DNA of 64,000 nt. It comes from Thermodesulfobacteriota bacterium. Lineage in GTDB: Bacteria > Desulfobacterota_D > UBA1144 > Nemesobacterales > UBA2774. Within the stretch, counting starts at the first letter, position 1, and the number at the start of each line of letters is the position of its first letter. Under the pieces are notes generated by a model, which worked only from the letters and a program-made list of their open reading frames with translations, ran no database searches and was not told where the DNA came from. This document shows, piece by piece, positions 1 to 64,000 of the stretch. The DNA is taken from NCBI GenBank assembly GCA_965223335.1, contig OZ244991.1:256001-320000 (forward strand), written 5' to 3'. Both the position numbers and the translations under genes were made by a program.

Positions 1-461
1 CCCTGGAACCAAGAGCCGTCCGCTCCCTTGTATACTCCAAATCCATGTGGCTCATTATTTTTAAAATTACCCTCGTACTTGCTGCCGTCGGCTTCGGTGT
101 ATATACCCTCGCCATGGAGAGTACTCGCTTTAAATTCTCCAATGTAGTGGTCGTAGCCGGCATCAACCAAATAGTACAACACCCCGTAACCGTTGGCTTT
201 TCCACCTTTCATCTCACCTTTAAAACGGGATATCAGTTTCCCGCCGTTAACAATACTAAGCACCCCCACCCCAGAGGCCTTGCCGTCCTCACATTCACCC
301 GACCAGCTAATTACATCACCTGTCTCGGTTTCACCATCCCACACTGCACAATCCGTAACCGGGTCTTTCACCCACACATCTTTGGCTACCGCTCCAGGCA
401 CAAAAAGTAACATTATTAACAATCCCAATAATTCAGTAACCACAACTCTCTGAATTCGCAT
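1..461 (-). CDS. Secreted MORN-repeat protein (runs off the window's left edge; missing from the ORF track)
   Basis: Hand translation of the minus strand from ATG at 461: MRIQRVVVTELLGLLIMLLFVPGAVAKDVWVKDPVTDCAVW...WSGECEDGKASGVG...YIGEFKASTLHGEGIYTEADGSKYEGNFKNNEPHGFGVY. It has a signal peptide, YxGxFxxxxxHGxG MORN repeats and a GGGGAGG RBS upstream. Confidence 0.85.
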   Translation of the reverse strand, partial: MRIQRVVVTELLGLLIMLLFVPGAVAKDVWVKDPVTDCAVWDGETETGDVISWSGECEDGKASGVGVLSIVNGGKLISRFKGEMKGGKANGYGVLYYLVDAGYDHYIGEFKASTLHGEGIYTEADGSKYEGNFKNNEPHGFGVYKGADGSWFQ

Positions 462-878
462 TACAAACCCCTCCCCAAAGGCCAAAATGAACCATTTATC
501 GTTATATTAGTAGTGCGGTTGAATACAGACATCCCAATGTAACTTCCTACCCCATGATTAGAGCACTAATTCAGAAAAAACTGATCTTTGATTTAAACAG
601 CTAAAGCACTGTTTGCTGTTGTCATCGTTAACAACTATTGATAGATAATATTCATAATCATTCATCAATAGTCAACAGGCGGCTGAGATTTACACACCAT
701 ACGACAAGAGTCGATCAGTAGATCCATAGATTAATTGGACGCACTGGTGTGTAGCAGAGATGATTATTATGAGACTGAGCTTGGCCCAATAAAGCGATTA
801 ACCGAATCCTAATTGGAGCTTTGAATTTATTATATTCACTATCTAAAATACAAGGGGGGTTATCTTCGACTATATAGA

Positions 879-2432
879 TCAAGAATGATGTTTCTTGAAC
901 TCTTCCTCAAATTTAGATGCCAGCTCATTTGCCTTTTGGTCGTATGAGGAAGGATCATCCCAGCTCTTTTTTGGCTCTAGGAGTTTAGCATCCACCCCAG
1001 GGCAGCTCGAAGGCACACTCAATCCAAACACTGGAACGTCTTTGAATTCCGTTTTGTCCAAGCTCCCGTCTATTGCTGCTCGCACGAGTGCTCTGGTCTG
1101 GGGCAGAGGCATCCTCTGGCCCACTCCATACGGACCACCCGTTATACCCGTGTTGAGCAGCCACACAGTAGCGTTAGTCTCCTCGAGTTTTTCCTTAAGC
1201 ATCTCTGCATAAAAAAGCGGCGGGCGCGGTAGGAATGGAGCGCCAAAGCAAGAGCTGAAAGTAGCCTGGGGCTCGCTAACACCCCGTTCGGTCCCTGCAA
1301 CCTTGGCGGTGTAGCCAAGGGTAAAATAGTACATAGCCTGCTCAGGGGTTAGTTTTGAGATCGGAGGAAGCACACCAAACGCATCATATGTAAGCATAAA
1401 TATTGTGTTGGGTACACCACCCACACCCTCGTTAATAATACTCGGGAGGTAGTGTATGGGATACGCTCCTCGAGTATTCTCTGTAAACTTATCACTGTCG
1501 AAATCTACTTTCTTAGTTTCGGGGTCTATCTCTACGTTCTCTAACACAGAGCCGAACTTAAGCGAAGCGTCATAGATTTCGGGCTCTGTTTCGGGGTTCA
1601 ATTTTATGACTTTAGCATAGCAACCGCCCTCAAAATTGAACACACCGTTATCGAACCATCCATGTTCGTCGTCTCCTATTAATGCACGGTCGGGGTCTGC
1701 TGACAGGGTGGTCTTCCCGGTACCCGAAAGTCCGAAAAAGAGCGCCACTCCCTTATCATCCCCCACATTTGCCGAGCAATGCATTGGGAACACACCCCTT
1801 TCGGGCAAAAGAAAATTAAGCGCTGTGAACACTGACTTTTTCATCTCGCCCGCGTAACGAGTACCCCCCACTATTGCAATCCGTTTAGCAAAGTTAAGTA
1901 CAATAAAAGTTTCTGATCTGGTCCCGTCGGTGGCGGGATCGGCCTTTAACCCGGGTGCAGAAATCACCGTGAACCCTAGTTCTTTATGGGGCAGATCCTC
2001 GAGCTCGGGCCTAATGAACAAATTGTTTACAAAAACATTATGCCAAGCATATTCGCTAATAACTCTTACAGGTTTACGGTATTCAGGGTGAGCACATACA
2101 TAGAGGTCTCTAACAAATATGTCCTTGCCCTCAAAATACTTTGTAATTTTGTTGTAAAGTGCGTCGAAATGCTCGGGAGCAATAGGTTTATTGATATTAC
2201 CCCACAGAATTTTGTCTTCTGTACCCGGCTCTTTAACTATAAATCTATCGGCGGGTGATCTACCAGTATGAGGAGCAGTATAGGCTACCAGTGTTCCGTT
2301 TTCAGCTATCTCGCCTTCTCCCCTCTTAATAACCTCTTCATAGAGTGCGGGTATGGGATAGTTATAATAAATATTTCCGGGATTCGATATCCCATGCTGT
2401 GCGGAAAGCTGCTCCGAAGTTAACTTTGGCAT
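879..2432 (-). CDS. pckA: Phosphoenolpyruvate carboxykinase (ATP)
   Basis: Motifs HTGRSPADRFIV, YAGEMKKS, FFGLSGTGKTTLS, LIGDDEHGW, NFEGGCYAK. Confidence 0.97.
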   Translation of the reverse strand: MPKLTSEQLSAQHGISNPGNIYYNYPIPALYEEVIKRGEGEIAENGTLVAYTAPHTGRSPADRFIVKEPGTEDKILWGNINKPIAPEHFDALYNKITKYFEGKDIFVRDLYVCAHPEYRKPVRVISEYAWHNVFVNNLFIRPELEDLPHKELGFTVISAPGLKADPATDGTRSETFIVLNFAKRIAIVGGTRYAGEMKKSVFTALNFLLPERGVFPMHCSANVGDDKGVALFFGLSGTGKTTLSADPDRALIGDDEHGWFDNGVFNFEGGCYAKVIKLNPETEPEIYDASLKFGSVLENVEIDPETKKVDFDSDKFTENTRGAYPIHYLPSIINEGVGGVPNTIFMLTYDAFGVLPPISKLTPEQAMYYFTLGYTAKVAGTERGVSEPQATFSSCFGAPFLPRPPLFYAEMLKEKLEETNATVWLLNTGITGGPYGVGQRMPLPQTRALVRAAIDGSLDKTEFKDVPVFGLSVPSSCPGVDAKLLEPKKSWDDPSSYDQKANELASKFEEEFKKHHS

Positions 2433-2907
2433 GATAGTAGATAACCTCCGTCATAAAATCTTTATCTGTTAGTTTCGGTTTGAATTTTTGATTAGAGCAT
2501 ACAAGACTATACAAAATATTCACGTTTTCAAGAACTCCTCACGTTACCCCCCGCAAACACACAACTAATAATTAACCTGAGCAGACGCTAGAGACAGGCA
2601 CGTCAAAACATTTAGTTGATTATTTAAATGAGCTCATATCTCGAACCGGCTCGACTTAAAAGTGCCAAAGCTCATATCGGTCGTTAGTTATTGATGGGCA
2701 CGTTAAATCGGGTAAAAAAATATATTGCTATGTTATATATACTATTAATATTATATGTGTATAATCGATGTTAATGCGTAAATATATATTAGGTAACGTA
2801 ACGACCTGGGTTTATTTGACCGAGCCCGATTCGTATGATAGATTGTTTGGTATCGACGCTACTTGTGGCGAGGGAGTTTTTAGCAGTTCACGGGAGTTTA
2901 ATAAAAA

Positions 2908-3405
2908 ATGTTTAAGGTCGGAAATAAAGCTGTTTACCCTGCACATGGCGTTGTAAATATCAAAGGTATTGAATCCAAAGAAATCCGCGGCACAAAGAAA
3001 GACTTCTACATACTTAAGGTTGTAGACAGTGACGTCACGGTGCTGGTCCCCACAGACAACGCAGAAACGGTCGGGTTAAGACCTGTTATTTCTAAACGCC
3101 AGATCACAAAGATTTACAAAATTTTAAAAGCAAAAGACAAAGTCAACGGCCCTGGGAACGGCAACCAGAGCTGGAACAAACGCTATCGCGAATATGCCGA
3201 TAAGCTAAAGAGCGGTGATATTTTTGAAGTAGCCAATGTGCTTCGCGACATCAACATGCTTCAAACCGAAAAAGAGCTCTCCTTTGGGGAAAAGCGGATC
3301 ATGGACTCTGCCAGAAACCTGCTGGTTAAAGAGATCTCCATTGCCAAAAAACTGGAAGAAGAGTCAGTCATAAAAGAGATCGAAAAACTCCTTAGCCAAC
3401 TCTAA
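2908..3405 (+). CDS. carD: CarD family transcriptional regulator
   Basis: FKVGNKAVYPAHGV N-terminus, GLRPVI, WNKRYRE, LSFGEK motifs. Confidence 0.93.
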   Translation: MFKVGNKAVYPAHGVVNIKGIESKEIRGTKKDFYILKVVDSDVTVLVPTDNAETVGLRPVISKRQITKIYKILKAKDKVNGPGNGNQSWNKRYREYADKLKSGDIFEVANVLRDINMLQTEKELSFGEKRIMDSARNLLVKEISIAKKLEEESVIKEIEKLLSQL

Positions 3406-3441
3406 GACCATAACTCTCGGCCCCCTGAAATTAACCTGTCT

Positions 3442-4314
3442 ATGTTAAAAACCATTATAGACACCGAAGCAGCCCTCAGACTAAAAGGGTTTTCTTTTAT
3501 AGTTCCCTCCAGAGTTAAAGGCCAAAAAGCCGGTATTCACAAGAGCTATTACAAGGGCAGTAGCCCCAATTTTATGGAGTATAAGGAATACAACAGCGGG
3601 GAAGATATAAAGCAGATCGACTGGCGGCTTTACGGCAGGCTCGACCGCCTCTACGTAAGGAACTACGAGGACGAGGTTAACCTCATCTGGAATCTGCTTG
3701 TGGATACCACAGCATCTATGGGTTACGGTGAAGAGGGCAATACTAAACTGGATTATGCCAAAACACTGGCCGGCACATTGACATACCTGCTTTTAAAACA
3801 GGGCGATGCAGTCGGGATTATGGACATAGGTTCAAACGACTCTCACTTCATATCGCCCCGAGCCGGGATGGGCCACATAAACCCTATTGTGGACAAATTA
3901 GAGATCACGCGCGCAAGCGGCTCAACCGACCTCTACAAATCGGTACTAAAATCACTCGAGGTATTTAGAGCCAATAGCGCGATCGTCATATTCTCTGACC
4001 TATTAACCGAAATTACAGAACTTGAAAACTCGTTTAATTTACTAAAGGCTTCAAAGAAAGATGTGTTTATTTTCCACATTCTTCATCGTGACGAGATTGA
4101 GTTCGAGTTTAACGGGGCGCTTGAATTTCACGACATGGAAGACCACCGTAAACTCATTGTAGATACTGAGAGTATAAGAAATACTTATAAGTCTAAGATT
4201 ATGAACTTTGTAAACGAGATAAAAGAGCTCTGCTATCAATCCGGGTTTACCTATGTGCTCACCTCACCCCATAGACCCGTAGAGGATAGCCTGATTGAAA
4301 TTGCATATAAATAG
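3442..4314 (+). CDS. DUF58 domain protein (vWA-like, MoxR-associated family)
   Basis: G.HKS..KG.S..F.EYKEY..GEDIKQIDW motif, VDTTASM, FSDL. Confidence 0.9.
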   Translation: MLKTIIDTEAALRLKGFSFIVPSRVKGQKAGIHKSYYKGSSPNFMEYKEYNSGEDIKQIDWRLYGRLDRLYVRNYEDEVNLIWNLLVDTTASMGYGEEGNTKLDYAKTLAGTLTYLLLKQGDAVGIMDIGSNDSHFISPRAGMGHINPIVDKLEITRASGSTDLYKSVLKSLEVFRANSAIVIFSDLLTEITELENSFNLLKASKKDVFIFHILHRDEIEFEFNGALEFHDMEDHRKLIVDTESIRNTYKSKIMNFVNEIKELCYQSGFTYVLTSPHRPVEDSLIEIAYK

Positions 4315-4323
4315 AGAGTCAAA

Positions 4324-6273
4324 TTGAACTTAACGTTTTTAAGTCCATACTTTTTGTTGGGTCTCTTGGGAGTAGCCCTCCCCATCATAGCGCACCTTAT
4401 TTCCAGAAAGAGTGCGGGGAAAAAGGAGTTCCCATCCTTAATGTTTCTCTTTGCTTCATCGGGCACAGCTGCCAGGACCTCTAGGCTAAAGGACTTCCTT
4501 TTGCTTTTACTGAGGTCGCTCATATTAGTAGCGCTCGTAGTGGTATTCGCAAGGCCGGCTTTATTTTCGTATTCTACTCGACCCGGGGACTCGCCGAAAA
4601 CATTGGCTATCGTAATAGACAACTCCTTTAGCATGCAGTACGCAGATAATTTCAAGAAGGCTAAAAAGAGCGCAAGAGAGGCTATAGACAGCCTTGCAGA
4701 CGGGAGCTTCGTAGCAGTTGCGGGACTTGTGCCAACCTCATCGGAAAAACTAGTGCTCACAAACAACAGGAGAGATATGCACGATCAACTGGAGGCCCTA
4801 ACACTCTCAAACACCTATACGGATAATGAAAAAAGGATCCTCGATGTCATTAATGTTATCGGGCAGAGCAAAACCGAGAACAAAGAGCTTTTACTTATTA
4901 CAGACATGCAAAAAAACGGGTGGGGAACCTCACACATTGAGCACGAATGGTTCTCTATTGAGGATATAACAGATGGGAAAAAGCTAAACAATATTGCTGT
5001 TACAGACGCAAGCGCTCTGGCGGTGCGCGATGAATTGAGTTTATCGGTAGAACTATCGAGTTATTCAGATAATGCTATATCCGACGTACTCCTTACCGCT
5101 AGAGTCGGTGGAGAGGAACTTAAGAGCATCATCAATCTTGAGCCAAATAACAATAGCGTAACAATTTTTACACTGGCCCCGGACAATAAACTTTCCGACA
5201 CACTACACTCGGGGACCGCAACTATCCCAAACGACCAGCTTACAATCGATGACTCAAGGTATTTCTCCATAACCCCGGGACCCAACCAACAAGTGCTCGT
5301 AGTGGACGGGGACCCAAGCGAAGACCCGAGACTCGCCGAGACATACTATCTTGAACAGGCGGTAAGGACACTTTCCGAAACCAATAATACCACTGTAAGA
5401 GTAAAGGATAGCGCCGGGTTTCTAAAAGACAGCTTTGCACAATACAGCACGATAATTTTGGCAAACGTATCGGATATAACACCCGAAAAATCTAAAAAAC
5501 TTGAGCAGTTTATCCTAAACGGCGGCACTTTAATCACATTCCTCGGCAACCAGACACGCAGCAACTCCTACAATGTGCTGCTCGGGGGAATTCTGCCCGG
5601 GGATTTGGCAACTACCATCGACAGACCATCCGGCCTGCTAAGCAATGAAAATTACAGTAAAGAGCTCGAAGACAAACTACAAAGCGTACAAGTACAAAAG
5701 ATGTTTGAGCTCATACCGTCTCAAAACACCCAGGTGCTAATCACCGCAACGGACAAAAAACCATTCCTAGCTAAAAAAACAATAGGCATGGGCACCTCCG
5801 TACTCTTCACATCCTCCGCATCTACGAAGTGGAACAACTTTGCCATTACTCCCGTATTCCTGCCCGTTTTAGCCAATATCCTAAACCCGAAAAACAGTGT
5901 CGCGGACTCTACCGACAACTACTTGGTAGGGGGGAAAATAAAAATCATGTTGTCACCGGAATCAAAACGCACAGTTGTAATCGATCCAAACGGCCGAGAG
6001 CACGAGATCTCTCGGGAGAACAACTATTTTTCAAATACATCCCAACCCGGTCTATATAGCGTCGTTGAGGACGACGAACTGAGCTACGAATTCCCTATAA
6101 ATGTGGACACTAGAGAATCAAACCTCGCGAAACTAGAGATCATACCCCAACCCCCCAGAATCGAACAACGCGGTAAACGCGTTAAGGTCTATAAAGAGAT
6201 ATGGTCATACTTCCTTTGGATAGCACTTGTGTTGTTTGCGACGGAATCAGTCTGCCGGGCGGTCGTCAAATAA
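4324..6273 (+). CDS. BatA N-terminal + vWA domain membrane protein
   Basis: FLSPYFLLGLLGVALPIIAHL...LLLLLR...FARP (BatA), IVIDNSFSM MIDAS motif, LITDMQ, C-terminal TM helix. Confidence 0.88.
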   Translation: MNLTFLSPYFLLGLLGVALPIIAHLISRKSAGKKEFPSLMFLFASSGTAARTSRLKDFLLLLLRSLILVALVVVFARPALFSYSTRPGDSPKTLAIVIDNSFSMQYADNFKKAKKSAREAIDSLADGSFVAVAGLVPTSSEKLVLTNNRRDMHDQLEALTLSNTYTDNEKRILDVINVIGQSKTENKELLLITDMQKNGWGTSHIEHEWFSIEDITDGKKLNNIAVTDASALAVRDELSLSVELSSYSDNAISDVLLTARVGGEELKSIINLEPNNNSVTIFTLAPDNKLSDTLHSGTATIPNDQLTIDDSRYFSITPGPNQQVLVVDGDPSEDPRLAETYYLEQAVRTLSETNNTTVRVKDSAGFLKDSFAQYSTIILANVSDITPEKSKKLEQFILNGGTLITFLGNQTRSNSYNVLLGGILPGDLATTIDRPSGLLSNENYSKELEDKLQSVQVQKMFELIPSQNTQVLITATDKKPFLAKKTIGMGTSVLFTSSASTKWNNFAITPVFLPVLANILNPKNSVADSTDNYLVGGKIKIMLSPESKRTVVIDPNGREHEISRENNYFSNTSQPGLYSVVEDDELSYEFPINVDTRESNLAKLEIIPQPPRIEQRGKRVKVYKEIWSYFLWIALVLFATESVCRAVVK

Positions 6274-6284
6274 ACGCGTACACT

Positions 6285-7694
6285 CTATACTATGCCCTCG
6301 CCGTCTATCCCCTGCGGCACCTCTTTCCCAAGCAGTTTTAAGATTGTGGGATAAACGTCCACAGTCCTCGCATGAGATACTTTCACCTTGGTGCTGATTG
6401 CGAGTGGCACCAGCATATGGTCTCGCAACAACGCTCCGTGCGACGACCTGTGTTCCGGTTTTTCGTGCTTAGCCCTCAGATCGTATCCATGCGCCGCACT
6501 GATGATCAGGTCACCCGACCTTCGGGATTCCAGTAACTGAATAATCTGAAGCAAAGCGTCCGGATATTCCGTGTCTATCGTTTTATCCAGGCACTCTTGG
6601 GTGCTAAGCCTGTGCGGCAATCCGTTGTAACCGAATGGGTCAGACTTAATTTTACGGTAATTTAATCTGCCGTCGCTATCGATGCTTAGAGTCGCCTCCC
6701 CCCGCTTGCTCTTAATCCATGTAGTACCGTCATGGTCCGTCCCAGCCACTATATCGATCTCCCTTCGGTTAACCAACCCCTCTACAACAGGGTTTAGCTC
6801 CTCGAACGTAGACCTACGTCCCCACCCGTCGGGGCTCTTGAAATAGAGGTGTGCCATGGCATTGCCCGAAACCATCACAGACGCCGATGCATTCAAATAG
6901 TGCTTAAACACATTTGGGTAGTATAGGGTTTTATAACCCTTAGTTTTTAGAAACTCCACGCAGTCAAAATGAGAGTGGGTCTGGGTAAGGCCATGGTCAC
7001 TCGCAATGACAAACAGTGTTTCATCGAGCTTGCCCAGGGACTTTAACTTCTGGGCTACACGCCCTATTGATTGGTCGAGCCTGATATAAGAATCCACAAC
7101 ATTTCTATGAAACGGATGTGTGATATGCGAATATGTATCAATCCCTAAAAACACAGCATAAAGGAAATCAGGCCCTAAATTTAGAGATTTGATAAGAATC
7201 TCGAGCGCAGATTCATCCACCTCGTTTGTGCGCTCGGTAAAATGGCTCTTAATCTTATAATAAATCTTTTTTACCTTGGTTTTATCGGCACCGAAACTCA
7301 CGCCCCGAGAGAGCTCGTTTAATATACTCTTACTATGCGGGATCAACTCAAATATAGAACCCGAGTCCCCTAGGACATCTCGGTTCATAAAATAGGCCCC
7401 GGGTCCTATATAGCTCCTAAACCGCTTTAGAGAAAACACCTTGCTGTGGTACTCATAGCGATCGAACCATCTAATCCCAGGGAACTCACACCGCCCCGGA
7501 AACTTCCCAAACACATAAGGCGCATAAGCAGGCCCCGTAGTAGAAGGAAAGACCGATACGGCATTTAAATACGACCCTTTATCCACTATATACCGAGATA
7601 TATTGGGCAGGTCCCCATTCTTAAGCAGCTCTGAAAACAGGTCGGCCCTAGCCCCATCGGCCATAATAAAAATACAGCTCTTAAATTTCTTCAT
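6285..7694 (-). CDS. Alkaline phosphatase superfamily (nucleotide pyrophosphatase/phosphodiesterase-like) enzyme
   Basis: MADGAR, SVFPSTTGPAY, DTYSH, ASDHG and SSHG metal/catalytic motifs. Confidence 0.85.
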   Translation of the reverse strand: MKKFKSCIFIMADGARADLFSELLKNGDLPNISRYIVDKGSYLNAVSVFPSTTGPAYAPYVFGKFPGRCEFPGIRWFDRYEYHSKVFSLKRFRSYIGPGAYFMNRDVLGDSGSIFELIPHSKSILNELSRGVSFGADKTKVKKIYYKIKSHFTERTNEVDESALEILIKSLNLGPDFLYAVFLGIDTYSHITHPFHRNVVDSYIRLDQSIGRVAQKLKSLGKLDETLFVIASDHGLTQTHSHFDCVEFLKTKGYKTLYYPNVFKHYLNASASVMVSGNAMAHLYFKSPDGWGRRSTFEELNPVVEGLVNRREIDIVAGTDHDGTTWIKSKRGEATLSIDSDGRLNYRKIKSDPFGYNGLPHRLSTQECLDKTIDTEYPDALLQIIQLLESRRSGDLIISAAHGYDLRAKHEKPEHRSSHGALLRDHMLVPLAISTKVKVSHARTVDVYPTILKLLGKEVPQGIDGEGIV

Positions 7695-7722
7695 ATAACG
7701 TCCTCAAGATTTCGGGCTTGTG

Positions 7723-10506
7723 TTATTGCTGAAAATACTTGTCGTATATCTCTCTGATCTTATTGGTTTTTTCCACGTACTTATCTCTCAACATAGCACT
7801 TTGGTCAGTGCCGTCTTTCTCGATTCTAAGCTTGGAAAAATCACTGTCCTTAAGCTCGTTTATAGAGCGGTTATGAAGCAGCCTAAGTAGATTCTCGAGC
7901 TTTTTGAGGAACTCTAGCCCCTCTCTAAGTATCGAGTACTCTCTATCGCTGATGAATTCCCCTTCATAAAGAGCTGTGAGTGCAGCCAGGGTGTTTTGGC
8001 GCCTTATCTTTTTATTCTCGCGCCCGTATTTCAACTGTAGCATCTGCACCAGGAACTCAATATCCACCAGCCCTCCCCTGCCGGTTTTCAAATTGCGTTT
8101 GCTGGTGCTTTCCTTGGCGATCTCCACCTCCATACGCTTGCGCAGCCTGTCGATCTCCAGGTGATAATCCTCAGCTAAGGGCTTTGTGTATACAAATCTG
8201 TTTACCGTCCTCATCACTTTTTTGCCCAATTCAATATCACCTGCCACCGGTGCCGCACGGATAAGGGCCTGACGCTCCCAGAGCTTAGCCTCTTTATTGT
8301 GATAGTTCTTAAAAGAATCAAACGAGGTCACAAGAGCCCCTGAGCGTCCCGAGGGACGTAGGTCCATATCGATCTTATACGCATACCCCTCGCCCGTGGG
8401 CACAGACAAGATCGAGATCAGCCTCTGTCCCAGTTTCGAGTAATACTCGTGATCATCCCCCTCATAGATCATGATAACATCGAGGTCGGAATTATAGCTC
8501 ATCTCTTTACCGCCCAGCTTACCCATCCCGAGGATCATCATGTCGTGACGCTGGGTTTTCTTGTATGGTTTTTTCCCCACCAGCTCATAGGCCATAACAA
8601 GCCCTGCTTCGAGAATAGATTCCGCCAGTATTGCCAGGTAGTTACCGACATAAAACGGGTCCACCTCGTTGTTAAGGTCCCTAAGACAAATTTTCAGGGT
8701 CTCTACGTAACGGAATCTCCTCAATGTGTCGAGTTTATTTTCATAGTCCTGTTCTTGATTAAGGCTCTCCATCAGGCTCTGCATGAGCTCGTCTTTAGTC
8801 TTAAATTCAGTGCGTACATCTCTAAGCGTAAGTAGGTCCAGGTACTCGGGATGACGTATTAAAAAATTAGACAGGTAACCGCTGGTTGAGAACAGTTTTG
8901 ACAATAGCTCAATGATTTCGGGGTTTTCTGAGAGCACAGAATATATAGAAGTACGCCAACCTATCCCCGATATAAACCTCTCGAGGTTGACAATTGCAGA
9001 GTCAGGCTCTGAGGACTTAAGAATATTTGCAAGAAACGCAGGTACCACGCGCCTAGTCGAGGTCCTGCCCTCCTGAGTGAGTGCACCCCTCCGGGGATCG
9101 AGCAGTATAGATATCAGTTCCAGAGCAAGCACAGGGTTTTGAAAACCCAGGTTGGCGAGGCTCTCAATTGCCTGCTCCTCATCTATGTTGCCTTCTGTAA
9201 GGAAGTCGGCAATCTCCCAAAACTCCTTTCCAATCTCCTCTGTTTTACTCGAGGGCTCGTGGAAGAGGCTTTTATATACACGCGTGACCTCTCGGGTGTG
9301 ATCCTTCATTGCACTCTGAAACTCTTTGGTGGACGGGTAACCGCAACGTTTAGCCAGATGATCCAGTTCTGTGCTGTCCGTGGGTATTTTATGGGTCTGT
9401 ATCTCATCGGCAAGCTGTATGGAATGCTCCACCCTTCTGAGGAATATGTAAGATCTCGCGAGTGATTCTCTCACATCGCTATCCACTATGCCTACTCGTT
9501 CTAGCTTATCCAATACTTTTAATGTATTTGTTCCCCTAATCTGTTTTATCTCTCCGCCGTTTACAAGCTGGAGAGCCTGCACAAAAAACTCGATCTCCCT
9601 TATCCCTCCTTTCCCGAGCTTTACGTCCCTAATTTTTTTCAACTGATCGAGTTTAGTCTTCATGTCCTTTAGGTCCTCGATCGAGCTAAAATCCAGATGC
9701 TTTTTATAAACAAAGGGTTCGATTTCGGTTACAAACTCCTCCCCCAGCGAAAGCTCTCCGGCAACAGGCCTTGTCTTTATCAGTGCCGCACGCTCCCATG
9801 TATCCCCCCAGTAATAGTAGTGCTCTATTGCGCCCTCGACATGTATAGCAATAGCACTCTTATTCCCCCCGGGACGCAGTCCCAAGTCAACCCTATAGAG
9901 AAACCTATCTTCGGTGATTGAGGCAAGGCTCTTGGTTATCCTCTCGGCAAGTTTAAAAAAAACATCCGGCTCCCCTCGATCCCTAAAAAGATATATAAGA
10001 TCGATATCCGAGCTTAAATTAAGCTCCCTGCCTCCGAGTTTGCCCATCCCGAGCACCACAAACTCACCTTGGCTTTCGGAATCCAGTTCGTTGCTGTGGT
10101 ACCTATACAGTGCCTCCACCATAGCCGAGGCAAGGTCAGAGAGCTCCTCCATCACCCCCGTAAACGAGCCCGGGTCCCTGATATCGTTATATATAATCCG
10201 TGTGAGCTCTGTGTATTTATAGCGTCTTAGACACGCCATCACCTCATCTGTGCTGCGTGAATTTTTACAAAGCGTCGTCGCTTCTTTCGTAAACACAGCA
10301 TGAGTTTTTTTTGGCTTAGTGCCGTTTAGTTTAACAACAGTTTTCGCAATCTCAGGGTAGTTAACTAGGACCCTGCTCAAAAAGTTGCTGTGGGAAGATA
10401 CGGTGTAGAGCAGCTCTTTTACTTTTTTGCTTACTCTACCGTTTAGCTCTTTGTACTGCTCTATTGTAGAATCAGCAATAGCTGCGTTTGGGGCTAAATT
10501 ATTCAA
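7723..10506 (-). CDS. glnE: Bifunctional glutamine synthetase adenylyltransferase/adenylyl-removing enzyme
   Basis: Two GMGKLGG.E....SD.D nucleotidyltransferase motifs, RVDLGLRP/IDMDLRP, WER.ALI, KLGKGGIREIEF. Confidence 0.96.
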   Translation of the reverse strand: MNNLAPNAAIADSTIEQYKELNGRVSKKVKELLYTVSSHSNFLSRVLVNYPEIAKTVVKLNGTKPKKTHAVFTKEATTLCKNSRSTDEVMACLRRYKYTELTRIIYNDIRDPGSFTGVMEELSDLASAMVEALYRYHSNELDSESQGEFVVLGMGKLGGRELNLSSDIDLIYLFRDRGEPDVFFKLAERITKSLASITEDRFLYRVDLGLRPGGNKSAIAIHVEGAIEHYYYWGDTWERAALIKTRPVAGELSLGEEFVTEIEPFVYKKHLDFSSIEDLKDMKTKLDQLKKIRDVKLGKGGIREIEFFVQALQLVNGGEIKQIRGTNTLKVLDKLERVGIVDSDVRESLARSYIFLRRVEHSIQLADEIQTHKIPTDSTELDHLAKRCGYPSTKEFQSAMKDHTREVTRVYKSLFHEPSSKTEEIGKEFWEIADFLTEGNIDEEQAIESLANLGFQNPVLALELISILLDPRRGALTQEGRTSTRRVVPAFLANILKSSEPDSAIVNLERFISGIGWRTSIYSVLSENPEIIELLSKLFSTSGYLSNFLIRHPEYLDLLTLRDVRTEFKTKDELMQSLMESLNQEQDYENKLDTLRRFRYVETLKICLRDLNNEVDPFYVGNYLAILAESILEAGLVMAYELVGKKPYKKTQRHDMMILGMGKLGGKEMSYNSDLDVIMIYEGDDHEYYSKLGQRLISILSVPTGEGYAYKIDMDLRPSGRSGALVTSFDSFKNYHNKEAKLWERQALIRAAPVAGDIELGKKVMRTVNRFVYTKPLAEDYHLEIDRLRKRMEVEIAKESTSKRNLKTGRGGLVDIEFLVQMLQLKYGRENKKIRRQNTLAALTALYEGEFISDREYSILREGLEFLKKLENLLRLLHNRSINELKDSDFSKLRIEKDGTDQSAMLRDKYVEKTNKIREIYDKYFQQ

Positions 10507-10810
10507 CGTCTATTTTCCTGTTGCGCTTTGAACCCCTCTTCGGTTTCTTTGTACGGGACCGCTCTTTTTCATCCAAATTATCCCGGATCTCTTTTACGAC
10601 CTCAAATCCCCTTTCCATCATCTTAATCGGAAAATCGCGCACAAACTTCCTACCCTCCTTATCGTCGAGCAGATTCTTTACCCCTTTTATCGCATAACCG
10701 GTGGCGACAACCAACTCGGCAGCCCCCATAATGAAATGCTCGCCTGCTTTTCCGAGATCCTGCAGATCCACATCGCCATTACTATCGTTTTTGGTTCTTT
10801 TAGTCTTCAT
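10499..10810 (-). CDS. Hypothetical protein
   Basis: ATG with GGAGG RBS; sits between priA and glnE on the same strand and overlaps the glnE start. Confidence 0.7.
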   Translation of the reverse strand: MKTKRTKNDSNGDVDLQDLGKAGEHFIMGAAELVVATGYAIKGVKNLLDDKEGRKFVRDFPIKMMERGFEVVKEIRDNLDEKERSRTKKPKRGSKRNRKIDVE

Positions 10811-10884
10811 AACCCCTCCCCTAAACGATGGATTTAACCGCTATACCTAAAATACTACCATATCAAAACAAGCTCTTTAGGCAG

Positions 10885-13299
10885 CTAGCTGAAATTCATG
10901 GGATCAATATCTATCGAGATTCTTGTGTCCGGGGAGTCTTGACGGAGCACTGACACTAGTGATCTAGAAAATTTCCTAGCTACGGAGATGTTTTTTGACT
11001 TTACCAGCAGCTGCCACCTATAACGGTTTTTAATCTTATAAATCGGACTGGGCGAAGGACCAATGAGCTCAATTGTCCCCGCAGGCAGGCCCGAGAGCAT
11101 GGAGGCCGATATTTTTTCCGCCCTCTTGGCAGTCTCTTTTGCGCCCTCTTCTCTCCTGCCGCTCATCTTGATGTTTACAAGCTTGGAAAACGGTGGGTAA
11201 TCGAGCTGGTTTCTTAGTTCAGTTTCGTTCTTGAGAAACGAAGCGCTGTCCTGATTAATGGCGTATTTAATACTCGGGTGCTCGGGGTTATATGTTTGCA
11301 CTATCACATTGCCCCCAACCCTGCCCCTACCCGATCTCCCAGCCACCTGTGTTATAAGCTGGAAAGTACGCTCTCCGGACCTAAAGTCAGGGATGCCGAG
11401 TGATTGATCCGCCGAGAGCACCCCAACCAATGTAACCCCGGGCAGGTCGTGCCCCTTGGCAACCATCTGTGTACCAATCAACACATCTATCTCGTTTGCT
11501 TCAAGGCGTTTATACAAACTAAGGAGCTTCTGCTTGCCCGACACCGTGTCCCTATCCATGCGTGCCACTCTTGCATCGGGCAGTATTTTTTTCAACTCTT
11601 CTTCTACCCTCTGCGTACCGAGTCCAATCCCCCTCATCCGCCCGCCGCACTCCCGACACTTGGCAGCCGGGGGCTCTCTAAGCCCGCAATAGTGGCAGCG
11701 CACGGTGTTGTCGTCTCTATGATATGTAAGTTTTATGCTGCAGTTTGGGCATGTAAGCATCTGTCCGCATTGGGAGCATAGTAACAGAGACGAATAGCCC
11801 CTACGGTTAATAAACAGTATCGTTTGATGACCGTCCTCATAGTTCTGCTTTATAGCATCGAGGAGAGTGTCTGAGAATAACTCCCTCTCCTTCCCCCTCA
11901 TATCGGCAATGTTGACCTTAGGCAGCGTGGTGTCCCCGATCCTAAGAGGCAGTGAAAGGTAATTAAATTTCTTTTTCCTAGCATTATTATAGGATTCCAC
12001 AGACGGCGTGGCCGAACCCAGAACTACAACCGACTCGGTCATCTTACCCAACACAAGGGCCAGGTCCCTGGCGTTATACGACGGTGTTTCGTCCTGCTTG
12101 TAAGTGCTCTCATGCTCCTCGTCCACAACTATGATTCCTATATTTTTAAACGGAGCAAAAATAGCAGACCTGGCACCTATGATAATCTTTACCTCTCCGC
12201 TGCCTGCCCTCCGCCATGCATCGAACCGCTCCCCCTCGCTCAATCCGCTATGTATAACAGCTACATCCGCACCAAAGCGGCCCTTTAGCCTGCTTACAAG
12301 CTGGGGGGTAAGAGAGATTTCAGGCACAAGGAATATAGCTTCTTTGTTATTAGCTATTACTTGCGCAATCGCCCTCATATATACCTCTGTCTTCCCACTG
12401 CCGGTTACCCCGTGGAGTAAAAATGGAGCGAATTCCGCAGTTTCAATTGCAGCACTTATCTTCTCAGATGCTATGCGCTGGTCTACTGTAAGATCGGGTG
12501 GTTCAGACTGCGACCCCACTATTGCGGCAAAAGGGTCCCTAACCACCTCTTCAAGCTCTATGTCTACAAACCCTTTACTCTCTAGCCATTTAATATGTTC
12601 TCCAACACCCCCAAAGAGCTCCTTTAGGTGTGGATAGGGCACGCGTTTATGCTCCGCGACATATTCGAAAATGCGATTTTTTGCCGGTTTCCTCCGAATC
12701 TCTGCACCGCGTTCATCCGGCCCTCCTCTAGTTACTATCACCCTTTCGTACTGTATTTTCGGGTCCGACTTAAACTCGTAGTTAAACTCCAAGAACCCCC
12801 TTCGTCCAAGCGAGTATAAAAGCTGGTGAGAGGTGTTGTCTACCAAGTTAAGCAGTTTCTGAGTGGTGATCACACCCGAGTTTTTTAGTGTGTTTAAGAC
12901 ACGGCCCTCATGACCACTTACGTTACCGCTTTGGGCTGCCTCGAGTCCGCTATCGGTGATATTCACTGTGTTTTTTAGGCCTAGTGTTAGCCCCCCAGGA
13001 TGCGAGGCCTTTAACACAAGGCCGAGTGAGGCAACGTAGTACTCGGAAATCCAACGAAAAAATCTGAGCCTTTTCGAATCAAAGAGCGGTGTATCGTCAA
13101 TGATATCAATAACTTCCCTAAGCTCCATATCCCCTGGGGCCTTGTCTACACCTACAATAAAGCCCAGTGCCCTGCGGTTTCGAAACGGCACCACTACCCT
13201 CTTGCCGATCTCTACTCCGTCTTGTAACTCTGCGGGGACACTGTAATAAAACGCATCGGTTGTAGGGATTGGGATAGCTACGCTGATTGTTTCACTCAT
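10885..13299 (-). CDS. priA: Primosomal protein N'
   Basis: GVTGSGKTEVY, DEEH, SATPS, CxxC zinc motifs, IGTQMVAKGHD, QVAGRSGR. Confidence 0.97.
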   Translation of the reverse strand: MSETISVAIPIPTTDAFYYSVPAELQDGVEIGKRVVVPFRNRRALGFIVGVDKAPGDMELREVIDIIDDTPLFDSKRLRFFRWISEYYVASLGLVLKASHPGGLTLGLKNTVNITDSGLEAAQSGNVSGHEGRVLNTLKNSGVITTQKLLNLVDNTSHQLLYSLGRRGFLEFNYEFKSDPKIQYERVIVTRGGPDERGAEIRRKPAKNRIFEYVAEHKRVPYPHLKELFGGVGEHIKWLESKGFVDIELEEVVRDPFAAIVGSQSEPPDLTVDQRIASEKISAAIETAEFAPFLLHGVTGSGKTEVYMRAIAQVIANNKEAIFLVPEISLTPQLVSRLKGRFGADVAVIHSGLSEGERFDAWRRAGSGEVKIIIGARSAIFAPFKNIGIIVVDEEHESTYKQDETPSYNARDLALVLGKMTESVVVLGSATPSVESYNNARKKKFNYLSLPLRIGDTTLPKVNIADMRGKERELFSDTLLDAIKQNYEDGHQTILFINRRGYSSLLLCSQCGQMLTCPNCSIKLTYHRDDNTVRCHYCGLREPPAAKCRECGGRMRGIGLGTQRVEEELKKILPDARVARMDRDTVSGKQKLLSLYKRLEANEIDVLIGTQMVAKGHDLPGVTLVGVLSADQSLGIPDFRSGERTFQLITQVAGRSGRGRVGGNVIVQTYNPEHPSIKYAINQDSASFLKNETELRNQLDYPPFSKLVNIKMSGRREEGAKETAKRAEKISASMLSGLPAGTIELIGPSPSPIYKIKNRYRWQLLVKSKNISVARKFSRSLVSVLRQDSPDTRISIDIDPMNFS

Positions 13300-13391
13300 C
13301 TATATTTTTGAGAGTCTAATCGTTTTTATTAGTTCTAGCAAACAGGACTGATTTAGTTTGGCTTTGGGTTATAAATATCTAATGTTAAATA

Positions 13392-13405
13392 TTAGTTGCA
13401 TCTAA
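13392..13405. promoter_or_regulatory. Possible DtxR/MntR-type operator TTAGTTGCATCTAA
   Basis: TTAG-N6-CTAA, 12/14 identical to the site at 19145. Lies in the divergent priA/TPR intergenic region. Confidence 0.35.
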
Positions 13406-13563
13406 ATTCGTATCCCCGTTTATTTTCAATTGTGGCTTTGGAGCCTGCGAAAATCCTGTCTAAAGAACCTTGAATGTTCCGTATTCTTGATTACCGGTGG
13501 AAATAGTGTTGACAACATGTGTGTCAGCAAATATCATGTATAAAAATATAGCGTGCAACCGAT

Positions 13564-14430
13564 ATGGGAAGACTGGAACGACATCTGAGCAAAGCCGATG
13601 ATTTTAAGGAGGTCGGTCGATTTGACGAGGCTCTGCAGGAACTGGGTAAAGCCCTAAAATTAGCCCCTCATGACCCCGATGTCCATCTTTCCTTCGCCCT
13701 CACATACGATGCGATGGAGGAGTTCCATAAGTCTGTAGAGTACTTTCAAAAAGCTCTCGATATTAACCCGGATGATTATTACCTATGGACCCAGTTCGGC
13801 ATCACACTGTCTAGGATGGGAAAACCCCACGATGCCGAGGTCTCGTTCAGACAAGCACTCTCTATCAACAGTGACTACCCCCCGGCCAAGTGGAACCTGG
13901 GACTAATATACAGGACAATGGGTCTTTACGAAGATGCGCTTTCATTATTTAAAGAATGTACACCGGTGATTGACGAATACGATTATATGAAAGACGAAAT
14001 CTTCTACCAGCTCGGTTCTTGCTACTTTGATATGGGCTGGACCAAAGAGGCACTGGGAGAGTTCTCCCGACACATAGAGCTTTACCCGGATGACACATGG
14101 ACAGAGCTCTCTATAGGCAACTGCTATTTTGATATGGGCTGGGTCGATGAGTCCACAGAACAATACAAATCAATTATCGGCAAACAACCCCACTTTATCC
14201 CGGCCTATAATTCTTTAGCGCTGTCGTTAGCAGAAAAGGGCTGGTATGACGAAGCCCAAGACGTACTCAGAACCGCTCTTAAGCTTGCACCTGATGACGA
14301 GTCGCTTAGAGACAGTCTCGATTACATAGACTCGCTTAAAGATGACGACGACGGTTTTAAGGGACTGCTTATGATAAAGGTTGTTTTGTATCTACTTAAA
14401 AAACAGCAGGAAAACCCCAAAAACAGTTAA
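13564..14430 (+). CDS. Tetratricopeptide repeat protein
   Basis: Multiple TPR consensus units (e.g. FQKALDINPDD, FRQALSINSDY, ALKLAPDD). Confidence 0.88.
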   Translation: MGRLERHLSKADDFKEVGRFDEALQELGKALKLAPHDPDVHLSFALTYDAMEEFHKSVEYFQKALDINPDDYYLWTQFGITLSRMGKPHDAEVSFRQALSINSDYPPAKWNLGLIYRTMGLYEDALSLFKECTPVIDEYDYMKDEIFYQLGSCYFDMGWTKEALGEFSRHIELYPDDTWTELSIGNCYFDMGWVDESTEQYKSIIGKQPHFIPAYNSLALSLAEKGWYDEAQDVLRTALKLAPDDESLRDSLDYIDSLKDDDDGFKGLLMIKVVLYLLKKQQENPKNS

Positions 14431-14445
14431 TCCCCAAGCCCGTTA

Positions 14446-15555
14446 CTAATCTATAAATGACTGCCGGGCAAAATCCCGTCCATGATCAGTCAGGTACAAG
14501 TGCCCGTTTTCTACAAGCAGATACCCTAACCTTTCGGAACTGGACACAATCCGCCTACCAAACTCGGGGTCAGAGAATAGAGTCTCTTCCAAGTGCTCAA
14601 TACCCGATTCTCTTTCTTCGTCCCTACCACCTTCGTGGTTTAGAAGATGGATCGCAAGCATCTTTTGGGCAAATTCCCATTTCTGCCTCGACCTTCGTAA
14701 AATAGTTGCCACCACTCCCCTGTCCGGTGCCAAAATATATACAAGAACAAATATCACACCCGACAGAGTAGCCATCGAGCCCGCTATATTGGCGTCTAAT
14801 AGATACGCAACCCAATACCCCGTCACAGCGCTCAGAACCCCGATCATACAACTCAGCACAATCATGTAATGCAGCCGGTCGGTAAGCAGGTATGCGGCCG
14901 CCGGTGGTGCGATCATAAGAGCCACAACCAGTATCGAGCCCACAGCATCAAAAGCTCCCACCGCTGTGACCGAAACCAACGACATGAGCCCGTAGTGTAT
15001 TAACCAGGGCGAGAAACCCAGTGCCGCAGCCAAACCCGCATCGAATGTTGCAATCTTAAGCTCTTTATAAAACAGCGTAATGAACACCAGGTTGAGCAAC
15101 AGTATCGAGCCCATAACGTAAAGGGACTTGGGCCCTATATCGTAGCCGCTTATGACCAACCGATCGAATGGTGCAAAGGCAAGCTCGCCGAGCAGTACGG
15201 CATGCACATCCAGGTGGATATTCCATGCGTATCTCGAAATCAGCAACACCCCAAGACTAAAGAGCACCGGGAACACAAGCCCTATAGACGCATCCTCCCT
15301 CACAAGCCCTGTCCTATTGATAAGCTCTACCAGACTCACTGTGAGCACTCCGCTTAGCGCCGCACCCACAATGAGTATCGGTGACGATATGTCCTCGACT
15401 ATAAAAAAGGCCAGCACTATCCCTAGCAATATCGAATGGCTTATTGCGTCGCTCATCATAGCCATACGTCTAAGTACCAAAAACACCCCGGGTATGGCAC
15501 ATGTAAGTGCCACAACAGACGCAATCAACAGGATCTCTATCTGTTCGACGCTCAT
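14446..15555 (-). CDS. Mn/Zn/Fe ABC transporter permease (MntD/TroD-like) with soluble C-terminal extension
   Basis: GVFLVLRRMAMMSDAISHS, HLDVHAVLLGE, AFDAVGSILVV. It is the last gene of the ABC operon. Confidence 0.92.
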   Translation of the reverse strand: MSVEQIEILLIASVVALTCAIPGVFLVLRRMAMMSDAISHSILLGIVLAFFIVEDISSPILIVGAALSGVLTVSLVELINRTGLVREDASIGLVFPVLFSLGVLLISRYAWNIHLDVHAVLLGELAFAPFDRLVISGYDIGPKSLYVMGSILLLNLVFITLFYKELKIATFDAGLAAALGFSPWLIHYGLMSLVSVTAVGAFDAVGSILVVALMIAPPAAAYLLTDRLHYMIVLSCMIGVLSAVTGYWVAYLLDANIAGSMATLSGVIFVLVYILAPDRGVVATILRRSRQKWEFAQKMLAIHLLNHEGGRDEERESGIEHLEETLFSDPEFGRRIVSSSERLGYLLVENGHLYLTDHGRDFARQSFID

Positions 15556-16697
15556 GGACGAACTCCCCTGGCGGCCCTCAATCTGAGCGCCTCTTTAATC
15601 CCTGATGATGTGAGTGCCCATTTATCGCGGTTTACGCGTTTTACATAGCCCCTGGACTCAAGCTCCCTTAAGTTTCTACTTATTCCTCCCCTATTTGTGC
15701 CCATGAGCTTTAGCACCGAGCTCTCATGTGCGTGTTCCATGTCCTTGTGTTCGAGTGCCAGGGTGTAGAGATCCTCCAATATGACGTCCAAGCGCAGTTT
15801 GCTCCTGTTTTTATAGTCCTCTATTTTGCTCCAGATAATCCCTCTACGGGGTGCAAACAGCATCGATATCAGTACCAAGGCGCTTAGGCAGAGCACAATA
15901 GTCGGACCTGTCGGGACTCGTGGGACGGTGCTGCTTATAACTGCCCCGCTCACTCCTCCGACTGCACCAAAAAAGCCCGAGAGCGTGACCATTTTACCCA
16001 GGTTATCCGTCCATTGCCGGGCTGCAGCCCCGGGGGCTACTATCATAGCACTCATAAGCACCACACCCACGGTCTGAAGCCCAAGCACTATGGCCAATAC
16101 AATCAGAGTTGTAAGCAGTATATCGAGCGTCCTCATCGGAAACCCCACTGTGGCGCCGAACTCGGGATCAAAGCTTAGCAGTTTAAACTCCTTCCAGAAC
16201 GAAAACACCAAAACCAGCGCTATAGAGCCGAGTATTGCCATGCTGATCACATCGCTCATCAAAAGCGCGGCGGCCTGTCCAAATAGGAACTTGTCTAGCC
16301 CGGCCTGTGTGGCATCGGGCTTTTTCTGTATGATTGTGAGCAACACAAGTCCGAAACCGAAAAATACAGAGAGCACCATCCCGAGTGCGCTATCGTATTT
16401 AATCCTGGTCCAACCCACTATGTTCATGATAAATAGTGTGGCAATCCAGCCCGATATCCCGGCCCCCAGTATCAGCACCAATGTATCCTTGCTGCCCGTA
16501 AGCAGGTATGCAATCGCTATACCCGGCAGTGCGGCGTGCGACATGGCATCGCCTAGGAGACTCTGGCGGCGAAGCACCGCATAGGCACCCAGAGTACCGC
16601 TCACTATACCAAGTACAAGCGAGCCGAGCGCTACTGTTCTTAGTGTGTAGTCCGATAGTAGATTTTGTATCAGTTCCGGGATGTCCACATCAAGCAC
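15552..16697 (-). CDS. Mn/Zn/Fe ABC transporter permease (MntC/TroC-like) with C-terminal DtxR-like winged-helix extension
   Basis: [30 protein letters not shown]-terminal [10 protein letters not shown]...WALTSSG. Confidence 0.92.
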
Positions 16698-17484
16698 CCC
16701 TTAGGAAACGTGCATCGTCATCATGGTCGCTTTGCGGATCCTCCTGAGAGGACGTCATAAACGCTACCCTACCGCCGTATGTCAGCCTTAGGTTCTCTTC
16801 GTTAAACACATCACTAACGGGACCACTGGCTAAGATTCGTACATTAAGCAATGTGACCCAGTCAAAGTATTCCGGCACGGTCTGGAGATCGTGGTGCACC
16901 ACAACAACTGTACGTCCCTGTTCCCTTAGTTCCTGAAGCAGTGTGATAATGGCTTTTTCTGTGGTAGCGTCCACCCCCTGAAACGGCTCGTCCATAAGGT
17001 AAACCTGGGCGTCCTGTACGAGTGCACGAGCCAAAAAGACTCTCTGCTGCTGCCCGCCCGAAAGCTGGCTTATCTGGCGCTCTGCATAGTCCGACATTCC
17101 TACTTTTTGCAATGCAGACATAGCCATCTCATTTTCCTTCTGTCTTGGTCGCTTAATCCATCCCAGCGTGCCGTATCTACCCATTTTTACCACGTCCAAC
17201 ACGCTTGTAGGGAAGTCCCAATCAACGCTACCTCTCTGTGGCACATAACCTACGAGCTTCCTTTGGCTCTCATAGGACTCACCGTATATCAATATCTTTC
17301 CTGCGGTGATTTTCACAAGTCCAAGTATTGACTTGATCAATGTCGTTTTACCGGCCCCGTTTGGCCCCACTATTGCCATCAGCACCCCGGGGGGTACATT
17401 GAGGTCAATATCCCAAAGCACAGGGTTTTCACGGTATGCTACCGTTAGGTCCTCAACATCTATAGCATTCTGAATCTCACTCAT
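16690..17484 (-). CDS. Mn/Zn/Fe ABC transporter ATP-binding protein (MntB/TroB-like)
   Basis: [40 protein letters not shown]. Start taken at MSEIQ. Confidence 0.93.
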
Positions 17485-17494
17485 ATCCGAACCT

Positions 17495-18448
17495 CTAAGA
17501 AGAATCCCCCGAACCTTTAAGGGCATTCACGATTGTATCTATGTTGTGGCGTACCATGCCCACGTATGTACCCTCAGGAGTACCGGGGTTACCCATAGCG
17601 TCCGAGAAGAGCTCCCCACCGACCTCGACCTTATACCCTTTGGAATTTACCGCTGCTTTCACAGCCTCTATATACCTCGGGGGCACAGACGACTCCACAA
17701 ATATCGCTGGTATCTTTCTATCCACGATTACAGTTGCAAGCCTCTTTACATCCGCAGCACCTGCTTCCGAGTCAGTGCTTATGCCCTGTAGTCCCAAGAC
17801 CTCGAACCCATAGCCCCGCCCGAAATAGTTAAATGCATCATGGGCCGTGATCAGCACTCTCTTGTCCTTGGGCAAGCTTTCGGCACGCTCTTTAACATAA
17901 CCGTCGAGCTCAACTAGTTTGTTTGAGTATATCTCTGCGTTGTTGTTGTAGTAATCCGCACTACCGGGATCGATTTCGACCAGTTTGTCCTTAACCGCAC
18001 CCACAGCATTTAGCCACAACTTAACATCGAACCACACGTGTGGGTCATAGTTCCCAGCAAATTCCGGGGGAGCCATTAGCTCGGAACGATCAATGACATC
18101 TGTGACCGCAACGGTATCGATCCCGCGCTTATTCATTTGCTCAAACACCTCGGCCATCTTACCCTCAAGGTGTAGACCGTTATAAAATATCAGGTCCGAG
18201 TCTGATAACAGAGCTACATCCCCCGCACTAGCTTTGTATAGATGGGGGTCGACACCGGGACCCATGAGCCCCTTGGTCACGACTCTCTTACCCCCAATGT
18301 TCTGCGCAATGTCGGTGATCATTCCAGTGGTAGCAACTATATTTATAGCTCTACTCGACAGGTCAGTATCCCTTTTCTGTTGCTGCGAACAGGCGAGCAA
18401 TGATGCAATGAGTATGGTGAATATGGTTACTTGGATTATCTTTGTCAT
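17495..18448 (-). CDS. Mn/Zn/Fe ABC substrate-binding lipoprotein (MntA/TroA-like)
   Basis: Lipobox LLAC, GVDPHLY, GLHLEG, DPHVWFD, TAHDAF, LFSDAMG. Confidence 0.94.
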
Positions 18449-19122
18449 GATGCCTCTCTCCGAACTGTTTCTATGTCTGTGAGCTTTATATACTTAGCAG
18501 CTTCTGGGCCCAGTATGTGCCTGTCCCCGTTCACTCCAATTGTAATCGGCCCGTTAAATGGTTCAACCTCTATAACCTCTATCCTTGTTTGTGGGTATAG
18601 CCCCATCTTCCCAATGTATCTGAGCAGGTTGGGGTCGTGGTCGCTTACCTCGGCTACTATGCCGGATTGACCTGCGCTAAGCTCTGTAAGAGCTACGGTT
18701 TCAATCTCAGCCATGGTGCCGTCACGGCTTGGGATCGGGGAACCGTGCGGGTCGCGCGTTGGGTACCCGAGCACCCTGTCCATACGGTTCTCCAAGTCCT
18801 CAGATAACACGTGCTCCCATTTCTCAGCCTCTTCATGGACCTGGTCCCAGGGCACTCCGAGTGCCTCGGCCAAATATAGCTCAATCAGCCTGTGGTGGCG
18901 TATGATCTCAAGTGCTATTTTCTCACCAGCTTTTGTTAGTTTCACACCCTGATATTTTTTATGGGTAATAAGTTTTTTGGCCGAGAGCTTTTTTATCATA
19001 CTGGTTACAGATGCCGGTGCGACATTGAGCTTTTCCGAAATTGCATTCGTCGTAACACGCACGTTTGATTTTTGAATATCGAAAATTGCTTTTAAATAAT
19101 CCTCTATAGATTGTGTATACAT
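18445..19122 (-). CDS. mntR: DtxR/MntR family metal-dependent repressor with FeoA domain
   Basis: EDYLKAI, ASVTSMIKKL, RHHRLIELYL, HEEAEKWEH, DPHGSPIP, C-terminal FeoA/SH3 domain. First gene of the operon. Confidence 0.9.
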   Translation of the reverse strand: MYTQSIEDYLKAIFDIQKSNVRVTTNAISEKLNVAPASVTSMIKKLSAKKLITHKKYQGVKLTKAGEKIALEIIRHHRLIELYLAEALGVPWDQVHEEAEKWEHVLSEDLENRMDRVLGYPTRDPHGSPIPSRDGTMAEIETVALTELSAGQSGIVAEVSDHDPNLLRYIGKMGLYPQTRIEVIEVEPFNGPITIGVNGDRHILGPEAAKYIKLTDIETVRREAS

Positions 19123-19144
19123 TTAAGAACCTCTAAACCCATAA

Positions 19145-19158
19145 TTAGATACATCTAA
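19145..19158. promoter_or_regulatory. DtxR/MntR-type operator TTAGATACATCTAA
   Basis: Near-perfect palindrome ~23 bp upstream of the mntR start, matching the TTAG-N6-CTAA DtxR-family pattern. Confidence 0.75.
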
Positions 19159-19200
19159 AACTATAAAGTGCGCTCTAAAGTATGTCAACAAATCAAATTA

Positions 19201-20025
19201 TTAAAACGAAAAAGTAAAGGCTGCCGTGAATATCAACTCATCATCAGTGCCTCGAGTATAAACATCTTTGGTGACACCCAATATAATAGTCATCCAGTCG
19301 GTAGCATTCGCTGTAAATCCACCTGTGATTTTTACAATCTTAATATTTTCTTCATCCTCTGGGTCCTCATATCCATACGCTGCTTCAACCACCGGTTGCA
19401 GCCAATCGGTGATGTAAAAACCAAACCCCACTTCACTTATAAAAGTCCATGCATTATCTTCCAGGATCCCAAACACAGCATCTACATCCATAGAGAACCT
19501 TTCAGTAATGTTAGTTGTCAAAATAAGTCCTCCAGGCTCAATTAACCAGGGTATGTTATCGCTCACAGGGATCGATATACCAGCCTGATATGCTAATGAA
19601 AACGGGATGTTATCACTCTGATCAAATAGTCTCAGCTTTAAACCGGCTTGAATATCACCGAAATCCGTAGAGGATTGAATAATGTCGGAATCCTCAAAGC
19701 TCAAATAGTTTACGGATACTCCAAATTCTGTATTTTCTAAGAGTCCATAGGTAATTCTGACCCCGCCTCCGAACAGCTTTGAATTGTCATTGTCGTCCAC
19801 GATGTTAAAGACAAAAAAAGGCTCGAACTCGAATCTTTTATAGGGCACGGTATCTGTGCTTGGAACTATAACTTTGGAGTTTGATATGCCCCCTACAGCA
19901 TGCGCCGAGTGTGAAGCCAAGGTGAAAATAAAAAAAACAGATATTGATATATACAACAAGGTTGATCCTATACGGGAACATCGTATATATAAAAGATCAG
20001 TTATAGAAATCCTACAATTCAGCAT
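19201..20025 (-). CDS. Putative outer-membrane beta-barrel transporter
   Basis: Signal peptide ending ASHSAHA, FGDIQAGLKLRL motif typical of small MetA-pathway-type barrels, amphipathic strands, C-terminal FTFSF. Confidence 0.7.
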   Translation of the reverse strand: MLNCRISITDLLYIRCSRIGSTLLYISISVFFIFTLASHSAHAVGGISNSKVIVPSTDTVPYKRFEFEPFFVFNIVDDNDNSKLFGGGVRITYGLLENTEFGVSVNYLSFEDSDIIQSSTDFGDIQAGLKLRLFDQSDNIPFSLAYQAGISIPVSDNIPWLIEPGGLILTTNITERFSMDVDAVFGILEDNAWTFISEVGFGFYITDWLQPVVEAAYGYEDPEDEENIKIVKITGGFTANATDWMTIILGVTKDVYTRGTDDELIFTAAFTFSF

Positions 20026-20056
20026 ATACAGCCCGCCCTTTTTAGAGAAACATAAC

Positions 20057-20084
20057 TTATAATTTAGACTTGTCTAAATTATAA
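20057..20084. promoter_or_regulatory. DtxR/MntR-type operator with extended palindrome
   Basis: TTATAATTTAGAC-TT-GTCTAAATTATAA, a perfect 13-bp inverted repeat with core TTAGACTTGTCTAA, upstream of the beta-barrel gene. Confidence 0.75.
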
Positions 20085-20154
20085 TATACGCAAAGACTGT
20101 GTCAATATGCTACCGCAAGATTATTGGTTATTCAAGGAATATTGGGACAGGGTT

Positions 20155-21222
20155 CTATGAGTGTTCCGGATCCAGATACTCACCCCTATATATATCTATA
20201 AAACTCATTAACACAACTAAGAGTACAGGGCCTAGGATTATACCCGAGAACCCGAACACTCCGAGACTGCCTAGAATGCTAAGGAACAAAAATAGTGTTG
20301 GGACTTTAACCCTGCCCCCAATTATAAGAGGTTTAAGAAAGTTATCTACGGAGCTCACAACTAACCCACCCAGCAATAGTAGAGCTATACCCTTATAGGT
20401 AGCACCTGTAGCCAGGAAATATATGCCCACTGGTAACCACACAAAAACCGCACCCCCAACGGGCAACAATGAAAACACAAATGTTAATACACCCGCCAAC
20501 ACACCATATGAGATTCCCAAGATCCAGAAGGTTAGACCCATCAGCACTCCCTGGACAGCTGCTGTTACCATAACCCCGAGTATCACAGCATTAAGAACGT
20601 CATAGAATTTCTTAAAAATTTTATCTTTCTGCTCAAGCTTCATGGGGATAAGATACTTGAGCTTTGCAAGCATTATTTTGCCGTCACGGAAAAAGAAAAA
20701 AACTGCAAAAATCATTATGGCAAAATCAATTATTAAACCGGTTAGGTTCTCGGCAAGGCTCTGTATCTCTGCCAATGCATACCCGCTTATTGTGCCCAAG
20801 CTCTTTATTACTATGTCGTGGGGTGTAAGGTCGCCGGTATCAAACTTCTTTTCCAGTTGTTCAAATATCGAGACTGGTATAACTGCCTTTATTTTATTGA
20901 AAAACGACTCCAATGAGGACACCTCTATCTTGTTTTGCAGACTTTGATATATATCGAATATATCAACAGCAAGCACAGCAAAAACAAGCAATAGAGGCAA
21001 AACGATCAGAAAAGTAGAAAGGAAAGTCATGATTAGTGAAGCAATACCAGTCCTGTGCTTCAAAACATTGCTTAATTTCTCATACACTGGATAGAGCAAT
21101 AGCACCAATATCCCGGCCCAAAACAACGAGAGCAAAAACGGGCTCAGTATTCTATAGAACTGATAGATCAGGAAAAGGAATAACGCTATGAAGAACCAGG
21201 AAAACACCTGATTTTTAGTCAT
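20155..21222 (-). CDS. AI-2E family transporter
   Basis: FFFFRDG, LLPVGGAVFVWLP, VDNFLKPLIIG, GIILGP. Confidence 0.92.
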   Translation of the reverse strand: MTKNQVFSWFFIALFLFLIYQFYRILSPFLLSLFWAGILVLLLYPVYEKLSNVLKHRTGIASLIMTFLSTFLIVLPLLLVFAVLAVDIFDIYQSLQNKIEVSSLESFFNKIKAVIPVSIFEQLEKKFDTGDLTPHDIVIKSLGTISGYALAEIQSLAENLTGLIIDFAIMIFAVFFFFRDGKIMLAKLKYLIPMKLEQKDKIFKKFYDVLNAVILGVMVTAAVQGVLMGLTFWILGISYGVLAGVLTFVFSLLPVGGAVFVWLPVGIYFLATGATYKGIALLLLGGLVVSSVDNFLKPLIIGGRVKVPTLFLFLSILGSLGVFGFSGIILGPVLLVVLMSFIDIYRGEYLDPEHS

Positions 21223-21487
21223 ACCTCAGTCCTCTTATATACCCTTTATTCTCGACAAAGCTTAAGCCTAATAGCAATTGTTTATCGAGAAATCATTGTA
21301 ATTGGTAAAGAAACTTATGTCTACAAACCCACACAAGTTAGCTGCATACCCACCAGGTGATACCAAATTATGTGAACTTATATATAATATTGTCCACTTT
21401 TACAAACTTCTTGGGACATAGTTTAAAAACAGGTCGTATACTTAGAACTATATTTCATATCCCATAGTACGCATAAATGGCCGCCGT

Positions 21488-22345
21488 ATGACCAAAGCCC
21501 ATAGAAACAATTTATTAAAAATTTTTATCCCGGCAATAATTATTGCGATTGGACTAATCTACTTAATCCATAACTCTAAATCTTCGTCTGATGCATCAAT
21601 AGACGGTAACCAAAAAGACTCTCAATCGCAGACTGAGGAAGTTCCGGTCTATGGATATAAGGTAATAGCTTCATACCCCCACGACCCCAGTGCCTTTACC
21701 CAAGGACTTTTCTACAGCAATGGATACCTATACGAAAGCACGGGCTTATTCGGCAGTTCAAGTCTAAGGAAAGTAGAGCTTAAGACTGGCAAAACCACAG
21801 AGATGCGCAACCTAAAACGACAGTACTTCGCCGAGGGTATAACCGAAGTAGACGACCGGATCATACAACTCACATGGCGAAGCGGGGTGGGTTTTATATA
21901 CGATGTTAACGATTTTACTCTGATAAACACCTTTCAGTACGAGGGTGAGGGATGGGGTGTTACTTACAACGGACGCAACATTATAATGAGCAACGGCAGT
22001 CACACACTAGCTTTTCTCAACCCAAACACCTACCGTGTGATAGGCACTCTAAACGTAATGGACAATGAAACTCCTGTTAAGCACCTAAACGAGCTTGAAT
22101 TCATAAACGGCGAGATATATGCGAATGTATGGAGGACCGACAAGATAGCCATTATCGACCCACACATGGGCAAAGTAAGAGCATGGATCGATCTGGAGGG
22201 GCTGCTCACCAAAACCGACAGAAGCGGTTACAAGGTCGATGTGCTAAACGGCATTGCATATAACAGCGACAGCAACACACTTTATGTTACCGGTAAAAAC
22301 TGGCCGAAATTATACGAGATTGAGGTTGTTAAAAACAACAAGTAG
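21488..22345 (+). CDS. Glutaminyl-peptide cyclotransferase (type I QC), N-terminally anchored
   Basis: PHDPSAFTQGL, ESTG, YFAEG, QLTW, EGWG, LNELE, VLNGIAY, VTGKNW. Confidence 0.95.
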   Translation: MTKAHRNNLLKIFIPAIIIAIGLIYLIHNSKSSSDASIDGNQKDSQSQTEEVPVYGYKVIASYPHDPSAFTQGLFYSNGYLYESTGLFGSSSLRKVELKTGKTTEMRNLKRQYFAEGITEVDDRIIQLTWRSGVGFIYDVNDFTLINTFQYEGEGWGVTYNGRNIIMSNGSHTLAFLNPNTYRVIGTLNVMDNETPVKHLNELEFINGEIYANVWRTDKIAIIDPHMGKVRAWIDLEGLLTKTDRSGYKVDVLNGIAYNSDSNTLYVTGKNWPKLYEIEVVKNNK

Positions 22346-22368
22346 AAGACTCTTATATATATAGTCCA

Positions 22369-22602
22369 CTACTTTATTAGCGGTTGTTGCTCCATCTCCT
22401 CAGTCTCAAGAGGGTTTTCCATCGACTCTATCTCTTCTTCGATCTCGGGGTTGTACGGTGCGTCCTTGGGCTCCGCTCTTTCTTCCGATGTGTTTGGCTC
22501 TGCGGGCTCGGCAGGGGCCGTAACGTCGTCGTACACCTTGGCACACGAACACATCACAACAACTAAAGCGGGTATCAAAACTAATGTTAACAATTTTTTC
22601 AT
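22369..22602 (-). CDS. Small acidic lipoprotein
   Basis: MKKLLTLVLIPALVVVMCSC lipobox; GGAGG RBS upstream of ATG 22602. Confidence 0.7.
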   Translation of the reverse strand: MKKLLTLVLIPALVVVMCSCAKVYDDVTAPAEPAEPNTSEERAEPKDAPYNPEIEEEIESMENPLETEEMEQQPLIK

Positions 22603-22678
22603 GACTCTTATCCTCCAACGGCCAATATTATGAACGAATTTAAGCAAATATGGTAGATTAGTTTGATATTACAGAACA

Positions 22679-22987
22679 ATGACAGCTAAGATCAGAAATA
22701 CAATCTATGGGCTATTGCTCTTTATCTGTGCCGGGGTTGCTTCACTTATAATATTTACTCTATTTGCAAGATCTGTAAGTTACGAACCCAAGCTCGTTTG
22801 GATACTATGGGTTACCTCACTATTCCCGACTGCTGTATCCGCTGTCATATCTACAGTGATCTATAACTACCTATGCGAATCCCAGAGAAGATGGGTTCAC
22901 ATCCTATGGTATTTTCTAAACCTGTCACTGATAGTAGCTTTTGCACCGTTTATTGCATATATAGTGATGAAAAGCCTATACGGTTAA
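22679..22987 (+). CDS. Small membrane protein
   Basis: Three hydrophobic segments; fills the gap between two minus-strand genes. Confidence 0.6.
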   Translation: MTAKIRNTIYGLLLFICAGVASLIIFTLFARSVSYEPKLVWILWVTSLFPTAVSAVISTVIYNYLCESQRRWVHILWYFLNLSLIVAFAPFIAYIVMKSLYG

Positions 22988-23892
22988 TGCTTAACTCCCG
23001 AGATTTGTTCCAAAGCCAGTAATAGAGCCTGGGTCCCCTTTCGCCCATGCCCCTGTGCTTTTGTAGCAACATATAGATCACGAACTATTGTGAGTCCCGG
23101 CAGTACGATATTCATCGACTCGGCTTCCTTTAACGCTATACCCATATCCTTTATAAAATGCTCTACGAAAAACCCGGGATTGAAATCCCTCTTTATCACC
23201 CTAGGGGCCAAGTTGTCTAACATCCAACAGCCCGCAGCCCCTTTGCTCACCGATTTAAGCATGGTCACAAGATCAAGGCCGGATTTGTAGCCATATAAAA
23301 GCGTTTCACACATCCCGCTCATGATACCAGCAGCCATTATCTGATTACACATCTTTGCGTGCTGCCCAGCCCCTGGTCCCCCCTGATGCACAATGTTTTT
23401 ACCCATAAGCTTTAGTAGAGGCATCACACTGCGCACGGCTTCATCATCACCCCCTACCATGATCGAGAGTGTACCGGCCTGGGCTCCTATATCCCCTCCT
23501 GACACAGGGGCATCAATTGCCTGCACACCAAGGTCCTTGGCTCTATCATATATCTCTTTCGACAACGCAGGCTCCGTAGTAGTCATATCAACTACGATGC
23601 TGCCGGGCTTAATTGTGGTTAGAATCCCCTTCTCTCCCATATAGACCTCACGCACATCTACCGGGAACCCGACTATAGTAAAAACAATGTCCGAATTCTC
23701 TGCCACTACAGCCGGTGAAGCCACCCATTCGGCACCTTGTTTTACCAAATCACGCGTTTTTCTCTTGGTCCTGTTATATACCGTTGTTTTGTAGCCTTTC
23801 TTAACAATGTGGCTGCACATTGCACTGCCCATAACCCCTGTCCCAATCCATCCGATACGTGTTTTAGACGGCCTTACTTTTGTAATGCTCAT
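22984..23892 (-). CDS. NAD(P)-dependent beta-hydroxyacid dehydrogenase (3-hydroxyisobutyrate/tartronate semialdehyde reductase family)
   Basis: IGWIGTGVMG, DAPVSGG, GAGQHAKMCNQ, HFIKDM. AGGAGG RBS before ATG 23892. Confidence 0.93.
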   Translation of the reverse strand: MSITKVRPSKTRIGWIGTGVMGSAMCSHIVKKGYKTTVYNRTKRKTRDLVKQGAEWVASPAVVAENSDIVFTIVGFPVDVREVYMGEKGILTTIKPGSIVVDMTTTEPALSKEIYDRAKDLGVQAIDAPVSGGDIGAQAGTLSIMVGGDDEAVRSVMPLLKLMGKNIVHQGGPGAGQHAKMCNQIMAAGIMSGMCETLLYGYKSGLDLVTMLKSVSKGAAGCWMLDNLAPRVIKRDFNPGFFVEHFIKDMGIALKEAESMNIVLPGLTIVRDLYVATKAQGHGRKGTQALLLALEQISGVKH

Positions 23893-23900
23893 CGTTTTCC

Positions 23901-24026
23901 TCCTAAACAATCACATGATTTCAACAACTTGCGAGTGTGATAAGGTTAAGGTAAAATCGTACTAATTAAAAGCTCCAACCCAAAAAAGTCCCCGTAGCTC
24001 AGCAGGATAGAGCACAGGATTCCTAA
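23901..24026 (+). repeat. attL of island A: 126-bp direct repeat (tRNA promoter + 5' half of tRNA-Arg)
   Basis: Identical to 34424-34549; ends exactly at the anticodon loop TTCCTAA. Confidence 0.95.
23988..24026 (+). pseudogene. 5' fragment of tRNA-Arg(CCT)
   Basis: GTCCCCGTAGCTCAGCAGGATAGAGCACAGGATTCCTAA, then diverges from the tRNA sequence. Confidence 0.9.
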
Positions 24027-24119
24027 GTCGTCATAGACAATATCTCCCCTTCCAACTAGCTGTTTTTATTTAATAATTTTTTTGCAATGGTTTTGATATT
24101 TCACGTCCCAACATCACCC

Positions 24120-24139
24120 CACTAGAAAAACACTAGAAG
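24120..24139 (+). repeat. Tandem CACTAGAA repeats, likely integrase arm-type sites (left end of island A)
   Basis: CACTAGAAAAACACTAGAAG; CACTAGAAAAAC recurs at 34333-34344 next to the integrase. Confidence 0.6.
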
Positions 24140-24286
24140 AACCTGCCTACAAACCATATTCACAACTAGTTTTCCTATTATACATATCCTGACTATGATT
24201 GGAACTCCATCTTAGACCTAATTTTACATTTATGTGGTATAATCGGCTAATATGCTTTATATGATGATTCATTACATAATTGGACC

Positions 24287-25081
24287 ATGAATAATCAAAC
24301 AACAAATCCTGAATCGAGTGATTTAACTCCTAAAAAACACTTTACCGATTTAGATAAAATACAATTATGGATAGTACTTGTTGCCATTTGCTCAATTGTG
24401 TTAGTGTTTTCATTCTATTTTTATCAATTTAGGGGAGAACTTAGCAGTGATCACTCAATATGGGGACAATTCGGGGATTATGTAGCTGGATTACTCGGTC
24501 CATTTTTAAGCTTCATCGTAATAATCATTTTAGTTTATACATTGAGAGCTACCAATGAAACTCTCAGCATATCGAGAGAACAATTAAACCACTCAGAACA
24601 GATGCTAAAAACTATGAAAGATGAACTCACGATTACTAAAGAAGAACTCAAAAAATCAAGAGAAATATCTGAACAACATGTCAAACATCTGAATGACGAA
24701 GCACTTAAAAATGAATTGCATGTAGCAATGAAAGAGTATGATAGTGAATTGCAAAAATTATTTCAACAAAAAGCTAATTTTCCGCGGATGCAAGGAAGTT
24801 ATGAATACTTCTTTTCAACAATAGACGATGATGAAAGTTCACGACTGATTCCTGAAAATTCAAAAGATGTAACCGAGTTAGACAAAAAGATACTCAAAGA
24901 TTTATGTATTGTTCTATTTAAATTGCACCACTTCATGAAACACTATGACGAAATCTCACAAAATAGTGCTATTAACAAGCTGTATCTATTAAAATACAGA
25001 AATTTATATCAAAGACTTGTAGCTAAAAAATATATGGAACCCGGTAAATTGGATTTATTTGAAATTGATAAGAATGATTAA
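24287..25081 (+). CDS. Membrane protein, putative abortive-infection (putAbiC-like N-terminus)
   Basis: Two TM helices around WGQFGDYVAGLLGPFLSF, followed by a coiled coil and a helical domain. Confidence 0.6.
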   Translation: MNNQTTNPESSDLTPKKHFTDLDKIQLWIVLVAICSIVLVFSFYFYQFRGELSSDHSIWGQFGDYVAGLLGPFLSFIVIIILVYTLRATNETLSISREQLNHSEQMLKTMKDELTITKEELKKSREISEQHVKHLNDEALKNELHVAMKEYDSELQKLFQQKANFPRMQGSYEYFFSTIDDDESSRLIPENSKDVTELDKKILKDLCIVLFKLHHFMKHYDEISQNSAINKLYLLKYRNLYQRLVAKKYMEPGKLDLFEIDKND

Positions 25082-25211
25082 TATACACAAGACATGAAAT
25101 AAATAATTGATGCTGATTTATATATATTGAATCATTTCAACTAGTTATAAGCAAATTCACATGGTATATTTACAAATACACAGAAGTAATCAAGAATAAC
25201 ATGAATTGCTT

Positions 25212-25688
25212 ATGAAACACGATGATCTTGTTTTAGAAAATACGATTAGCCTTAAACAATTTCCACCGAAACTGCGTAAATTAGCTAAATATTTATTACA
25301 ATCAGAGAAACCTGTCACGATTTCTCAAGCATGTAGAGAGTTAGGTTTAAACAGAGAGAGTATAGGAACATTGATGTGGCGTTCTAAGCAAAAAGGTAAT
25401 GATTTCAATGAGTTTATAAAGCAACTGGCTAATTCTTATCTAAATGCTAATAGATTAGCTGTTTATGAAAAGCTCGTGGAAGGGGCGGTGTCAAGCGCGT
25501 CTACGTCCCATAATGACAGGAAAACGTATCTACAATTGACTGGAGACATCAAAGCTACCACTGATATCAATGTGAATGTTCTTACTATTGGGGTCAATCA
25601 GGGTACAGGAAGACCAGCCGACATCCCAACAGAAAAAGGAATAGTCGATGCAGCACCACCCAGACCTGAGCAGAACAAATCTAACTAA
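25212..25688 (+). CDS. HTH protein resembling phage terminase small subunit (phBC6A51-like)
   Basis: HTH TISQACRELGLNRESI, then a DRKTYLQLTG helix and a beta-tail DINVNV. This is the architecture seen in TerS proteins. Confidence 0.5.
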   Translation: MKHDDLVLENTISLKQFPPKLRKLAKYLLQSEKPVTISQACRELGLNRESIGTLMWRSKQKGNDFNEFIKQLANSYLNANRLAVYEKLVEGAVSSASTSHNDRKTYLQLTGDIKATTDINVNVLTIGVNQGTGRPADIPTEKGIVDAAPPRPEQNKSN

Positions 25689-25725
25689 CTGTAATTATTA
25701 TATAACCCTTAACATAAGATTATTC

Positions 25726-26133
25726 TTAACCAAGTAGTTCGTCTCGATGCTCAGCAATTCCTAAGAATACATCATAGCATTCATTCACATTAGCTATTAT
25801 TTGATTCATCTTATCTACATGATTCCTTAGATGCTCAAGATCATTGCTGTTTACACCTGTAACTGGGTCAGGAGACACGCGAATTGCTGAATCTATACCA
25901 TTTACAACAGTAAGCTTAAGGTCAGTAAGCTCACTTTCTATCTTGCGTCCGATATTGAAGATACATGTTTTTAGATCAGTATCTTCCATTATCAATCCTA
26001 TATTCTCAGGATCAGGTATTTGACTATAATCATTTTTTAATATAATCATAGCCCTTTCCATACTCTCGGCTCTGATTACATAGTTACAATAACTACCATT
26101 ATCATTCTTAACCTTTGCTAAATATATTCTCAT
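25726..26133 (-). CDS. Hypothetical protein
   Basis: 135-aa ORF with G-rich RBS. Confidence 0.65.
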   Translation of the reverse strand: MRIYLAKVKNDNGSYCNYVIRAESMERAMIILKNDYSQIPDPENIGLIMEDTDLKTCIFNIGRKIESELTDLKLTVVNGIDSAIRVSPDPVTGVNSNDLEHLRNHVDKMNQIIANVNECYDVFLGIAEHRDELLG

Positions 26134-26832
26134 TTACTACCCCCCCTTATTTATGTGATTGATTCGTAGAATAACATAATTAGTTCTCGAAATGAGCACC
26201 CTAAACGTAAGAAAGTTGAATCGATTTTAACCTTAGTCTAAGTTGCAAATAACCACAAACAACGTCCGATATTTTTCTATTATGTAAACTAACAGAATGT
26301 AGGTTCTCTAGTTATTACAGGCGGTTACAGATTGACGTGATTTATCTAGCATTTTATCAACTATGCATATTCAATGATTACAGACAGTTATGATAATAGG
26401 GTATGACATTATCGTCATGGCTTAATGGCATATATCTACCTTTATTCAAGGGGTCACTTTGAACCCCTTCTCCTGCTATTCTAACACCCTGTTTAACAAC
26501 ATGTGTTTGGTGTACTCATATCAAGATGTACTTATACAATGAGTACTTATAGATGATCTAATATTCGGAAACATATTTCTATTTTTATTTGATTTATTTT
26601 TCTCTGCAATGTTTTGGAAATAGTCCTGTCTCTTATGAGTAGGCTTATGTAGTAGGGGGGCCAGGCGAGCATGGGGGGTGGGTGCCAGCGTCTTAGGGGT
26701 CACCTACAAACGATTAAGTCTAAAATAGTCAGGGTCCAATTCTAACGCAAGTCTCTCTATTTTATAGTTTGACATATATTGTCACCGGTGTCGCAATTTG
26801 TCACATAGCGTGGAAACGGTTATATTATTTTC

Positions 26833-27906
26833 GTGCAAAAACTGAAGTTAGTCTCTCTCCTTTCAGGCTATCTTGTTGAACTAAAAGATTCTATCCGAGA
26901 AACAAACCCTGCACTTCCCAGCACATGGCTCGTTGATGAAAATGAATTCATAGAATGGGTTTGTCGTATGGATGCCAAGATGTTGTTGAATCTTTTCGAA
27001 CTTACCGAAAGGCTGATTAGTGAAATTCTGTCCGATGATGAATGGTATATGAGAACAAAACCAATGGCCAGAGTAGATTACTCTATATCAGCTGATTTAT
27101 TGGACTCGCGCTATTTACTCACTATTGCTGATGACAAGAACTGGGACGAATTAAAAACCATTATAAACGTAGGGGGGAAAGGTTCGCCTTTATTAGCTAC
27201 CATCCTGATGCATTTCGTCCTAGGTTGGAGATTGATACTGGAACTTACCGAAAAAGAAACATTAGATCAGCTTTATGTTGTGCTTTCTGACCTATTTGTC
27301 GATGATGTTGAGAGTCGGGAATTGGCCGAAACATCACTCTACAACTTAATTGAATATGCGGAGAACACAGCTAAAAAAGAACTAAAACGGAAGGTTAGAA
27401 TTAAAATTAATAAGCTTAAGAAAGACAATAGTTCTAATAATGACTTTATTTCAGAAGATAACTCCGATGAAGAATTTATGGTAGAAATTGTTAAAGCACT
27501 AATGAGCTCATTTAAGAAATTCCCAACTATTAAAGACAAAATCATAGCTGCAGCTGAAGGGGATAAAGGGATAAAGTATGTCCCCAAACGAATCGCTGAT
27601 CGCTATAAATCCCATCTTGGAAAACCAAGCGAAAAGATGAATGACATCTCACTAGACTCAAATACACAACAAAACACACCGGAATATCAAATAGAATATA
27701 AAAACACCCCCTTTCTGTTATATGAAGAGTTTTCAATCGGTAAAGAATTTAAAGACAAAATCAATAAAATGGACCCAACAGATCAGCAGATTTTAAATAT
27801 GAAGAAAGACGGATACACAATAAGAGAGATATCGGCAGAATTGTCAATTTCAAAAAGCACAGTGAGTGACAGACTGAAAGTAGCACGCAAAATCCTAACT
27901 TCTTAA
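26833..27906 (+). CDS. Protein with C-terminal sigma-70 region 4/LuxR-type HTH
   Basis: DQQILNMKKDGYTIREISAELSISKSTVSDRLKVARKIL; TTGACA element upstream at ~26769. Confidence 0.7.
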   Translation: MQKLKLVSLLSGYLVELKDSIRETNPALPSTWLVDENEFIEWVCRMDAKMLLNLFELTERLISEILSDDEWYMRTKPMARVDYSISADLLDSRYLLTIADDKNWDELKTIINVGGKGSPLLATILMHFVLGWRLILELTEKETLDQLYVVLSDLFVDDVESRELAETSLYNLIEYAENTAKKELKRKVRIKINKLKKDNSSNNDFISEDNSDEEFMVEIVKALMSSFKKFPTIKDKIIAAAEGDKGIKYVPKRIADRYKSHLGKPSEKMNDISLDSNTQQNTPEYQIEYKNTPFLLYEEFSIGKEFKDKINKMDPTDQQILNMKKDGYTIREISAELSISKSTVSDRLKVARKILTS

Positions 27907-28031
27907 ATTCCACCCTTATTCTTTTCCAACTTTAACACACCTTAAGTGGTCAATTTGTTCTTTTGACCACTTTTTTTTCAATTTCAAAAATAAATCCGGA
28001 CAAATCGTAATCTGCAGCGGATATATAGGTT

Positions 28032-28259
28032 ATGGATAAATCCAGAGTCATATTCATGGCTAGTCCGCGTATAGGTTTGACTGTCACTTCTGAAGGTGTA
28101 GAGCAAGTTTTAATCCTAACAGACGGTGGTGAGCATTTAGATCGTACTGCCGGATTCTCACTTTGCTCTTTCTTGGACAGCGAAATAAAAGAGTTTGACA
28201 AAGCGATCAAGAGCAAGCTCAACAAGCTCAGAAGAAATAAAATCGGAATTGTGCAGTAG
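28032..28259 (+). CDS. Small hypothetical protein
   Basis: 75-aa ORF co-oriented with the replication module. Confidence 0.5.
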   Translation: MDKSRVIFMASPRIGLTVTSEGVEQVLILTDGGEHLDRTAGFSLCSFLDSEIKEFDKAIKSKLNKLRRNKIGIVQ

Positions 28260-28276
28260 GTAGGCGAAAAATAAAA

Positions 28277-28296
28277 AGCCCGCTCATAGGCGGGCT
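28277..28296. terminator. Hairpin/intrinsic terminator
   Basis: AGCCCGC-tcatag-GCGGGCT preceded by an A-tract. Confidence 0.55.
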
Positions 28297-28320
28297 GTGT
28301 GCAAAAACTGAATAATATCA

Positions 28321-29055
28321 ATGTGTAAAGTCAGTATACCACGTCCTAAAAATAATAAAAGTGCCGATCGCACTCCAAATAAAAACGGGCTAACATCCCG
28401 TTTTCCTGACGGACTACATAAAGACCATACACACCCCAATTCGCGTAATAGAGATTTCGAATTCCGGTTGCAAAAGGGCCTGCGGCAAGAACAATCTGCA
28501 AAAGAGTATTTCAAAGAGAATTTCGATCTAGATCTCGAAATATTTGGAGTCGGCCGAGAACCGAAGGAAGTGAAAGAGCAGGTTTCAAAACTGCATGACA
28601 ACAGTACTAAGTTTCTTCGCCATCTCCCAGATACTTACTGTGTCATTTCGGATATTGGAACCATTTATGTTGAAGTTAAACATGCACTTAAGAAAACCGG
28701 TAATTTCTCCATAAACTTAGACGAGTTCAACACACAAAACCTTCTACACCAATATCTCGGAGTGAGAATTTTATTTGCTTTTGCACCTTCTGAATCCGAT
28801 AGATTTTGGCGCGGAGACTGGATTCAGAATCTAGACATTAAAACTAGAGCTATAAGAAATAAAGAAGTGCTGGAGAACTTTAATGGTTCTAGGAAACCTT
28901 GCACCCTGATTGAGAAAAAATCCCTGCCCCACCTTGATGATGTAGTGCACAAACTCTTAAATAAACACGAGACAGATGCAAAACTGCAGACTTTTCCAAC
29001 CAATTGGCCAACAGCCTGCCAGAAAATTAGAGCACATAAGGACTTGCAAAAATGA
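28321..29055 (+). CDS. PD-(D/E)XK nuclease-like protein
   Basis: G...E N-terminal helix and RHLPD...IYVEVK catalytic pattern. Confidence 0.65.
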   Translation: MCKVSIPRPKNNKSADRTPNKNGLTSRFPDGLHKDHTHPNSRNRDFEFRLQKGLRQEQSAKEYFKENFDLDLEIFGVGREPKEVKEQVSKLHDNSTKFLRHLPDTYCVISDIGTIYVEVKHALKKTGNFSINLDEFNTQNLLHQYLGVRILFAFAPSESDRFWRGDWIQNLDIKTRAIRNKEVLENFNGSRKPCTLIEKKSLPHLDDVVHKLLNKHETDAKLQTFPTNWPTACQKIRAHKDLQK

Positions 29056-30266
29056 CACCAGGCCTTTTCCCCGAATTTTTGAATCTTCACTATCGCAATA
29101 TAGATAAGAATTTTTACTTCGCAAATCTGATAGAACTAGATGGAAAATCCATTTGTAAAATATATCCAACCAGAACAGGCGCGTGGAAAGGTCGCAACAT
29201 ATCAGAGATTGCAACATACCTTGGTGTGGGGCTGTTGAATGACAAGAGCAAAAGAAGGACGCGAGACAACATAAGCCATGTTATGTGTTGCTTTGTGGAT
29301 CTAGATGGATGCACAACCTTGGATGCTGTAAAATTTAGAATCCAAGGGGCAGGACTTCCAAAACCAACTATTATAGAAACTAGTCCGGGTAGATTCCATG
29401 TAAAATCCTATCTACGAGTCCCAGTAAGGACTTCGGGCAAAGAGTTCCAATTTTGGAAGAAGACTCAAAGCGCATATACCTGGGCATTTAAGGATTTAGG
29501 GGCCGACCTAAATATACAACACGATACGACACGAATCCTTAGAAACGAATTCGCAACCGAGATATATAACGAAAAACACAGGGAAAGGCATTTGGTTAAA
29601 GTGCACCAGGTAGGAGAGCCTGTTAGTCTTAGTGACATTTATACACCCCTTTGCGATGCGGGATACATAGAAGAGAGAAAATGTACCCCATGGCATATTT
29701 CAGAAAAAAAGTTGCGAATGTTCTTCATGCAAAACCCCGAATGGTCAGGAACTCAAAAAGAACTATCTCAGCTAACTGGCATACCACTTAGAACTGTAAA
29801 AGCCCTTCTTTACAAGATGAGAAAAGCAGAACTATTCGATGAAACAATTATAGGAAAGGGGGAAAATAGGCACATCAAGTACAGATTCAAGCCATACTTT
29901 ATGAGATACACCCCCCCTACAAACTTTAAAGGGCATGAAAAAAGATTAGACTTAGTTAAACAGTTAGGGGGGCAGGAGTGTAATAAGGCTAGTAGAGCAA
30001 TTTTGAAGTACATAAACGAAAAAATCCCCCCAGGAAGTAGAAACAACGCTACTTTTGTAGCCGGAGTCGGCTTATTAGAACTTTCTCAGGGGAGAATTAC
30101 GGAAAGTGAAGCGATTAGTACGTTAAAACCAGGTTTTGATCTATCCAATACAAATGACAGTAGCTTTACCTGGAGTCAATTTTGCGCAACTATACGCTCC
30201 GCCCTTAAGCCAGGTCGCGAATTCCGCTTCAAAGAATCAGCTCTAAGAGCATGGAGCCTAATATGA
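29052..30266 (+). CDS. AEP-superfamily primase/RepB-like replication protein with HTH and PriCT-like C-terminus
   Basis: FVDLD, IETSPGRFH, RILR (RepB primase motifs); TQKELSQLTGIPLRTV HTH; GSRNNATF primase C-terminal motif. Confidence 0.8.
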   Translation: MTPGLFPEFLNLHYRNIDKNFYFANLIELDGKSICKIYPTRTGAWKGRNISEIATYLGVGLLNDKSKRRTRDNISHVMCCFVDLDGCTTLDAVKFRIQGAGLPKPTIIETSPGRFHVKSYLRVPVRTSGKEFQFWKKTQSAYTWAFKDLGADLNIQHDTTRILRNEFATEIYNEKHRERHLVKVHQVGEPVSLSDIYTPLCDAGYIEERKCTPWHISEKKLRMFFMQNPEWSGTQKELSQLTGIPLRTVKALLYKMRKAELFDETIIGKGENRHIKYRFKPYFMRYTPPTNFKGHEKRLDLVKQLGGQECNKASRAILKYINEKIPPGSRNNATFVAGVGLLELSQGRITESEAISTLKPGFDLSNTNDSSFTWSQFCATIRSALKPGREFRFKESALRAWSLI

Positions 30267-30425
30267 CACACAAAAACACCCCTGCAACACAACATGACAG
30301 CTATAAAAGCCGTTCATACGCCATAACAAACTACAAGTACGTATATTTTGACCTGTTCAAAGAGTATAGAACAGTTATGTGGCAACGTGCTTATATATAA
30401 CAAACAACCTACAAATTGATCTATT

Positions 30426-31199
30426 TTAGTTACATGGACGGACTGCACGAGCTCCAACGAAATTTTCGTTGGTCTTGTGTGCATGACCACAATGTACACT
30501 ATTTCCCCTACAGCTCCATGTATGCGTTGACAAATTAGGATGGGGTGTACTTGTCCAATGAATATGATCAGTTGATGAAAGACCTGGAAAACTTATTTGG
30601 TTACCTTGAAGACTGAAATCTCCTAGACTTTGAAATACTCTAATATTAGGAATGCACCAATCTCGATAACCAGCGAGACCACACAGTCCACTACCAATAC
30701 CACTGCAATCTGCATCCGTATTACAAGGAGTAGTACCATCTCCATCGCAGTTATTGTTTATAGCATCTAAGAATTCCGTAAACAACGTACCATCTGGGTT
30801 AGGTAAAGTAGCACTCCATTTGTATACATTATCTTTGTCATGAAGACCCCCATTATCATCTTTCTTCTCCCACATGTAACCTGTATTGTTATCTGTAAAG
30901 GTGCCGTCTCCATTATCAGTAAAACTTAATGCAACACCATGCCCTGAAAGTCCATATGCATCAGGATTACTAAACCCATCCCCCGGAAATGTTTGACCTG
31001 GGTTAGCTTCACACTCAGCTAAGTCAACATAACATTCATCTAAATCAAAGTTGCATATATTCAGATTTTCCGCACATTCAGGTAAACCACCCTTTGGCGG
31101 GAACTCAAATGGTGATTTTGCAGTTGAGAATGAAACCGCTACTGTTAAATGTAAAATGCAGATAACAAAAAAGATAATAAGTGCTTGAAGTAGTCTCAT
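30426..31199 (-). CDS. Secreted DUF1566 (Lcl C-terminal, C-type lectin-like) domain protein
   Basis: Signal peptide; FTDNGDGTFTDNNTGYMWEK, AGYRDWCIPN, HWTST, ARAVR. Confidence 0.85.
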   Translation of the reverse strand: MRLLQALIIFFVICILHLTVAVSFSTAKSPFEFPPKGGLPECAENLNICNFDLDECYVDLAECEANPGQTFPGDGFSNPDAYGLSGHGVALSFTDNGDGTFTDNNTGYMWEKKDDNGGLHDKDNVYKWSATLPNPDGTLFTEFLDAINNNCDGDGTTPCNTDADCSGIGSGLCGLAGYRDWCIPNIRVFQSLGDFSLQGNQISFPGLSSTDHIHWTSTPHPNLSTHTWSCRGNSVHCGHAHKTNENFVGARAVRPCN

Positions 31200-31388
31200 A
31201 ATATTCTCTCCTTTTTACAAGCAGATTTAACTACCTGATAATACGTATTATATAAAATTAGATAATTAATTGATACTAGACTATGGTTTATTTTTTCTGG
31301 AAAGAATTAATACTAAAGTATTGGTACTCGATCATAAACGATCTCTAACAAGTTCTGAAATCTTTAGAGTTATGAGACTATTTTATGA

Positions 31389-31410
31389 TTGAATCATCCC
31401 GACATCGGGA
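31389..31410. repeat. Left arm of inverted repeat flanking the TA pair
   Basis: TTGAATCATCCCGACATCGGGA; the reverse complement of 33181-33202 is TTAAATCATCCCGACGTCGGGA (20/22). Confidence 0.75.
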
Positions 31411-31787
31411 TTTGCATATTATGTAAATTCAAAGAATTTCTCCTGTACTGAAAAACGCTAGTTGTAGTCATAATAAATGTATTTTATTATATTTATTAAT
31501 TAGACGGTTTATCGGGTTTGGGACTAGTTATTTGATGTATCTATAATAATCACACGGATACAAGAAAATACATTACTACATTTGCTATCTGACATTACAT
31601 CAAAGAATAATCAACACCAACAAATGGGTCTAGTGGTTGTGAACTTTCCGTAATTTCAGACGTTAGTCAGATTACAGAAAATGGATTATTAATACAATTT
31701 TGTATTATAATTTTTATTACTGACTAGAATCTAAAGATTGAAGATTGAAAAAGATGTCGATCTGTCCTGTCTGGGGTATGGGATTAC

Positions 31788-32501
31788 ATGATTGATAAAA
31801 ACATCGTACTATCGCAAATTTTAAAACAATGTGCTGAAGTAGGTACAAATAGCATTGGTAGAACCAAATTAGTCAAATTGGTTTACTTAACAGAATACGA
31901 ATATTATAAACAAACAAGAAAAAGACTCACTACTCTTAATTGGATATTTCACAAGTATGGTCCATATGCATTTGAACTATCTACCGATAAAATCGATTTT
32001 ATAGAAACTGAACATAAAGAACTTGATGCTATTCGAACAGCTAAGTTATTAAGTATTAGCAAAGAAAATAATACAGCAGGTCAGAATGATCCAATTGATA
32101 TTAGAGTAGAATCAATCATTAAAGACGAAGTGAAAAAGTGGCACGATTCAGATCTTAAAGAATTACTCAACTTTGTATACCATCACACTGAACCCATGCA
32201 AGATGTTCATCGGGGTGACATCTTAGATTTCTCAAGTATTAGTGAACCATATACACGAAAAACAAATCCGCTTTCTAAAAAGAAATTAGAAGAAATAAAA
32301 ACCAAACTTCGGAAAACATCTAAAAAAGAACCTTCAAAAGCCAAACCATTATATCCATTGCCCAGACTTACCCAAGAATGGCAAATGAAAATTCAAAAAG
32401 CTTTAGAATCTGAATTTGAAGATGAGCAAGAATTTAAGCTCAAAGATGCAAAATTAAATATTCCGATTGGAAAACTTAAAAATGCATTCGAAGAAGAATG
32501 A
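31788..32501 (+). CDS. Panacea (DUF4065/SocA-like) antitoxin
   Basis: GRTKLVKLVYL...LTTLNWIFHKYGPY and LLNFVYHHTEP motifs. Confidence 0.82.
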   Translation: MIDKNIVLSQILKQCAEVGTNSIGRTKLVKLVYLTEYEYYKQTRKRLTTLNWIFHKYGPYAFELSTDKIDFIETEHKELDAIRTAKLLSISKENNTAGQNDPIDIRVESIIKDEVKKWHDSDLKELLNFVYHHTEPMQDVHRGDILDFSSISEPYTRKTNPLSKKKLEEIKTKLRKTSKKEPSKAKPLYPLPRLTQEWQMKIQKALESEFEDEQEFKLKDAKLNIPIGKLKNAFEEE

Positions 32502-33178
32502 TTAGAGATTATTATTCCAAATCTAATAAATGGTATGATCACGATGAAAGATTAGAATTGAAAGTTGGACGTGTGGGATGGGCACCAATACTATTTACTC
32601 CTGCAGAGACTGAATTAAAAAAACTAGAGTTTGACAAAAATGGTACGGTAATTGGCACCCAAGATGTTAATCGATCAAACTCATTTAACAACTCACATGA
32701 TCCATTCGTAACACCATTCAGACTAGAAACAAATGAAGAAGTATTATGTATAAAAGCTAAAAAGAGACCTGTTTTATTATTAACACAGGCTGATCCCGGC
32801 ATAAAAAAAATAATCTCTAACAGCAGACAACTAGATAGAGACTTAAGGTTAGGTAAAGTTTGGCTTATACTGCCGATCAGAAGTTACAAAGATGATCATT
32901 TACAGGAATTAGTAGAGTCATTATACTTGCCTGTTTTCTTTCCTATGATTGGGAATAAAGCATGTCCTAAAAATCATGGCTATGTTAGGTTTGATAAAGT
33001 ACAACCCATTCATCAGACACTTATAGAGCCATCGCATTATACCATGTCTGAAGAGTGCCTAAACATTTTAAAAGAAGCTTATATTTCTTATACTACAAAT
33101 AAACAATACGGTGATACTTATCCATATTTACGAGATCTATTTATGGAATCTTTAAAAGAAGCTAAAATAATTATTTGA
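32498..33178 (+). CDS. PemK/MazF-like toxin (PanT candidate)
   Basis: AKKRPVLLL, LILPIRS, YVRFDKVQPI; 4-bp overlap with the Panacea gene. Confidence 0.65.
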   Translation: MIRDYYSKSNKWYDHDERLELKVGRVGWAPILFTPAETELKKLEFDKNGTVIGTQDVNRSNSFNNSHDPFVTPFRLETNEEVLCIKAKKRPVLLLTQADPGIKKIISNSRQLDRDLRLGKVWLILPIRSYKDDHLQELVESLYLPVFFPMIGNKACPKNHGYVRFDKVQPIHQTLIEPSHYTMSEECLNILKEAYISYTTNKQYGDTYPYLRDLFMESLKEAKIII

Positions 33179-33180
33179 CT

Positions 33181-33202
33181 TCCCGACGTCGGGATGATTT
33201 AA
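33181..33202. repeat. Right arm of inverted repeat flanking the TA pair
   Basis: Contains the perfect palindrome TCCCGACGTCGGGA, 2 bp after the toxin stop. Confidence 0.75.
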
Positions 33203-33215
33203 ATCTTTACATACA

Positions 33216-34277
33216 CTATTTCTCTACTAGCTTCAGTTTTGGTTCATTAAGCCATGACAATTTATTAACCGCTTTTGCTTTATGTTCATCACTTAGATGA
33301 CTGTATATCATAGTAGTAGTTATGCTTTGATGCCCTAACAATTCTTTCACTGTGGGAAGATCAACCCCATTCATAACGAGATGACTAGCAAATGTGTGTC
33401 TAAGAACATGTGGAGTTACATTCTTTAGCCCTGCCCTTTTGACAGCTTTAGAGAAACTATTCTTAAAGGACTTAATCATTTGACCGTTAGGGGCACAAAA
33501 GAAGTATTCTCTTTGATATTTTTTTCTGCGAGATGCTTTCCCTAATGGAGATATATAGTTGTCTCTTAAATAGAGTAGCGTTGTCTTCAATTCTTCATTC
33601 ATAGAGATTGTATAGTAATTGTTGCCTTTAGTATTCATAACCACTAAGACTGATCTATCGAAATCGGCATACTCTAATTTAAGTTCTCTTAGCTGTTTAG
33701 ATCTTAATCCTGTATTACGAAGGACTAATAGTATGTATTTCATCCACAAGGTAGCAGAATCAAGTAAATGATTTATCTCTATATTGGTAAGATAGCGCGG
33801 GGGTTTTCTGAACTCCTTTAGTTTCTTGATAGTCGGCAGAGCATTTATATAGTGCCAGTCTATATCTTTCTTAAGCATTACAGACAGGCAGGTTAGTTCT
33901 ATATTGATAGTTCTATTTTTGCGCCCTTCCCTTTGCCGTTTGGACTTATAATCTTCTATCTCTTTATTATCTATTTGTTGAAGCTGTAAGTCTCCAAAGT
34001 GATTAGACAAGGCTACTAGGCTAGTAATATCCCTTTCCCATGAAGCTTGAGCTTTATTTGCTTTGGAGTAATTTAGGTATTCCTGCGAGAACTCACTAAA
34101 TGTTATCGTCTTTGGTTCTATAACTCCTTTTGCATTATATTCGTAATCTAATTCCAGTTTTCTTAAATACTGTTTTGCATCCTTATATGAAACTCTACCG
34201 ATCCTTTTCCATTTGGTCTTACCATTAACATAAATTAACGCATAATAGGTCTTACCTTTCTTGGTTAATCCGGCCAT
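33216..34277 (-). CDS. Tyrosine recombinase/integrase of island A
   Basis: N-terminal arm-binding beta domain; TGLR, HVLRHTFAS, LLGH, TMIY catalytic motifs. Confidence 0.95.
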   Translation of the reverse strand: MAGLTKKGKTYYALIYVNGKTKWKRIGRVSYKDAKQYLRKLELDYEYNAKGVIEPKTITFSEFSQEYLNYSKANKAQASWERDITSLVALSNHFGDLQLQQIDNKEIEDYKSKRQREGRKNRTINIELTCLSVMLKKDIDWHYINALPTIKKLKEFRKPPRYLTNIEINHLLDSATLWMKYILLVLRNTGLRSKQLRELKLEYADFDRSVLVVMNTKGNNYYTISMNEELKTTLLYLRDNYISPLGKASRRKKYQREYFFCAPNGQMIKSFKNSFSKAVKRAGLKNVTPHVLRHTFASHLVMNGVDLPTVKELLGHQSITTTMIYSHLSDEHKAKAVNKLSWLNEPKLKLVEK

Positions 34278-34320
34278 AATTAGCTCCTTTTTCGCTTAGC
34301 CGGAAGGGTTGTTGCAATTA

Positions 34321-34352
34321 CAACTAGAAATTCACTAGAAAAACTCTAGAAA
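34321..34352 (+). repeat. Three CTAGAAA repeats, likely integrase arm-type sites (right end of island A)
   Basis: CAACTAGAAATTCACTAGAAAAACTCTAGAAA, 11-12 bp period. Confidence 0.6.
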
Positions 34353-34423
34353 TCTGACTTTTTAGGTGTGCTGAATGGACTTGACCTTAACTCTGAGAGT
34401 AAAATAAATCTTTAAGCAAATTG

Positions 34424-34549
34424 TCCTAAACAATCACATGATTTCAACAACTTGCGAGTGTGATAAGGTTAAGGTAAAATCGTACTAATTAAAAGCTCCA
34501 ACCCAAAAAAGTCCCCGTAGCTCAGCAGGATAGAGCACAGGATTCCTAA
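34424..34549 (+). repeat. attR of island A (126-bp direct repeat)
   Basis: Identical to 23901-24026. Confidence 0.95.
34452..34480 (+). promoter_or_regulatory. sigma70-type promoter of tRNA-Arg
   Basis: TTGCGA-17 bp-TAAAAT, also present at 23929-23957. Confidence 0.65.
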
Positions 34550-34587
34550 TCCTGGGGTCAGAGGTTCGAATCCTCTCGGGGACGCCA
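34511..34587 (+). tRNA. tRNA-Arg(CCT)
   Basis: 77 nt; acceptor stem GTCCCCG/CGGGGAC, anticodon stem CAGGA/TCCTG with loop TTCCTAA, T-loop GGTTCGAATCC, encoded CCA. Confidence 0.97.
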
Positions 34588-34611
34588 ATATTTTCAATGA
34601 GTTACTTCACA

Positions 34612-35691
34612 TCATTGTCCCTTAATCATTTCAATGTCAGTGGATTTGTCAGTTAATGATTTGGAGTTGTACTGATCTAGATATTCAACTGCATCAAATA
34701 ATGAACTTTCCGGATGACTGTATCTCATAGTCATTTTTAAATCACTGTGTCCAAGAATCCTACTCACAGCTACAATAGATGCCCCAGCTTCAATCATTCT
34801 AGTGGCTGCAGTATGTCTTAAATCGTGGAACCTTAAACCTTCTATTCTTGCTTTTTGACATGCTCTCCCGAATGCTCCCTTGATTGAATCATGATATTTA
34901 TATGGCAATCCATTACAGGATAAGAACACATATTTACTCCCTCCACCTTTAAGCTTTTGCTCTAACAGGACTGATCTTAATCTTGAATTAATAGGTATCC
35001 GTCTTGTTTTCTTACTCTTCGTATTTGTTTGATCAATAGTAATGACATTGTTCTCAATGTCTATATTGGACCATTTCAAAGTGAGTATCTCTGATTTCCT
35101 CATCCCAGTTTGAAGTGCTGTTAGTAAAATGGGTTTTAAATATTGGTTAGAAGATAAAAGCAATCTAATTTCTTCATCAATTGAAAGAATTCTTTCTTTA
35201 ATATTATTCTCCTGTAACAAGCCTGATATGGTTACTGGATACTCACCGTAATACTTTTTCCACCTCTTAGCAAGATTGTAAATCTGTCTCAATGTAGATA
35301 GTTCACGGTTTACTGTTGCGGGTTTAACTTCTTTTAAGCGAAGTTCCTTAAAATCATCGATGTCCTTTGGTGTTATAGATGATAGTTTTCTTTCACCATA
35401 CATCTCTAATAACTTGTACATGCTATATCGATACCTATCCCATGATCTTCTCTGCAAAATATCTTTTACATATTTTATGTATTCATCACTAAAGTCCTTT
35501 AATTTGGGGATATTAGCTTCCAACATATCGTATTGGCCAAGTTTGACTCCACGTTCTTTGTCTAGGAGGATTGATCGGGCCATGGATTTAGTCATCATTC
35601 CCTTTTTACCTATCGATTCTCGGCGCATTTTGCCATTGATATTACGATACTCGATAACCCATGAATTACCCCTCAGGAACACACTACCCAT
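34612..35691 (-). CDS. Tyrosine recombinase/integrase of island B
   Basis: TGMRKSE, RFHDLRHTAAT, ILGH, TMRY. TGTCAGT direct repeats (34635, 34647) lie in its 3' end. Confidence 0.95.
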   Translation of the reverse strand: MGSVFLRGNSWVIEYRNINGKMRRESIGKKGMMTKSMARSILLDKERGVKLGQYDMLEANIPKLKDFSDEYIKYVKDILQRRSWDRYRYSMYKLLEMYGERKLSSITPKDIDDFKELRLKEVKPATVNRELSTLRQIYNLAKRWKKYYGEYPVTISGLLQENNIKERILSIDEEIRLLLSSNQYLKPILLTALQTGMRKSEILTLKWSNIDIENNVITIDQTNTKSKKTRRIPINSRLRSVLLEQKLKGGGSKYVFLSCNGLPYKYHDSIKGAFGRACQKARIEGLRFHDLRHTAATRMIEAGASIVAVSRILGHSDLKMTMRYSHPESSLFDAVEYLDQYNSKSLTDKSTDIEMIKGQ

Positions 35692-35895
35692 TTATTTAGA
35701 CCTCCTTTTTTTAGATTCAGGCAACGAAGGTTCTATAATCTCGTACCCCTCCCGCTTCATCACTTCACGAATCCAACCTCTGACTACCTCAGAGGCTGTC
35801 ATCATATTATTCTCCGCATACTTTGCTAGGAATTCATATTCTGTAGGATGAAGCCAAACTTGAAAGATCTTATTTCGAAATCGTTTCTCAGCCAC
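35692..35895 (-). CDS. Small ribbon-helix-helix-like regulator upstream of integrase B
   Basis: KIFQVWLHPTEYEFLAKYAENNMMTASEVVRGWI beta-alpha-alpha pattern; the stop abuts the integrase ATG. Start uncertain. Confidence 0.55.
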   Translation of the reverse strand: MAEKRFRNKIFQVWLHPTEYEFLAKYAENNMMTASEVVRGWIREVMKREGYEIIEPSLPESKKRRSK

Positions 35896-36628
35896 TGTAA
35901 TGATAATATACTTACAAATATGTTTTGTCAATATGATATTGTTGTAATATTTAAGTATTTGTCGCCTTCCTAAATACAGACATCTTTTCAAAAAATATAC
36001 ATAGCTCTAGTTTGAGTTTATTGAGTTGGAATTACACAATAATTCAGAAATTTCTTCTACCACCAGAAATCGCCAAATAGTTACGCAGGATTAATTAGGA
36101 TTAATTGCTAGTAAGCACTGTTAATAACATAATATTGTATGTCTATATACACTAAATTAATAGTTCTTGACATACATAATCTTATTTGCTATTTTCGATT
36201 TAGAGCAAAGGGCAATAGTTGGTTTTGATTTCTGATTGATTTTTGATGGGTAAATCGTGTTAGAGGATGGGGTATCTTTCTAACCGTTAATTCTGAGTCG
36301 ATTATACAAACAGTTATATTCTGATCTACTTACTCAACCTACTCATTCCTACAGTTTTCAAACTATAATACACCTCTCTTACTGCCGGTTTACTGATCTA
36401 TACTGGAGGCAGTAATATGTTGCAGTACATTTTGTACCCCTCAGCTCTGTTGAGATCAACATTGTCTCTACCAGTTGATTCAATTAAGAATCTTCAACTC
36501 ACCTTCACTAAAACCAAGTTAATTAGTGTTCTGCATATTCATAATCCATTTTCTACAAACTTTATAAATCCAATAAACAATGTTTTAGATCAGCAAACTA
36601 TCTGCTATTACCTGGAGGGGAATGAAAA

Positions 36629-39600
36629 ATGAACTATCAAAATACTAGGTCAATAATCACACTACTGTGTCTATTTTTCATGGTAATGATGATACCCCGA
36701 TATGCGTTTGCAATTGGTGAGAACTACGATGAGTGGGGGTTTAAGAAGAACAAAACTTATATGCAGTTCTCTCCAGAGGAATATGTCAACCTGTTCTCGG
36801 GCAACTTAGTTTTAACACATACCGATGTTGTACTCCCAGGCAATGGCGGATTGGATCTAAAGATTCAAAGAACTTACAACAGCAAGATTTTCTCGGAATT
36901 GACTAACGTAGGTTTCACAATCTCCGGATCAGTATTTGGGAATTTGGGAGTAGGTTGGGAGATGCATTTCGGTCGCATCAACACATTAGGTTCAATTTTA
37001 CAAATCCAACATCCTATTTTAGTTGAGATGCCAGATGGATCCATTAAAACAGCCTTCACGAATGATCAGTCAAATATTAGTTCGAACATCGCCAGTAGTT
37101 ATGTAACAGAAGACTTCTGGTTCATTGATGGTTTCGATCACAACTCTGATCAGGTAATTGACGAGTATGTGATGAAATTGCCCGATGGCACAACATATAC
37201 ATTTGATCATAGAGTATCTAACTCACTAACATACAATAATTATTATGTGACATCCATTGATGATACAAATGGAAATACTATCACATTTGAATACTATGAC
37301 TGTTGTGGTTTTACAACAACTCCAGATACAGGAACCATAGGTTCATGTTCTCCCCATGGCCCAAATGATACTACATCCCGCCATCTTAAAAAAATTACGG
37401 ACAGTGTCGGTCGAGAAATACATTTCACGATGGATAATGCTACATGTCATGAAAATGCTATAAAGACTATTGATGTTTTTGGGGACATATATACCTACAA
37501 CTATTCTACAGTACTGGGTGTACCAGGAGGGGATAATCATGATGGCGGATCGGGGAAACTATTACTCGGAGTAGATCCCCCTGTCGGGCCGAGTTGGGAT
37601 TATGATTATTTAGCGCAACCACTTGACGGACATCCCGATGGCGAGTTAATCCAGATTACACATCCTTCGGGTGGTACCATAGACTATACATACGAAACAT
37701 TTGATCTAGAACTTTATGACCAATCAGGTAGTGGGAATACGGGTAATTTTAAATTCCGCGCTCTAACTTCACGTACAACATCTGGTCCTAATATAACAAA
37801 TCCAGGCACATGGACTTTTGATTACCATCCTACAGAAACCACCGATAAAACAACTGTTACTGATGCATGTGGGAACAAAGAGGTATACAACTTTTTCGGT
37901 CTTAGAACTGGTTCGTTTGGTGGTCTATGGAAAATCGGATTACTCGATTATAAACAAACGTTAGATGCTGCAGATAATCCAGTAGAGACAACCACTAATG
38001 TATGGAATTCTTATCAGATCTCGAATGAGGGGCAAGACAATATATCGTCGCCGTCTATAAACGGAACATATTTACCCCTACTTATTTCACAGGATATATC
38101 ACGGGATGGCAAAAATTATAGTACTACATTTACATATAATGAATTTTACGACTCCCCCACACAGATAATGGAAACAGGGGAGTTCACAAGAACTACTGAT
38201 ATTACATATTTTGAAAATTTAAGCTCAAACATTTTCGGCAAACCCGCCAGCACAACTGTTAATCAGAGTGGTGAATCGAAAGTAATAACCAACTCCTACG
38301 ACCCTGCAGGCAACCTAACGATGGAAAACCAATACGGTGTAATCACAGAGTATGGGTATTTCCCCGATGGCAATCTAAACTGGGAAAAGAACGCCAGGAA
38401 CTTCTATACCGTCTTTGATCTATATGATAATGGCCTTGCTACTGTCTTGAAATATGGCGCGACAGACAATGCAGGCGGATCAGCTATTTACACAGAAAAT
38501 AGGTCTATTAACTGGGAAGGAACTATAGCAAGCCATACAGATGGTAAAGGCAATACCACTTCATTCACATATGATGGGATCAATAGACTCACCCAAATTA
38601 CTCCACCACCAAGCGGCGAGGCTGTGACCGATATTGTATATGATGATACGAATGGACGATTTGATACTGTATCAAAAGGTAATTCGTCTCTACACACCAC
38701 GTATGATGGATTCGGCAGAAAAATAGGTACGCAAACTGCCGCGGGCGTACAAACGGAAATTCAATACGACGTATGCGGTAGAAAATCATACGAATCATTA
38801 CCCTACGATACCAACACACCAAACACCGGCAACAGCTACACATACGATGCACTCGACAGACTCAAGTCTATAACGCGACCCGATAGCACAGTTGTAAGCT
38901 ATACGTATTCAAGCGATGCTGACGGCAGCAAAATCACAGTCAACAACGAAAACAACCAAAACACGACTATGCATTATAAGGCATTCGGCGATCCGGATGA
39001 TAAGAGATTAGTTAAAGTCACAGATGCACTCACCAATGCTACAGGATACACATACGATCTATTAGGGAATATTGTGCAGGTAGGCTCACCTAATGGCACC
39101 TCACGGTCTTACTCGTACAATGATAAAAACTTCTTAGTGTCCGAGACTCATCCCGAGAGCGGAACAACTTCTTATTCACATGACGAGATTGGAAATGTGA
39201 CTTCAAAGATGAACGCGAAGTCAGAAACGACTAGCTACGCCTATGACCCTGTCAACAGACTTACCAACGTCAATAACCCGGGAGCTGAACCCGATGTTGA
39301 TTATGGATATGACTTTGCTAATAACAGAACATCGATGGTAGGGATACACCCCAACGTAGAACAGACTTATAACTACACGTATACATACGATGCCTCCAAT
39401 AGGCTTACGAACCAGGACGTTACCGTAGGCAGCGATGTCAGCTATAGCGTGGACTATGCATATGACGTTAAAAACAATGTTACAAGCATTATTTATCCAT
39501 CCGGTGAAACGGTCAATTACGACTATGACGCTCAAAATAGAATACTCAATATCTTAGATGGGACTAGTAACAACATATCTACCAATTTTAATTACATCGC

Positions 39601-42600
39601 ATCCGGTGCACCAACCCATTTCGAAAGTGTCTATGGTGTAGATTCAGACTTTACCTACGACACGAGACAGCGTCTTAAAACACTCCAGATCTCGAGAGTA
39701 TTCCCTTATCTCTTGATTATAAAAGAGGGTCTGGGTGACGGTACTGTTATCGGGACCGATAGTAGCTCAACTCAGGTTATCAATTGCGGTGATGTTTGTG
39801 CGATACAATCGCCGGCAGAAGGTGTTGAAATAACACTTACGCAAACTCCCGACACAGGCTCCAATTTTGTAGGATGGAGTGGGGATCCCGATTGTACTGA
39901 TGATATAGGTGATCCTATGATTACTATGCAGGGCACAAAAGTATGTATAGCTACATACGGAGATACCCCGGTACAAGTAGAACTCACAGTAACAAAAGAT
40001 GGGACAGGAACTGGTACGGTAACAAGTACTCCAGCTGGGATTGATTGCGGTGCTGACTGCTCAGAATTTTACAACGCAAATACAGAAGTCACATTATCCG
40101 CCAACCCTGCGGCAGGCGACGTATTCGCCGGCTGGAGTGGTGGAGCCGGTGACTGCGACGACGGTACAGTCACTATGGACGTTGCTAAAACATGTAACGC
40201 CACATTCAATACTGCTCCCCCGGGCGGTGGGCAATCCACACTTATGATAAATGCGAATGGCGGGGATGGTACTGGTACGGTCACCAGCAACCCTGCGGGC
40301 ATAGACTGTGGTGCGACATGTTCAAATGCATTCGATAACGGTACCGTAGTTGCGCTAATTGCCACCCCGGATACGGGGTCTTCGTTTATTGGCTGGACAG
40401 GGGATGCTGATTGTTCTGATGGACGAATAACTATTGATGCTAATAAATCTTGTACAGCCGAGTTTGATGACACAGCTCCTAATCAATACACATTAAATAT
40501 CGGTGTAACTGGAAGCGGGTCTATATCCAGCAGCCCAGCAGGTATTGATTGTGGTGCAGATTGCACTGAAAGCTTTGTAGAAAATACGGAAGTAGTGCTG
40601 TCTGCCGCTGCAGACACAGGATATACGTTTACAGGGTGGAGTGGTGACCCTGACTGTGCAGATGGTGTCGTATCTATGATTGCCGATAAAACGTGCGATG
40701 CCACATTTATAGCGTCTACGGGTATGACGTTCTCCTTAAGTGTGTTAATTGATCCTGCAGGCACAGGACTTGGTGATGTAGTAAGTAGCCCTGCAGGTAT
40801 AGACTGCGGTCCTAATTGTTCTGCGGATTTTGACGAGAATCAGAGTGTAATTCTAACACCTCTACCCAGTTTGGGTTCTACCTTCACTGGCTGGAGTGGT
40901 GACCCGGATTGTACTGACGACGGTGTAGGTGGTGTCGCTATTGTTAGCATGAATGCTGTTAAGAGCTGTACTGCTACATTCGATGTGTCTACTTTAGTTC
41001 AGCATCAGGTTTCTGTAACTAAAAGTGGTATGGGCTCAGGGTTAATTATCAGCAATCCATCCGGCATAGATTGCAGGGATGTTTGTGATGCTAACTTTGA
41101 TGAGAACTCCATTGTTACTCTAAGTGCTGTACCCGACCTCGGTTCCACATTTGTAGGATGGAGTGGTGATTGTGCCGGAACAGATGAAGATGTGTCGTTA
41201 ACCATATCTAATGCTGTAAATTGCAATGCGGATTTTGATGCTCTACCTATATATACATTCTCAATCGTAACATCCGGGACAGGTACGGGGACTGTAAAGT
41301 CAGAAAAACTTGGTATTGATTGCGGGACTGATTGCTCCGAGGATTACTATCAGGGCACTGAAGTCACGCTGATACCAACCCCTGATCCGGGCTCTATATT
41401 CATTGGTTGGAAGGGTGACAACGACTGCTTCGACGGGATTGTTACGATAACCAAACCAAATGCATGCGAAGCTATATTTGACTTGGTAGAAGTAGGTCAA
41501 TATGTGCTAACAATTAATAAGATCGGTGGTGGTGACGGAATAGTCACAAGTGACCCTGTAGGCTTAGAATGCGGGAACTATTGCCAGAAGAACTTTGATG
41601 AAAACACAGTAATTACTTTGACTGCAACTGCTGATGAATTATCAGAATTTGTTGAATGGGGTGCAGACTGCCCTGGTGGTGTAGTCACTCTCGATGCCGA
41701 TAAGACATGCGATGTCGGGTTTAAGGGAACAACATTTGCACAATTCCAAACCCTGGTACCATCAAATGTCCTGGATCAAACATTTGGAGCAGATATATCG
41801 ATAGATGGTGATACAGCAGTTATAGGAGCATTAGGTCATCCTTCTGGCGAAGTGATTGCGAAGGGTATAGCATTTGTTTTTGAGCGTGATAACAGTGGTA
41901 TTTGGAATGAAGTACAAATACTGGATCCTCGACTACCTGGAGAGGAATTATACTCTGGAGGTGGGTACAAGAGAGACTTTGGATCTAGCATATCACTTAG
42001 AGATGATGTTTTAGTTGTAGGATCACCGAGAGAATACAATGCAAGTACTAACTCAGATGGTGCAGCGTATATATACAGAAAAAACATGTTAGGTGTATGG
42101 GAACAAGCTCAGAAGTTAACCCCTACCGATGCTCTGGGTTTCGGCACTAAAGTACAAGTCCTTGGTGATAATATGGTGATTGGTTCATCTCGTGATGACG
42201 GGAGTAGAGGTGCTGTTTACGCATATAGGAAACAACCTTCTGGAACGTGGGTATTTTCTAAGAAACTATCACCTAGCGAGCTTGAACCCAACGAAGAATT
42301 TGGCAGTGATCTGGTTATGGATGGTGATTATCTCTTTGTTGCTAATCCAAACGATACGGGGTCCAACTATCAAGGTTCTGTTTATGTTTATAAATATGTT
42401 CCTGGGTTCGGTTGGGTTGAAAAGCAAGTACTGACATCTACTACTGAGAATGCACAAAACAGTTTTGGCACTTCTATTGAACTCAAAGACGATGTAGCAT
42501 ACATAGGCACTTACACAAACCAAAGTACAACATTTATGGATATTTACAGGCTCAATGGAGATAATGTTTGGACATATATAGAAAGGTATCCGATAGATGG

Positions 42601-45600
42601 TAATTATGTCTACACACCTGATTTTACAATTAGTGGTGATATTGCAGTATCAAATCGCGGGATTTTTGAATTTAATGTGTACAAGATATTACCGAATAAC
42701 GAGCTAAGACCAATCCAAGTAATTGATCCCCTTCCTAATATTGGTAAAACCCCCTTAGGTACAGATTTTCAAAACGATACATTGTTTGTTTCTTCTGATT
42801 ACATTGCCAATAGCGTATTGGTCTATACAATCACAGATTACCTTGCTCCTACGATTAACGTTGTAAGTATTGATCCTCCTCCAAACCAATACGGTGTTTT
42901 TGGCCCTGAAGATATAGCTGGCCATTCTAATATCACTGTTACATTTGAGTGTATCGATAACAGCGGTACTGGTATAGACACATGTACTAATACTCAAAGT
43001 GTGCCGACTTCTGATGGTGTACACCAGGTTGTGGGCACGGCTACTGACAATGATGGAAACACATCTATCACAGTATTAACTATAGTTGTCGATACACAAG
43101 AACCTATTATTGAATACCTCAATTCCGAGATTGATGACAGTACAAATCCACCTAGGATTGGTATAGATTCGGGCGATAATGACGATATATCTGGATCAAA
43201 TGATGATACCTGGAACATAGATGTAGATGGCAATCAATCCACTGGTAATTGTTCACGAGAACCATCAACTAACACTTCCCTATGCAATGGTCCACCAACT
43301 GACTATGGAATTGGTCAGGCTTTGAACCTAAACCTCCCCACTGTGGAAGAGCTGACACAGTTTAGAAACCTACACTCTACAATACAAAGGGTTGTGCGTA
43401 TTGAGGTCGAAGATTTTGCTGGCAATAGGGCGTCAAGAGAGTTCTTAGTAGACTTCCCAAACCCCGATGCTCCTAACCCGCAAACACTCACGGTTACAAC
43501 ATCAGGTAACGGCATCGTAACCAGCTTCCCCACAGGCATCGACTGCGGTGCGGACTGTACTGAGGACTATGGTGAAGGTACGGTAGTCACCCTCACAGCT
43601 ACGCCTGATCCAGGCTGGACGTTTACAGCTTGGAGCGGTGATGCCGACTGTACAGACGGCGAAGTCACCATGGATATGGCAAAGAGCTGTACAGCCACAT
43701 TTGATATGTCCAGTGGCACACAGCATACCCTCACAGTCACCAAATCCGGTACAGGGACGGGTACTATAACCAGCAGTCCTGCAGGTATAGACTGCGGCGC
43801 AGACTGTATAGAAGATTACGATGAGAATACCGTTGTAACCCTCACTCCTACTCCAGATGCTGGATCAACCTTCACAGGCTGGTCAGGCGATCCCGATTGT
43901 TCTGACGGTAGTGTAACTATGGACACTGCCAAGACCTGTACGGCTACCTTTGATCTTTCAACACCAACCCTACACACCTTAAATGTTACAAAGACAGGTA
44001 CGGGCACAGGAACCGTTACGAGTACCCCAACGGGTATAGACTGCGGTGCTGATTGTACCGAGGACTTTAATGAGGATACGTCTGTAACACTTATCCCGAC
44101 CCCCGACACAGGGTCCTCGTTTGTGGGTTGGACCGGTGATCCCGATTGCTCCGACGGTGTTGTTACCGTAGATGCTGCCAAGACGTGTACTGCTACCTTT
44201 GATACAGCAGCTACTCAACACACCTTAACCATAACTAAAGCAGGGGCTGGTACTGGCACAGTGATGAATGTAGGTGGCGGCATCAACTGCGGAACTACGT
44301 GTAATTTCAACTTCAATGATGGCACCTCTGTGATCCTCACCGCCACAGCAGACCCCGGATCTGCATTCGTTAGCTGGTCTGGAGACGCAGACTGTGATGA
44401 CGGTATTGTTAGCATGGACACAGCAAAGACATGCACAGCTACGTTTGAAGCCGAAGCGATTGTACCTATTTTACTAGAGGGATCACCAGGTACAGCTGGT
44501 TCAGTCAGTACGTTCGTAATCACCGGGGCTACGCCCAATAGTCAAATTGAGCTCAGGTATGGAACATCTCAAGGCTCTTCATCCGCAATGTGTACTTCAG
44601 GGTCTACGACTTATGACATCGCTGGGGCAAGCCTTATTGGTAACGCTGTTGCAGATTCATTCGGTAATGCTTCTATTGATGTATCTATCCCATCCAACTT
44701 TGTGGGTGTGTCCTTATTCATGCAAGCATTGGATAAGACCGCTTGTGCTACCACAAACCTCCTTACTCAGACATTTGATGTGCCAGGAGCAGTAGTTTAT
44801 CCCATATTGGTTTCCAAAGATGGCACAGGGGATGGGACTGTAACAACGGATCCCCAGGGTCTAAACTGCGGTGTACAATGTGCAGAGGTATATGCAGAGA
44901 ATGATTTGGTAACTCTGATAGCCACTCCTGCAAATGGGTCTGTATTCAGTGGATGGAGTGGAGCCGCAGACGACTGCTTTGACGGTATCGTTACAATGGA
45001 TATGGCCAAGAACTGTATTGCTACATTCGATATAGCAAGTAGCACACAGCATACCCTCACAGTATCTAAAGGCGGTACAGGGACGGGTACTGTAACCAGC
45101 AGCCCAGCAGGTATAAGCTGTGGCACTGATTGCACCGAGGATTACAATGAGAATACTGTCGTAACCCTGACACCTTCACCAGATTCAGGCTCGACATTTG
45201 TAGGCTGGACTGGAGATGCTGACTGTAGTGATGGCAATGTAACAATGAACGCTGCTAAGACCTGCACGGCTACGTTTGATACATCCACACCCAACCAACA
45301 CACACTCACAGTCTCTAAGGCCGGTACAGGTACGGGTACAGTCACAAGCAGCCCCACGGGTATAAGCTGCGGTGCGGACTGCACTGAGGATTACAACGAG
45401 AACACAGCTGTAACACTCACTCCTACACCAGACGCAGGATCAACCTTCACAGGCTGGTCAGGCGATGCAGACTGCTCTGACGGTAGTGTAACAATGGATG
45501 CGGCTAAAACTTGCACGGCTACGTTTGATACCTCATCATCCACCCAATACACACTCACAGTCTCTAAAGCCGGTACAGGTACGGGGACTGTAACCAGTAG

Positions 45601-48600
45601 TCCTGTAGGCATCGATTGTGGCGCTGACTGCACCGAGGATTATGACGAGAATACAGCCGTAACCCTCACTCCTACCCCAGATGCAGGATCAACCTTCACA
45701 GGTTGGAGCGGCGATCCAGACTGTAGTGACGGTAGTGTAACTATGGACGCTGCCAAGACTTGTACAGCTACATTCGATCCTTCAACACCGACCCTACACA
45801 CTTTAAATGTTACAAAGACCGGCACAGGGACAGGAACTGTTACGAGTACCCCAACAGGTATAGACTGCGGTGCTGACTGTACAGAGGACTTTAATGAGGG
45901 TACGTCTGTGACCCTTATCCCGACCCCCGACACCGGGTCCTCGTTTGTGGGTTGGACCGGGGATCCCGATTGTTCAGACGGTGTTGTTACCGTAGACGCT
46001 GCCAAGACGTGTACTGCCACCTTTGAGACAGCAGCTACTCAACACACCTTAACCATAACTAAAGCCGGGGCTGGTACTGGCACAGTAATGAATGTAGGCG
46101 GTGGCATCAACTGTGGAACTACGTGTAATTTCAACTTTAATGATGGCACCTCTGTGATCCTTACCGCCACAGCAGACCCCGGATCTGCATTCGTTAGCTG
46201 GTCCGGAGACACAGACTGTGATGACGGCATAGTTAGCATGGACACAGCCAAGACATGCACCGCCACGTTTGAAGCCGAAGCGATTGTACCTATTTTACTA
46301 GAGGGATCGCCAGGTACAGCTGGTTCAATCAGCACATTCGTTATCACCGGGGCTACGCCCAATAGTCAAATTGAGCTCAGATATGGATCAGCTCAAGGCT
46401 CCACATCCGCAACGTGTACTTCAGGATCTACCACTTATGACATCGCTGGGGCAAATATTATTGGTAACGGTGTAGCTGATTCATTCGGTAATACCTCTAT
46501 TCAGGTATCTATCCCATCCAGCTTTGTTGGTGTGTCCTTATTCATGCAAGCATTGGATAAGACCGCTTGTGCTACCACAAACTTACTTACTCAAACCTTT
46601 AGTGTGCCGGGAGGAGTAGTATACGACCTCTTGATCACAAAGGATGGCACGGGAGATGGGACCGTAACAACTGATCCCCAGGGTCTAAACTGCGGTGTAC
46701 AGTGTGCAGAGGTATATGCAGAGAACGATTTGGTAACACTGATAGCCACTCCTGCAAACGGATCTGTATTCAGTGGATGGAGTGGAGACCCCGATTGTAC
46801 AGATGGTCTCGTTACAGCGGACTCTATCAAAACATGTAATGCTACATTCGATATAGCTAGTAGCACACAGCACACCCTTACCGTTACGAAAGCCGGTACG
46901 GGTACGGGAACTGTAACCAGCAACCCAGCAGGCATAAGCTGTGGCGCAGACTGTACAGAGGACTACAATGAGAATACAGCTGTAACCCTTACACCTTCAC
47001 CAGATTCAGGCTCAACCTTCATAGGCTGGACTGGAGATGCTGACTGTAGTGATGGTAGTGTAACAATGAACGCTGCTAAAACTTGCACGGCTACTTTTGA
47101 TACCTCATCATCCACCCAATACACACTCACAGTCACTAAAGCTGGCACAGGGACGGGTACAGTCACAAGTAGTCCCTCAGGCATAAGCTGCGGTGGTGAC
47201 TGCACCGAAAATTATAATGAGAATACTGTAGTAACCCTAACACCTACTCCAAATGAAGGTTCAACCTTTATAGGCTGGAGTGGTGACCCGGACTGTAGTG
47301 ACGGCAGTGTAACAATGGACGCTGCCAAGACCTGTACGGCTACTTTTGATACTTCCTCTTCCACACAGCATACCCTTACTGTATCTAAAGCCGGCACAGG
47401 GACTGGAACAGTCACAAGCAGCCCTGCTGGCATCAGCTGTGGCGCAGACTGTACAGAGAATTACAACGAGAATACGGTTGTAACCCTGACACCTTCATCT
47501 AATGCTGGCTCTACCTTCACAGGTTGGAGTGGGGATCCGGACTGTAGTGACGGTAGTGTGACTATGGATGCGGCTAAAACTTGCACGGCTACTTTTGATC
47601 AATCCACCGCACAACAGTATCTACTAACTATCAATAGAACTGGTCTAGGTATTGGTATGGTTACAAGTAATCCACCAGGCATCAACTGCGGTAATGATTG
47701 TATTGAATTTTACGACGAGAACACCCAGGTTGTAATAACTGCAACTCCGTTTAGTGGCTCCTCGTTTACGGGATGGAGTGGTGATGCAGATTGTTCGGAT
47801 GGTGTAGTAACAATGAGCAGTGCAAGAACATGTACTGCTGTCTTTGCATCTGGTGGGGGTACACAGCAATATACCCTATCGGTTACCAAATCCGGTACAG
47901 GGACGGGTACCGTAACCAGTAATCCTGCAGGCATAAACTGTGGAAGTGATTGCAGTGAGAATTATACCGACGGTACATCGGTAACACTCACCGCAACGGC
48001 TGACACTGGATCCACCTTCACAGGTTGGAGTGGCGATACCGATTGTAGCGATGGGGTCGTCACGGTGAATTCGGCTAAGACGTGCACAGCTACATTTGAT
48101 AGCGGTGGCGGGTCTCAATTCACAATGCAACCTTTGACTCCTGGAACAGCTAACGCAAACAATACCATTACTGTCACAGGTGCTACACCCAACGGTCAAG
48201 TCAACTTCCGTTATGGTTTTTCACCTGGAACTACATCTGTCAGTTGTACAAATGGCACGGTCAATGTAGGTATAGCAAATGCTACTCACCTAACAACTGT
48301 ATCAGCAGATTCTTCTGGTACAGCTTCTGTAACTGTATTCATCAGCACCCAATTCATCGGTCTCACACTATACTTGCAAGCAGTGGATTTATCGACATGT
48401 ACTATAACCAATCTACTTGCTCATCCTTTCACCTCCTCATCCAAGCTATATGAATTCGATATATTGGATATGAAGTCCGCCTATGCTGCCAATCTCAATT
48501 CCGACAGTTGCTCGGATGTGGGTGGGGTTAGTGGTTGTATGAATCTAAGTGTGGAGGGCATAGATGAAAGAACCCACACAATCAACAATACAGATAATTC

Positions 48601-50293
48601 ACGCTTATACCCATATATCATCAATAAGCCTCTGGGAGGTGACAAAGTGAAAACCAATACAAACATTGCCTCGGAAGGCAGATTGAAAACACAAACAAAC
48701 GAGTCACAAAACACTTCATGGTTGCACAGGACCAAATCCAAACTAAGTCCGCTCATGAAATCGATGCGGCTTATGCTGCTGTCTCTCGTGTTCGGAGCCA
48801 ATGCATATGCGCAAGGCACCCCTGTGCCCTTTATAGACCTCGAGTATAACTACGACGGTGTAGGGAATGTAACGGGTATCACCGACCACATTGATAACAA
48901 CAATAGTTGCACGATGGGATACGACCCACTCAACCGATTGACCTCAGCCGTGGGGCCATGGGGGGCTGGTGGATTCACATACGACTCTATTGGCAACAGA
49001 ACAAGTAAGAGTTTTGACGGTAATAGCACCAATTACTCATATGACAGCGCTACTAACCGACTACTTTCAGGTCATGGCTACGATGCAAATGGCAACATAA
49101 CCAGCGGAGGACCGTTCAACTATACCTATGACTCCTATAACAGGGTTAAATCTGCAACGAATATGGCAGATGATATTACCTATCTTTATGATGGTGATGG
49201 TAGGAGGATTAGCCAGACTGTAAATGGCGAGACCACGATCTTTGCTTACGGTGCAGATTCCAATGTTCTCACCGAGTTGAAACTCGATCCAACTGATTCA
49301 ATGTGGAAGCCCTCAAAGGACTATATCTATGCAGGCCGGCTAAACATTGCCGTTGTGGAGTTCGATACTGGCGGTACCTCAACCGGCAAGAAGTTTTACC
49401 ATGCGGACCACCTGGGATCGGCTATTGCACTCACTGACAATGTGACCACAGTAGTATGGGACAGGACCTACTTCCCATACGGCGGCAGATTTGCCGGAGA
49501 ACTTAGCGGACCGGTTCAAAACACACACCAATACACAGGCAAAGAATTTGATGAGGATTTTACCCAGCTGGCCTACTACGGAGCTAGGTACTACAACCCC
49601 AGTATTGGGCGCTTTATGAGTGTGGATCCTGCGGGGATAGACATCACCAATCCCCAGTCCTGGAACCGCTACGCCTACGTCCAAAACAACCCATTCTCTT
49701 ACGTAGACCCGGATGGGGAAATTTTAGAAACTGCTTGGGATGTATTTAATATTAGTCTGGGTGTTATCTCATTCAAGCAAAGTGTATCTAAGGGCAATTA
49801 TTTTGATGCTTTACTAGATGCGGGTGGAATCGCTATTGATTCTGCAGCGGCTGTAATTCCTGTAATCCCTGGTGGTGTCGGGACAATCATTAAGGCTAGT
49901 CGAGCAGGTAAAGTTGCTGCGCAATTGGCAAAAAATGCCAATAGAGTGAACAAAGTAATAAAAAATATCCCTAATAATGGTATATTAGATCCAAAGACTA
50001 TAAGGTTTACTCAAGATAGTGCAAAGCGATACTTTAAAGATGGTAGATCAGTGGAAAAACTGATAAACGATTTGAAATTGGGCAAAGTTACTGCAGCCGA
50101 TGTTCCACCAATTAAAATATTTCAAAGTGATGGATTGACATTTTCTCTAGACAATCGTCGTCTTCATGCATTTCAAGAAGCAGGTGTTCCAATTAGAGTC
50201 GTTGCCGCAACTGCTGAAGAAATTGCTAAAGCTATAAGAGACAGTAAATTTTCAACTATAAATGAAGGTGTATCTATTATAATAAGAAAATAA
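36629..50293 (+). CDS. Giant Rhs/YD-repeat polymorphic toxin with inserted InlB-B-like repeats, FG-GAP-like propeller and C-terminal ParB-like toxin domain
   Basis: Signal peptide; VNLFSGNL...RTYNS N-terminal domain; YD repeats; 24 G.xCG.xC/F.GWSG repeats; Rhs core YTGKEFD...YGARYY...NPFSYVDPDG; C-terminal IRFTQDS...SLDNRRL. Confidence 0.92.
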   Translation: MNYQNTRSIITLLCLFFMVMMIPRYAFAIGENYDEWGFKKNKTYMQFSPEEYVNLFSGNLVLTHTDVVLPGNGGLDLKIQRTYNSKIFSELTNVGFTISGSVFGNLGVGWEMHFGRINTLGSILQIQHPILVEMPDGSIKTAFTNDQSNISSNIASSYVTEDFWFIDGFDHNSDQVIDEYVMKLPDGTTYTFDHRVSNSLTYNNYYVTSIDDTNGNTITFEYYDCCGFTTTPDTGTIGSCSPHGPNDTTSRHLKKITDSVGREIHFTMDNATCHENAIKTIDVFGDIYTYNYSTVLGVPGGDNHDGGSGKLLLGVDPPVGPSWDYDYLAQPLDGHPDGELIQITHPSGGTIDYTYETFDLELYDQSGSGNTGNFKFRALTSRTTSGPNITNPGTWTFDYHPTETTDKTTVTDACGNKEVYNFFGLRTGSFGGLWKIGLLDYKQTLDAADNPVETTTNVWNSYQISNEGQDNISSPSINGTYLPLLISQDISRDGKNYSTTFTYNEFYDSPTQIMETGEFTRTTDITYFENLSSNIFGKPASTTVNQSGESKVITNSYDPAGNLTMENQYGVITEYGYFPDGNLNWEKNARNFYTVFDLYDNGLATVLKYGATDNAGGSAIYTENRSINWEGTIASHTDGKGNTTSFTYDGINRLTQITPPPSGEAVTDIVYDDTNGRFDTVSKGNSSLHTTYDGFGRKIGTQTAAGVQTEIQYDVCGRKSYESLPYDTNTPNTGNSYTYDALDRLKSITRPDSTVVSYTYSSDADGSKITVNNENNQNTTMHYKAFGDPDDKRLVKVTDALTNATGYTYDLLGNIVQVGSPNGTSRSYSYNDKNFLVSETHPESGTTSYSHDEIGNVTSKMNAKSETTSYAYDPVNRLTNVNNPGAEPDVDYGYDFANNRTSMVGIHPNVEQTYNYTYTYDASNRLTNQDVTVGSDVSYSVDYAYDVKNNVTSIIYPSGETVNYDYDAQNRILNILDGTSNNISTNFNYIASGAPTHFESVYGVDSDFTYDTRQRLKTLQISRVFPYLLIIKEGLGDGTVIGTDSSSTQVINCGDVCAIQSPAEGVEITLTQTPDTGSNFVGWSGDPDCTDDIGDPMITMQGTKVCIATYGDTPVQVELTVTKDGTGTGTVTSTPAGIDCGADCSEFYNANTEVTLSANPAAGDVFAGWSGGAGDCDDGTVTMDVAKTCNATFNTAPPGGGQSTLMINANGGDGTGTVTSNPAGIDCGATCSNAFDNGTVVALIATPDTGSSFIGWTGDADCSDGRITIDANKSCTAEFDDTAPNQYTLNIGVTGSGSISSSPAGIDCGADCTESFVENTEVVLSAAADTGYTFTGWSGDPDCADGVVSMIADKTCDATFIASTGMTFSLSVLIDPAGTGLGDVVSSPAGIDCGPNCSADFDENQSVILTPLPSLGSTFTGWSGDPDCTDDGVGGVAIVSMNAVKSCTATFDVSTLVQHQVSVTKSGMGSGLIISNPSGIDCRDVCDANFDENSIVTLSAVPDLGSTFVGWSGDCAGTDEDVSLTISNAVNCNADFDALPIYTFSIVTSGTGTGTVKSEKLGIDCGTDCSEDYYQGTEVTLIPTPDPGSIFIGWKGDNDCFDGIVTITKPNACEAIFDLVEVGQYVLTINKIGGGDGIVTSDPVGLECGNYCQKNFDENTVITLTATADELSEFVEWGADCPGGVVTLDADKTCDVGFKGTTFAQFQTLVPSNVLDQTFGADISIDGDTAVIGALGHPSGEVIAKGIAFVFERDNSGIWNEVQILDPRLPGEELYSGGGYKRDFGSSISLRDDVLVVGSPREYNASTNSDGAAYIYRKNMLGVWEQAQKLTPTDALGFGTKVQVLGDNMVIGSSRDDGSRGAVYAYRKQPSGTWVFSKKLSPSELEPNEEFGSDLVMDGDYLFVANPNDTGSNYQGSVYVYKYVPGFGWVEKQVLTSTTENAQNSFGTSIELKDDVAYIGTYTNQSTTFMDIYRLNGDNVWTYIERYPIDGNYVYTPDFTISGDIAVSNRGIFEFNVYKILPNNELRPIQVIDPLPNIGKTPLGTDFQNDTLFVSSDYIANSVLVYTITDYLAPTINVVSIDPPPNQYGVFGPEDIAGHSNITVTFECIDNSGTGIDTCTNTQSVPTSDGVHQVVGTATDNDGNTSITVLTIVVDTQEPIIEYLNSEIDDSTNPPRIGIDSGDNDDISGSNDDTWNIDVDGNQSTGNCSREPSTNTSLCNGPPTDYGIGQALNLNLPTVEELTQFRNLHSTIQRVVRIEVEDFAGNRASREFLVDFPNPDAPNPQTLTVTTSGNGIVTSFPTGIDCGADCTEDYGEGTVVTLTATPDPGWTFTAWSGDADCTDGEVTMDMAKSCTATFDMSSGTQHTLTVTKSGTGTGTITSSPAGIDCGADCIEDYDENTVVTLTPTPDAGSTFTGWSGDPDCSDGSVTMDTAKTCTATFDLSTPTLHTLNVTKTGTGTGTVTSTPTGIDCGADCTEDFNEDTSVTLIPTPDTGSSFVGWTGDPDCSDGVVTVDAAKTCTATFDTAATQHTLTITKAGAGTGTVMNVGGGINCGTTCNFNFNDGTSVILTATADPGSAFVSWSGDADCDDGIVSMDTAKTCTATFEAEAIVPILLEGSPGTAGSVSTFVITGATPNSQIELRYGTSQGSSSAMCTSGSTTYDIAGASLIGNAVADSFGNASIDVSIPSNFVGVSLFMQALDKTACATTNLLTQTFDVPGAVVYPILVSKDGTGDGTVTTDPQGLNCGVQCAEVYAENDLVTLIATPANGSVFSGWSGAADDCFDGIVTMDMAKNCIATFDIASSTQHTLTVSKGGTGTGTVTSSPAGISCGTDCTEDYNENTVVTLTPSPDSGSTFVGWTGDADCSDGNVTMNAAKTCTATFDTSTPNQHTLTVSKAGTGTGTVTSSPTGISCGADCTEDYNENTAVTLTPTPDAGSTFTGWSGDADCSDGSVTMDAAKTCTATFDTSSSTQYTLTVSKAGTGTGTVTSSPVGIDCGADCTEDYDENTAVTLTPTPDAGSTFTGWSGDPDCSDGSVTMDAAKTCTATFDPSTPTLHTLNVTKTGTGTGTVTSTPTGIDCGADCTEDFNEGTSVTLIPTPDTGSSFVGWTGDPDCSDGVVTVDAAKTCTATFETAATQHTLTITKAGAGTGTVMNVGGGINCGTTCNFNFNDGTSVILTATADPGSAFVSWSGDTDCDDGIVSMDTAKTCTATFEAEAIVPILLEGSPGTAGSISTFVITGATPNSQIELRYGSAQGSTSATCTSGSTTYDIAGANIIGNGVADSFGNTSIQVSIPSSFVGVSLFMQALDKTACATTNLLTQTFSVPGGVVYDLLITKDGTGDGTVTTDPQGLNCGVQCAEVYAENDLVTLIATPANGSVFSGWSGDPDCTDGLVTADSIKTCNATFDIASSTQHTLTVTKAGTGTGTVTSNPAGISCGADCTEDYNENTAVTLTPSPDSGSTFIGWTGDADCSDGSVTMNAAKTCTATFDTSSSTQYTLTVTKAGTGTGTVTSSPSGISCGGDCTENYNENTVVTLTPTPNEGSTFIGWSGDPDCSDGSVTMDAAKTCTATFDTSSSTQHTLTVSKAGTGTGTVTSSPAGISCGADCTENYNENTVVTLTPSSNAGSTFTGWSGDPDCSDGSVTMDAAKTCTATFDQSTAQQYLLTINRTGLGIGMVTSNPPGINCGNDCIEFYDENTQVVITATPFSGSSFTGWSGDADCSDGVVTMSSARTCTAVFASGGGTQQYTLSVTKSGTGTGTVTSNPAGINCGSDCSENYTDGTSVTLTATADTGSTFTGWSGDTDCSDGVVTVNSAKTCTATFDSGGGSQFTMQPLTPGTANANNTITVTGATPNGQVNFRYGFSPGTTSVSCTNGTVNVGIANATHLTTVSADSSGTASVTVFISTQFIGLTLYLQAVDLSTCTITNLLAHPFTSSSKLYEFDILDMKSAYAANLNSDSCSDVGGVSGCMNLSVEGIDERTHTINNTDNSRLYPYIINKPLGGDKVKTNTNIASEGRLKTQTNESQNTSWLHRTKSKLSPLMKSMRLMLLSLVFGANAYAQGTPVPFIDLEYNYDGVGNVTGITDHIDNNNSCTMGYDPLNRLTSAVGPWGAGGFTYDSIGNRTSKSFDGNSTNYSYDSATNRLLSGHGYDANGNITSGGPFNYTYDSYNRVKSATNMADDITYLYDGDGRRISQTVNGETTIFAYGADSNVLTELKLDPTDSMWKPSKDYIYAGRLNIAVVEFDTGGTSTGKKFYHADHLGSAIALTDNVTTVVWDRTYFPYGGRFAGELSGPVQNTHQYTGKEFDEDFTQLAYYGARYYNPSIGRFMSVDPAGIDITNPQSWNRYAYVQNNPFSYVDPDGEILETAWDVFNISLGVISFKQSVSKGNYFDALLDAGGIAIDSAAAVIPVIPGGVGTIIKASRAGKVAAQLAKNANRVNKVIKNIPNNGILDPKTIRFTQDSAKRYFKDGRSVEKLINDLKLGKVTAADVPPIKIFQSDGLTFSLDNRRLHAFQEAGVPIRVVAATAEEIAKAIRDSKFSTINEGVSIIIRK
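43720..47120 (+). repeat. Intragenic ~1.8-kb-period duplication plus ~249-bp tandem units in the Rhs gene
   Basis: For example 43961 and 45785 begin near-identical blocks (offset 1824 bp). Units of ~83 aa recur throughout. Confidence 0.85.
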
Positions 50294-50306
50294 GAGGAGA
50301 AGAGCC

Positions 50307-50570
50307 ATGAATCCATTCAAACTTCATGACCAGTTAGACAAAATAACAACGAGACATGAACTAGCTGAATTCATACTGAGCTTAAGAGAAGATCTAATCA
50401 ACAACCCTTCAGAATGGGAAAATCCTAATTTAGAAAGATTTTTAGAATCAATGTCAGGATGGATTGTAGATATGCATGGATATTTTCAAAATATAGGCGA
50501 ACCATTTCCAGAAGAACTAACATGGGAGCTTTTTGGTAGAATACTCTTAGCTGCTCGGAGTTATGAATGA
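50307..50570 (+). CDS. Putative cognate immunity protein (DUF7660-like)
   Basis: 87 aa directly after the toxin with an AGGAG RBS; WENPNLERFLESM..W...TWELFGRILLAARSYE pattern seen in small genes following polymorphic toxins. Confidence 0.75.
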   Translation: MNPFKLHDQLDKITTRHELAEFILSLREDLINNPSEWENPNLERFLESMSGWIVDMHGYFQNIGEPFPEELTWELFGRILLAARSYE

Positions 50571-50799
50571 TATATCAATAGATTTACCTCTAGATTTGGT
50601 GTCAAGATATTAAGCATACGAAGATCCAGATTCAGGCTATAGTTGTTGAGTTCGGTGTCCATCTAAAATCAGAAACAACTACCTAAAAGATTAGGTCAAT
50701 TTATCATTTAACAAATACAATAAAACCATGAACGTTTAACCCATCTGATATTCCAGTAAACTATATTGATAGAGATTTTGAGGTGCTACCTTCTAAAGA

Positions 50800-51381
50800 A
50801 TGGCCTCAGGAGAAACAAAAGGAATTAGGACCAATACAAAGAGTTTGATAACATTGAGCCGAACAATTTCCCACGCTCTGCGTCATGAACCTTGGGTATA
50901 TGAACTTGAGTTGGACGAAGAGGGCTGGACAGATGCACAGATTCTATTGAATACCCTACAGGCAATGCGCCCTGAATGGAAAGATATAAATGTTGATGAT
51001 CTGATCACTCTGAACAATAGTGCAGGCAAAAAACGTTTTGAGATAGACAAAGGTAGAATTCGCGCTTTATATGGCCACTCTTTACCGGGCAAGATGCTTA
51101 AAACACCTTCTGAACCACCTGAATATTTATATCACGGCACCAATCCAGCAATTATACCAAAAATAAAAGAAAATGGTTTACAACCAATGAATAGACAATA
51201 TGTTCATCTTTCGACAGATAAGAAAACTGCAATTGAAGTAGGTAAAAGAAAGGCTAATAATCCTATACTAATAACAATCTCATCTTCTAAAGCACATAGA
51301 GAAGGCATTATCTTCTATATTGGGAATGATAAAGTATGGCTAGCAGATCAAATCCCACCAAAATATTTATCCTATGAATAG
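50800..51381 (+). CDS. kptA: RNA 2'-phosphotransferase (Tpt1/KptA)
   Basis: LSRTISHALRH.P, KKRFE, RIRALYGHS, LYHGT, GLQPMNRQYVHLS, KVWLAD.IP. Confidence 0.95.
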   Translation: MASGETKGIRTNTKSLITLSRTISHALRHEPWVYELELDEEGWTDAQILLNTLQAMRPEWKDINVDDLITLNNSAGKKRFEIDKGRIRALYGHSLPGKMLKTPSEPPEYLYHGTNPAIIPKIKENGLQPMNRQYVHLSTDKKTAIEVGKRKANNPILITISSSKAHREGIIFYIGNDKVWLADQIPPKYLSYE

Positions 51382-51502
51382 AGTCAGCATCTAGTAATTG
51401 AGTTATGGATACCACTATCCCTCCAAAACCATAAAACAGAAACCCCGTCGACATATTAGTTCCACGACAACAGACTTCCGAGAATCCAATTGAAATCATC
51501 CC

Positions 51503-51539
51503 ATCCTAGGGTCAGAGGTTCGAATCCTCTCGGGGACGC
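51503..51539 (+). repeat. attR of island B: 3' fragment of tRNA-Arg
   Basis: ATCCTAGGGTCAGAGGTTCGAATCCTCTCGGGGACGC versus tRNA 34549-34585, one mismatch. Confidence 0.93.
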
Positions 51540-51564
51540 GAATTAATCATTCCAGAATAGTATT

Positions 51565-51719
51565 GCGGTCCGGTTCAAAACACCCACCAGTACACAGGTA
51601 AGGAGTTCGATGAGGATATTTCACAGCTCTCTTACTATGGAGCCAGGTACTACAATCCTAGTATTGGGCGCTTTATGAGTGTGGACCCTGCAGGGATAGA
51701 CATCACTAACCCGCAATCC
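51565..51719 (+). pseudogene. Orphan Rhs-core fragment
   Basis: Encodes GPVQNTHQYTGKEFDEDISQLSYYGARYYNPSIGRFMSVDPAGIDITNPQS, nearly identical to the protein encoded by 49506-49660, with mostly synonymous changes. Confidence 0.9.
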
Positions 51720-52285
51720 ACGCAGCTCCGTTGGTAAACGGATTCGACCCCGAGTTAGGGGGTTATTTGTCGCAAACCACCTATGCTTCATCCGTAGTGG
51801 TAAACCTATTGTACAGACGCAAAGACATTATAGGTCCCCTCGAGGGTGTGGGCTTTGTTGTCCCAAAATCAGAGGACATGCCGATTACCGCTTGCTCGTT
51901 CAGCAGTATTAAGTTTAAGGGACGTACACCTGCCGACACTTTGCTCCTACGATGTTTTGTGGGGGGATCTGTGATGAACAAGTTTCATGACAGTGATGAT
52001 TCTTGTTTAAGCAGTATCGTACACGACAAGTTATCGAGACTTATGGGTATTAGATCCCAGCCGCTTTTTACCATGGTTAAAAGAAACCGCGCATCCATGC
52101 CGCAATACACATTGGGTCATCTCGAGCGGACTGCGCAGATCAGTGCCAGGGCCGAGATGCACCGGGGTATGGAGCTTGCCGGCAATGCTTACGATGGGGT
52201 CGGGGTCCCGGACTGTATTCGCTCGGGCGAGCAAGCCGCAGAGAAGATATTTAAGTATATTCAAAACACATCGCAGAGAGCATAA
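51720..52285 (+). pseudogene. hemG: 5'-truncated protoporphyrinogen/coproporphyrinogen oxidase (HemY/HemG family), C-terminal ~190 aa only
   Basis: GFVVP, CSFSSIKFKGRTP, MPQYTLGHL, LAGNAYDGVGVPDCI. The N-terminal FAD-binding GxGxxG region is absent. Confidence 0.82.
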
Positions 52286-52320
52286 TAAGTATTCATGCAA
52301 ATATTATAAGGAGGTGCGGA

Positions 52321-52557
52321 GTGAAGATCTCAAGCACAGCTGGGGAACTCGAGGTAATTATCAAAGACGAAGCTAAAATAGTAGACGATACGATACTTTT
52401 GCATGCGCAAATGGGAGTATGGAATGTTCAGATTTATCTCGGCCCCGGGGATTTTAGATTCTTCTTCTCGTTTTTATTTAGCCGCACAGTCTTAACATAT
52501 TTAATAAAGCTGCTTTATCGATTTATATTCAGGCATGGCAACAATAAACAGACATAG
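52321..52557 (+). CDS. Small hypothetical protein
   Basis: AGGAGG RBS before GTG. Confidence 0.6.
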   Translation: MKISSTAGELEVIIKDEAKIVDDTILLHAQMGVWNVQIYLGPGDFRFFFSFLFSRTVLTYLIKLLYRFIFRHGNNKQT

Positions 52558-52853
52558 AGCTTGTGCAAGCGATATCCCCGAGTACAGCACTTCGCCATAC
52601 AAATATTACAATAGCTATCAGATATTCCGAGCTGGACAATTCCTTGTGACACTCTGTTGTTAGGCATCTTGAGCTAACATTGAAAAAACAGCTTCTAAAT
52701 GATACGATTATTAACGAATTAGTGATTAACAGATAGTCTATGGAGTAGATGTAAGTTTTACACATTGCGGCTAGACGGGCCGGTGGGTGGTCGCAATGCG
52801 GAGACCAATTCCACAGACCGGTATCACAACACATAGCGAACGGAGGAATAGAA

Positions 52854-53897
52854 ATGCACAGGCAAGTTGCAATCCTGCTCATAGCAATGTCGCTGTACAT
52901 CCCCATCTCAGCAATAGGCGCCCACGCACAACCCCAAAGCTGTTCAAACTCTTTATACCATGTGATAAGTGGAGATCTATTTACAGTAGATGCCACAGAC
53001 GGGACATACACACGACTGAATCCGGCAGATGATTATGGTTTTGTAAATGCGATAGGATACAACTCGTTTCCAAATTCACTCCAAAATTTAATCTGCGGGC
53101 GAGGAGATATGAATGATCCTGTCCACGGATTTTCACAAGGGGATTTAGTCTGTTATGACACAAACGGTGCTATGGTACACATTGCTACTCCCTCTAGCGG
53201 TCCTATACCTCGTTCAGTTGCAGGGGATTTTGATACCAGCGGTCATTTGTATATGTTAAGGCGTACTGGGGCAACAGAGGATTTAATAAGACTTGACACT
53301 AATGTTGACCCGCCTGTATGGACTATAATTGATTTTGCTATTGATCCCTCATGCCCGACTCCTGCATATTATTCATTGGGTGATATAGCGTATGTATTTG
53401 CCGATATAGACAATGACGGGCATAATGAAGAGCTTTTTGTAGGAGCAAGAATTCAAGAAGGTGGAACAAGACAAGTTCTAACCATATGGAATCTAAAATC
53501 TCAAACTGTCAGTTGTAAAGATTTTACCGGGATATTAAACCCCATGTCTGGTGGTAACTCAAGTTATGGTTTTGGGGCTGTGTATAGTGACAGCCAAGGC
53601 AGGTTATTACTCTCAAGGAATACAACAATTGACCCGACTAACGGTACCGGAGAGCTATATCTGGTAAGGAACTTTCTAGACCCCCTACCACAGGCAGAAT
53701 ATCTTTTTGACACCCAAAGAACAACTAACAACGATGGAGCTTATTGTGTATTAAGTTCTTTTTCTCCGTCGGTAACGGGCGAAGTCTCGCAAATACCTAC
53801 ACTCAGTGAGTGGGTATTAATATTGTTGTCGATCGCCTTTGGTGCGATATGTGTTTATTACCTAACAATCAGACAAAGAGGGCTTGGTACCACATAA
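52854..53897 (+). CDS. Secreted IPTL-CTERM protein with DUF6923-like beta-propeller, paralogue 1
   Basis: Signal peptide AHA-Q; NAIGYN, AGDFD, NNDGA motifs; IPTLSEW+TM+basic tail. Confidence 0.85.
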   Translation: MHRQVAILLIAMSLYIPISAIGAHAQPQSCSNSLYHVISGDLFTVDATDGTYTRLNPADDYGFVNAIGYNSFPNSLQNLICGRGDMNDPVHGFSQGDLVCYDTNGAMVHIATPSSGPIPRSVAGDFDTSGHLYMLRRTGATEDLIRLDTNVDPPVWTIIDFAIDPSCPTPAYYSLGDIAYVFADIDNDGHNEELFVGARIQEGGTRQVLTIWNLKSQTVSCKDFTGILNPMSGGNSSYGFGAVYSDSQGRLLLSRNTTIDPTNGTGELYLVRNFLDPLPQAEYLFDTQRTTNNDGAYCVLSSFSPSVTGEVSQIPTLSEWVLILLSIAFGAICVYYLTIRQRGLGTT

Positions 53898-53914
53898 AGA
53901 AAGGAGTAATAGAA

Positions 53915-54952
53915 ATGCGCACACAAGTTGTAATCCTGTTCATAACAATGTTACTGTACATGCCCATCTCAGCAATAGGCGCCCAAGCACAACCCCAAAG
54001 CTGTTCAAATTCTTTATACCATGTGATAAGTGGAGATCTATTTACGGTCAATGCCAAGGACGGGATGTACACACGATTAAATCCGGCTGATGATTATGCT
54101 TTTATAAATGCGATAGGTTACAACTCGTTTCCAAATTCACTCCAAAATTTAATCTGCGGGAGAGCATATTCTAGTGATCCAGTACACGGTTTTACTGCAG
54201 GAGATTTTTTGTGTTATGACACTAACGGTGTTATTGTGAAGATCGTAACTCCTGCTAACGGTCCAATACCATTTTCGAATGCAGGGGACTTTGATGCTAG
54301 CGGCCATTTGTATATGAAAGATTCATTCAGTCCAATGGATTTAATAAGGCTCGACACCAATGTTGACCCTCCTGTATGGACAATCATCCCTTTTGGAGTC
54401 GATCCCTCATGTCCTGAGTTGAGTCGGATTGGCGATATTGCATATGTATCTACAGACATAGATCATGACGGAGTAGAAGAAGAACTTTTTCTATCAGCAA
54501 AACTTTCGGACGGGGGAGCAAGACAAGTAATACTAATATGGAATTTAGAAACTCAAGTTCTTAGTTGTAAAGATTTTACAGGGATCCTTGATCCCACGGC
54601 AGGTGAAGGCCCAAGTCTTGGTTTTGGAGCAGTTTATACTGATAATCAGGGCAGATTATTACTCTCAAGGAATACTACAATAGACGGTAGTAACGGTACT
54701 GGGCAACTATATCTTGTAAACAATTTCCGAGTACCGGTACCACAGGCGGAATTTCTATTTGATACAATAAGAACAACTCAAAATGATGGGGCCTTTTGTG
54801 TTTTAAACCCTTTTCCATTGGAACTTACAGGTCAGGCGCCCACACAAATCCCTACACTCAGTGAATGGGTATTATTAATTTTATCGATCGCATTCGGTGC
54901 GATATGTATTTATTACCTAAAAATCAGACAAAGAGGGTTTGGTACCACATAA
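53915..54952 (+). CDS. Secreted IPTL-CTERM protein, paralogue 2
   Basis: AAGGAG RBS before ATG 53915; same architecture as paralogue 1. Confidence 0.85.
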   Translation: MRTQVVILFITMLLYMPISAIGAQAQPQSCSNSLYHVISGDLFTVNAKDGMYTRLNPADDYAFINAIGYNSFPNSLQNLICGRAYSSDPVHGFTAGDFLCYDTNGVIVKIVTPANGPIPFSNAGDFDASGHLYMKDSFSPMDLIRLDTNVDPPVWTIIPFGVDPSCPELSRIGDIAYVSTDIDHDGVEEELFLSAKLSDGGARQVILIWNLETQVLSCKDFTGILDPTAGEGPSLGFGAVYTDNQGRLLLSRNTTIDGSNGTGQLYLVNNFRVPVPQAEFLFDTIRTTQNDGAFCVLNPFPLELTGQAPTQIPTLSEWVLLILSIAFGAICIYYLKIRQRGFGTT

Positions 54953-54969
54953 AGAAAGGAGGAATAGAA

Positions 54970-56028
54970 ATGTACACACAAGTTGTAATCCTGTTCATAA
55001 CAATGTTACTGTACATCCCCATCTCAGCAATAGGCGCCCACGCGCAACGCACTGGCTGTTCAAACTCTTTATACCATGTGATAAGTGGAGATCTATTTAC
55101 AGTAGATGCCACTGACGGGACATACACTCGACTGAATCCGGCAGATGATTACGGCCGTGTAAATGCTATAGGTTACAACTCGTTTCCAAATTCAGTACAA
55201 AATTTAATTTGCGGGCAAGCACGTGAGAGTGACCCTGTCCACGGATTTTCAGAAGGGGATTTTGTCTGTTATGACATTAACGGTGTTATTGTACATATTG
55301 CAACTCCCTCTAGCGGTCCAATACCTCGATCAAATGCAGCGGATTTTGATACAAGCGGTCATTTATACATGAGAACTCAGTCAGTGCCAAGAGAGGACTT
55401 AATAAGGCTCGACACCAATGTCAACCCGCCTGTATGGACTATAATAGATATTGCTGTTGACCCTTCATGTATTGATCCTGACGATGATTTGCGTGTTGCA
55501 GATTTAGGATACGTATCTACCGACATTGACCATGACGGGGTCGAGGAAGAACTTTTAGTGGGAGCACGACTTGCAGGCGGGGGGACAAGACAAATACTAG
55601 CGATATGGAATTTAGAGACTCAAGTTGCTAGCTGTAAAGAATTCACGGGGATATTGAACCCCATGTCTAGTGTTATCAATGCCAGTTTCACTTTTGGAGC
55701 CGTGTATAGTGATAATCAGGGCAGATTGTTAATCTCAAGGAATTCAACAATAGACGGTAATAACGGTACAGGGCAACTATATCTCATTAGAAACTTTCTA
55801 GACCCCCTGCCACAGGCGGAATTTCTATTTGATACAATAAGAACAATTCAAAATGATGGGGCCTTTTGTGTTTTAAACCCTTTTCCCTCGGAACTAACGG
55901 GAGATGTGCCCACACAAATCCAAATCCCTACCCTAAGTGAATGGGTATTAATATTGTTGTCGATCGCCTTTGGTGCGATATGCGTATATTACTTAAAAAC
56001 CAGACAAAGTGGGTTTGGAAGTACCTGA
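54970..56028 (+). CDS. Secreted IPTL-CTERM protein, paralogue 3
   Basis: AGGAGG RBS before ATG 54970; same architecture as paralogue 1. Confidence 0.85.
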   Translation: MYTQVVILFITMLLYIPISAIGAHAQRTGCSNSLYHVISGDLFTVDATDGTYTRLNPADDYGRVNAIGYNSFPNSVQNLICGQARESDPVHGFSEGDFVCYDINGVIVHIATPSSGPIPRSNAADFDTSGHLYMRTQSVPREDLIRLDTNVNPPVWTIIDIAVDPSCIDPDDDLRVADLGYVSTDIDHDGVEEELLVGARLAGGGTRQILAIWNLETQVASCKEFTGILNPMSSVINASFTFGAVYSDNQGRLLISRNSTIDGNNGTGQLYLIRNFLDPLPQAEFLFDTIRTIQNDGAFCVLNPFPSELTGDVPTQIQIPTLSEWVLILLSIAFGAICVYYLKTRQSGFGST

Positions 56029-56149
56029 CCAACTGTTATAAATAAGTAATACGACCAATGGTTACAATATTATAAACGGGATGCAAGCCCTAGTGAGCCT
56101 ACACCCCGTTTATGTTTCTAGATTCCAAGTGTCGGTATGGTCCGATTTA

Positions 56150-57646
56150 CTAAGGCTTACCTGAAATCCTGGGGTTAACGTACTTGGGATCCATACCCTT
56201 CTTTTTCATGGCTATGCCCGTGAGGAACTCGAGCATTATGCGCCGTGCAAGTCGTGCGGTCTGCTGACCCCTGTTGTCGTAGAATGGGTTGCACTCCACA
56301 ATATCAAACCCTACGAGTGTTTTTGTAGCCGCCAACTCGCGTAGTTGCGGAAAGAGTTCTCGCAGCGACATACCGGTCGGTGAGCTTGAGTCTGTGCCGG
56401 GTGCACACGACATATCAAAAACATCTATATCGAACGAGACATAGAGTAGGTCCACATCCTTAAGATCCTTGTAGATATTGTCAAACGTGACGTCCACACC
56501 GTCACGAAGGATCTCGTGCAGGTGATAAACATGTCCACCCTCGCTTAGGATTTGGTCATATAGATACTCGCCAAATACAGGTGTACTCATCCCGAACTGC
56601 ACCAAATGCTTACAGTCCAGCAGGTCCTCTTCCACGGCCATATTCATATAGCTTCCCGAGTGAAAGTAGGCTCCGAACTTACCAGTGCCGCGGTCTAGGT
56701 GGGCATCGAAATGGAGAAAGCCAACTCGTTTTTTGCCGGGTCCTGCTAAATCCGTGTAGGCGTCGAAATACACAAACACTACGTTCTTGGGCCCATAGTG
56801 GTCTACGACAGCCATAATCGTGGCAACCTGTGTACCGTGGTCACCACGTATAGCCATGGGTATGGCACCGGCATCTAGAATCTCTTTTAGTACCAACGCC
56901 TGATCGGCAAAGTTCTGATCCATAAGTGATGGATGTGGGTTGATCTTGGGCAAAAGCAAACGGGACAACGGCCAATACAAACAGCACAACTGAAAACAAA
57001 TTAAATACAGCTCTCGGTACTGGACCTTGGGTTCTTGCAAAAAATACAGGTCCTGCTCTTTTTCAACATAGGCCTTGATATCAGGATGTTTGCCCTTGCG
57101 GTTATTTTGATCGTAATTGTAAGTCAAAATGATTTCATCAATGTCTTCCTTAAACATATCAAACCTGCCTTCATACGAACCCCCAAACGACCACATCGGG
57201 GCATCAGGTTTATTCTCGACATACTCTTTAACCGATGCAAGCATCTTGGCTTTGTCCCCAATGTACTCGAGGTTGAGTGCCGACTTTATAGCCATAAGCA
57301 TTAAAGGATGTTCATGAGTACAGACTATGCCGGGCATCACAAACTTGCACTCTAGGTCAATGACTTTAGTATCAGGACCTATGTATGCTTTGGCCCCCTC
57401 ATCACCACCGACATAGGAAATATTTTTACTAGTAACTGCAACCGCCTTTGCCCATTCCTGCTTAGGGTTAACCGTATACACCTTACCGTTTGTGAACACA
57501 AAATTTGCCTTCACAACTTCAGGTTCTTCTGCCGTTATTGAAGCCTTATTCTCTACATTATTGTGCTTAATTTCTGTTCTTTCAGAGTGAACTTCTTTAC
57601 TATGAGAGCCAACTAACCCAAACGATGCAACTAACAATATAAACAC
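56150..57646 (-). pseudogene. Chimeric ORF: N-terminal fragment of a YtcJ-like amidohydrolase fused to a partial agmatinase/ureohydrolase
   Basis: FTNGKVYTVN...AVAV...VIDL..KFVMPG..THEHP, then GDH, FDAHLD, YVSFDIDVFD...APGT, GFDIVE.NP. Both parts are incomplete. Confidence 0.65.
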
Positions 57647-58000
57647 TACAAAACGTGACCACAGATTATGTTTATGAACTGACCCCGTGTAACTTACCCC
57701 ACTATGGCTGGATAGTTAGATACTATTCTCAGTATAAATAATAATATTTAGCATACAAAACTCTAAATACAACTCATCATTACTATTACAATGCTGTAAC
57801 GTATAGTTCAATATATTATTAAAGTCAAATTAGGCATACAAATATCGTGCCTAAATCGGTTTTATCTCGGTTTTACTTTATTCGCTGTATAACTTTTCAC
57901 TCTTACTTCCGTTATCGAGAAACTCCTATTACACATTACTGAATATCTTCCTTTTTTGCTTACGTTTGTGGTTTTGCAGGGATTGGCTACTCTAACTATG

Positions 58001-58033
58001 AAAAGGGCCGGTGAGATCTCTCTCACCGGCCCT
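58001..58033 (-). terminator. Intrinsic terminator
   Basis: 13-bp stem AGGGCCGGTGAGA/TCTCACCGGCCCT with a minus-strand U tract, downstream of 58090-59121. Confidence 0.8.
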
Positions 58034-58089
58034 CGTATCAAATTCAAAGAAGCAAAACTGGATGATAATCCATAACTTAAAACTAAGTC

Positions 58090-59121
58090 TTAGTTACACC
58101 CGGGTTCGTCGCACTCTCCAGGTGTCCACCACGAATCCATAGAACCTGTACCGTTTCCATTGTTAAGGCCCAAAAACCCTACAAAGAATACAGGTGACTG
58201 ACAAACACCCCCTACAGGGTCTTCATCAAAACAGCTGAACCTGTTTAGAGGCATAAACAACCACCCTACATCTACGCTGTCATTACAGATCCTGTTATTT
58301 TCGCCTTTGGAGTTCGGATGGAAGTTGTCTATACCCTTATCCAAAAGTCCAATGTCGCACGCAAATGTGGTCGGGCTACAAGACGTGGGGCTTTCGAATT
58401 GGTCAAATATATGTATCTGAGGGAAATCTTGGGTTACATCCCCTGTCACATCACCAAATGTTGCCTGTATTTGAGGGCTCGCGAGCACAGACCTCGGGTC
58501 AATGTCTCGATACACCATCCCCACCACATCCGAGAGGTTGGCCCCATCAACATCATTGAAATTGAGGTCAGCTATACTCCAGATATTGTTGCCTGGGTTC
58601 ACTCCTTCCCCAGCAGCATTTGTCCTATATTCAAAGCCAGCATCCTCATCGATAATTCTAAACATACCGATGAGAGGTGCAAATGGTCCCTCAGTTAAAG
58701 AAGCTACCCAAAGACCATAACCTTCGTCTAAGTCGGCATTAGGAGCTGAGAATCCAACACCTCCTAGACCGTCAGCATCGTTGTTGGATATCAGATTGCT
58801 CACATCATACACATGGGTATCGCCCGCTGTGTACATATCGTCGAAATTAGTTTCCTCGCATATCACTGCCGGTGACGCAACGTTAAATATTTGGATATGA
58901 ACGTTGACCTTTTCATTGGAAGTGTTTGTGAGCTGGATATAAGTTTGACGGGCCATACGTAGATCCCAGAAATTAACCAGTCTGTTAGCAGCTTGATCGG
59001 TCTGGTCAATTTCGTCAAAAGCACCGCCGAACGGCAATCCCGCCATTGAGATCGTAGGGATTATTAGAAGCAGCGCGACTAATAGAAAATGCTTGAATTT
59101 CCTGTATGCAGATGCTATCAC
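58090..59121 (-). CDS. Secreted hypothetical protein (paralogue of 61513-62529)
   Basis: AGGAGG RBS, signal peptide, shared blocks LVNFWDLRMARQT, FEYRTNAAG, GFLGLNNGNGTGSMDSWW. Confidence 0.85.
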   Translation of the reverse strand: MIASAYRKFKHFLLVALLLIIPTISMAGLPFGGAFDEIDQTDQAANRLVNFWDLRMARQTYIQLTNTSNEKVNVHIQIFNVASPAVICEETNFDDMYTAGDTHVYDVSNLISNNDADGLGGVGFSAPNADLDEGYGLWVASLTEGPFAPLIGMFRIIDEDAGFEYRTNAAGEGVNPGNNIWSIADLNFNDVDGANLSDVVGMVYRDIDPRSVLASPQIQATFGDVTGDVTQDFPQIHIFDQFESPTSCSPTTFACDIGLLDKGIDNFHPNSKGENNRICNDSVDVGWLFMPLNRFSCFDEDPVGGVCQSPVFFVGFLGLNNGNGTGSMDSWWTPGECDEPGCN

Positions 59122-59305
59122 CTGAATCGCCTCCTTAAGATTTTGTGCAGATTTTATGCAGAACTTATGTTCAAAATTAATACAGAAATAATATCACGAT
59201 ATGAAAATTATTCAAGATATTCAAATACGATAATGAAATAGTTCTTTAATGTAATACCGTATTTACTTAACGATAAATCTATAGCCGCTAATTACCAATG
59301 ACCAC

Positions 59306-59336
59306 AAAAAAACGGCGGGAACTGAGCCCCCGCCGT
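59306..59336 (-). terminator. Intrinsic terminator
   Basis: ACGGCGGG/CCCGCCGT stem with a minus-strand U7 tract. Confidence 0.75.
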
Positions 59337-59504
59337 AATTCAGAAGGAAGGACAGAATGACCGGGTTATACTCGACTATATCCCCGCCACTCATCCACGT
59401 CCATTTAAGGACTTGTCCATTGAATGGACTTTCATAACTTTTGTTTAATAACAGGTTAGGCGAGTAATTTCCTACCCTGTTACTTTGTATTTCTTATGTT
59501 AATG

Positions 59505-61439
59505 CTACTTCTTTCTGCGGAGCCTTCTTACCCCGAATACAAATGCTACCGGTACTAGTGGGATAAGTACGTTGGCTAGTCCGCTTCCAAGCTCTACTGG
59601 GCTTGCTGCTATTGCACAGCTTCCGCTCCCACTTCCGCTAGGCGGATTCGTAGGTGTAGAGGTCGGTCCCAGTGTAGGTGGTGTTGTCGGTGGCAGTGTC
59701 GGCCCTAGTGTCGGGGCTACTACAAAGTCCTGACTGGCCACTACTGCTTCGTCCACACCCAACCTTAAGAAGCACACTGGTACGTCGCCGCAGCTTGAGA
59801 AGTCCTCTGTGTCGTCCCATATGCCCACTGCGGTGTCTGTTGCAGCTGCTAATGCGCGGTATGGGGGACCGTAGTCGTCTATAAAGGAGATAAGCGCTAC
59901 GTCTCCACCTGCAGCACCTGTCTGTACATTAAACTGGCCTGCGAGGATTGTAGGATCGACTATATCCAGGAACGAGGTTATTCCATCTAATGGGGTTAAG
60001 CCCTCGAAACATTGGATCGGCTCTATGAAACGGAAGTTGTCTACTAAACCGCCAGAATTTGACGGTCCACCAATTGGACAAGGCCCTTCTCCAGTTGCAA
60101 CAACTTGAATCGCATAATCCCCAGCACCCGGTACAAATAGGTTTGTGTCTGTGTTAAACCCTGAATGCCCTAAGAATGTAAATGGACCTATAACATAGTT
60201 TGTGGCGTCTACAGGCAATGTCTGACATGGCTGCGATGCCTGGCCCGGGATATTTAGCATAGGTACTGCTAACGCCGCATCACTAAAACAAATACCGTCC
60301 TGTATAAAGTTTGTTCCTGTTGTGTTTATGAGCAACACAGCAAGTGCATATGGACATCCTTCTGTTGATGACAGGAGGGAGTAGTCAAATGATACATTTC
60401 CGGAAGCATCAGCTTCAAACTCTACTGACTCCAATATCGCTACATTGACACCATTCGGACCTAGAGGAAATGTGATCAGGTCTGGGATTGGTGCTAAGTA
60501 GCTGCCACCGTTATATGTGTCACTATTTATTTGTGAACTCTGTATTACATAGGTCATAAAATCATTGGCAGGGTCCGGGGGTGATGCCGGCGGTGCTGCC
60601 AAATTCGGGGATATCCCTGTGCGGTCTATTACACCGGTTGATGGACCAGGTGGTGCAATTACATTTATACTTCCCTGTCTTATAGCCCACGATGTAAGAT
60701 CACCAGTCTGGAAACTCCCGTTTAGGATTTTGTTTACTTCCCCGGCCTCATCGCAGAAAGCCTGACGGGCATACATGTTTACTCCATACATGTAGTCCTG
60801 AGAGTCTACGATAACCGTCTGACCTGTTAGGTAGTCATGCTCTATTGCCTGGTCAGGGTTGGGGCATCCGTTTACCGAGGTTACTACCAATATACCCTCT
60901 TTACCCTGTAGGTTCTCGTCGGCTATCGGTGCACCTGCGTTGCTTACCAAGTTGCCCAGGTCATACACATGAGTGTCTGCGGGAGTGTAAGCATCACAGA
61001 AGTTACGAATCTCTACACAGTTTGCATCCAGTATACGCACGTGGACGTTTATACTATCGTTTACATTTGAGTTTGTTACCTGCACAGATGTGTTACGGCT
61101 GTCTGCCTGTGTCCACCAGGTCACAAGCTGTGAGCCACTGTCTGTGGTAGGTGTGGGGTTGGCGTTAAAGTTTGGGAAAAATGGTGCAAAATCGTCGTTG
61201 TTATGCATCCAGTCCAAACCACCCACTGCAGAACCCGCAAAACCCTCTACCGTACCTATGAGGCCTGCGGTAAAGTCGGCCTGTGCGGGGTTTGGGATCT
61301 GTACCTCTAGCCAGCCTGTGTCGTTAGGGACAGCCGGACAGAAGAGGTTGTCTGTGCCAATCTGGCTCATGGCAGGGCTTACATATGCAAAGCCCACTAG
61401 CATGAGCAGTAATACTGCTGTTATGGATTTTTTAATCAT
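59505..61439 (-). CDS. Secreted surface protein with Pro/Thr linker and GSGSC-TM-basic C-terminal sorting-like signal
   Basis: Signal peptide AMS-Q; N-terminal domain shared with neighbours (QVTN..VHV.I...C.E..F.D.YTP.DTHVYDL); tail GSGSGSCAIA...LIPLVPVAFVFGVRRLRRKK. Confidence 0.85.
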   Translation of the reverse strand: MIKKSITAVLLLMLVGFAYVSPAMSQIGTDNLFCPAVPNDTGWLEVQIPNPAQADFTAGLIGTVEGFAGSAVGGLDWMHNNDDFAPFFPNFNANPTPTTDSGSQLVTWWTQADSRNTSVQVTNSNVNDSINVHVRILDANCVEIRNFCDAYTPADTHVYDLGNLVSNAGAPIADENLQGKEGILVVTSVNGCPNPDQAIEHDYLTGQTVIVDSQDYMYGVNMYARQAFCDEAGEVNKILNGSFQTGDLTSWAIRQGSINVIAPPGPSTGVIDRTGISPNLAAPPASPPDPANDFMTYVIQSSQINSDTYNGGSYLAPIPDLITFPLGPNGVNVAILESVEFEADASGNVSFDYSLLSSTEGCPYALAVLLINTTGTNFIQDGICFSDAALAVPMLNIPGQASQPCQTLPVDATNYVIGPFTFLGHSGFNTDTNLFVPGAGDYAIQVVATGEGPCPIGGPSNSGGLVDNFRFIEPIQCFEGLTPLDGITSFLDIVDPTILAGQFNVQTGAAGGDVALISFIDDYGPPYRALAAATDTAVGIWDDTEDFSSCGDVPVCFLRLGVDEAVVASQDFVVAPTLGPTLPPTTPPTLGPTSTPTNPPSGSGSGSCAIAASPVELGSGLANVLIPLVPVAFVFGVRRLRRKK

Positions 61440-61512
61440 CCGTGTTTCCTCCTTAATTTTATTCGTCTTTTGTTTATTTATTTTCATTTGATATTTACGG
61501 TCCAACTATTAC

Positions 61513-62529
61513 CTAAAGTGGAGACTCATCGGCAAGGCTCGGCGTCCACCACGAATCCATTGAACCGGTGCCGTTGCCGTTGTTAAGCCCCAGGAAGCCT
61601 GTGAAGTAGAGACTGTTATTGGGGCAATTTCCTGTATTTGGATCTAAGTCAAGACAGGTATATCTCTGAAACGGCATGAACAGCCATCCTACGTCCACGC
61701 TGTCGTTACAAATTCTGTTTACTTCGCCCTTAGAGTTGGGGTGGAAGTTGTCTATGCCCTTGTCTAACAATGTGGGGGCACATGCGAATGTAGTCGGGCT
61801 GCAGGATGTGGGACTCTCGAATTCGTCGAAGATATGGATCTGAGGTGTGGGGTCTGTTACATCACCCGTTGCATCGCCGAATACAGCTTGGGTTAGAGAG
61901 TTGGCCACTACAGATGCACTATTTACCCTTCTGTAAACAAGTCCAACTACATCCGAGAGGTTGGCTCCGTCTACATTATTGAAGTTTAGATCGCCACGAG
62001 CCCATGTATTTTCAAAAGCGAAAAAATTTTCACCAGCTGCGTTGGTCCTATACTCGAAGTCACCGTCGCCGTCTATGATCCTAAACATCCCTATCAGGTC
62101 TTGAAATCCACTACTTTGCGATACAATAAATAACCCGTAACCCTCATCCAAATCAGCAGCTGGGGCAGAATTGCCTACAATGCCCAGCCCATCGGCATCG
62201 TTGTTGGATACTAAGTTGCTTAGGTCATATACGTGTGTGTCCCCAGGGGTGTACACATCGTTAAAATCAGTTTCTTCACACACAACTACAGGCGATGTGA
62301 CATTGAAAATCTGCACATGAACAAATGAACTAAAATTAGTAGTATTTGTAACCTGCACAAAAGTCTGGCGGGCCATACGTAGGTCCCAGAAGTTGACCAA
62401 AGCATTATCAGCCTGGTCCGTTTGGTCTATTATTGGGATTAGAATACCTGCCTTGGATACCGTCGGTATGGCAAGCATAACTGCTAATAATGTTAAACAA
62501 ATTACTCTTGATACAGTACTCTTAATCAT
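61513..62529 (-). CDS. Secreted hypothetical protein (paralogue of 58090-59121)
   Basis: Signal peptide SKA-G; long identical blocks with 58090-59121. Confidence 0.85.
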   Translation of the reverse strand: MIKSTVSRVICLTLLAVMLAIPTVSKAGILIPIIDQTDQADNALVNFWDLRMARQTFVQVTNTTNFSSFVHVQIFNVTSPVVVCEETDFNDVYTPGDTHVYDLSNLVSNNDADGLGIVGNSAPAADLDEGYGLFIVSQSSGFQDLIGMFRIIDGDGDFEYRTNAAGENFFAFENTWARGDLNFNNVDGANLSDVVGLVYRRVNSASVVANSLTQAVFGDATGDVTDPTPQIHIFDEFESPTSCSPTTFACAPTLLDKGIDNFHPNSKGEVNRICNDSVDVGWLFMPFQRYTCLDLDPNTGNCPNNSLYFTGFLGLNNGNGTGSMDSWWTPSLADESPL

Positions 62530-62759
62530 CCGTGTTTCCTCCTTACATGTTTTGAAATTAGTAATCTATTTAGATGCTATTTCTATTTTGTTTCTTGTAA
62601 CATAAAGAATTTAAGGGTCGCAAAAAAACTTAAATTGTATCTCTCGAAATCATTTTACCCCATAATTCACTAATTATGCAAGCATTTTTAGGCAAATACA
62701 TAAAAAAGATGGGAAATTGTGAGAAATTTTCTTTTTGGAATAGATTTCTGAGAAGAGAC

Positions 62760-62790
62760 GTACCGAGCTGGTAATTACCCAGCTCGGTAC
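62760..62790 (-). terminator. Hairpin/terminator after isocitrate lyase
   Basis: 12-bp stem GTACCGAGCTGG/CCAGCTCGGTAC. Confidence 0.7.
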
Positions 62791-62804
62791 TCTACGCTGA
62801 GATT

Positions 62805-64000
62805 TTACTTTTTTTTCTTTTTGGTTGAGCTGTCTTTTTTAGCTATCAAGCGTTTTAATGCAACGAGATCCGGATCAAGCAGGTCCTTCACACGGTCGGC
62901 ATTAATATACGCTACAATTATGTGACCGATCTCCGTATTGACCTCGCCATAGATACCAAGCGCCTTCATACCTTTTGTCTGTACCTGGTTATCCTCAGTC
63001 GGGCTTACATAATGAACTGAGACGGCTTTGTATCTGTTAATAAGATACAGGTGGATCAATGTCATCAAGCGTTTTTTTCTGTACTTCTTGTCAAATGTAT
63101 TCTGGTCCCTTATAGACACAATGTTGTTGTCCATACGGTCCTGGATACGGGTAAAGATAACATCTGCAACCTTATTATTCTTGTTCCAAACGTTTATTTC
63201 CATAAGGTCAGAACCTGCAACATGCGGTCTTAGCTCCACGGTGAGTTTGCCTTTGATCTTGTAATGATTGGCCCAAATCTGGAGCCACTGCTCTAGCAGT
63301 TTTGGCGGAACCTCGGTCTGTACTAGGTGCTGATACTGGGTAGAGCCCTTGCCCATGGCTTTCGTAGTAGCGGTCCTTCCGGATGTTGCTGTGAGAGCAC
63401 CGTCCAAACGCGGGCCGCCGACATGGGTCTGAGGGGTTTTGTACGGAGAATCCAGCAGTCTTAGTTTTCTCTGAAGCCTTGCAAGTGCCAGCATACCGTT
63501 TCGGTTAAGTGCCGTAGCAAATTCCTCTGCTGCCAGTCCATCGATCTGGTGACCGCCGTAGGTGATAAAGTTAAACACAAACCCAAGTTTTCCTATCTCT
63601 TTTGGGAACCTTCTCATCTCTTCATCGCTCATCCCAGTGGTATCCCAGTTAAATGACGGTGAGAGGTTATAGGCAAGCATCTGATCCGGATACACGGCGT
63701 GAACTGCCTCGGCAAACTCCCTTGCATCCTCGAGGTCAGCAGTCTTAGTTTCCATCCATAGCAGGTCGGCGTATGGTGCAACTGCCAGAGACTTCGCTAT
63801 GGCATATTCAATGCCGCCTTTTACCTGATAGTAGCCCTCGGGGGTCCTTGAAAGCTCACAGTCCCACATGGCATCGATGCCCATCGACCTTGCTCTCTCG
63901 CGCGCCTCATGGAAAGAGACCTGCTTCGAGTACTGGAACCACTCATCAACCGTCATATCGAGTTTTCTTCCCTCTTCAATATCAAACTCCATAAGCTCAG
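62805..64000 (-). CDS. aceA: Isocitrate lyase, ICL2 (long) type; 5' part lies outside the window
   Basis: [37 protein letters not shown], plus C-terminal RDQNTF...[10 protein letters not shown]...[10 protein letters not shown] domain. Confidence 0.92.

Follow-up and report, generated by a model that had tools for sequence, protein, structure and literature searches.

How a mobile element can take over the front half of a tRNA gene, together with the DNA upstream of it, and still leave the gene intact is the question raised by the tRNA-Arg(CCT) locus described here. In the window, i.e., the whole 64-kb stretch of DNA that was analysed, a perfect direct repeat of 126 nt is found at 23901–24026 and 34424–34549 (100% identical by string equality, with a start-to-start spacing of 10,523 nt), and a perfect repeat of this length is far beyond chance in 64 kb. 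The sole tRNA called by ARAGORN in the window is tRNA-Arg(CCT) at 34511–34587 on the forward strand, with the anticodon at position 35, and the Rfam tRNA family (RF00005) matches 34511–34584 with 69.5 bits. The right copy of the repeat consists of 87 nt of upstream DNA (34424–34510) and tRNA nt 1–39 (34511–34549), which continue into the 3′ part of the tRNA; the left copy, also on the forward strand, holds the same 87 nt and a displaced 5′ fragment of the tRNA (nt 1–39, at 23988–24026). No tRNA was called by ARAGORN at 23901–24026, and the Rfam tRNA family matched neither this fragment nor the displaced 3′ fragment described below. The anticodon loop comprises nt 33–39 (7 nt) and is bordered in the intact tRNA by the stem arms CAGGA and TCCTG; identity extends up to the final loop base, nt 39, and the bases directly after the block differ between the two copies. 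The identity block is thus bounded by the 7-nt anticodon loop, as in the anticodon-loop sublocation class, and the 5′ fragment lies upstream of the tRNA on the same strand, which is the 5′-fragment configuration of the Islander catalogue. The original prediction had described the repeat as 87 bp of upstream DNA plus tRNA nt 1–39, ending at the anticodon loop, and had placed the intact tRNA downstream of the island; both descriptions agree with these coordinates.

The DNA between the two copies (24027–34423) and one 126-nt copy together make up island A, with a circle size of 10,523 bp; the 10.5-kb interval lies within the 2–200 kb length range of Islander and contains a tyrosine integrase gene. 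This gene, intA (33216–34277, reverse strand), is one intact ORF of 353 aa that is situated 147 nt from the right block and points away from the tRNA. IntA matches the Pfam family Phage_integrase (PF00589, 4.2e-30) over profile positions 5–172 of 172, as well as Int_N, and the PHROGs integrase family phrog_1 (1.4e-62), and its PDB relatives are XerA/XerC-like recombinases and HP1 integrase. The translation shows TGLR, HxxR and Y.H motifs, which we take, from the motifs as such and not from an alignment of single residues to a solved structure, to be the conserved Arg, His-x-x-Arg and Tyr of a tyrosine recombinase catalytic domain. A total of 972 relatives of IntA were found, and all matches in phage records are at or below 30% identity; island A DNA gave no match to plasmids by megablast. 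The GC content of island A is 0.357 versus 0.460 in the left flank. In addition, 11-nt-phased copies of ACTAGAA are present near both ends of the island: on the far arm (P′, 24054–24171, forward strand) two copies lie at 24121–24138, with CTAG-containing variants at 24054 and 24164, and on the integrase-side arm (P, 34323–34351, forward strand) three ACTAGAA-like copies lie 73–101 nt to the left of the identity block. The phased pair is restricted to the two island ends (3 matches versus 0.02 expected; 0 of 100 shuffles reach 3), and TRF reports a period of 11 at the same two ends, whereas single ACTAGAA motifs are no more frequent in the window than expected (8 versus 9.3). Judged by phasing and position, these repeats look like arm-type integrase sites to which IntA would bind.

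To the left of the repeat lies a gene for a NAD-binding 3-hydroxyisobutyrate/6-phosphogluconate dehydrogenase-like protein (22984–23892, reverse strand; Pfam NAD_binding_2, 1.1e-54, and NAD_binding_11, 2e-34), which is divergent from the tRNA and has its start codon 8 nt left of the repeat; the left flank also carries housekeeping genes for PEPCK, GlnE, PriA and a Znu transporter. In a related Thermodesulfobacteriota MAG (locus L075), a homologue of the dehydrogenase (68% amino acid identity over 294 aa) also adjoins a 5′ fragment of the tRNA, which breaks after nt 42 and is followed by unrelated DNA with its own direct repeats. By gene content and by synteny with this locus, the left flank is host DNA.

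Taken together, it is very probable that island A is an integrative element which IntA, its own integrase, inserted in the anticodon loop, with an attP that carries the front of the target. The claim of the original prediction that an integrase made this island with 5′ polarity is well borne out by the full-length integrase beside the tRNA, the candidate arm sites at the ends only, the low GC content, the syntenic flank and the loop-bounded block. Strand exchange by IntA would take place within the 7-nt anticodon loop; the two copies are 100% identical, so the sequence cannot place the exchange within the block or tell which copy is element-derived. The attP would carry the front and not the back of its target, i.e., 87 nt of upstream DNA with the predicted promoter plus tRNA nt 1–39, and in it the 126-nt block would sit between the candidate arm-type sites on the integrase side and the core. 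After insertion, the host promoter and front half would be left in attL (23901–24026) as a dead fragment beside the dehydrogenase gene, while in attR (34424–34549) the copy brought by the element would be joined to host nt 40–77, yielding a complete tRNA gene preceded by a promoter. One point against the model is that the right core half of attP, i.e., the bases immediately following 24026, lacks mirror symmetry with the anticodon stem. As for the promoter, the original prediction had placed a −35/−10 promoter in the repeat; a sigma-70-like TTGCGA-17-TAAAAT is present in both copies on the forward strand (23929–23957 and 34452–34480), but it agrees with the consensus at 9 of 12 positions, and since the scan is not above chance (1 found versus 2.2 expected), the tRNA promoter is a prediction only.

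Among the other explanations, the one that survives best accepts a real past insertion and regards island A as a now fixed, immobile remnant, which is possible, though unlikely. In its favour, no excisionase was recognised among the products of island A by Pfam, PHROGs, NCBIfam or a search of small ORFs, and the cargo is without transfer or packaging genes. This cargo (24287–33178), searched with Pfam, PHROGs, NCBIfam and PADLOC, is mostly of unknown function and includes an HTH protein (25206–25688), whose HTH match is weak and below the cut-off, a sigma-70 region 4-like regulator (26833–27906), a secreted Lcl_C-domain protein (30426–31199, reverse strand) and a SocA/Panacea antitoxin-like gene with a downstream gene of unknown function (31788–33178). 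An ORF at 29052–30266 may encode a primase-like replication protein; its Atlas neighbours are RepB_primase, PriCT and AEP proteins (score 0.95, to be read as a lead only), and it has no match in PDB. No capsid, terminase, other virion or packaging, or conjugation family was found in the cargo (15 ORFs against PHROGs; Pfam), which sets island A apart from prophages and phage satellites, and PADLOC gave weak matches only. Speaking against an immobile remnant are the 100% identity of the two repeats, an integrase ORF that is uninterrupted and retains its full catalytic domain, and arm repeats free of damage; these features point to a recent or maintained element, which may still be mobile.

It is improbable that the island entered by RecA-dependent, Campbell-type recombination across the 126 nt, or through the integrase acting at another point of the block. 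A perfect repeat of 126 nt is long enough for RecA, and the crossover cannot be placed from the sequence; however, the block ends at the exact last base of the loop, an integrase and candidate arm-type repeats are present, and the anticodon loop is the commonest sublocation catalogued in the portion of PMC4383910 consulted. Other genomes speak against it as well. When genome contigs were scanned with the 39-nt front half of the tRNA, at least 118 loci were obtained, those among the matches listed being mostly from Alphaproteobacteria. Seven of the 118 loci listed are 5′ fragments, none of which gives an ARAGORN tRNA call, and they break at nt 39–43 despite differing upstream blocks, some of just 2–3 nt. 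This recurrence of the 5′ polarity at the tRNA also supports the model of island A. Less favourably, for only three of the seven was an intact tRNA found in the same genome; one of these is L036, which proved to be no attL (see below), and L042 may represent an insertion that failed to restore its tRNA. The fragment at L091 is situated 33.9 kb away from the intact tRNA of L032, upstream of it on the same contig and strand. At L063, a shorter fragment (nt 1–34) precedes the tRNA by 1164 nt. Neither the source genome nor any close relative with an empty site is among the 118 matches listed for the front-half query.

A further explanation concerns the DNA behind the tRNA, where a second island was missed by the original prediction. 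Island B (34588–51543, forward strand, about 17 kb) belongs to the common 3′ type and has both an integrase of its own and a displaced 3′ fragment of the tRNA. Its tyrosine integrase gene, intB (34612–35691, reverse strand; Pfam 4.1e-35), has its stop codon 24 nt past the tRNA, and IntB is 30% identical to IntA (BLASTP 1e-30). It is followed by a small ORF (35692–35991, reverse strand), an RHS toxin gene (36629–50293) for an RHS-repeat protein of 4554 aa with an Ntox10 end, and a Tpt1/KptA-like ORF (50800–51381); the displaced fragment at the right end (51504–51543, forward strand) comprises nt 40–77 plus 2 nt and is identical at 38 of 40 positions. The tRNA-Arg(CCT) gene is therefore flanked by islands on both sides, 5′-type A and 3′-type B. 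Both could in principle be parts of one composite element of 27.5 kb (24027–51503) with a complete tRNA and promoter, inserted between host nt 39 and 40, so that the left 5′ and right 3′ fragments would be the halves of a destroyed host gene and the element would have brought the replacement tRNA. The 5′ fragment does end at nt 39 and the 3′ fragment does start at nt 40, so that they abut with zero shared bases; the anticodon-loop bases are missing to the left of the right fragment (a match at 2 of 7 positions); and phages of this general kind, which destroy their tRNA target and bring a replacement, are named in the part of PMC10865867 consulted. Against this, there are two separate integrases, one beside each own junction; the ACTAGAA arm repeats bracket 24027–34423 only; the GC content is unlike between the parts (0.357 in island A versus 0.432 in island B); and a conservative tyrosine recombinase requires overlap bases at both junctions, whereas the split at 39/40 is without any. 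Moreover, the junction attR coincides with the intact tRNA, whereas elements that destroy a tRNA and replace it do not restore their target at a junction. A single composite element is thus very improbable; island B would rather have inserted into this tRNA from its opposite side with the usual 3′ polarity, its crossover lying probably further 3′, in the T-loop region, which fits the fact that the right fragment is mismatched at nt 44. Finally, it is hardly credible that the repeat was created by misassembly or by a simple segmental duplication in which no mobile element took part. Nothing favours this view beyond the perfection of the repeat, and against it stand unique flanks on both sides of each copy, an integrase and DNA of foreign composition between the copies, a like arrangement in other genomes, and an intA contig of 2,667,483 bp (2.67 Mb), which argues against a fragmentary assembly.

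Insertion of island A by IntA with 5′ polarity can be compared with known systems. The original prediction was right that most tRNA-targeting islands are of the 3′ type and that the opposite orientation is rarer: of the 3919 Islander islands counted in PMC4383910, 3760 carry a 3′ and 159 a 5′ fragment, with the site centred on the anticodon in 2083. The 5′-fragment islands of that catalogue, as far as the consulted part describes them, resemble island A: upstream of an intact tDNA, and oriented like it, lies a cognate 5′ fragment, the gene for a tyrosine integrase is situated between the two, and the site is centred on the anticodon; that part gives counts only and does not describe upstream reach or promoter carriage, whereas the block of island A reaches −87 and is 100% identical. 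This polarity is rare but already catalogued, and island A belongs to a known kind. Classical anticodon-loop integration with 3′ polarity, as outlined in the consulted parts of PMC4383910 and PMC8371274, resembles the model of island A in its tyrosine integrase, 7-nt loop overlap, core sites in the stem arms and arm-type sites in attP, for the last of which island A has candidates. Island A is its mirror image in that it carries the part 5′ of the crossover and must therefore also provide transcription signals. Similarly, for the pTN3-like integrases of Thermococcales, the part of PMC8371274 consulted reports that the 5′ half of a tRNA gene serves as attB, that an intact tRNA is restored and that the original promoter is no longer used. 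However, in these archaeal ‘suicidal’ integrases the att site falls within the gene for the integrase itself, so that integration splits it, and the promoter of that gene is said to drive expression of the tRNA, whereas intA stays whole in island A and a copy of the native upstream DNA lies between intA and the tRNA. In bacteria, the clade I.d islands of Klebsiella pneumoniae also insert on the upstream side of an arginine tRNA gene (arg2), at its 5′ end, and are in this respect unlike all others in that survey, by the portion consulted (10.1101/2020.11.02.365908); their site is formed by the 5′ acceptor stem, D stem and D loop and not by the anticodon loop, and the host belongs to another phylum than that of island A. 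In the dusA-specific islands, the 5′ end of the target is replaced by the element and a putative −35/−10 lies upstream after integration, but the target is protein-coding and the sequence is new, whereas island A brings an exact host copy (consulted part of PMC4482086).

Island A offers a clear view of the rare mirror polarity in a bacterium, with both candidate arms, the core, the integrase and the block with the predicted promoter all readable, and it indicates the burden of a 5′-type element, namely transcription signals plus the front half of the gene. The original prediction had held that such an element must carry a host-specific promoter copy. Some promoter is needed, but an exact host copy is not obligatory, since in the paired cases L032/L091 and L100/L109 the shared block reaches just 2–3 nt upstream of the tRNA; island A and these other loci suggest that the exact copy is one solution among others. 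Meanwhile, the flanking islands of opposite polarity imply that a single-copy tRNA gene can be replaced nearly wholly by mobile DNA and yet be intact, which is relevant to island-finding software and to the interpretation of tRNA gene phylogenies.

A broader reading, which we regard as speculative and rather doubtful, is that 5′ integration has a cross-phylum hotspot in the anticodon loop of tRNA-Arg(CCT), that it is about as frequent at this gene as the ordinary polarity, and that the attP sites of the elements concerned arose by capture of host upstream DNA. The tRNA would then be a three-part mosaic of the promoter and nt 1–39 from island A, a short host middle and a 3′ end from island B, and the captured tRNA promoter would read outward into the first genes of island A, in both the circular and the integrated form. 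At another of the loci (L057), an integrase 37% identical to IntA lies 1 kb upstream of tRNA-Arg(CCT), on a contig that stops before any second junction. A locus in N. soli (L036) was initially favoured as the attL partner of L020, with which it has a common block of 444 nt (89.6%) ending at nt 39. It was rejected in this role: the 3 kb upstream of L020 are syntenic with seven other Roseomonas-group loci, whereas L036 shares only the last ~404 nt of this upstream DNA, and its neighbours are a VapE-like gene, tRNA-Met and mnmA. Such limited synteny and these neighbours point to a captured copy in a mobile context rather than an island junction at tRNA-Arg(CCT).

The two 126-nt repeat copies at 23901–24026 and 34424–34549 are 100% identical, as re-checked by string equality, and lie 10,523 nt apart. 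The right copy consists of 87 nt of upstream DNA and nt 1–39 of tRNA-Arg(CCT), which is located at 34511–34587 on the plus strand with its anticodon at position 35, is confirmed by Rfam and is the sole tRNA gene of the window; neither of the displaced tRNA fragments in the window is called as a tRNA by Rfam. The anticodon loop covers nt 33–39, and the identity stops on the last loop base with immediate divergence beyond, exactly as the original prediction had described the repeat. A -35/-10 promoter had also been placed within it. The predicted site, TTGCGA-17-TAAAAT, is present in both copies (23929–23957 and 34452–34480) and is well positioned, with 30 nt from the end of the -10 hexamer to the mature tRNA 5' end, but it is a consensus match only, as the promoter consensus scan returned no more matches than its own shuffles. 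A leftward promoter-like site (34447–34420, minus strand) points at the integrase gene intA, its -35 hexamer lying inside the 126-nt block and its -10 hexamer across the block's left edge; in the left repeat copy, the same -35 hexamer faces a dehydrogenase gene.

IntA, a tyrosine integrase of 353 aa, is encoded at the right end of island A (24027–34423), 147 nt from the right repeat copy and reading away from it. Pfam Phage_integrase is matched at 4.2e-30 across nearly the whole profile and phrog_1 at 1.4e-62, and its PDB relatives are XerA/XerC-like and HP1 integrase. The family contains 972 proteins at E ≤ 1e-20 (best identity 70%), with named relatives from Thermodesulfobacteriota, Desulfobacterota and Ignavibacteriales; a third integrase of this family, P0092 (349 aa, 41% identical to IntA), is found on the same 2,667,483-bp contig. 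Pairs of ACTAGAA in 11-nt phase occur three times in the 64 kb, at the island ends only (24121–24138, 34323–34340 and 34334–34351), compared with 0.02 expected, and none of 100 shuffles reached three; Tandem Repeats Finder independently places period-11 arrays there. Singly, ACTAGAA is not enriched in the window, so the phased clustering is what counts; these repeats are candidate arm-type sites of IntA. Once the ends are joined into a circle, intA would be followed by arm repeats and, after 72 nt of spacer, by the 126-nt block, whose far end holds the anticodon stem and loop; the second arm would come next, its repeats ~95–112 nt past the loop. This predicted order is that of a lambda-type attP. 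Very probably, island A was inserted by IntA, through recombination between a circular element and the anticodon stem-loop of tRNA-Arg(CCT). In the element's attP, the upstream region and front half of this gene would be present as a copy, so that the gene restored at attR, the right junction, would keep its predicted promoter, 10.5 kb from the original. The repeats may be perfectly identical because the copy was captured, or the element entered, recently, or because gene conversion acts between the direct repeats.

Directly behind the tRNA lies island B (34588–51543), an ordinary 3'-type island of ~17 kb. Its tyrosine integrase IntB (34612–35691, minus strand), 30% identical to IntA, has its stop codon 24 nt past the tRNA, and a tRNA 3' fragment at 51504–51543 (nt 40–77 plus 2 nt) is 38/40 identical. 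The two displaced fragments abut, the front one running to nt 39 and the back one from nt 40, which would suit a single composite insertion spanning both islands; however, such an insertion is of low probability, since each island has its own integrase, the ACTAGAA arms bracket island A only, and the composition of the two differs. As for two separate elements, the preferred reading, the loop bases are absent from the island B fragment (2/7 matching) and nt 44 is mismatched, which suggests that island B crossed over further 3', the T loop being the probable place; the two elements would thus each use their own part of the tRNA, with no need for competition between them. Island B carries a 4554-aa RHS-repeat protein (36629–50293) that begins with DUF6531, contains many Cys-containing repeats of ~83 aa and ends in an Ntox10 toxin-like region; a Tpt1/KptA RNA 2'-phosphotransferase-like ORF (50800–51381) comes next, and together these look like an interbacterial polymorphic toxin locus. 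Just outside its right repeat, the 155 nt at 51565–51719 duplicate the end of the RHS core (49506–49660) at 85% identity, and the ORF after them (51731–52285) matches the C-terminal part of amine oxidase only; an orphan rhs remnant or an older island may account for this region, and the right boundary may be composite. Further on, 52854–56028 contains three tandem paralogous genes spaced by ~1055 nt, two of which score for the IPTL-CTERM sorting motif.

The GC content of island A is 0.357, whereas that of the 23.9 kb leftward is 0.460. Its cargo is mostly without assigned function in Pfam; Pfam does detect two regulators of HTH or sigma-like type, a SocA/Panacea antitoxin-like gene and its uncharacterised partner, and a secreted Lcl_C-domain protein. 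The nearest Atlas clusters of a 404-aa protein carry RepB_primase, PriCT or AEP domains, which is no more than a lead. Pfam, PHROGs, NCBIfam and PADLOC found no families for virion, packaging or conjugation functions in island A, which resembles a small integrative element, possibly a self-replicating one, rather than a prophage. A GC-rich 22-nt hairpin in two copies (31389–31410 and 33181–33202; 91% complementary as an inverted pair) flanks the SocA/Panacea-like two-gene cassette; the second copy, between the convergent ends of the cassette and intA, resembles a two-way terminator or cassette boundary.

Ordinary chromosomal DNA makes up the left flank, encoding PEPCK, GlnE, PriA, a Znu-type transporter and the dehydrogenase, whose start codon is 8 nt from the left repeat copy. 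One useful relative is present among the loci listed by the genome scan, L075, a Thermodesulfobacteriota MAG (GC 0.395). The dehydrogenase has a homologue there, with 68% aa identity across 294 residues, that takes the same divergent position and is adjoined by a tRNA front-half fragment, broken after nt 42, instead of a tRNA; the dehydrogenase–tRNA adjacency is therefore ancestral, and the window's left copy belongs to the host. The DNA beyond this fragment is unrelated and has direct repeats of its own, and the same site is occupied there too, by a different element. L075 and the window show no conservation of the 87-nt upstream region, so the element's copy matches the window host specifically.

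It has been reported that 3760 of 3919 Islander islands have a 3' fragment and 159 a 5' fragment, 2083 being anticodon-centred (PMC4383910), figures that bear out the predicted rarity of the 5' orientation; that integration using the tRNA 5' half is seldom met in bacteria (PMC8371274); that a single integrase clade inserts upstream of arg2 in a Klebsiella survey (10.1101/2020.11.02.365908); and that dusA islands replace the gene's 5' end and bring in putative promoters (PMC4482086). Island A is thus a further case of a known, rare kind, a tidy example without a new principle. A genome scan with the 39-nt tRNA front half gave at least 118 loci; among those listed, the 3' half comes next in 109, two are cut by contig ends, and seven are fragments with breaks at nt 39–43 and no tRNA called (L036, L042, L075, L081, L091, L109 and L112). 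The intact partner of four of the seven is not among the loci listed. L091 and the intact L032 tRNA are on one contig and strand, L091 being 33.9 kb upstream, and have just -3 to +43 in common; in L109 and L100, both from a single MAG, the shared stretch is -2 to +42; and L063 has a nt 1–34 fragment 1164 nt upstream of its own tRNA. The original prediction that such an element must carry a host-specific promoter copy agrees with the exact host copy seen here, but the short blocks of L091/L032 and L109/L100 mean that this is not a general requirement. Among listed loci with at least 5 kb of flank (58 upstream, 54 downstream), only L007 has a 3' fragment within 10 kb. When ORFs of the 80 listed loci of at least 2 kb were searched with a home-made integrase profile, 14 loci yielded a total of 18 integrase ORFs; six loci have an integrase ≤500 nt downstream of the intact tRNA, the usual geometry, and one, L057, has it within 1 kb upstream. 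By these counts, front-half polarity at tRNA-Arg(CCT) is not much rarer than the usual one, a rough comparison since the search pattern catches 5' fragments only.

L036 (9597–10039) was rejected as an island junction. At the native N. soli locus, L020, upstream synteny with seven related loci extends over 3 kb. L036 is only a truncated copy (-404 to +39, ending at nt 39 like the window repeat), 89.6% identical to the N. soli tRNA-Arg locus and including the 3' end of the upstream gene; it lies on another contig in mobile-looking DNA beside a VapE-like gene, tRNA-Met and mnmA; on this sequence context, it is read as a captured block riding in mobile DNA. In L042, a P4-like integrase (10001–11323 in tRNA orientation; Arm-DNA-bind_3, Phage_int_M and Phage_integrase) starts ~157 nt past the front-half fragment and is co-oriented with it, an arrangement that would expose the integrase gene to transcription from the host tRNA promoter; L042 may be an insertion without gene restoration. 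In L057 (240–2697), a homologue (~51% over 63 aa, tblastx) of the small ORF upstream of intB in the window (35692–35991) lies upstream of the integrase, and the pair is located upstream of tRNA-Arg(CCT) and directed towards it; the small ORF and integrase may form a two-gene module usable on either side of the tRNA.

Follow-up and report, generated by a model that had tools for sequence, protein, structure and literature searches.

Two unrelated tyrosine-integrase elements probably share one tRNA-Arg(CCT) gene, crossing over at the same 7-bp anticodon loop in opposite orientations. We give this reading, in which the downstream island B is probably grounded, a probability of roughly 0.85; it draws on the anatomy of the locus, its loop-bounded fragments and the mixing of partners across relatives. 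Island B would be of the usual kind, bringing a tRNA 3' half and inserting downstream. Island A would be of the rarer reversed kind, inserted upstream with the 5' half and obliged to bring a promoter as well. Each insertion would restore a complete loop-centred site, so that the other element could still insert. The outcome would be the order fragment, A, tRNA, B, fragment, with both halves of the working gene borne by elements.

The window is the whole stretch of 64,000 nucleotides that was analysed. ARAGORN, BLAST and PF00589 searches bore out the layout given in an earlier note on this DNA: 5' fragment, island A, integrase A (IntA), full tRNA, integrase B (IntB), island B and 3' fragment. 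The features are as follows (coordinates, strand, description, basis).

23901..24026, +, left copy of the direct repeat (attL of island A), made up of 87 bp from upstream of the tRNA, promoter included, and tRNA nt 1-39 (BLAST, repeat comparison)
24027..34423, no strand, island A body, 10.4 kb (gene content, profile searches)
24121..24140, +, putative arm-type sites of integrase A on the left, a pair of ACTAGAA units of period 11 (motif shared beside IntA relatives)
33216..34277, -, integrase A, tyrosine recombinase of 353 aa (PF00589 above cut-off, catalytic motifs)
34291..34319, +, decayed promoter of island A itself, facing the tRNA (comparison with L129, L131, G004 and G025)
34323..34352, +, putative arm-type sites of integrase A on the right, in three units (motif comparison)
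34424..34549, +, copy of the 126-bp repeat on the element side, with a promoter region, presumably captured, and tRNA nt 1-39 (repeat comparison)
34511..34587, +, intact tRNA-Arg(CCT) with encoded CCA, common target of both islands (ARAGORN, BLAST)
34612..35691, -, integrase B, tyrosine recombinase of 359 aa (PF00589, catalytic motifs)
34635..34653, +, predicted arm-type sites of integrase B on the left, a TGTCAGT pair of period 12 (motif search)
35692..35991, -, small regulator-like ORF conserved next to IntB relatives (comparison)
36629..50293, +, RHS protein of 4554 aa with InlB-B and FG-GAP repeats, RHS core and variable C-terminal domain (domain search)
50307..50570, +, DUF7660 protein (domain search)
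50800..51381, +, Tpt1/KptA RNA 2'-phosphotransferase family gene (domain search)
51503..51539, +, tRNA nt 39-75 as a displaced 3' fragment carrying G>A at 51508; damaged outer site (BLAST, arm search)
51564..51719, +, orphan RHS-core fragment just beyond the 3' fragment, running into the 3' piece of a flavin amine-oxidoreductase gene (comparison)

ARAGORN found a single full tRNA-Arg(CCT) (34511-34587), the sole CCT decoder among the 44 tRNAs of the genome. BLAST of this tRNA against the genome gave three substantial matches, namely the gene itself and one fragment per side. The 5' fragment (nt 1-39, 23988-24026) lies 10.5 kb upstream of the gene and is identical at 39/39 positions (E 6e-16). 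The 3' fragment (nt 39-75, 51503-51539) lies downstream in direct orientation and matches at 36/37 positions (E 2e-12), the lone mismatch being G>A at tRNA nt 44. Folding detected nothing terminator-like 3' of the tRNA (z 0.46) or 3' of the displaced fragment (z 0.80). On either side, the integrase gene retains all the catalytic motifs (R, HxxR, H and Y). The two products are 30% identical and fall, with the upstream integrase of G005, into three separate clades.

On the upstream side, the IntA gene reads away from the tRNA, and the integrases closest to IntA are those of elements that integrate upstream of tRNA genes. As in 5'-fragment tDNA islands, the displaced fragment has the same orientation as the gene and lies upstream within 2-200 kb, the island carries its own intact tyrosine integrase, and the identity block is anticodon-centred, stopping at tRNA nt 39, the last base of the anticodon loop. 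The ACTAGAA units, which recur beside IntA relatives, are putative binding sites of IntA. The left repeat also extends 87 bp beyond the tRNA 5' end: 23901-24026 and 34424-34549 are identical at 126/126 positions and include a sigma70-like promoter (-35 at 23929-23934, -10 at 23952-23957). The duplicated promoter-like sequence at 34452-34480 is thus a candidate replacement promoter. The earlier note had placed both outer fragments correctly and recognized nt 1-39 at the left end, but it limited the left repeat to these 39 bp and overlooked the duplication of the promoter by A.

Both ends of the 126-bp repeat are bounded by the hexamer TCCTAA, a boundary spotted post hoc (genome frequency 1.9e-4 per position). 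The distances from the arms to the TCCTAA at 34424 are 93/82 bp, as for the arm-to-loop distances of relatives (94-99/83-88 bp in G004, G025, G069 and L129-131); the true anticodon loop lies 213/202 bp from the arms. The decayed promoter at 34291..34319 retains its spacer and has lost its -10 box. Island A has probably swapped this promoter for a 120-bp piece of the chromosomal upstream region. We lean slightly towards a gain of this piece by recombination of the A core with a TCCTAA resembling it, which lies in the ribosome-binding site of the dehydrogenase gene upstream. Changes of att site by way of secondary sites and abnormal excision are reportedly the subject of the chromosome-jumping model of Rutkai and colleagues. 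A search ahead of 34424 for remains of the tRNA 5' half that A once had was negative, as 913 of 2000 shuffles scored as well; the capture model must therefore invoke decay or replacement of that half.

The 126-bp repeat might also have arisen with no captured circle, an earlier A copy having decayed to a promoter-plus-5'-half scar fused to the dehydrogenase gene before A reinserted, or by one-sided gene conversion. Indeed, 20/29 positions of the promoter within the 87 bp agree with the promoter of A-clade elements, the tied-best score across the 2.67-Mb chromosome, and one 12-mer of the 87-bp promoter occurs in the two repeat copies only. Given this match, the idea that the 87 bp is a plain native promoter was abandoned. 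Moreover, A-type promoter scars precede the tRNA with no intact element in G002, G004 and G014 (0/300 shuffles each). However, A has its separate decayed promoter by the arms, where relatives use theirs, simple reinsertion would not account for the block lying where the core used to be, and the close relatives L129-131 have no such block. We consider this route rather unlikely, and retain capture through TCCTAA as the working model.

Short-read contigs of four runs (at most two samples of one study, possibly the source) were compared over 21500-41499. In all four, they split into exactly the 126-bp repeat and a 10,457-bp island-A contig; the same break in 4/4 runs indicates that the repeat is not an assembly artefact. 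Excision junctions, which the earlier note proposed to seek in reads, were absent from these contigs, as were other joints, indels and a G>A allele at the central tRNA, contigs being insensitive in that they drop rare variants. The only variant, T>G at 34553, probably stems from tRNAs of other organisms. A 30-mer of the repeat, used to look for a same-species empty allele, gave 0 matches in metagenome contigs. Contig depths of island A and the left flank were 11.4/9.9, 11.9/10.3, 31.8/35.1 and 9.1/14.6 in the four runs; the low last pair could mean that A is absent from some cells, although contig depth does not equal the share of cells.

Island A has a GC content of 35.7%, against 46.3% for the left flank. 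It encodes a membrane protein, a sigma70-r4 HTH protein, an Lcl domain protein and the integrase. Weak PHROG matches were obtained for a primase-like protein (E 0.001) and a terminase-small-subunit-like HTH protein (E 0.005), and a SocA/Panacea-like antitoxin, adjoined by another ORF, was weak and barely over the cut-off. PADLOC returned weak matches only, and no capsid or conjugation genes were found in the island. Aligning IntA to viral contigs gave 0/172 with a relative, and a search of genome contigs gave one distant match among 43 candidate stretches. By this content, island A may be satellite- or plasmid-like; a PICI-like phage satellite would have 10-15 kb with integrase, regulators, primase/replicase and packaging-interference genes but no capsid, and for the primase and packaging parts the evidence is the weak PHROG matches. 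An integrase with no visible defect, arm sites on each side and repeats without a mismatch make it likely that A can still excise, by IntA or by homologous recombination over the 126 bp, probably leaving a promoter-equipped intact tRNA.

On the downstream side, IntB relatives (65-69% identical) adjoin the 3' end of the same tRNA, and the tyrosine integrase and arm sites right after the tRNA 3' end are as expected for a 3'-fragment A-site island. The variable RHS C-terminal domain is a putative interbacterial toxin, and the DUF7660 gene, by its position, a putative immunity gene. In the ESM Atlas, the RHS tip matched only unnamed clusters at scores of at least 0.9; MafB and ParB matches below 0.9 are leads.

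The outer end of island B appears to be damaged. Its fragment begins beyond the anticodon loop, TCCTAA is absent from 51300-51700, and no IntB arm sites lie upstream of 51503, the TGTCAGT pair at 34635 being the only one at the locus. A candidate decayed arm at about 51383 received no support from shuffles. An outer site with loop overlap and cognate arms was found in G021, G018, G027 and G005-Pro. Since B has no such loop core and arm sites, it is probably grounded, having lost both. Thus, the proposal that excision of either island leaves an intact tRNA probably stands for A and is doubtful for B.

When compared with relatives' right ends, that of B was matched equally well by 141, 159 and 452 of 500 shuffles. 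It is therefore not linkable to IntB, and the 3' fragment could derive from a different and older element. The downstream 17 kb might then not be one island: the left end of IntB's element would be fused by deletion to an older element's remains, and the 3' fragment would be a join within what remains of a tandem array of islands with RHS genes. In addition to the right end with no IntB arms or loop, an RHS-core relic (92% aa identity to the RHS core over 52 residues) lies 25 bp past the fragment, in front of a gene piece that we take to be hemY-like. The bases after the fragment look, by eye only, like element left-end starts, C15 of G018 has mismatched left and right arm types, G005 holds a true tandem, and synteny picks up again only near 62.8 kb. 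However, the window contains neither another tRNA fragment nor a second integrase downstream, and we rate this history at somewhat less than an even chance. It is compatible with the two-element reading and refines it. RHS-like DNA continues past 51539, which the earlier note missed, so this position marks a recombination scar, and the foreign DNA does not stop there.

The tRNA locus was surveyed in 33 genomes of the family. Both sides were occupied in four (G000, G027, G028 and G029, the last called from two fragments on separate contigs with the full gene unassembled), the upstream side only in one (G005) and the downstream side only in five (G002, G004, G014, G018 and G021). Neither side was occupied in 15, and eight were unassigned (G025, G031 and six in which no tRNA was found). 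Empty alleles were seen in other genera only; no empty or one-sided allele of this species was found, and G000 is the sole member of its genus in the survey. In the empty G006, the tRNA is flanked by the upstream dehydrogenase and by the gene found here at about 62.8-67 kb. Three 5'-half copies in G018 were rejected as displaced fragments, each sitting after a native promoter.

Partners mix freely. B left ends 95-97% alike over 1150 bp occur behind an A-type element (L131), a different element (G027) and none (G018 C3). Conversely, one A end, 100% identical over 1200 bp, precedes two unrelated partners in L129 and L130 (53%, equal to background). These mixed partners largely refute the alternative that the 27.6 kb is a single compound element moving as a unit with the full tRNA in its middle. 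Moreover, the arm motif and integrase clade differ by side, single-sided alleles occur, and the outer right site here has no loop. In favour of a compound element, a downstream partner was found in 4/5 resolved family genomes with an upstream element versus 5/19 without (Fisher p=0.047, or p=0.10 without G000; G026 was later shown to be empty), and where the loop is kept both outer sites have one overlap sequence. All three full-length IntA relatives (69-70% identity) also face a second integrase downstream; each lies upstream of tRNA-Arg(CCT) and has the same arms and a promoter of its own. But these counts are small and come from related genomes, and element-rich habitats could yield an equal excess. 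Thus, a compound element is very improbable, and the independence of the islands is well supported by these comparisons. The survey, which the earlier note had called for, agrees with its proposal of two elements that do not compete.

The loop is bounded from both sides. Relatives' 5' fragments end at nt 39-44, and IntB-clade fragments start at nt 29-31, which suggests that this clade crosses over in the anticodon loop. With the A repeat ending at the loop, the idea that the central tRNA is built from element-borne halves held up as the likely assembly. The same order recurs in G005, where a 5' island and an IntB-clade island flank a full tRNA-Pro(CGG) on a single contig, followed by a third island in tandem.

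Each half of the locus belongs to a known class, and the two-sided combination is a real, recurrent variant. The basic arrangement can be derived from these classes, hence our surprise is moderate. Passages of PMC1635311 and PMC6563490 credit Zhao and Williams 2002 with the first description of displaced-5'-fragment islands. Islander lists a 5' fragment in 159/3919 islands and a 3' fragment in 3760, with 2083 A-site cases and 125 tandems (PMC4383910). Island A resembles its 5'-fragment islands in its tyrosine integrase, its direct fragment upstream of an intact tRNA, its anticodon-centred block and its need for a new promoter. Unlike them, it has a repeat that takes in 87 bp of upstream sequence including a complete promoter, and it shares its tRNA with a 3'-type island opposite, an arrangement absent from the Islander text (PMC4383910), in which same-gene candidates are resolved as single islands or tandem arrays. 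Such finders may thus merge or drop cases like this one. IntB, its left arms and relatives' loop-containing fragments are like those of ordinary 3'-fragment A-site islands, but the outer site of B has no loop and arms, and the two islands stand back to back around the gene instead of being stacked on one side.

According to excerpts of PMC8371274 and PMC5495485, pTN3/TKV4-like archaeal integrases target the tRNA 5' half and part the rebuilt gene from its original promoter, as A would; these are att-in-gene integrases, the tRNA being read from the integrase promoter, whereas the IntA gene is unbroken and faces away from the tRNA, which receives a promoter dedicated to it. In the chromosome-jumping model (Rutkai et al. 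2006, as cited in part of PMC8074189), flanking host DNA would likewise be captured into attP via a core-like secondary site; in A, by contrast, the target gene is unchanged, the gain is a promoter and the mechanism is deduced from sequence only. No description of two-sided occupancy or promoter supply was found in the literature covered, which was incomplete, so an earlier account may exist.

One tRNA gene would effectively provide two non-competing docking sites, and a working tRNA that is the genome's only CCT-anticodon gene can be assembled, promoter included, from parts of two mobile elements. A natural integrase pair with one overlap and opposite orientations would be useful for testing orientation and arm spacing in att-site specificity, and the locus for integrating two cargoes at one site. 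Finally, a joint reading of these data, which we regard as speculative, would have two-way traffic of tRNA promoters, with two-sided occupancy possibly favoured. Element promoters would stay as the gene's permanent promoter (G002, G004, G014 and the chromosomal copy of G000), and host promoters would be recaptured, as in A via an integrase core look-alike, at tRNA-Pro in G022 (about 50 bp) and in L129/L130 (-10 region). Outer sites with one loop overlap could even release a compound circle with a complete promoter-equipped tRNA and two integrases. Such an exchange of promoters points to mobile elements as a means by which tRNA regulation may turn over.

The CCT anticodon is carried by a single gene among the 44 tRNA genes of the 2.71-Mb genome, and tyrosine integrase genes flank this gene on either side. 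The features of the locus, with tRNA fragments located by genome-wide BLAST, are:

23901-24026: left copy of island A's direct repeat (right copy 34424-34549)
23988-24026: 5' fragment, exact copy of tRNA nt 1-39
24027-34423: body of island A, the 10.4-kb upstream element
24121: left IntA arm-like sites, a pair of ACTAGAA
33216-34277 (-): IntA, integrase of island A
34323: right IntA arm-like sites, an ACTAGAA triplet
34511-34587: tRNA-Arg(CCT), sole full copy in the window
34612-35691 (-): IntB, integrase of island B, the downstream element
34635: IntB arm sites (TGTCAGT, twice)
51503-51539: 3' fragment, tRNA nt 39-75, identical except for G>A at nt 44

The tRNA BLAST and the integrase positions confirmed the order given in the earlier note: 5' fragment, island A, IntA, full tRNA, IntB, island B, 3' fragment. 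IntA and IntB share 30% identity and both keep the catalytic motifs. The left flank has a GC content of 46.3%, against 35.7% for island A and 34-37% for those parts of island B outside its toxin-like RHS gene. The left repeat had been described as tRNA nt 1-39; these bases are indeed repeated, but identity continues 87 bp further upstream, giving 126 bp in total (126/126 identical). The repeated block stretches from a divergent dehydrogenase gene's ribosome-binding site to the last anticodon-loop base, and contains a promoter (-35 and -10 boxes, 17 bp apart). Short-read contigs from four of four runs, all from one study and possibly the assembly's own source data, split into the 126-bp repeat and a 10,457-bp contig of island A. 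Because all of them break at the repeat, the left repeat and the island A structure are real. Exact-spaced ACTAGAA pairs occur at this locus only at 24121 and 34323, and the four one-mismatch pairs elsewhere in the chromosome correspond to chance level. Island A belongs to the 5'-fragment class of Islander, where such fragments were found in 159 of 3919 islands, alongside 125 tandems (PMC4383910).

The tRNA-Arg(CCT) locus was surveyed in 33 genomes of the family; six gave no match and 27 contained the 5' half. Both sides were occupied in four of the 27 (the window genome G000, G027, G028 and G029, the last from two fragments on separate contigs), the upstream side only in one (G005), the downstream side only in five (G002, G004, G014, G018, G021) and neither side in 15. 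The other two (G025, G031) showed a displaced 5' fragment, with the remainder unassembled. Across the order, at least two copies of the tRNA 5' half were present in 8 of 101 genomes. The extra copies in G018 were considered as displaced fragments and rejected as such. A metagenome contig scan with IntA yielded 11 loci from 110 candidate stretches. All three full-length IntA relatives (69-70% identity), possibly from related data sets, are found on the upstream side of tRNA-Arg(CCT). Each has the same arms as IntA, a promoter of its own that faces the tRNA, and a second integrase on the tRNA's downstream side. The two-sided structure is real, is no artefact, and recurs within the lineage.

Partners vary between loci. 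Left ends of B, 95-97% alike over 1150 bp, were found behind an A-type element (metagenome locus L131), behind an upstream element of another clade (G027) and behind none (G018, contig C3). Moreover, a single A end (1200 bp, 100% identical) precedes two unrelated partners (metagenome loci L129 and L130). In a tree of 31 integrases, built without those of L129-L132 and G069, IntA, IntB and the upstream integrase of G005 fall into separate clades. Mixed partners, single-sided alleles and separate clades together indicate that the 27.6 kb (23988-51539) does not act as a unit. The two independent elements proposed in the earlier note are therefore borne out by partner mixing and single-sided alleles across the 27 genomes and the metagenome loci, and empty alleles were seen as well. 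Co-occurrence of both sides may exceed chance: a downstream element was present in 4 of 5 genomes with an upstream element versus 5 of 19 without (p=0.047; p=0.10 without G000), these being small counts from related genomes, with G026 scored empty only after the count.

A cleaner two-sided case is found at tRNA-Pro(CGG) of the single-contig genome G005 (C1, ~77,000-116,000; L140-L142): one island of 6 kb lies upstream and two, of 12.5 and 20 kb, follow in tandem downstream, with perfect fragments throughout and three integrase clades represented. On contig C72 of G025 (L085), the displaced 5' fragment is preceded by a truncated IntA of 33 codons (75% identical) together with its arms and promoter, making a tandem of two upstream-type elements. 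The window genome also holds an IntA paralogue (41%) that has the ordinary orientation and lies downstream of tRNA-Thr(CGT) (C1:2134044-2135264, L070); the wider IntA group occurs in both orientations, at many tRNAs.

PMC8371274 states that the 7-bp overlap of tyrosine recombinases matches the anticodon loop, and that pTN3-like integrases target the tRNA 5' half. The repeat of island A terminates on the last base of this loop and IntB-clade fragments retain the loop, which suggests that IntA and IntB most likely cross over in the same 7 bp. With the overlap reversed relative to the arms, an element would insert the opposite way and would have to bring a 5' half and a promoter. Every insertion would restore a full loop-centred site, so that neither element would block the other, in agreement with the non-competing occupancy suggested earlier and with the two-sided relatives. 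The central gene would then comprise nt 1-32 from A and nt 40-77 from B. The idea of an element-built central tRNA thus probably holds on either side of the 7-bp loop, and agrees with the 3'-terminal CCA being on the central copy and absent from the displaced one, as also in G021 and G018. Logically, the two-sided layout combines classes that are already known. Two-sided occupancy of one tRNA gene is not discussed in the Islander text (PMC4383910), and no description of such sharing was found in a targeted literature search, some founding papers lying outside its reach.

Promoter exchange is a more interesting by-product than the layout itself. PMC8371274 describes bacterial tRNA genes as retaining the original promoter in all but very few cases. 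IntA relatives display the order integrase start, promoter, two arms, ~50 bp, tRNA. In island A the promoter at that position no longer has a -10 box, and the arm-to-loop distance is 213/202 bp versus 94-99/83-88 bp in the relatives. TCCTAA, the hexamer that ends the loop, opens A's repeat 93/82 bp from the arms, at the expected core position, a boundary pattern noticed post hoc. In the simplest reading, A's old core would have recombined with this similar hexamer at the ribosome-binding site of the dehydrogenase gene, taking in 120 bp of upstream chromosome. A search for a relic of A's former tRNA half found none (913 of 2000 shuffles scored equally well).

The captured promoter matches that of A-clade elements at 20 of 29 positions, joint best in the chromosome, where five sites reach this score, both copies of the captured promoter included. 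A-clade promoters also precede tRNA-Arg(CCT), with no intact element present, in G002, G004 and G014, and the truncated IntA in G025 (0/300 shuffles in each case); the remaining family genomes mostly have a different, native promoter. Given the match and the element-free promoters of relatives, the window's chromosomal promoter is probably the remnant of an earlier insertion of A type. Related elements have repeatedly captured flanking DNA: ~50 bp including the promoter at tRNA-Pro in G022 (by eye), the native -10 region in L129 and L130 (by eye), and one 88-bp downstream unit in the 3'-type element of G004. Downstream of tRNA-Arg(CCT), G002 (L034) and G004 (L033) carry an array of ~88-bp units, each ending in the ~16 last tRNA bases; the unit captured in G004 gives a 134-bp direct repeat.

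Island B resembles the A-site 3'-fragment islands in its working, but differs from them in having a damaged outer site. In IntB-clade islands of relatives (tRNA-Arg in G021, G018 and G027; tRNA-Pro in G005), the displaced fragment begins at nt 29-31, loop included, with a matching arm pair 120-145 bp upstream. The 3' fragment of B begins at nt 39, the IntB arm sites occur only at 34635, and the loop hexamer is absent from 51300-51700. The DNA before the fragment shows no resemblance to the right ends seen in relatives (equally good scores in 141, 159 and 452 of 500 shuffles). An RHS-core relic starts 25 bp past the fragment and then enters a partial oxidoreductase gene, and synteny with relatives picks up again only at ~62.8 kb. 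Given the missing loop and arms, the relic and the late synteny, position 51539 marks a scar and island B is probably immobile; the 3' fragment may stem from a tandem array, now decayed, of which it would represent an older element. The excision of B envisaged earlier is thus improbable, its outer site having neither loop nor cognate arms. Pairing with C28 at the outer end of the anticodon stem would be lost through the G>A change at 51508; C28 itself is kept in the left fragment. The change reads as decay after displacement, and could reach the central gene only by loop-crossover excision, which the damaged site probably cannot perform.

Island A, with only weak family matches, appears satellite- or plasmid-like. 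Island B encodes a 4554-aa RHS protein whose tip is variable, and also has a DUF7660 gene and one of the KptA family. A segment of the RHS core is duplicated (49506-49660 and 51564-51719; 85% nt). As in RHS tip-exchange modules, its two copies enclose the putative toxin tip, the putative immunity gene, the KptA gene and the tRNA fragment. Within this tRNA-targeting island, the Tpt1/KptA RNA 2'-phosphotransferase gene (50800-51381) comes after the RHS gene and its putative immunity partner. At 51731-52285 lies the 3' piece of a flavin amine-oxidoreductase gene, presumably hemY-like, with 40% identity to the genome's full copy (C1:2119824). It is followed by a tandem set of three paralogous secreted proteins that bear IPTL-CTERM sorting motifs (52854-56028), and by an ORF (56150-57646) with an amidohydrolase-like N-terminal part (by eye) and an arginase-family domain, possibly a deletion fusion. 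Finally, contig C3 of the window genome (9,233 bp) has 74% GC versus 46% for the chromosome and is possibly a contaminant.

Follow-up and report, generated by a model that had tools for sequence, protein, structure and literature searches.

An Rhs toxin gene with a long stalk between two parts of its shell may be the fused form of a two-part, Sec-exported cage

In the usual view, an Rhs cage forms around its toxin while still in the cytoplasm, from a single chain or, in the Tc toxins, from two chains that fold together, and the Rhs polypeptide is cleaved after a DPxG motif. WapA combines a signal peptide, a YD shell, and a polymorphic tip. In TcB-TcC, two polypeptides make up the Rhs/YD cocoon; the core aspartyl protease and an exchangeable toxin tip belong to the second, and fusions of TcB with TcC exist, natural or engineered. 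Tc subunits are synthesized in the cytoplasm and released by lysis or by a T10SS (accessible text of PMC10847048). The recently described bacterial teneurin-like proteins (TLPs), some of them from Thermodesulfobacteriota, are YD-shell toxins that depend on Sec and are probably displayed at the surface; they combine adhesion domains with polymorphic C-terminal tips and immunity genes, lack a dedicated injection machine, and leave open how they are delivered (accessible text of PMC13018210). In mosquito SGS1 (PDB 8fjp), a propeller and Ig-like sandwiches arise from segments inserted into the Rhs/YD sequence (accessible text of PMC9935623), and a publication of 2012 already mentions domains 'embedded among the RHS repeats' (accessible text of PMC3482391); domain insertion into an Rhs shell as such is therefore not new.

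The locus studied here lies in a 64,000-nucleotide stretch of Thermodesulfobacteriota DNA (the window), where a single uninterrupted reading frame at 36629..50293 (+) encodes a protein of 4554 aa. The original prediction saw in it an Rhs toxin whose YD shell is split in a single loop by an inserted adhesin stalk. YD repeats indeed end at aa 1023 with FTYDTRQRLKTLQISR (aa 1008-1023, nt 39650-39697) and restart at aa 4069 with IDLEYNYDGVGNV (aa 4069-4081, nt 48833), in agreement with the predicted limits of ~39700 and ~48830; only six 'YD' dipeptides fall between the two. Across the whole protein, Pfam reports only Flg_new_2, Flg_new, RHS_repeat, FG-GAP_2, DUF6531, and RHS. Mapping these domains, a step suggested with the prediction, places RHS_repeat on both sides (seven stretches in aa 1-1030, E 3.9e-36; three in aa 4039-4554, E 1.2e-12) with Flg_new_2 and FG-GAP_2 in between.

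It is highly improbable that this frame is an assembly artefact in which repeats led to the misjoining of two or three genes. We compared it with contigs made by another assembler from four runs (two samples of one study, probably the source sample). These contigs cover 36000-44233 and 47105-51000 with 0 differences in the four runs, which backs the two shell/stalk junctions as well as the open linker. The region at 44.2-47.1 kb is covered by pieces of 208-525 nt only, which speaks for the artefact; the contiguity that the prediction wanted confirmed thus stands at the junctions and the linker, and the repeat number in this region lacks independent confirmation. The DNA repeats of the stalk are only 60-85% identical to one another, not near-identical, and at least eight other records have the same architecture, both of which argue against misjoining.

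The first 28 residues (36629..36712, +) are laid out as MNYQNTR, a hydrophobic core, and AFA|IG, and hold the most hydrophobic 13-mer of the whole protein. Signal-peptide calls in this work rest on reading the translation (here by eye), on the hydrophobicity ranking, and on alignment; read in this way, the start is signal-peptide-like, in keeping with the predicted Sec-type N-terminus. Behind it, the N part (aa 29-1023, 36713..39697, +) comprises a plug region (SpvB-N-like, with DUF6531 at aa 52-112 by Pfam) and most of the YD shell. AlphaFold2 confidently models the N part by itself as most of an Rhs shell (48-sequence alignment; pLDDT 87.7, pTM 0.85); an earlier model from eight sequences had a pLDDT of 53.7, and its Foldseek matches were all Rhs, teneurin, or Tc shells, at TM ~0.23. 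The best matches of the newer model are T6SS-type Rhs shells (7q97, 8h8a, 7pq5, and 8cp6; Z 19.6-22.9, rmsd ~3 A), with RhsA 7q97_A at Z 22.9 and rmsd 3.2 A over 778 aligned residues. In contrast to T6SS effectors, the protein has a signal-peptide-like N-terminus and, by Pfam, no PAAR- or VgrG-linked one. Model residues 31-292 match the SpvB N-domain 6p0x_A (Z 11.1, rmsd 3.9 A, 216 residues), suggesting, by structural resemblance only, an SpvB-type domain in the N-terminal ~290 aa.

The stalk, on the + strand throughout, opens with InlB-B-type four-Cys repeats 1-8 (aa 1024-1702, 39698..41734), identified by Flg_new_2 and their Cys pattern. An FG-GAP-type beta-propeller region follows (aa 1703-2073, 41735..42847; five FG-GAP_2 stretches, E 4.6e-30), as predicted, and then a region with four Cys (aa 2074-2281, 42848..43471) that has a sub-threshold Big_13 match (E 0.052) and no NCBIfam match. 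Three more InlB-B blocks, marked by Flg_new_2, Cys pattern, and DNA repeats, are each followed by a copy of a two-Cys module: repeats 9-12 (aa 2282-2606, 43472..44446) by copy 1 (aa 2607-2740, 44447..44848), repeats 13-18 (aa 2741-3214, 44849..46270) by copy 2 (aa 3215-3348, 46271..46672), and repeats 19-24 (aa 3349-3829, 46673..48115) by copy 3 (aa 3830-3938, 48116..48442). Pfam finds 22 stretches of Flg_new_2 (E 6.4e-164); the C-x3-C...C-x12-C pattern counts 24 repeats (8+4+6+6), the predicted number. The module, of ~110-134 aa, is likewise present in the three copies foreseen: in a self-comparison, copies 1 and 2 share 87% identity with one another and 34% with copy 3. For the Ig-like fold ascribed to it, copy 1 matches no Pfam family and copy 3 has sub-threshold matches only. 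On a larger scale, aa 2607-3214 and aa 3215-3829 form a super-repeat of 78% identity. The stalk is followed by a low-complexity linker, read from the translation (aa 3939-4042, 48443..48754), and all fused relatives have a linker of 80-120 aa at the same place.

Directly before the C part lies MKSMRLMLLSLVFGANAYA (aa 4043-4061, 48755..48811, +), a segment that ends in AYA|Q and looks like a Sec signal peptide. In an alignment with 26 stand-alone relatives it falls on their N-terminal signal peptides, the Q at +1 is invariant in fused and stand-alone forms alike, and the region holds the third most hydrophobic 13-mer of the protein. We also considered an internal translation start for the C part and rejected it: the ATGs at 48755 and 48764 have no Shine-Dalgarno-like motif upstream, and in the relative G042 the codon at the equivalent position is GTC. 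The C part itself (aa 4062-4364, 48812..49720, +) contains the last YD hairpins (RHS_repeat) and an Rhs-associated core (TIGR03696 at aa 4281-4363, 73.9 bits against a cut-off of 32.5), and ends at DPDG|E (DPDGE, aa 4360-4364). By sequence, it aligns with the final 240-330 residues of Rhs and TcC shells of known structure (8h8a 884-1151, 7pq5 1108-1342, 8cp6 877-1120); on these three it begins about where the superposition of the N-part model stops (8h8a 149-923, 7pq5 272-1111, 8cp6 48-944) and runs to the shell end, a complementarity that is approximate because the structural and sequence mappings overlap by 3-157 residues. A sequence/profile mapping of the N part onto the solved shells was dropped, since the repeats slip and make its register uninformative.

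Past the core, the toxin region (aa 4365-4554 plus stop, 49721..50293, +) consists of a hydrophobic pre-toxin module of ~75 aa and a tip of ~115 aa. Against Ntox10, the module scores 31.1 bits (cut-off 26.8) over the first half of the profile (positions 2-92 of 193). P0130 and P0141 have it too, with different tips; indeed, tips past DPDG vary among 27 aligned relatives. The tip has no PDB match at E <= 0.1 and no NCBIfam match. Atlas leads for it were MafB-type (0.93) and ParB_N (0.87), and a ParB/Srx-like identity was set aside, being without Pfam support at E <= 1. Downstream, 50307..50570 (+) encodes an 87-aa DUF7660 protein (Pfam E 7.4e-27) that, judging by its position, may be the immunity protein.

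The gene is the chief cargo of a 17-kb island at a tRNA-Arg, which it mainly fills. Both ends of the island are defined, in line with the mobile-element location of the original prediction: the 3' end of tRNA-Arg(CCT) (34511..34587, +; ARAGORN, repeat search, and alignment) forms the left attachment repeat, and a copy of it at 51517..51541 (+) forms the right one, with 24 of 25 bases matching (0 expected by chance; the aligned repeat reaches ~41 nt, 39 of them identical). The island also carries a tyrosine integrase (34612..35691, -; Phage_integrase, E 4.1e-35) and a KptA/Tpt1 RNA 2'-phosphotransferase (50800..51381, +; PTS_2-RNA, E 5.3e-36). An orphan Rhs core fragment is found at 51564-51728. 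Consistent with the predicted absence of a T6SS partner, VipB/TssC (sheath) and Phage_GPD/VgrG (spike) profiles gave 0 matches in the 95.26%-complete genome, with positive controls detected. The genome encodes two secretins; the TpsB (ShlB) profile PF03865 gave 0 matches in it and likewise 0 in control genomes.

A search for homologues with and without the insert found both kinds, and those without a stalk locate the break. Among 73 relatives with a strong N-part match reaching the N-part end, all 12 with a complete C part directly behind it join the two with a gap of -10 to +23 residues between N-part end and C-part start (11 junctions by alignment listing, P0271 by eye). The break therefore lies at a single turn of the shell, as the single-loop claim had it, and sequence comparison shows the two YD blocks to be complementary parts on the two sides of one turn of an ordinary Rhs shell. 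The contiguous homologues P0271, P0274, and P0293 are proteins of ~1,400 aa with a signal peptide and an uninterrupted shell; that these homologues are only 31-36% identical to the N part, over 95-99% of its length, counts against the one-shell conclusion. With them and with Sec-dependent Rhs/WapA toxins, our protein shares the signal peptide, DUF6531-type plug, YD shell, core, and tip; it differs from both in that their shell is uninterrupted.

In other relatives the C part is a protein of its own. The 26 stand-alone relatives, of ~500 aa, begin with M, a hydrophobic core, and AxA|Q, and continue with an invariant PFIDLEYxYD; many stand-alone clusters stem from contigs of 2-7 kb. In three genomes (G036, G046, and G049), C part and toxin form a separate gene with its own signal peptide, unlinked to the N-part/stalk gene. 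The G046 C-part gene has an in-frame TAA and an AAGGA motif upstream of its ATG, and its locus is syntenic with that of G036. Fused forms occur again in P0006-P0009, G042, L041, L042, and L044; all retain the linker and the hydrophobic AxA|Q, with no start codon or Shine-Dalgarno-like motif there. In a tree of 48 C parts the fused label requires at least five changes, fused and separate forms interleave, and the C parts of P0009 (fused) and P0144 (stand-alone) are identical. A profile search of 1.84 billion representatives returned 370,175 at E <= 0.001, mostly general Rhs, among which only five stand-alone and two fused ones match from the signal-peptide region on. At the level of sequence, these comparisons show that the lineage occurs in three states, as a contiguous protein, as a fusion that includes a stalk, and as two proteins that are exported separately.

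Because a signal-peptide-like segment sits at the boundary of stalk and C part, because the C part is encoded in relatives by an exported gene of its own, and because fused and separate forms interconvert, we prefer the fusion of a two-gene, two-signal-peptide system to the insertion of a stalk: the gene probably encodes, in fused form, an Rhs cage of two parts that is exported by Sec and is analogous to TcB/TcC. The idea that the stalk was inserted into a once-continuous cage fits the boundary segment and the split relatives less well. As a plain insertion, a contiguous Sec-exported Rhs toxin, of the kind that the ~1,400-aa homologues with signal peptides represent, would have gained a stalk in one loop; the cage would fold in cis and show the stalk from its wall, the AYA|Q segment would be structural or incidental, and stand-alone C parts would be secondary break-offs. 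The solved SGS1, with four domains inserted into its shell sequence (accessible text of PMC9935623), sets a precedent; P0138 and P0139 resemble internal-deletion derivatives of a fused gene (first 13 aa of the big protein joined to the linker), and the big gene of G049 is a fused form interrupted by an IS element. We nevertheless consider this course of events unlikely. All three regions of a Sec signal peptide are present in the boundary segment, along with its invariant Q; stand-alone genes have their own ribosome-binding site and kept synteny in two species; and stand-alone forms are the earliest branches of the signal-peptide-bearing clade, by midpoint rooting only. Judging from the domain counts, an insert of ~2,900 aa and ~30 domains would moreover have to exit and re-enter at the same turn, a distance that the ~100-aa linker bridges only if the stalk folds back on itself.

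The two YD blocks may also not make one cage at all. The N part and stalk would then be a surface adhesin whose YD sheet stays open, and the C part would be either a small toxin secreted on its own or a cassette kept silent for recombination; the reading frame would be a recombination product that strings the two together. Consistent with this, 47 of the 73 relatives of the N part have adhesin-type domains at their end and no core, so that a shell-like protein without a toxin is evidently viable alone, and seven more stop after N part and stalk; the C-part genes of the three split genomes are unlinked, and there is the orphan core fragment at 51564-51728. Rhs loci classically retain orphan tips. 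Several findings nonetheless make this reading rather improbable. Solved shells have about 960-1,080 modelled residues, far more than the 303 aa of the C part, which is thus unlikely to cage the 190-aa toxin alone; the last N-part strand and the first C-part strand are among the most conserved stretches of their alignments; and fusion recurs at least five times, at the same boundary each time. Among 120 genomes of the class (a phylum-level search comprised the same 120 and added nothing), the N part occurs in eight. A close C part (E <= 1e-111) is found in five of these eight, fused in two and on other contigs in three, against 0 of the 112 others. G044 and G045 have an N part, with no C part found in assemblies of ~200 contigs that are 89-95% complete. 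Pairwise identities of N and C parts in the five genomes correlate at r = 0.98 (10 non-independent pairs); both this correlation and the co-occurrence are confounded by kinship, all cases outside G000 belonging to one family.

Adjacent gene pairs of the same design at a second break point also argue for one cage. We inspected 27 of 74 loci, those with a match starting at query residue <= 20, and in six of them a small gene for signal peptide, core, and toxin lies 1-29 nt behind a large ORF. Four of the large ORFs contain RHS_repeat, followed in two of these by PKD domains; the remaining two are cut by the locus start, with Ig-type domains visible. In these shell-stalk/core-toxin pairs, from other phyla, the break falls just before the Rhs core. 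It is a tentative extension, and somewhat doubtful as yet, that such genes represent a widespread undescribed class in which subunits are exported separately or, where fused, the small part is excised by signal peptidase at an internal AxA|Q, with assembly outside the cytoplasm, toxin tips that serve as interchangeable loads of a surface-displayed launcher, and two break points across phyla.

If the gene is the fused form of a two-part cage, its chain would run from the signal peptide through the plug and most of the shell to a disulfide-rich stalk of ~2,900 aa and a flexible linker of ~100 aa, and then through the AYA|Q segment to the last hairpins, the autoproteolytic core, and the ~190-aa toxin. 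The system would have two components, a large shell-and-stalk subunit and a small exchangeable one with shell end, core, and toxin, both leaving the cytoplasm via Sec. After export, the C part may complete the open shell by strand pairing and enclose the toxin, while the stalk would bind the target surface. More speculatively, signal peptidase might cut the fused form at AYA|Q and free the C part for docking. We infer this docking of the halves, the AYA|Q processing, and the delivery. It counts against two components that the genes are unlinked in three split genomes, which is unusual for obligate partners, and against cleavage that the translocating AYA|Q segment would meet the membrane in the opposite orientation to an N-terminal signal peptide. 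In the accessible text of the literature searched, no bacterial case of an internal signal peptide being cleaved came up; subscription journals aside, neither a Sec-exported Rhs cage in split or fused form nor an Rhs cage with an internal signal peptide turned up there.

The resemblance to TcB-TcC extends to structure, in that the N part aligns along TcdB2-TccC3 (4o9x; Z 15.1, 890 residues). In contrast, TcB proper (6l7i_F, 4igl_C, 5kis_A, 9c4k_P) covers only model residues 20-750, whereas the break here falls after residue 995; both parts here have predicted Sec-type signal peptides, in contrast to the cytoplasmic synthesis of Tc subunits; and the appended part is a ~2,900-aa stalk with FG-GAP in its middle rather than a single propeller docking to TcA. 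TLPs are alike in being Sec-type YD-shell toxins with adhesin-like domains and a variable tip, and 9ifo_A matches the N-part model over the shell only (Z 19.2). According to the accessible text on TLPs, their adhesion domains are N-terminal to a continuous TTR/FN-plug/NHL/YD superfold; here, Pfam reports no TTR, FN-plug, or NHL, the adhesin-like part interrupts the shell sequence, and a second signal-peptide-like element comes before the last portion of the shell. SGS1, a weaker match to the N-part model (Z 10.8), also has receptor-type inserts that decorate the shell; as far as its accessible description goes, it is one eukaryotic protein in which several loops each hold a single inserted domain, with no ~30-domain stalk, internal signal peptide, or split forms. 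What looks new here is the AYA|Q signal-peptide-like segment before the C part, together with what look like separate exported C-part genes in three related genomes.

A cage-closing toxin piece with its own export signal suggests that an Rhs cage can be completed after export. If true, this would be a different assembly route and would allow easy swapping of toxins on a fixed adhesin scaffold. Short signal-peptide-bearing 'RHS repeat-associated core' entries, usually taken for orphan fragments, would then be reinterpreted, as would coreless 'YD repeat' protein entries. With the fused form, the notion of an internal signal peptide can be put to the test in a bacterium, and delivery in a diderm without a T6SS is a question that it has in common with the bacterial teneurin-like toxins.

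The giant ORF (36629-50293, + strand) translates without interruption into 4554 aa. A signal-peptide-like start (aa 1-28) precedes the N part (aa 29-1023), which comprises DUF6531 and seven RHS_repeat stretches and whose last residues are FTYDTRQRLKTLQISR. The adhesin-like stalk follows: eight four-Cys InlB-B (Flg_new_2) repeats (aa 1024-1702), an FG-GAP_2 propeller region (aa 1703-2073), a four-Cys stretch without family assignment (aa 2074-2281), and further InlB-B repeats in blocks of four, six, and six, each followed by a two-Cys module of ~110-134 aa (aa 2282-3938). Behind the stalk lies a low-complexity linker (aa 3939-4042). After the boundary segment MKSMRLMLLSLVFGANAYA (aa 4043-4061), the C part (aa 4062-4364) opens with QGTPVPFIDLEYNYDG and holds more YD repeats, the Rhs-associated core (aa 4281-4363, TIGR03696), and the DPDGE motif (aa 4360-4364); a 190-aa tail (aa 4365-4554) ends the protein. 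ORF translation, domain searches, and the Cys pattern bear out the coordinates, the 24 InlB-B repeats, and the domain list of the original prediction, except that 'Ig-like' is only a putative label for the three two-Cys modules. Among these modules, copies 1 and 2 share 87% identity and copy 3 shares 34% with either of them; aa 2607-3214 and aa 3215-3829 of the stalk form a super-repeat at 78% identity. Within the tail, the first half scores 31.1 bits against Ntox10 (cut-off 26.8), and a DUF7660 gene of 87 aa, the candidate immunity gene, lies directly after the ORF.

An N-part search limited to proteins 551-1754 aa long yielded 488 matches at E <= 1e-20, of which the best 120 were taken; 360 collected proteins were classified using phmmer for the N part and an HMM for the C part. 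A strong N-part match reaches the N-part end in 73 of the 360. In 5 of these 73 (the window's protein and P0006-P0009) the C part comes after an insert of 1,108-3,031 aa, and in 12 a complete C part lies directly behind the N part, at an offset of -10 to +23 residues; 47 run on into the first ~180 C-part positions and then into other domains, without the core, seven end after the N part and stalk, and two end at the junction. The contiguous homologue P0271 reads TYNSRNLTTTITAG up to the junction and NAFNYGYSYDSRGNTT after it; by eye, the window's counterparts are TYDTRQRLKTLQISR and FIDLEYNYDGVGNVT. Because contiguous homologues join the N and C parts at a matching point, the break lies at a single turn between two hairpins, just as had been inferred from the sequence of the ORF.

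Modeled alone from a 48-sequence alignment, the N part gives a confident structure (pLDDT 87.7, pTM 0.85) that superposes on solved T6SS Rhs shells (Z 19.6-22.9, ~3 A rmsd). The superposition breaks off partway along each chain, and roughly there the sequence alignment of the C part takes over and runs to the chain end. The N part covers 149-923 of 8h8a, 272-1111 of 7pq5, and 48-944 of 8cp6 by structure, and the C part covers 884-1151, 1108-1342, and 877-1120, respectively, by sequence; this coverage is approximate, with overlaps of 3-157 residues. These results show that the two YD blocks are parts of one shell type.

The boundary segment (aa 4043-4061) has a basic stretch, a hydrophobic core, and AYA followed by Gln (AYA-Q). 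A C-part search among proteins of 179-571 aa returned 397 matches, including 31 clusters with an identity of 49% or more across 94% or more of the query. When 26 of these clusters, stand-alone relatives with the C part and toxin as their own gene, were aligned with the window's protein, each had a Met start and a signal peptide of this type; all share Gln at +1 and PFIDLEYxYD without variation, and the tips after DPDG are diverse. At the level of sequence, this alignment shows the boundary segment to be homologous to functional-looking signal peptides and the predicted toxin tips to be polymorphic.

In the related genome G036, a biotin synthase gene comes after the N-part/stalk gene of 2,664 aa, and the C part is encoded on a different contig; the arrangement in G046 is the same and syntenic, and its C-part gene has an in-frame TAA and an AAGGA motif just upstream of the ATG. 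G049 has a separate C-part gene as well, and its big gene is a fused form cut by an IS110-like transposase gene directly after FGQTVPPTTFIDL. The interruption (L038, G049:C50, 9234-10098) falls right after the signal-peptide-like segment and FIDL. These genome searches show that stand-alone C parts are real separate genes. Downstream of the stand-alone C part, G036 and G046 have a small gene in common (MRKEYDFSKSVKNPYTKKLKKQ; L012 46-553 and L035 4895-5107), which in G036 is overlapped by a second small gene, as in a toxin-antitoxin pair; these small genes may be BrnT/BrnA-like.

The N part occurs in 8 of 120 genomes of the class: the window's own genome (G000) and 7 of 15 in one other family, with none in the 32 other genomes of G000's family. 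A close C part is present in five of the eight N-part genomes versus 0 of the 112 without an N part. G047 has a partial C-part copy at a contig end, and no close C part was found in the fragmented assemblies of G044 and G045. Across five genomes, N-part and C-part identities correlate (r = 0.98, from 10 non-independent pairs, a value that kinship alone could give).

Fused forms, with the N part, stalk, and C part in one gene, are not rare. P0006, P0007, P0008, P0009, the gene in G042, and metagenome loci L041, L042, and L044 all have a stalk, a linker of 80-120 aa, a hydrophobic stretch with AxA-Q, and PFIDLEY. The six close metagenome loci comprise four fused ones (L049, the fourth, shares its linker with P0009), a stand-alone one, and one whose type is undecidable. 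Such genes might produce a separate C part by internal initiation; they have no start codon or Shine-Dalgarno-like motif where stand-alone genes begin, so this is unlikely.

Maximum-likelihood analysis of 48 C parts groups every form that bears the signal peptide, whether fused or stand-alone, in one clade (100/99), with 11 contiguous forms outside it, and the fused label changes at least 5 times on this tree. Over the C part, fused P0009 does not differ from stand-alone P0144; stand-alone P0142 opens with the linker of its fused relative P0009, and stand-alone P0138 joins the big protein's first 13 residues to the linker (relative: G042). Judging from these changes and sequences, the locus type has repeatedly undergone fusion, splitting, and deletion. 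These data show that contiguous, fused, and split states all exist.

Independent contigs from four runs and another assembler span 36000-44233 and 47105-51000 with 0 differences, supporting both shell/stalk junctions and the open linker; the runs cover two samples from a single study, which probably also yielded the window's genome. Only short pieces cover the 44.2-47.1 kb repeat block, so copy number there rests on the genome assembly. At the DNA level, the stalk repeats are 60-85% identical.

A second break point appears in relatives of ~300 aa whose match is confined to the last third of the C part and in which a signal peptide leads directly into FYHxDHLGS (core), DPDG, and the tip. Scanning species-representative genomes with an alignment of these relatives gave 74 loci, of which we inspected the 27 with a match starting at query residue <= 20. 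Six of them (L118, L120, L121, L135, L150, L174) have the small gene 1-29 nt downstream of a large ORF on the same strand. RHS_repeat is present in four of the large ORFs, followed in two by PKD domains; in the remaining two, which the locus start truncates, the domains seen are Ig, He_PIG, and propeller types. On the Gammaproteobacteria contigs L118, L135, L150, and L174, a signal-peptide-core-toxin gene sits 2-29 nt behind a large RHS-repeat gene; the design matches that of the window's ORF, but with the split directly ahead of the core. In L143 and L180, both long ORFs, a signal-peptide-like stretch immediately precedes the core, and five of the 27 loci are ordinary contiguous Rhs. Thus, the predicted succession of shell, adhesin-like stalk, signal peptide, shell end or core, and toxin recurs in other phyla, as one gene or two adjacent genes.

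Together, the giant gene and the genes for DUF7660 and KptA/Tpt1 form an integrative island of ~17 kb, which fits the absence of the giant gene from the rest of G000's family. The 3' end of tRNA-Arg(CCT) (34511-34587) is repeated at 51517-51541 (24 of 25 bases, none expected by chance; aligned repeat ~41 nt), and an integrase lies at 34612-35691. The KptA/Tpt1 RNA 2'-phosphotransferase gene (50800-51381) is located between the candidate immunity gene and the right repeat. Just outside that repeat, an orphan Rhs core fragment (51564-51728) that shares 87-89% identity with aa 4294-4348 and lacks both ends looks like a remnant of an Rhs element that previously occupied this tRNA site; a truncated amine-oxidase ORF (51731-52285) follows. 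At 52854-56028 lie three tandem, partly overlapping ORFs of 347-387 aa, each closing with the IPTL-CTERM sorting motif (Pfam E 2.3e-5 to 2.7e-4). Left of the tRNA, a low-GC stretch (24000-34300, 0.33-0.41) may be another mobile element; it carries a second tyrosine integrase (33216-34277), a SocA/Panacea antitoxin-like gene (31788-32501), an Lcl C-terminal-domain protein (30426-31199), plus several ORFs that have no Pfam family. The 95%-complete genome G000 has two secretins and no match to TssC or VgrG; a ShlB search (PF03865) matched nothing in it, nor in the control genomes. Its second Rhs gene, outside the window (G000:C1:2141765-2146403), is a 1,799-aa open frame adjoined by a 424-aa frame that matches the C part at 36-39% identity; this locus is a classical main gene plus orphan arrangement.

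In the literature searched, we found no description of a Sec-exported split Rhs cage, of a fused cage form with an internal signal peptide, or of core-less shells partnered by small signal-peptide-core-toxin proteins. For SGS1, the insertion of domains into a YD shell is documented (PMC9935623), and such insertion was noted in 2012 at the architecture level (PMC3482391). Bacterial teneurin-like proteins are closest in lifestyle, being Sec-exported and probably surface-displayed, with an unknown delivery route (PMC13018210); they carry adhesion domains at the N-terminal side of an uninterrupted shell, unlike the window's ORF. The closest analogue in logic is TcB/TcC, which breaks elsewhere, TcB aligning to N-part model residues 20-750 only; Tc subunits are not Sec substrates, whereas both parts here have signal-peptide-like starts.

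Internal signal peptide cleavage has viral and eukaryotic precedents; among the papers listed by a literature search, there was no bacterial one. Gln at +1 after signal peptidase sites is the Bacteroidetes 'Q-rule' (PMC5837995), which may bear on AYA-Q and is only a lead. By a geometric argument rather than a computation, a stalk of ~30 domains has to exit the shell and come back into it at a single turn, which would be easy if the chain is cut at AYA-Q and hard otherwise. We propose a two-part cage, in which a large subunit would provide the scaffold and adhesin, a small subunit would provide the plug and cartridge, and the two would meet after Sec export.
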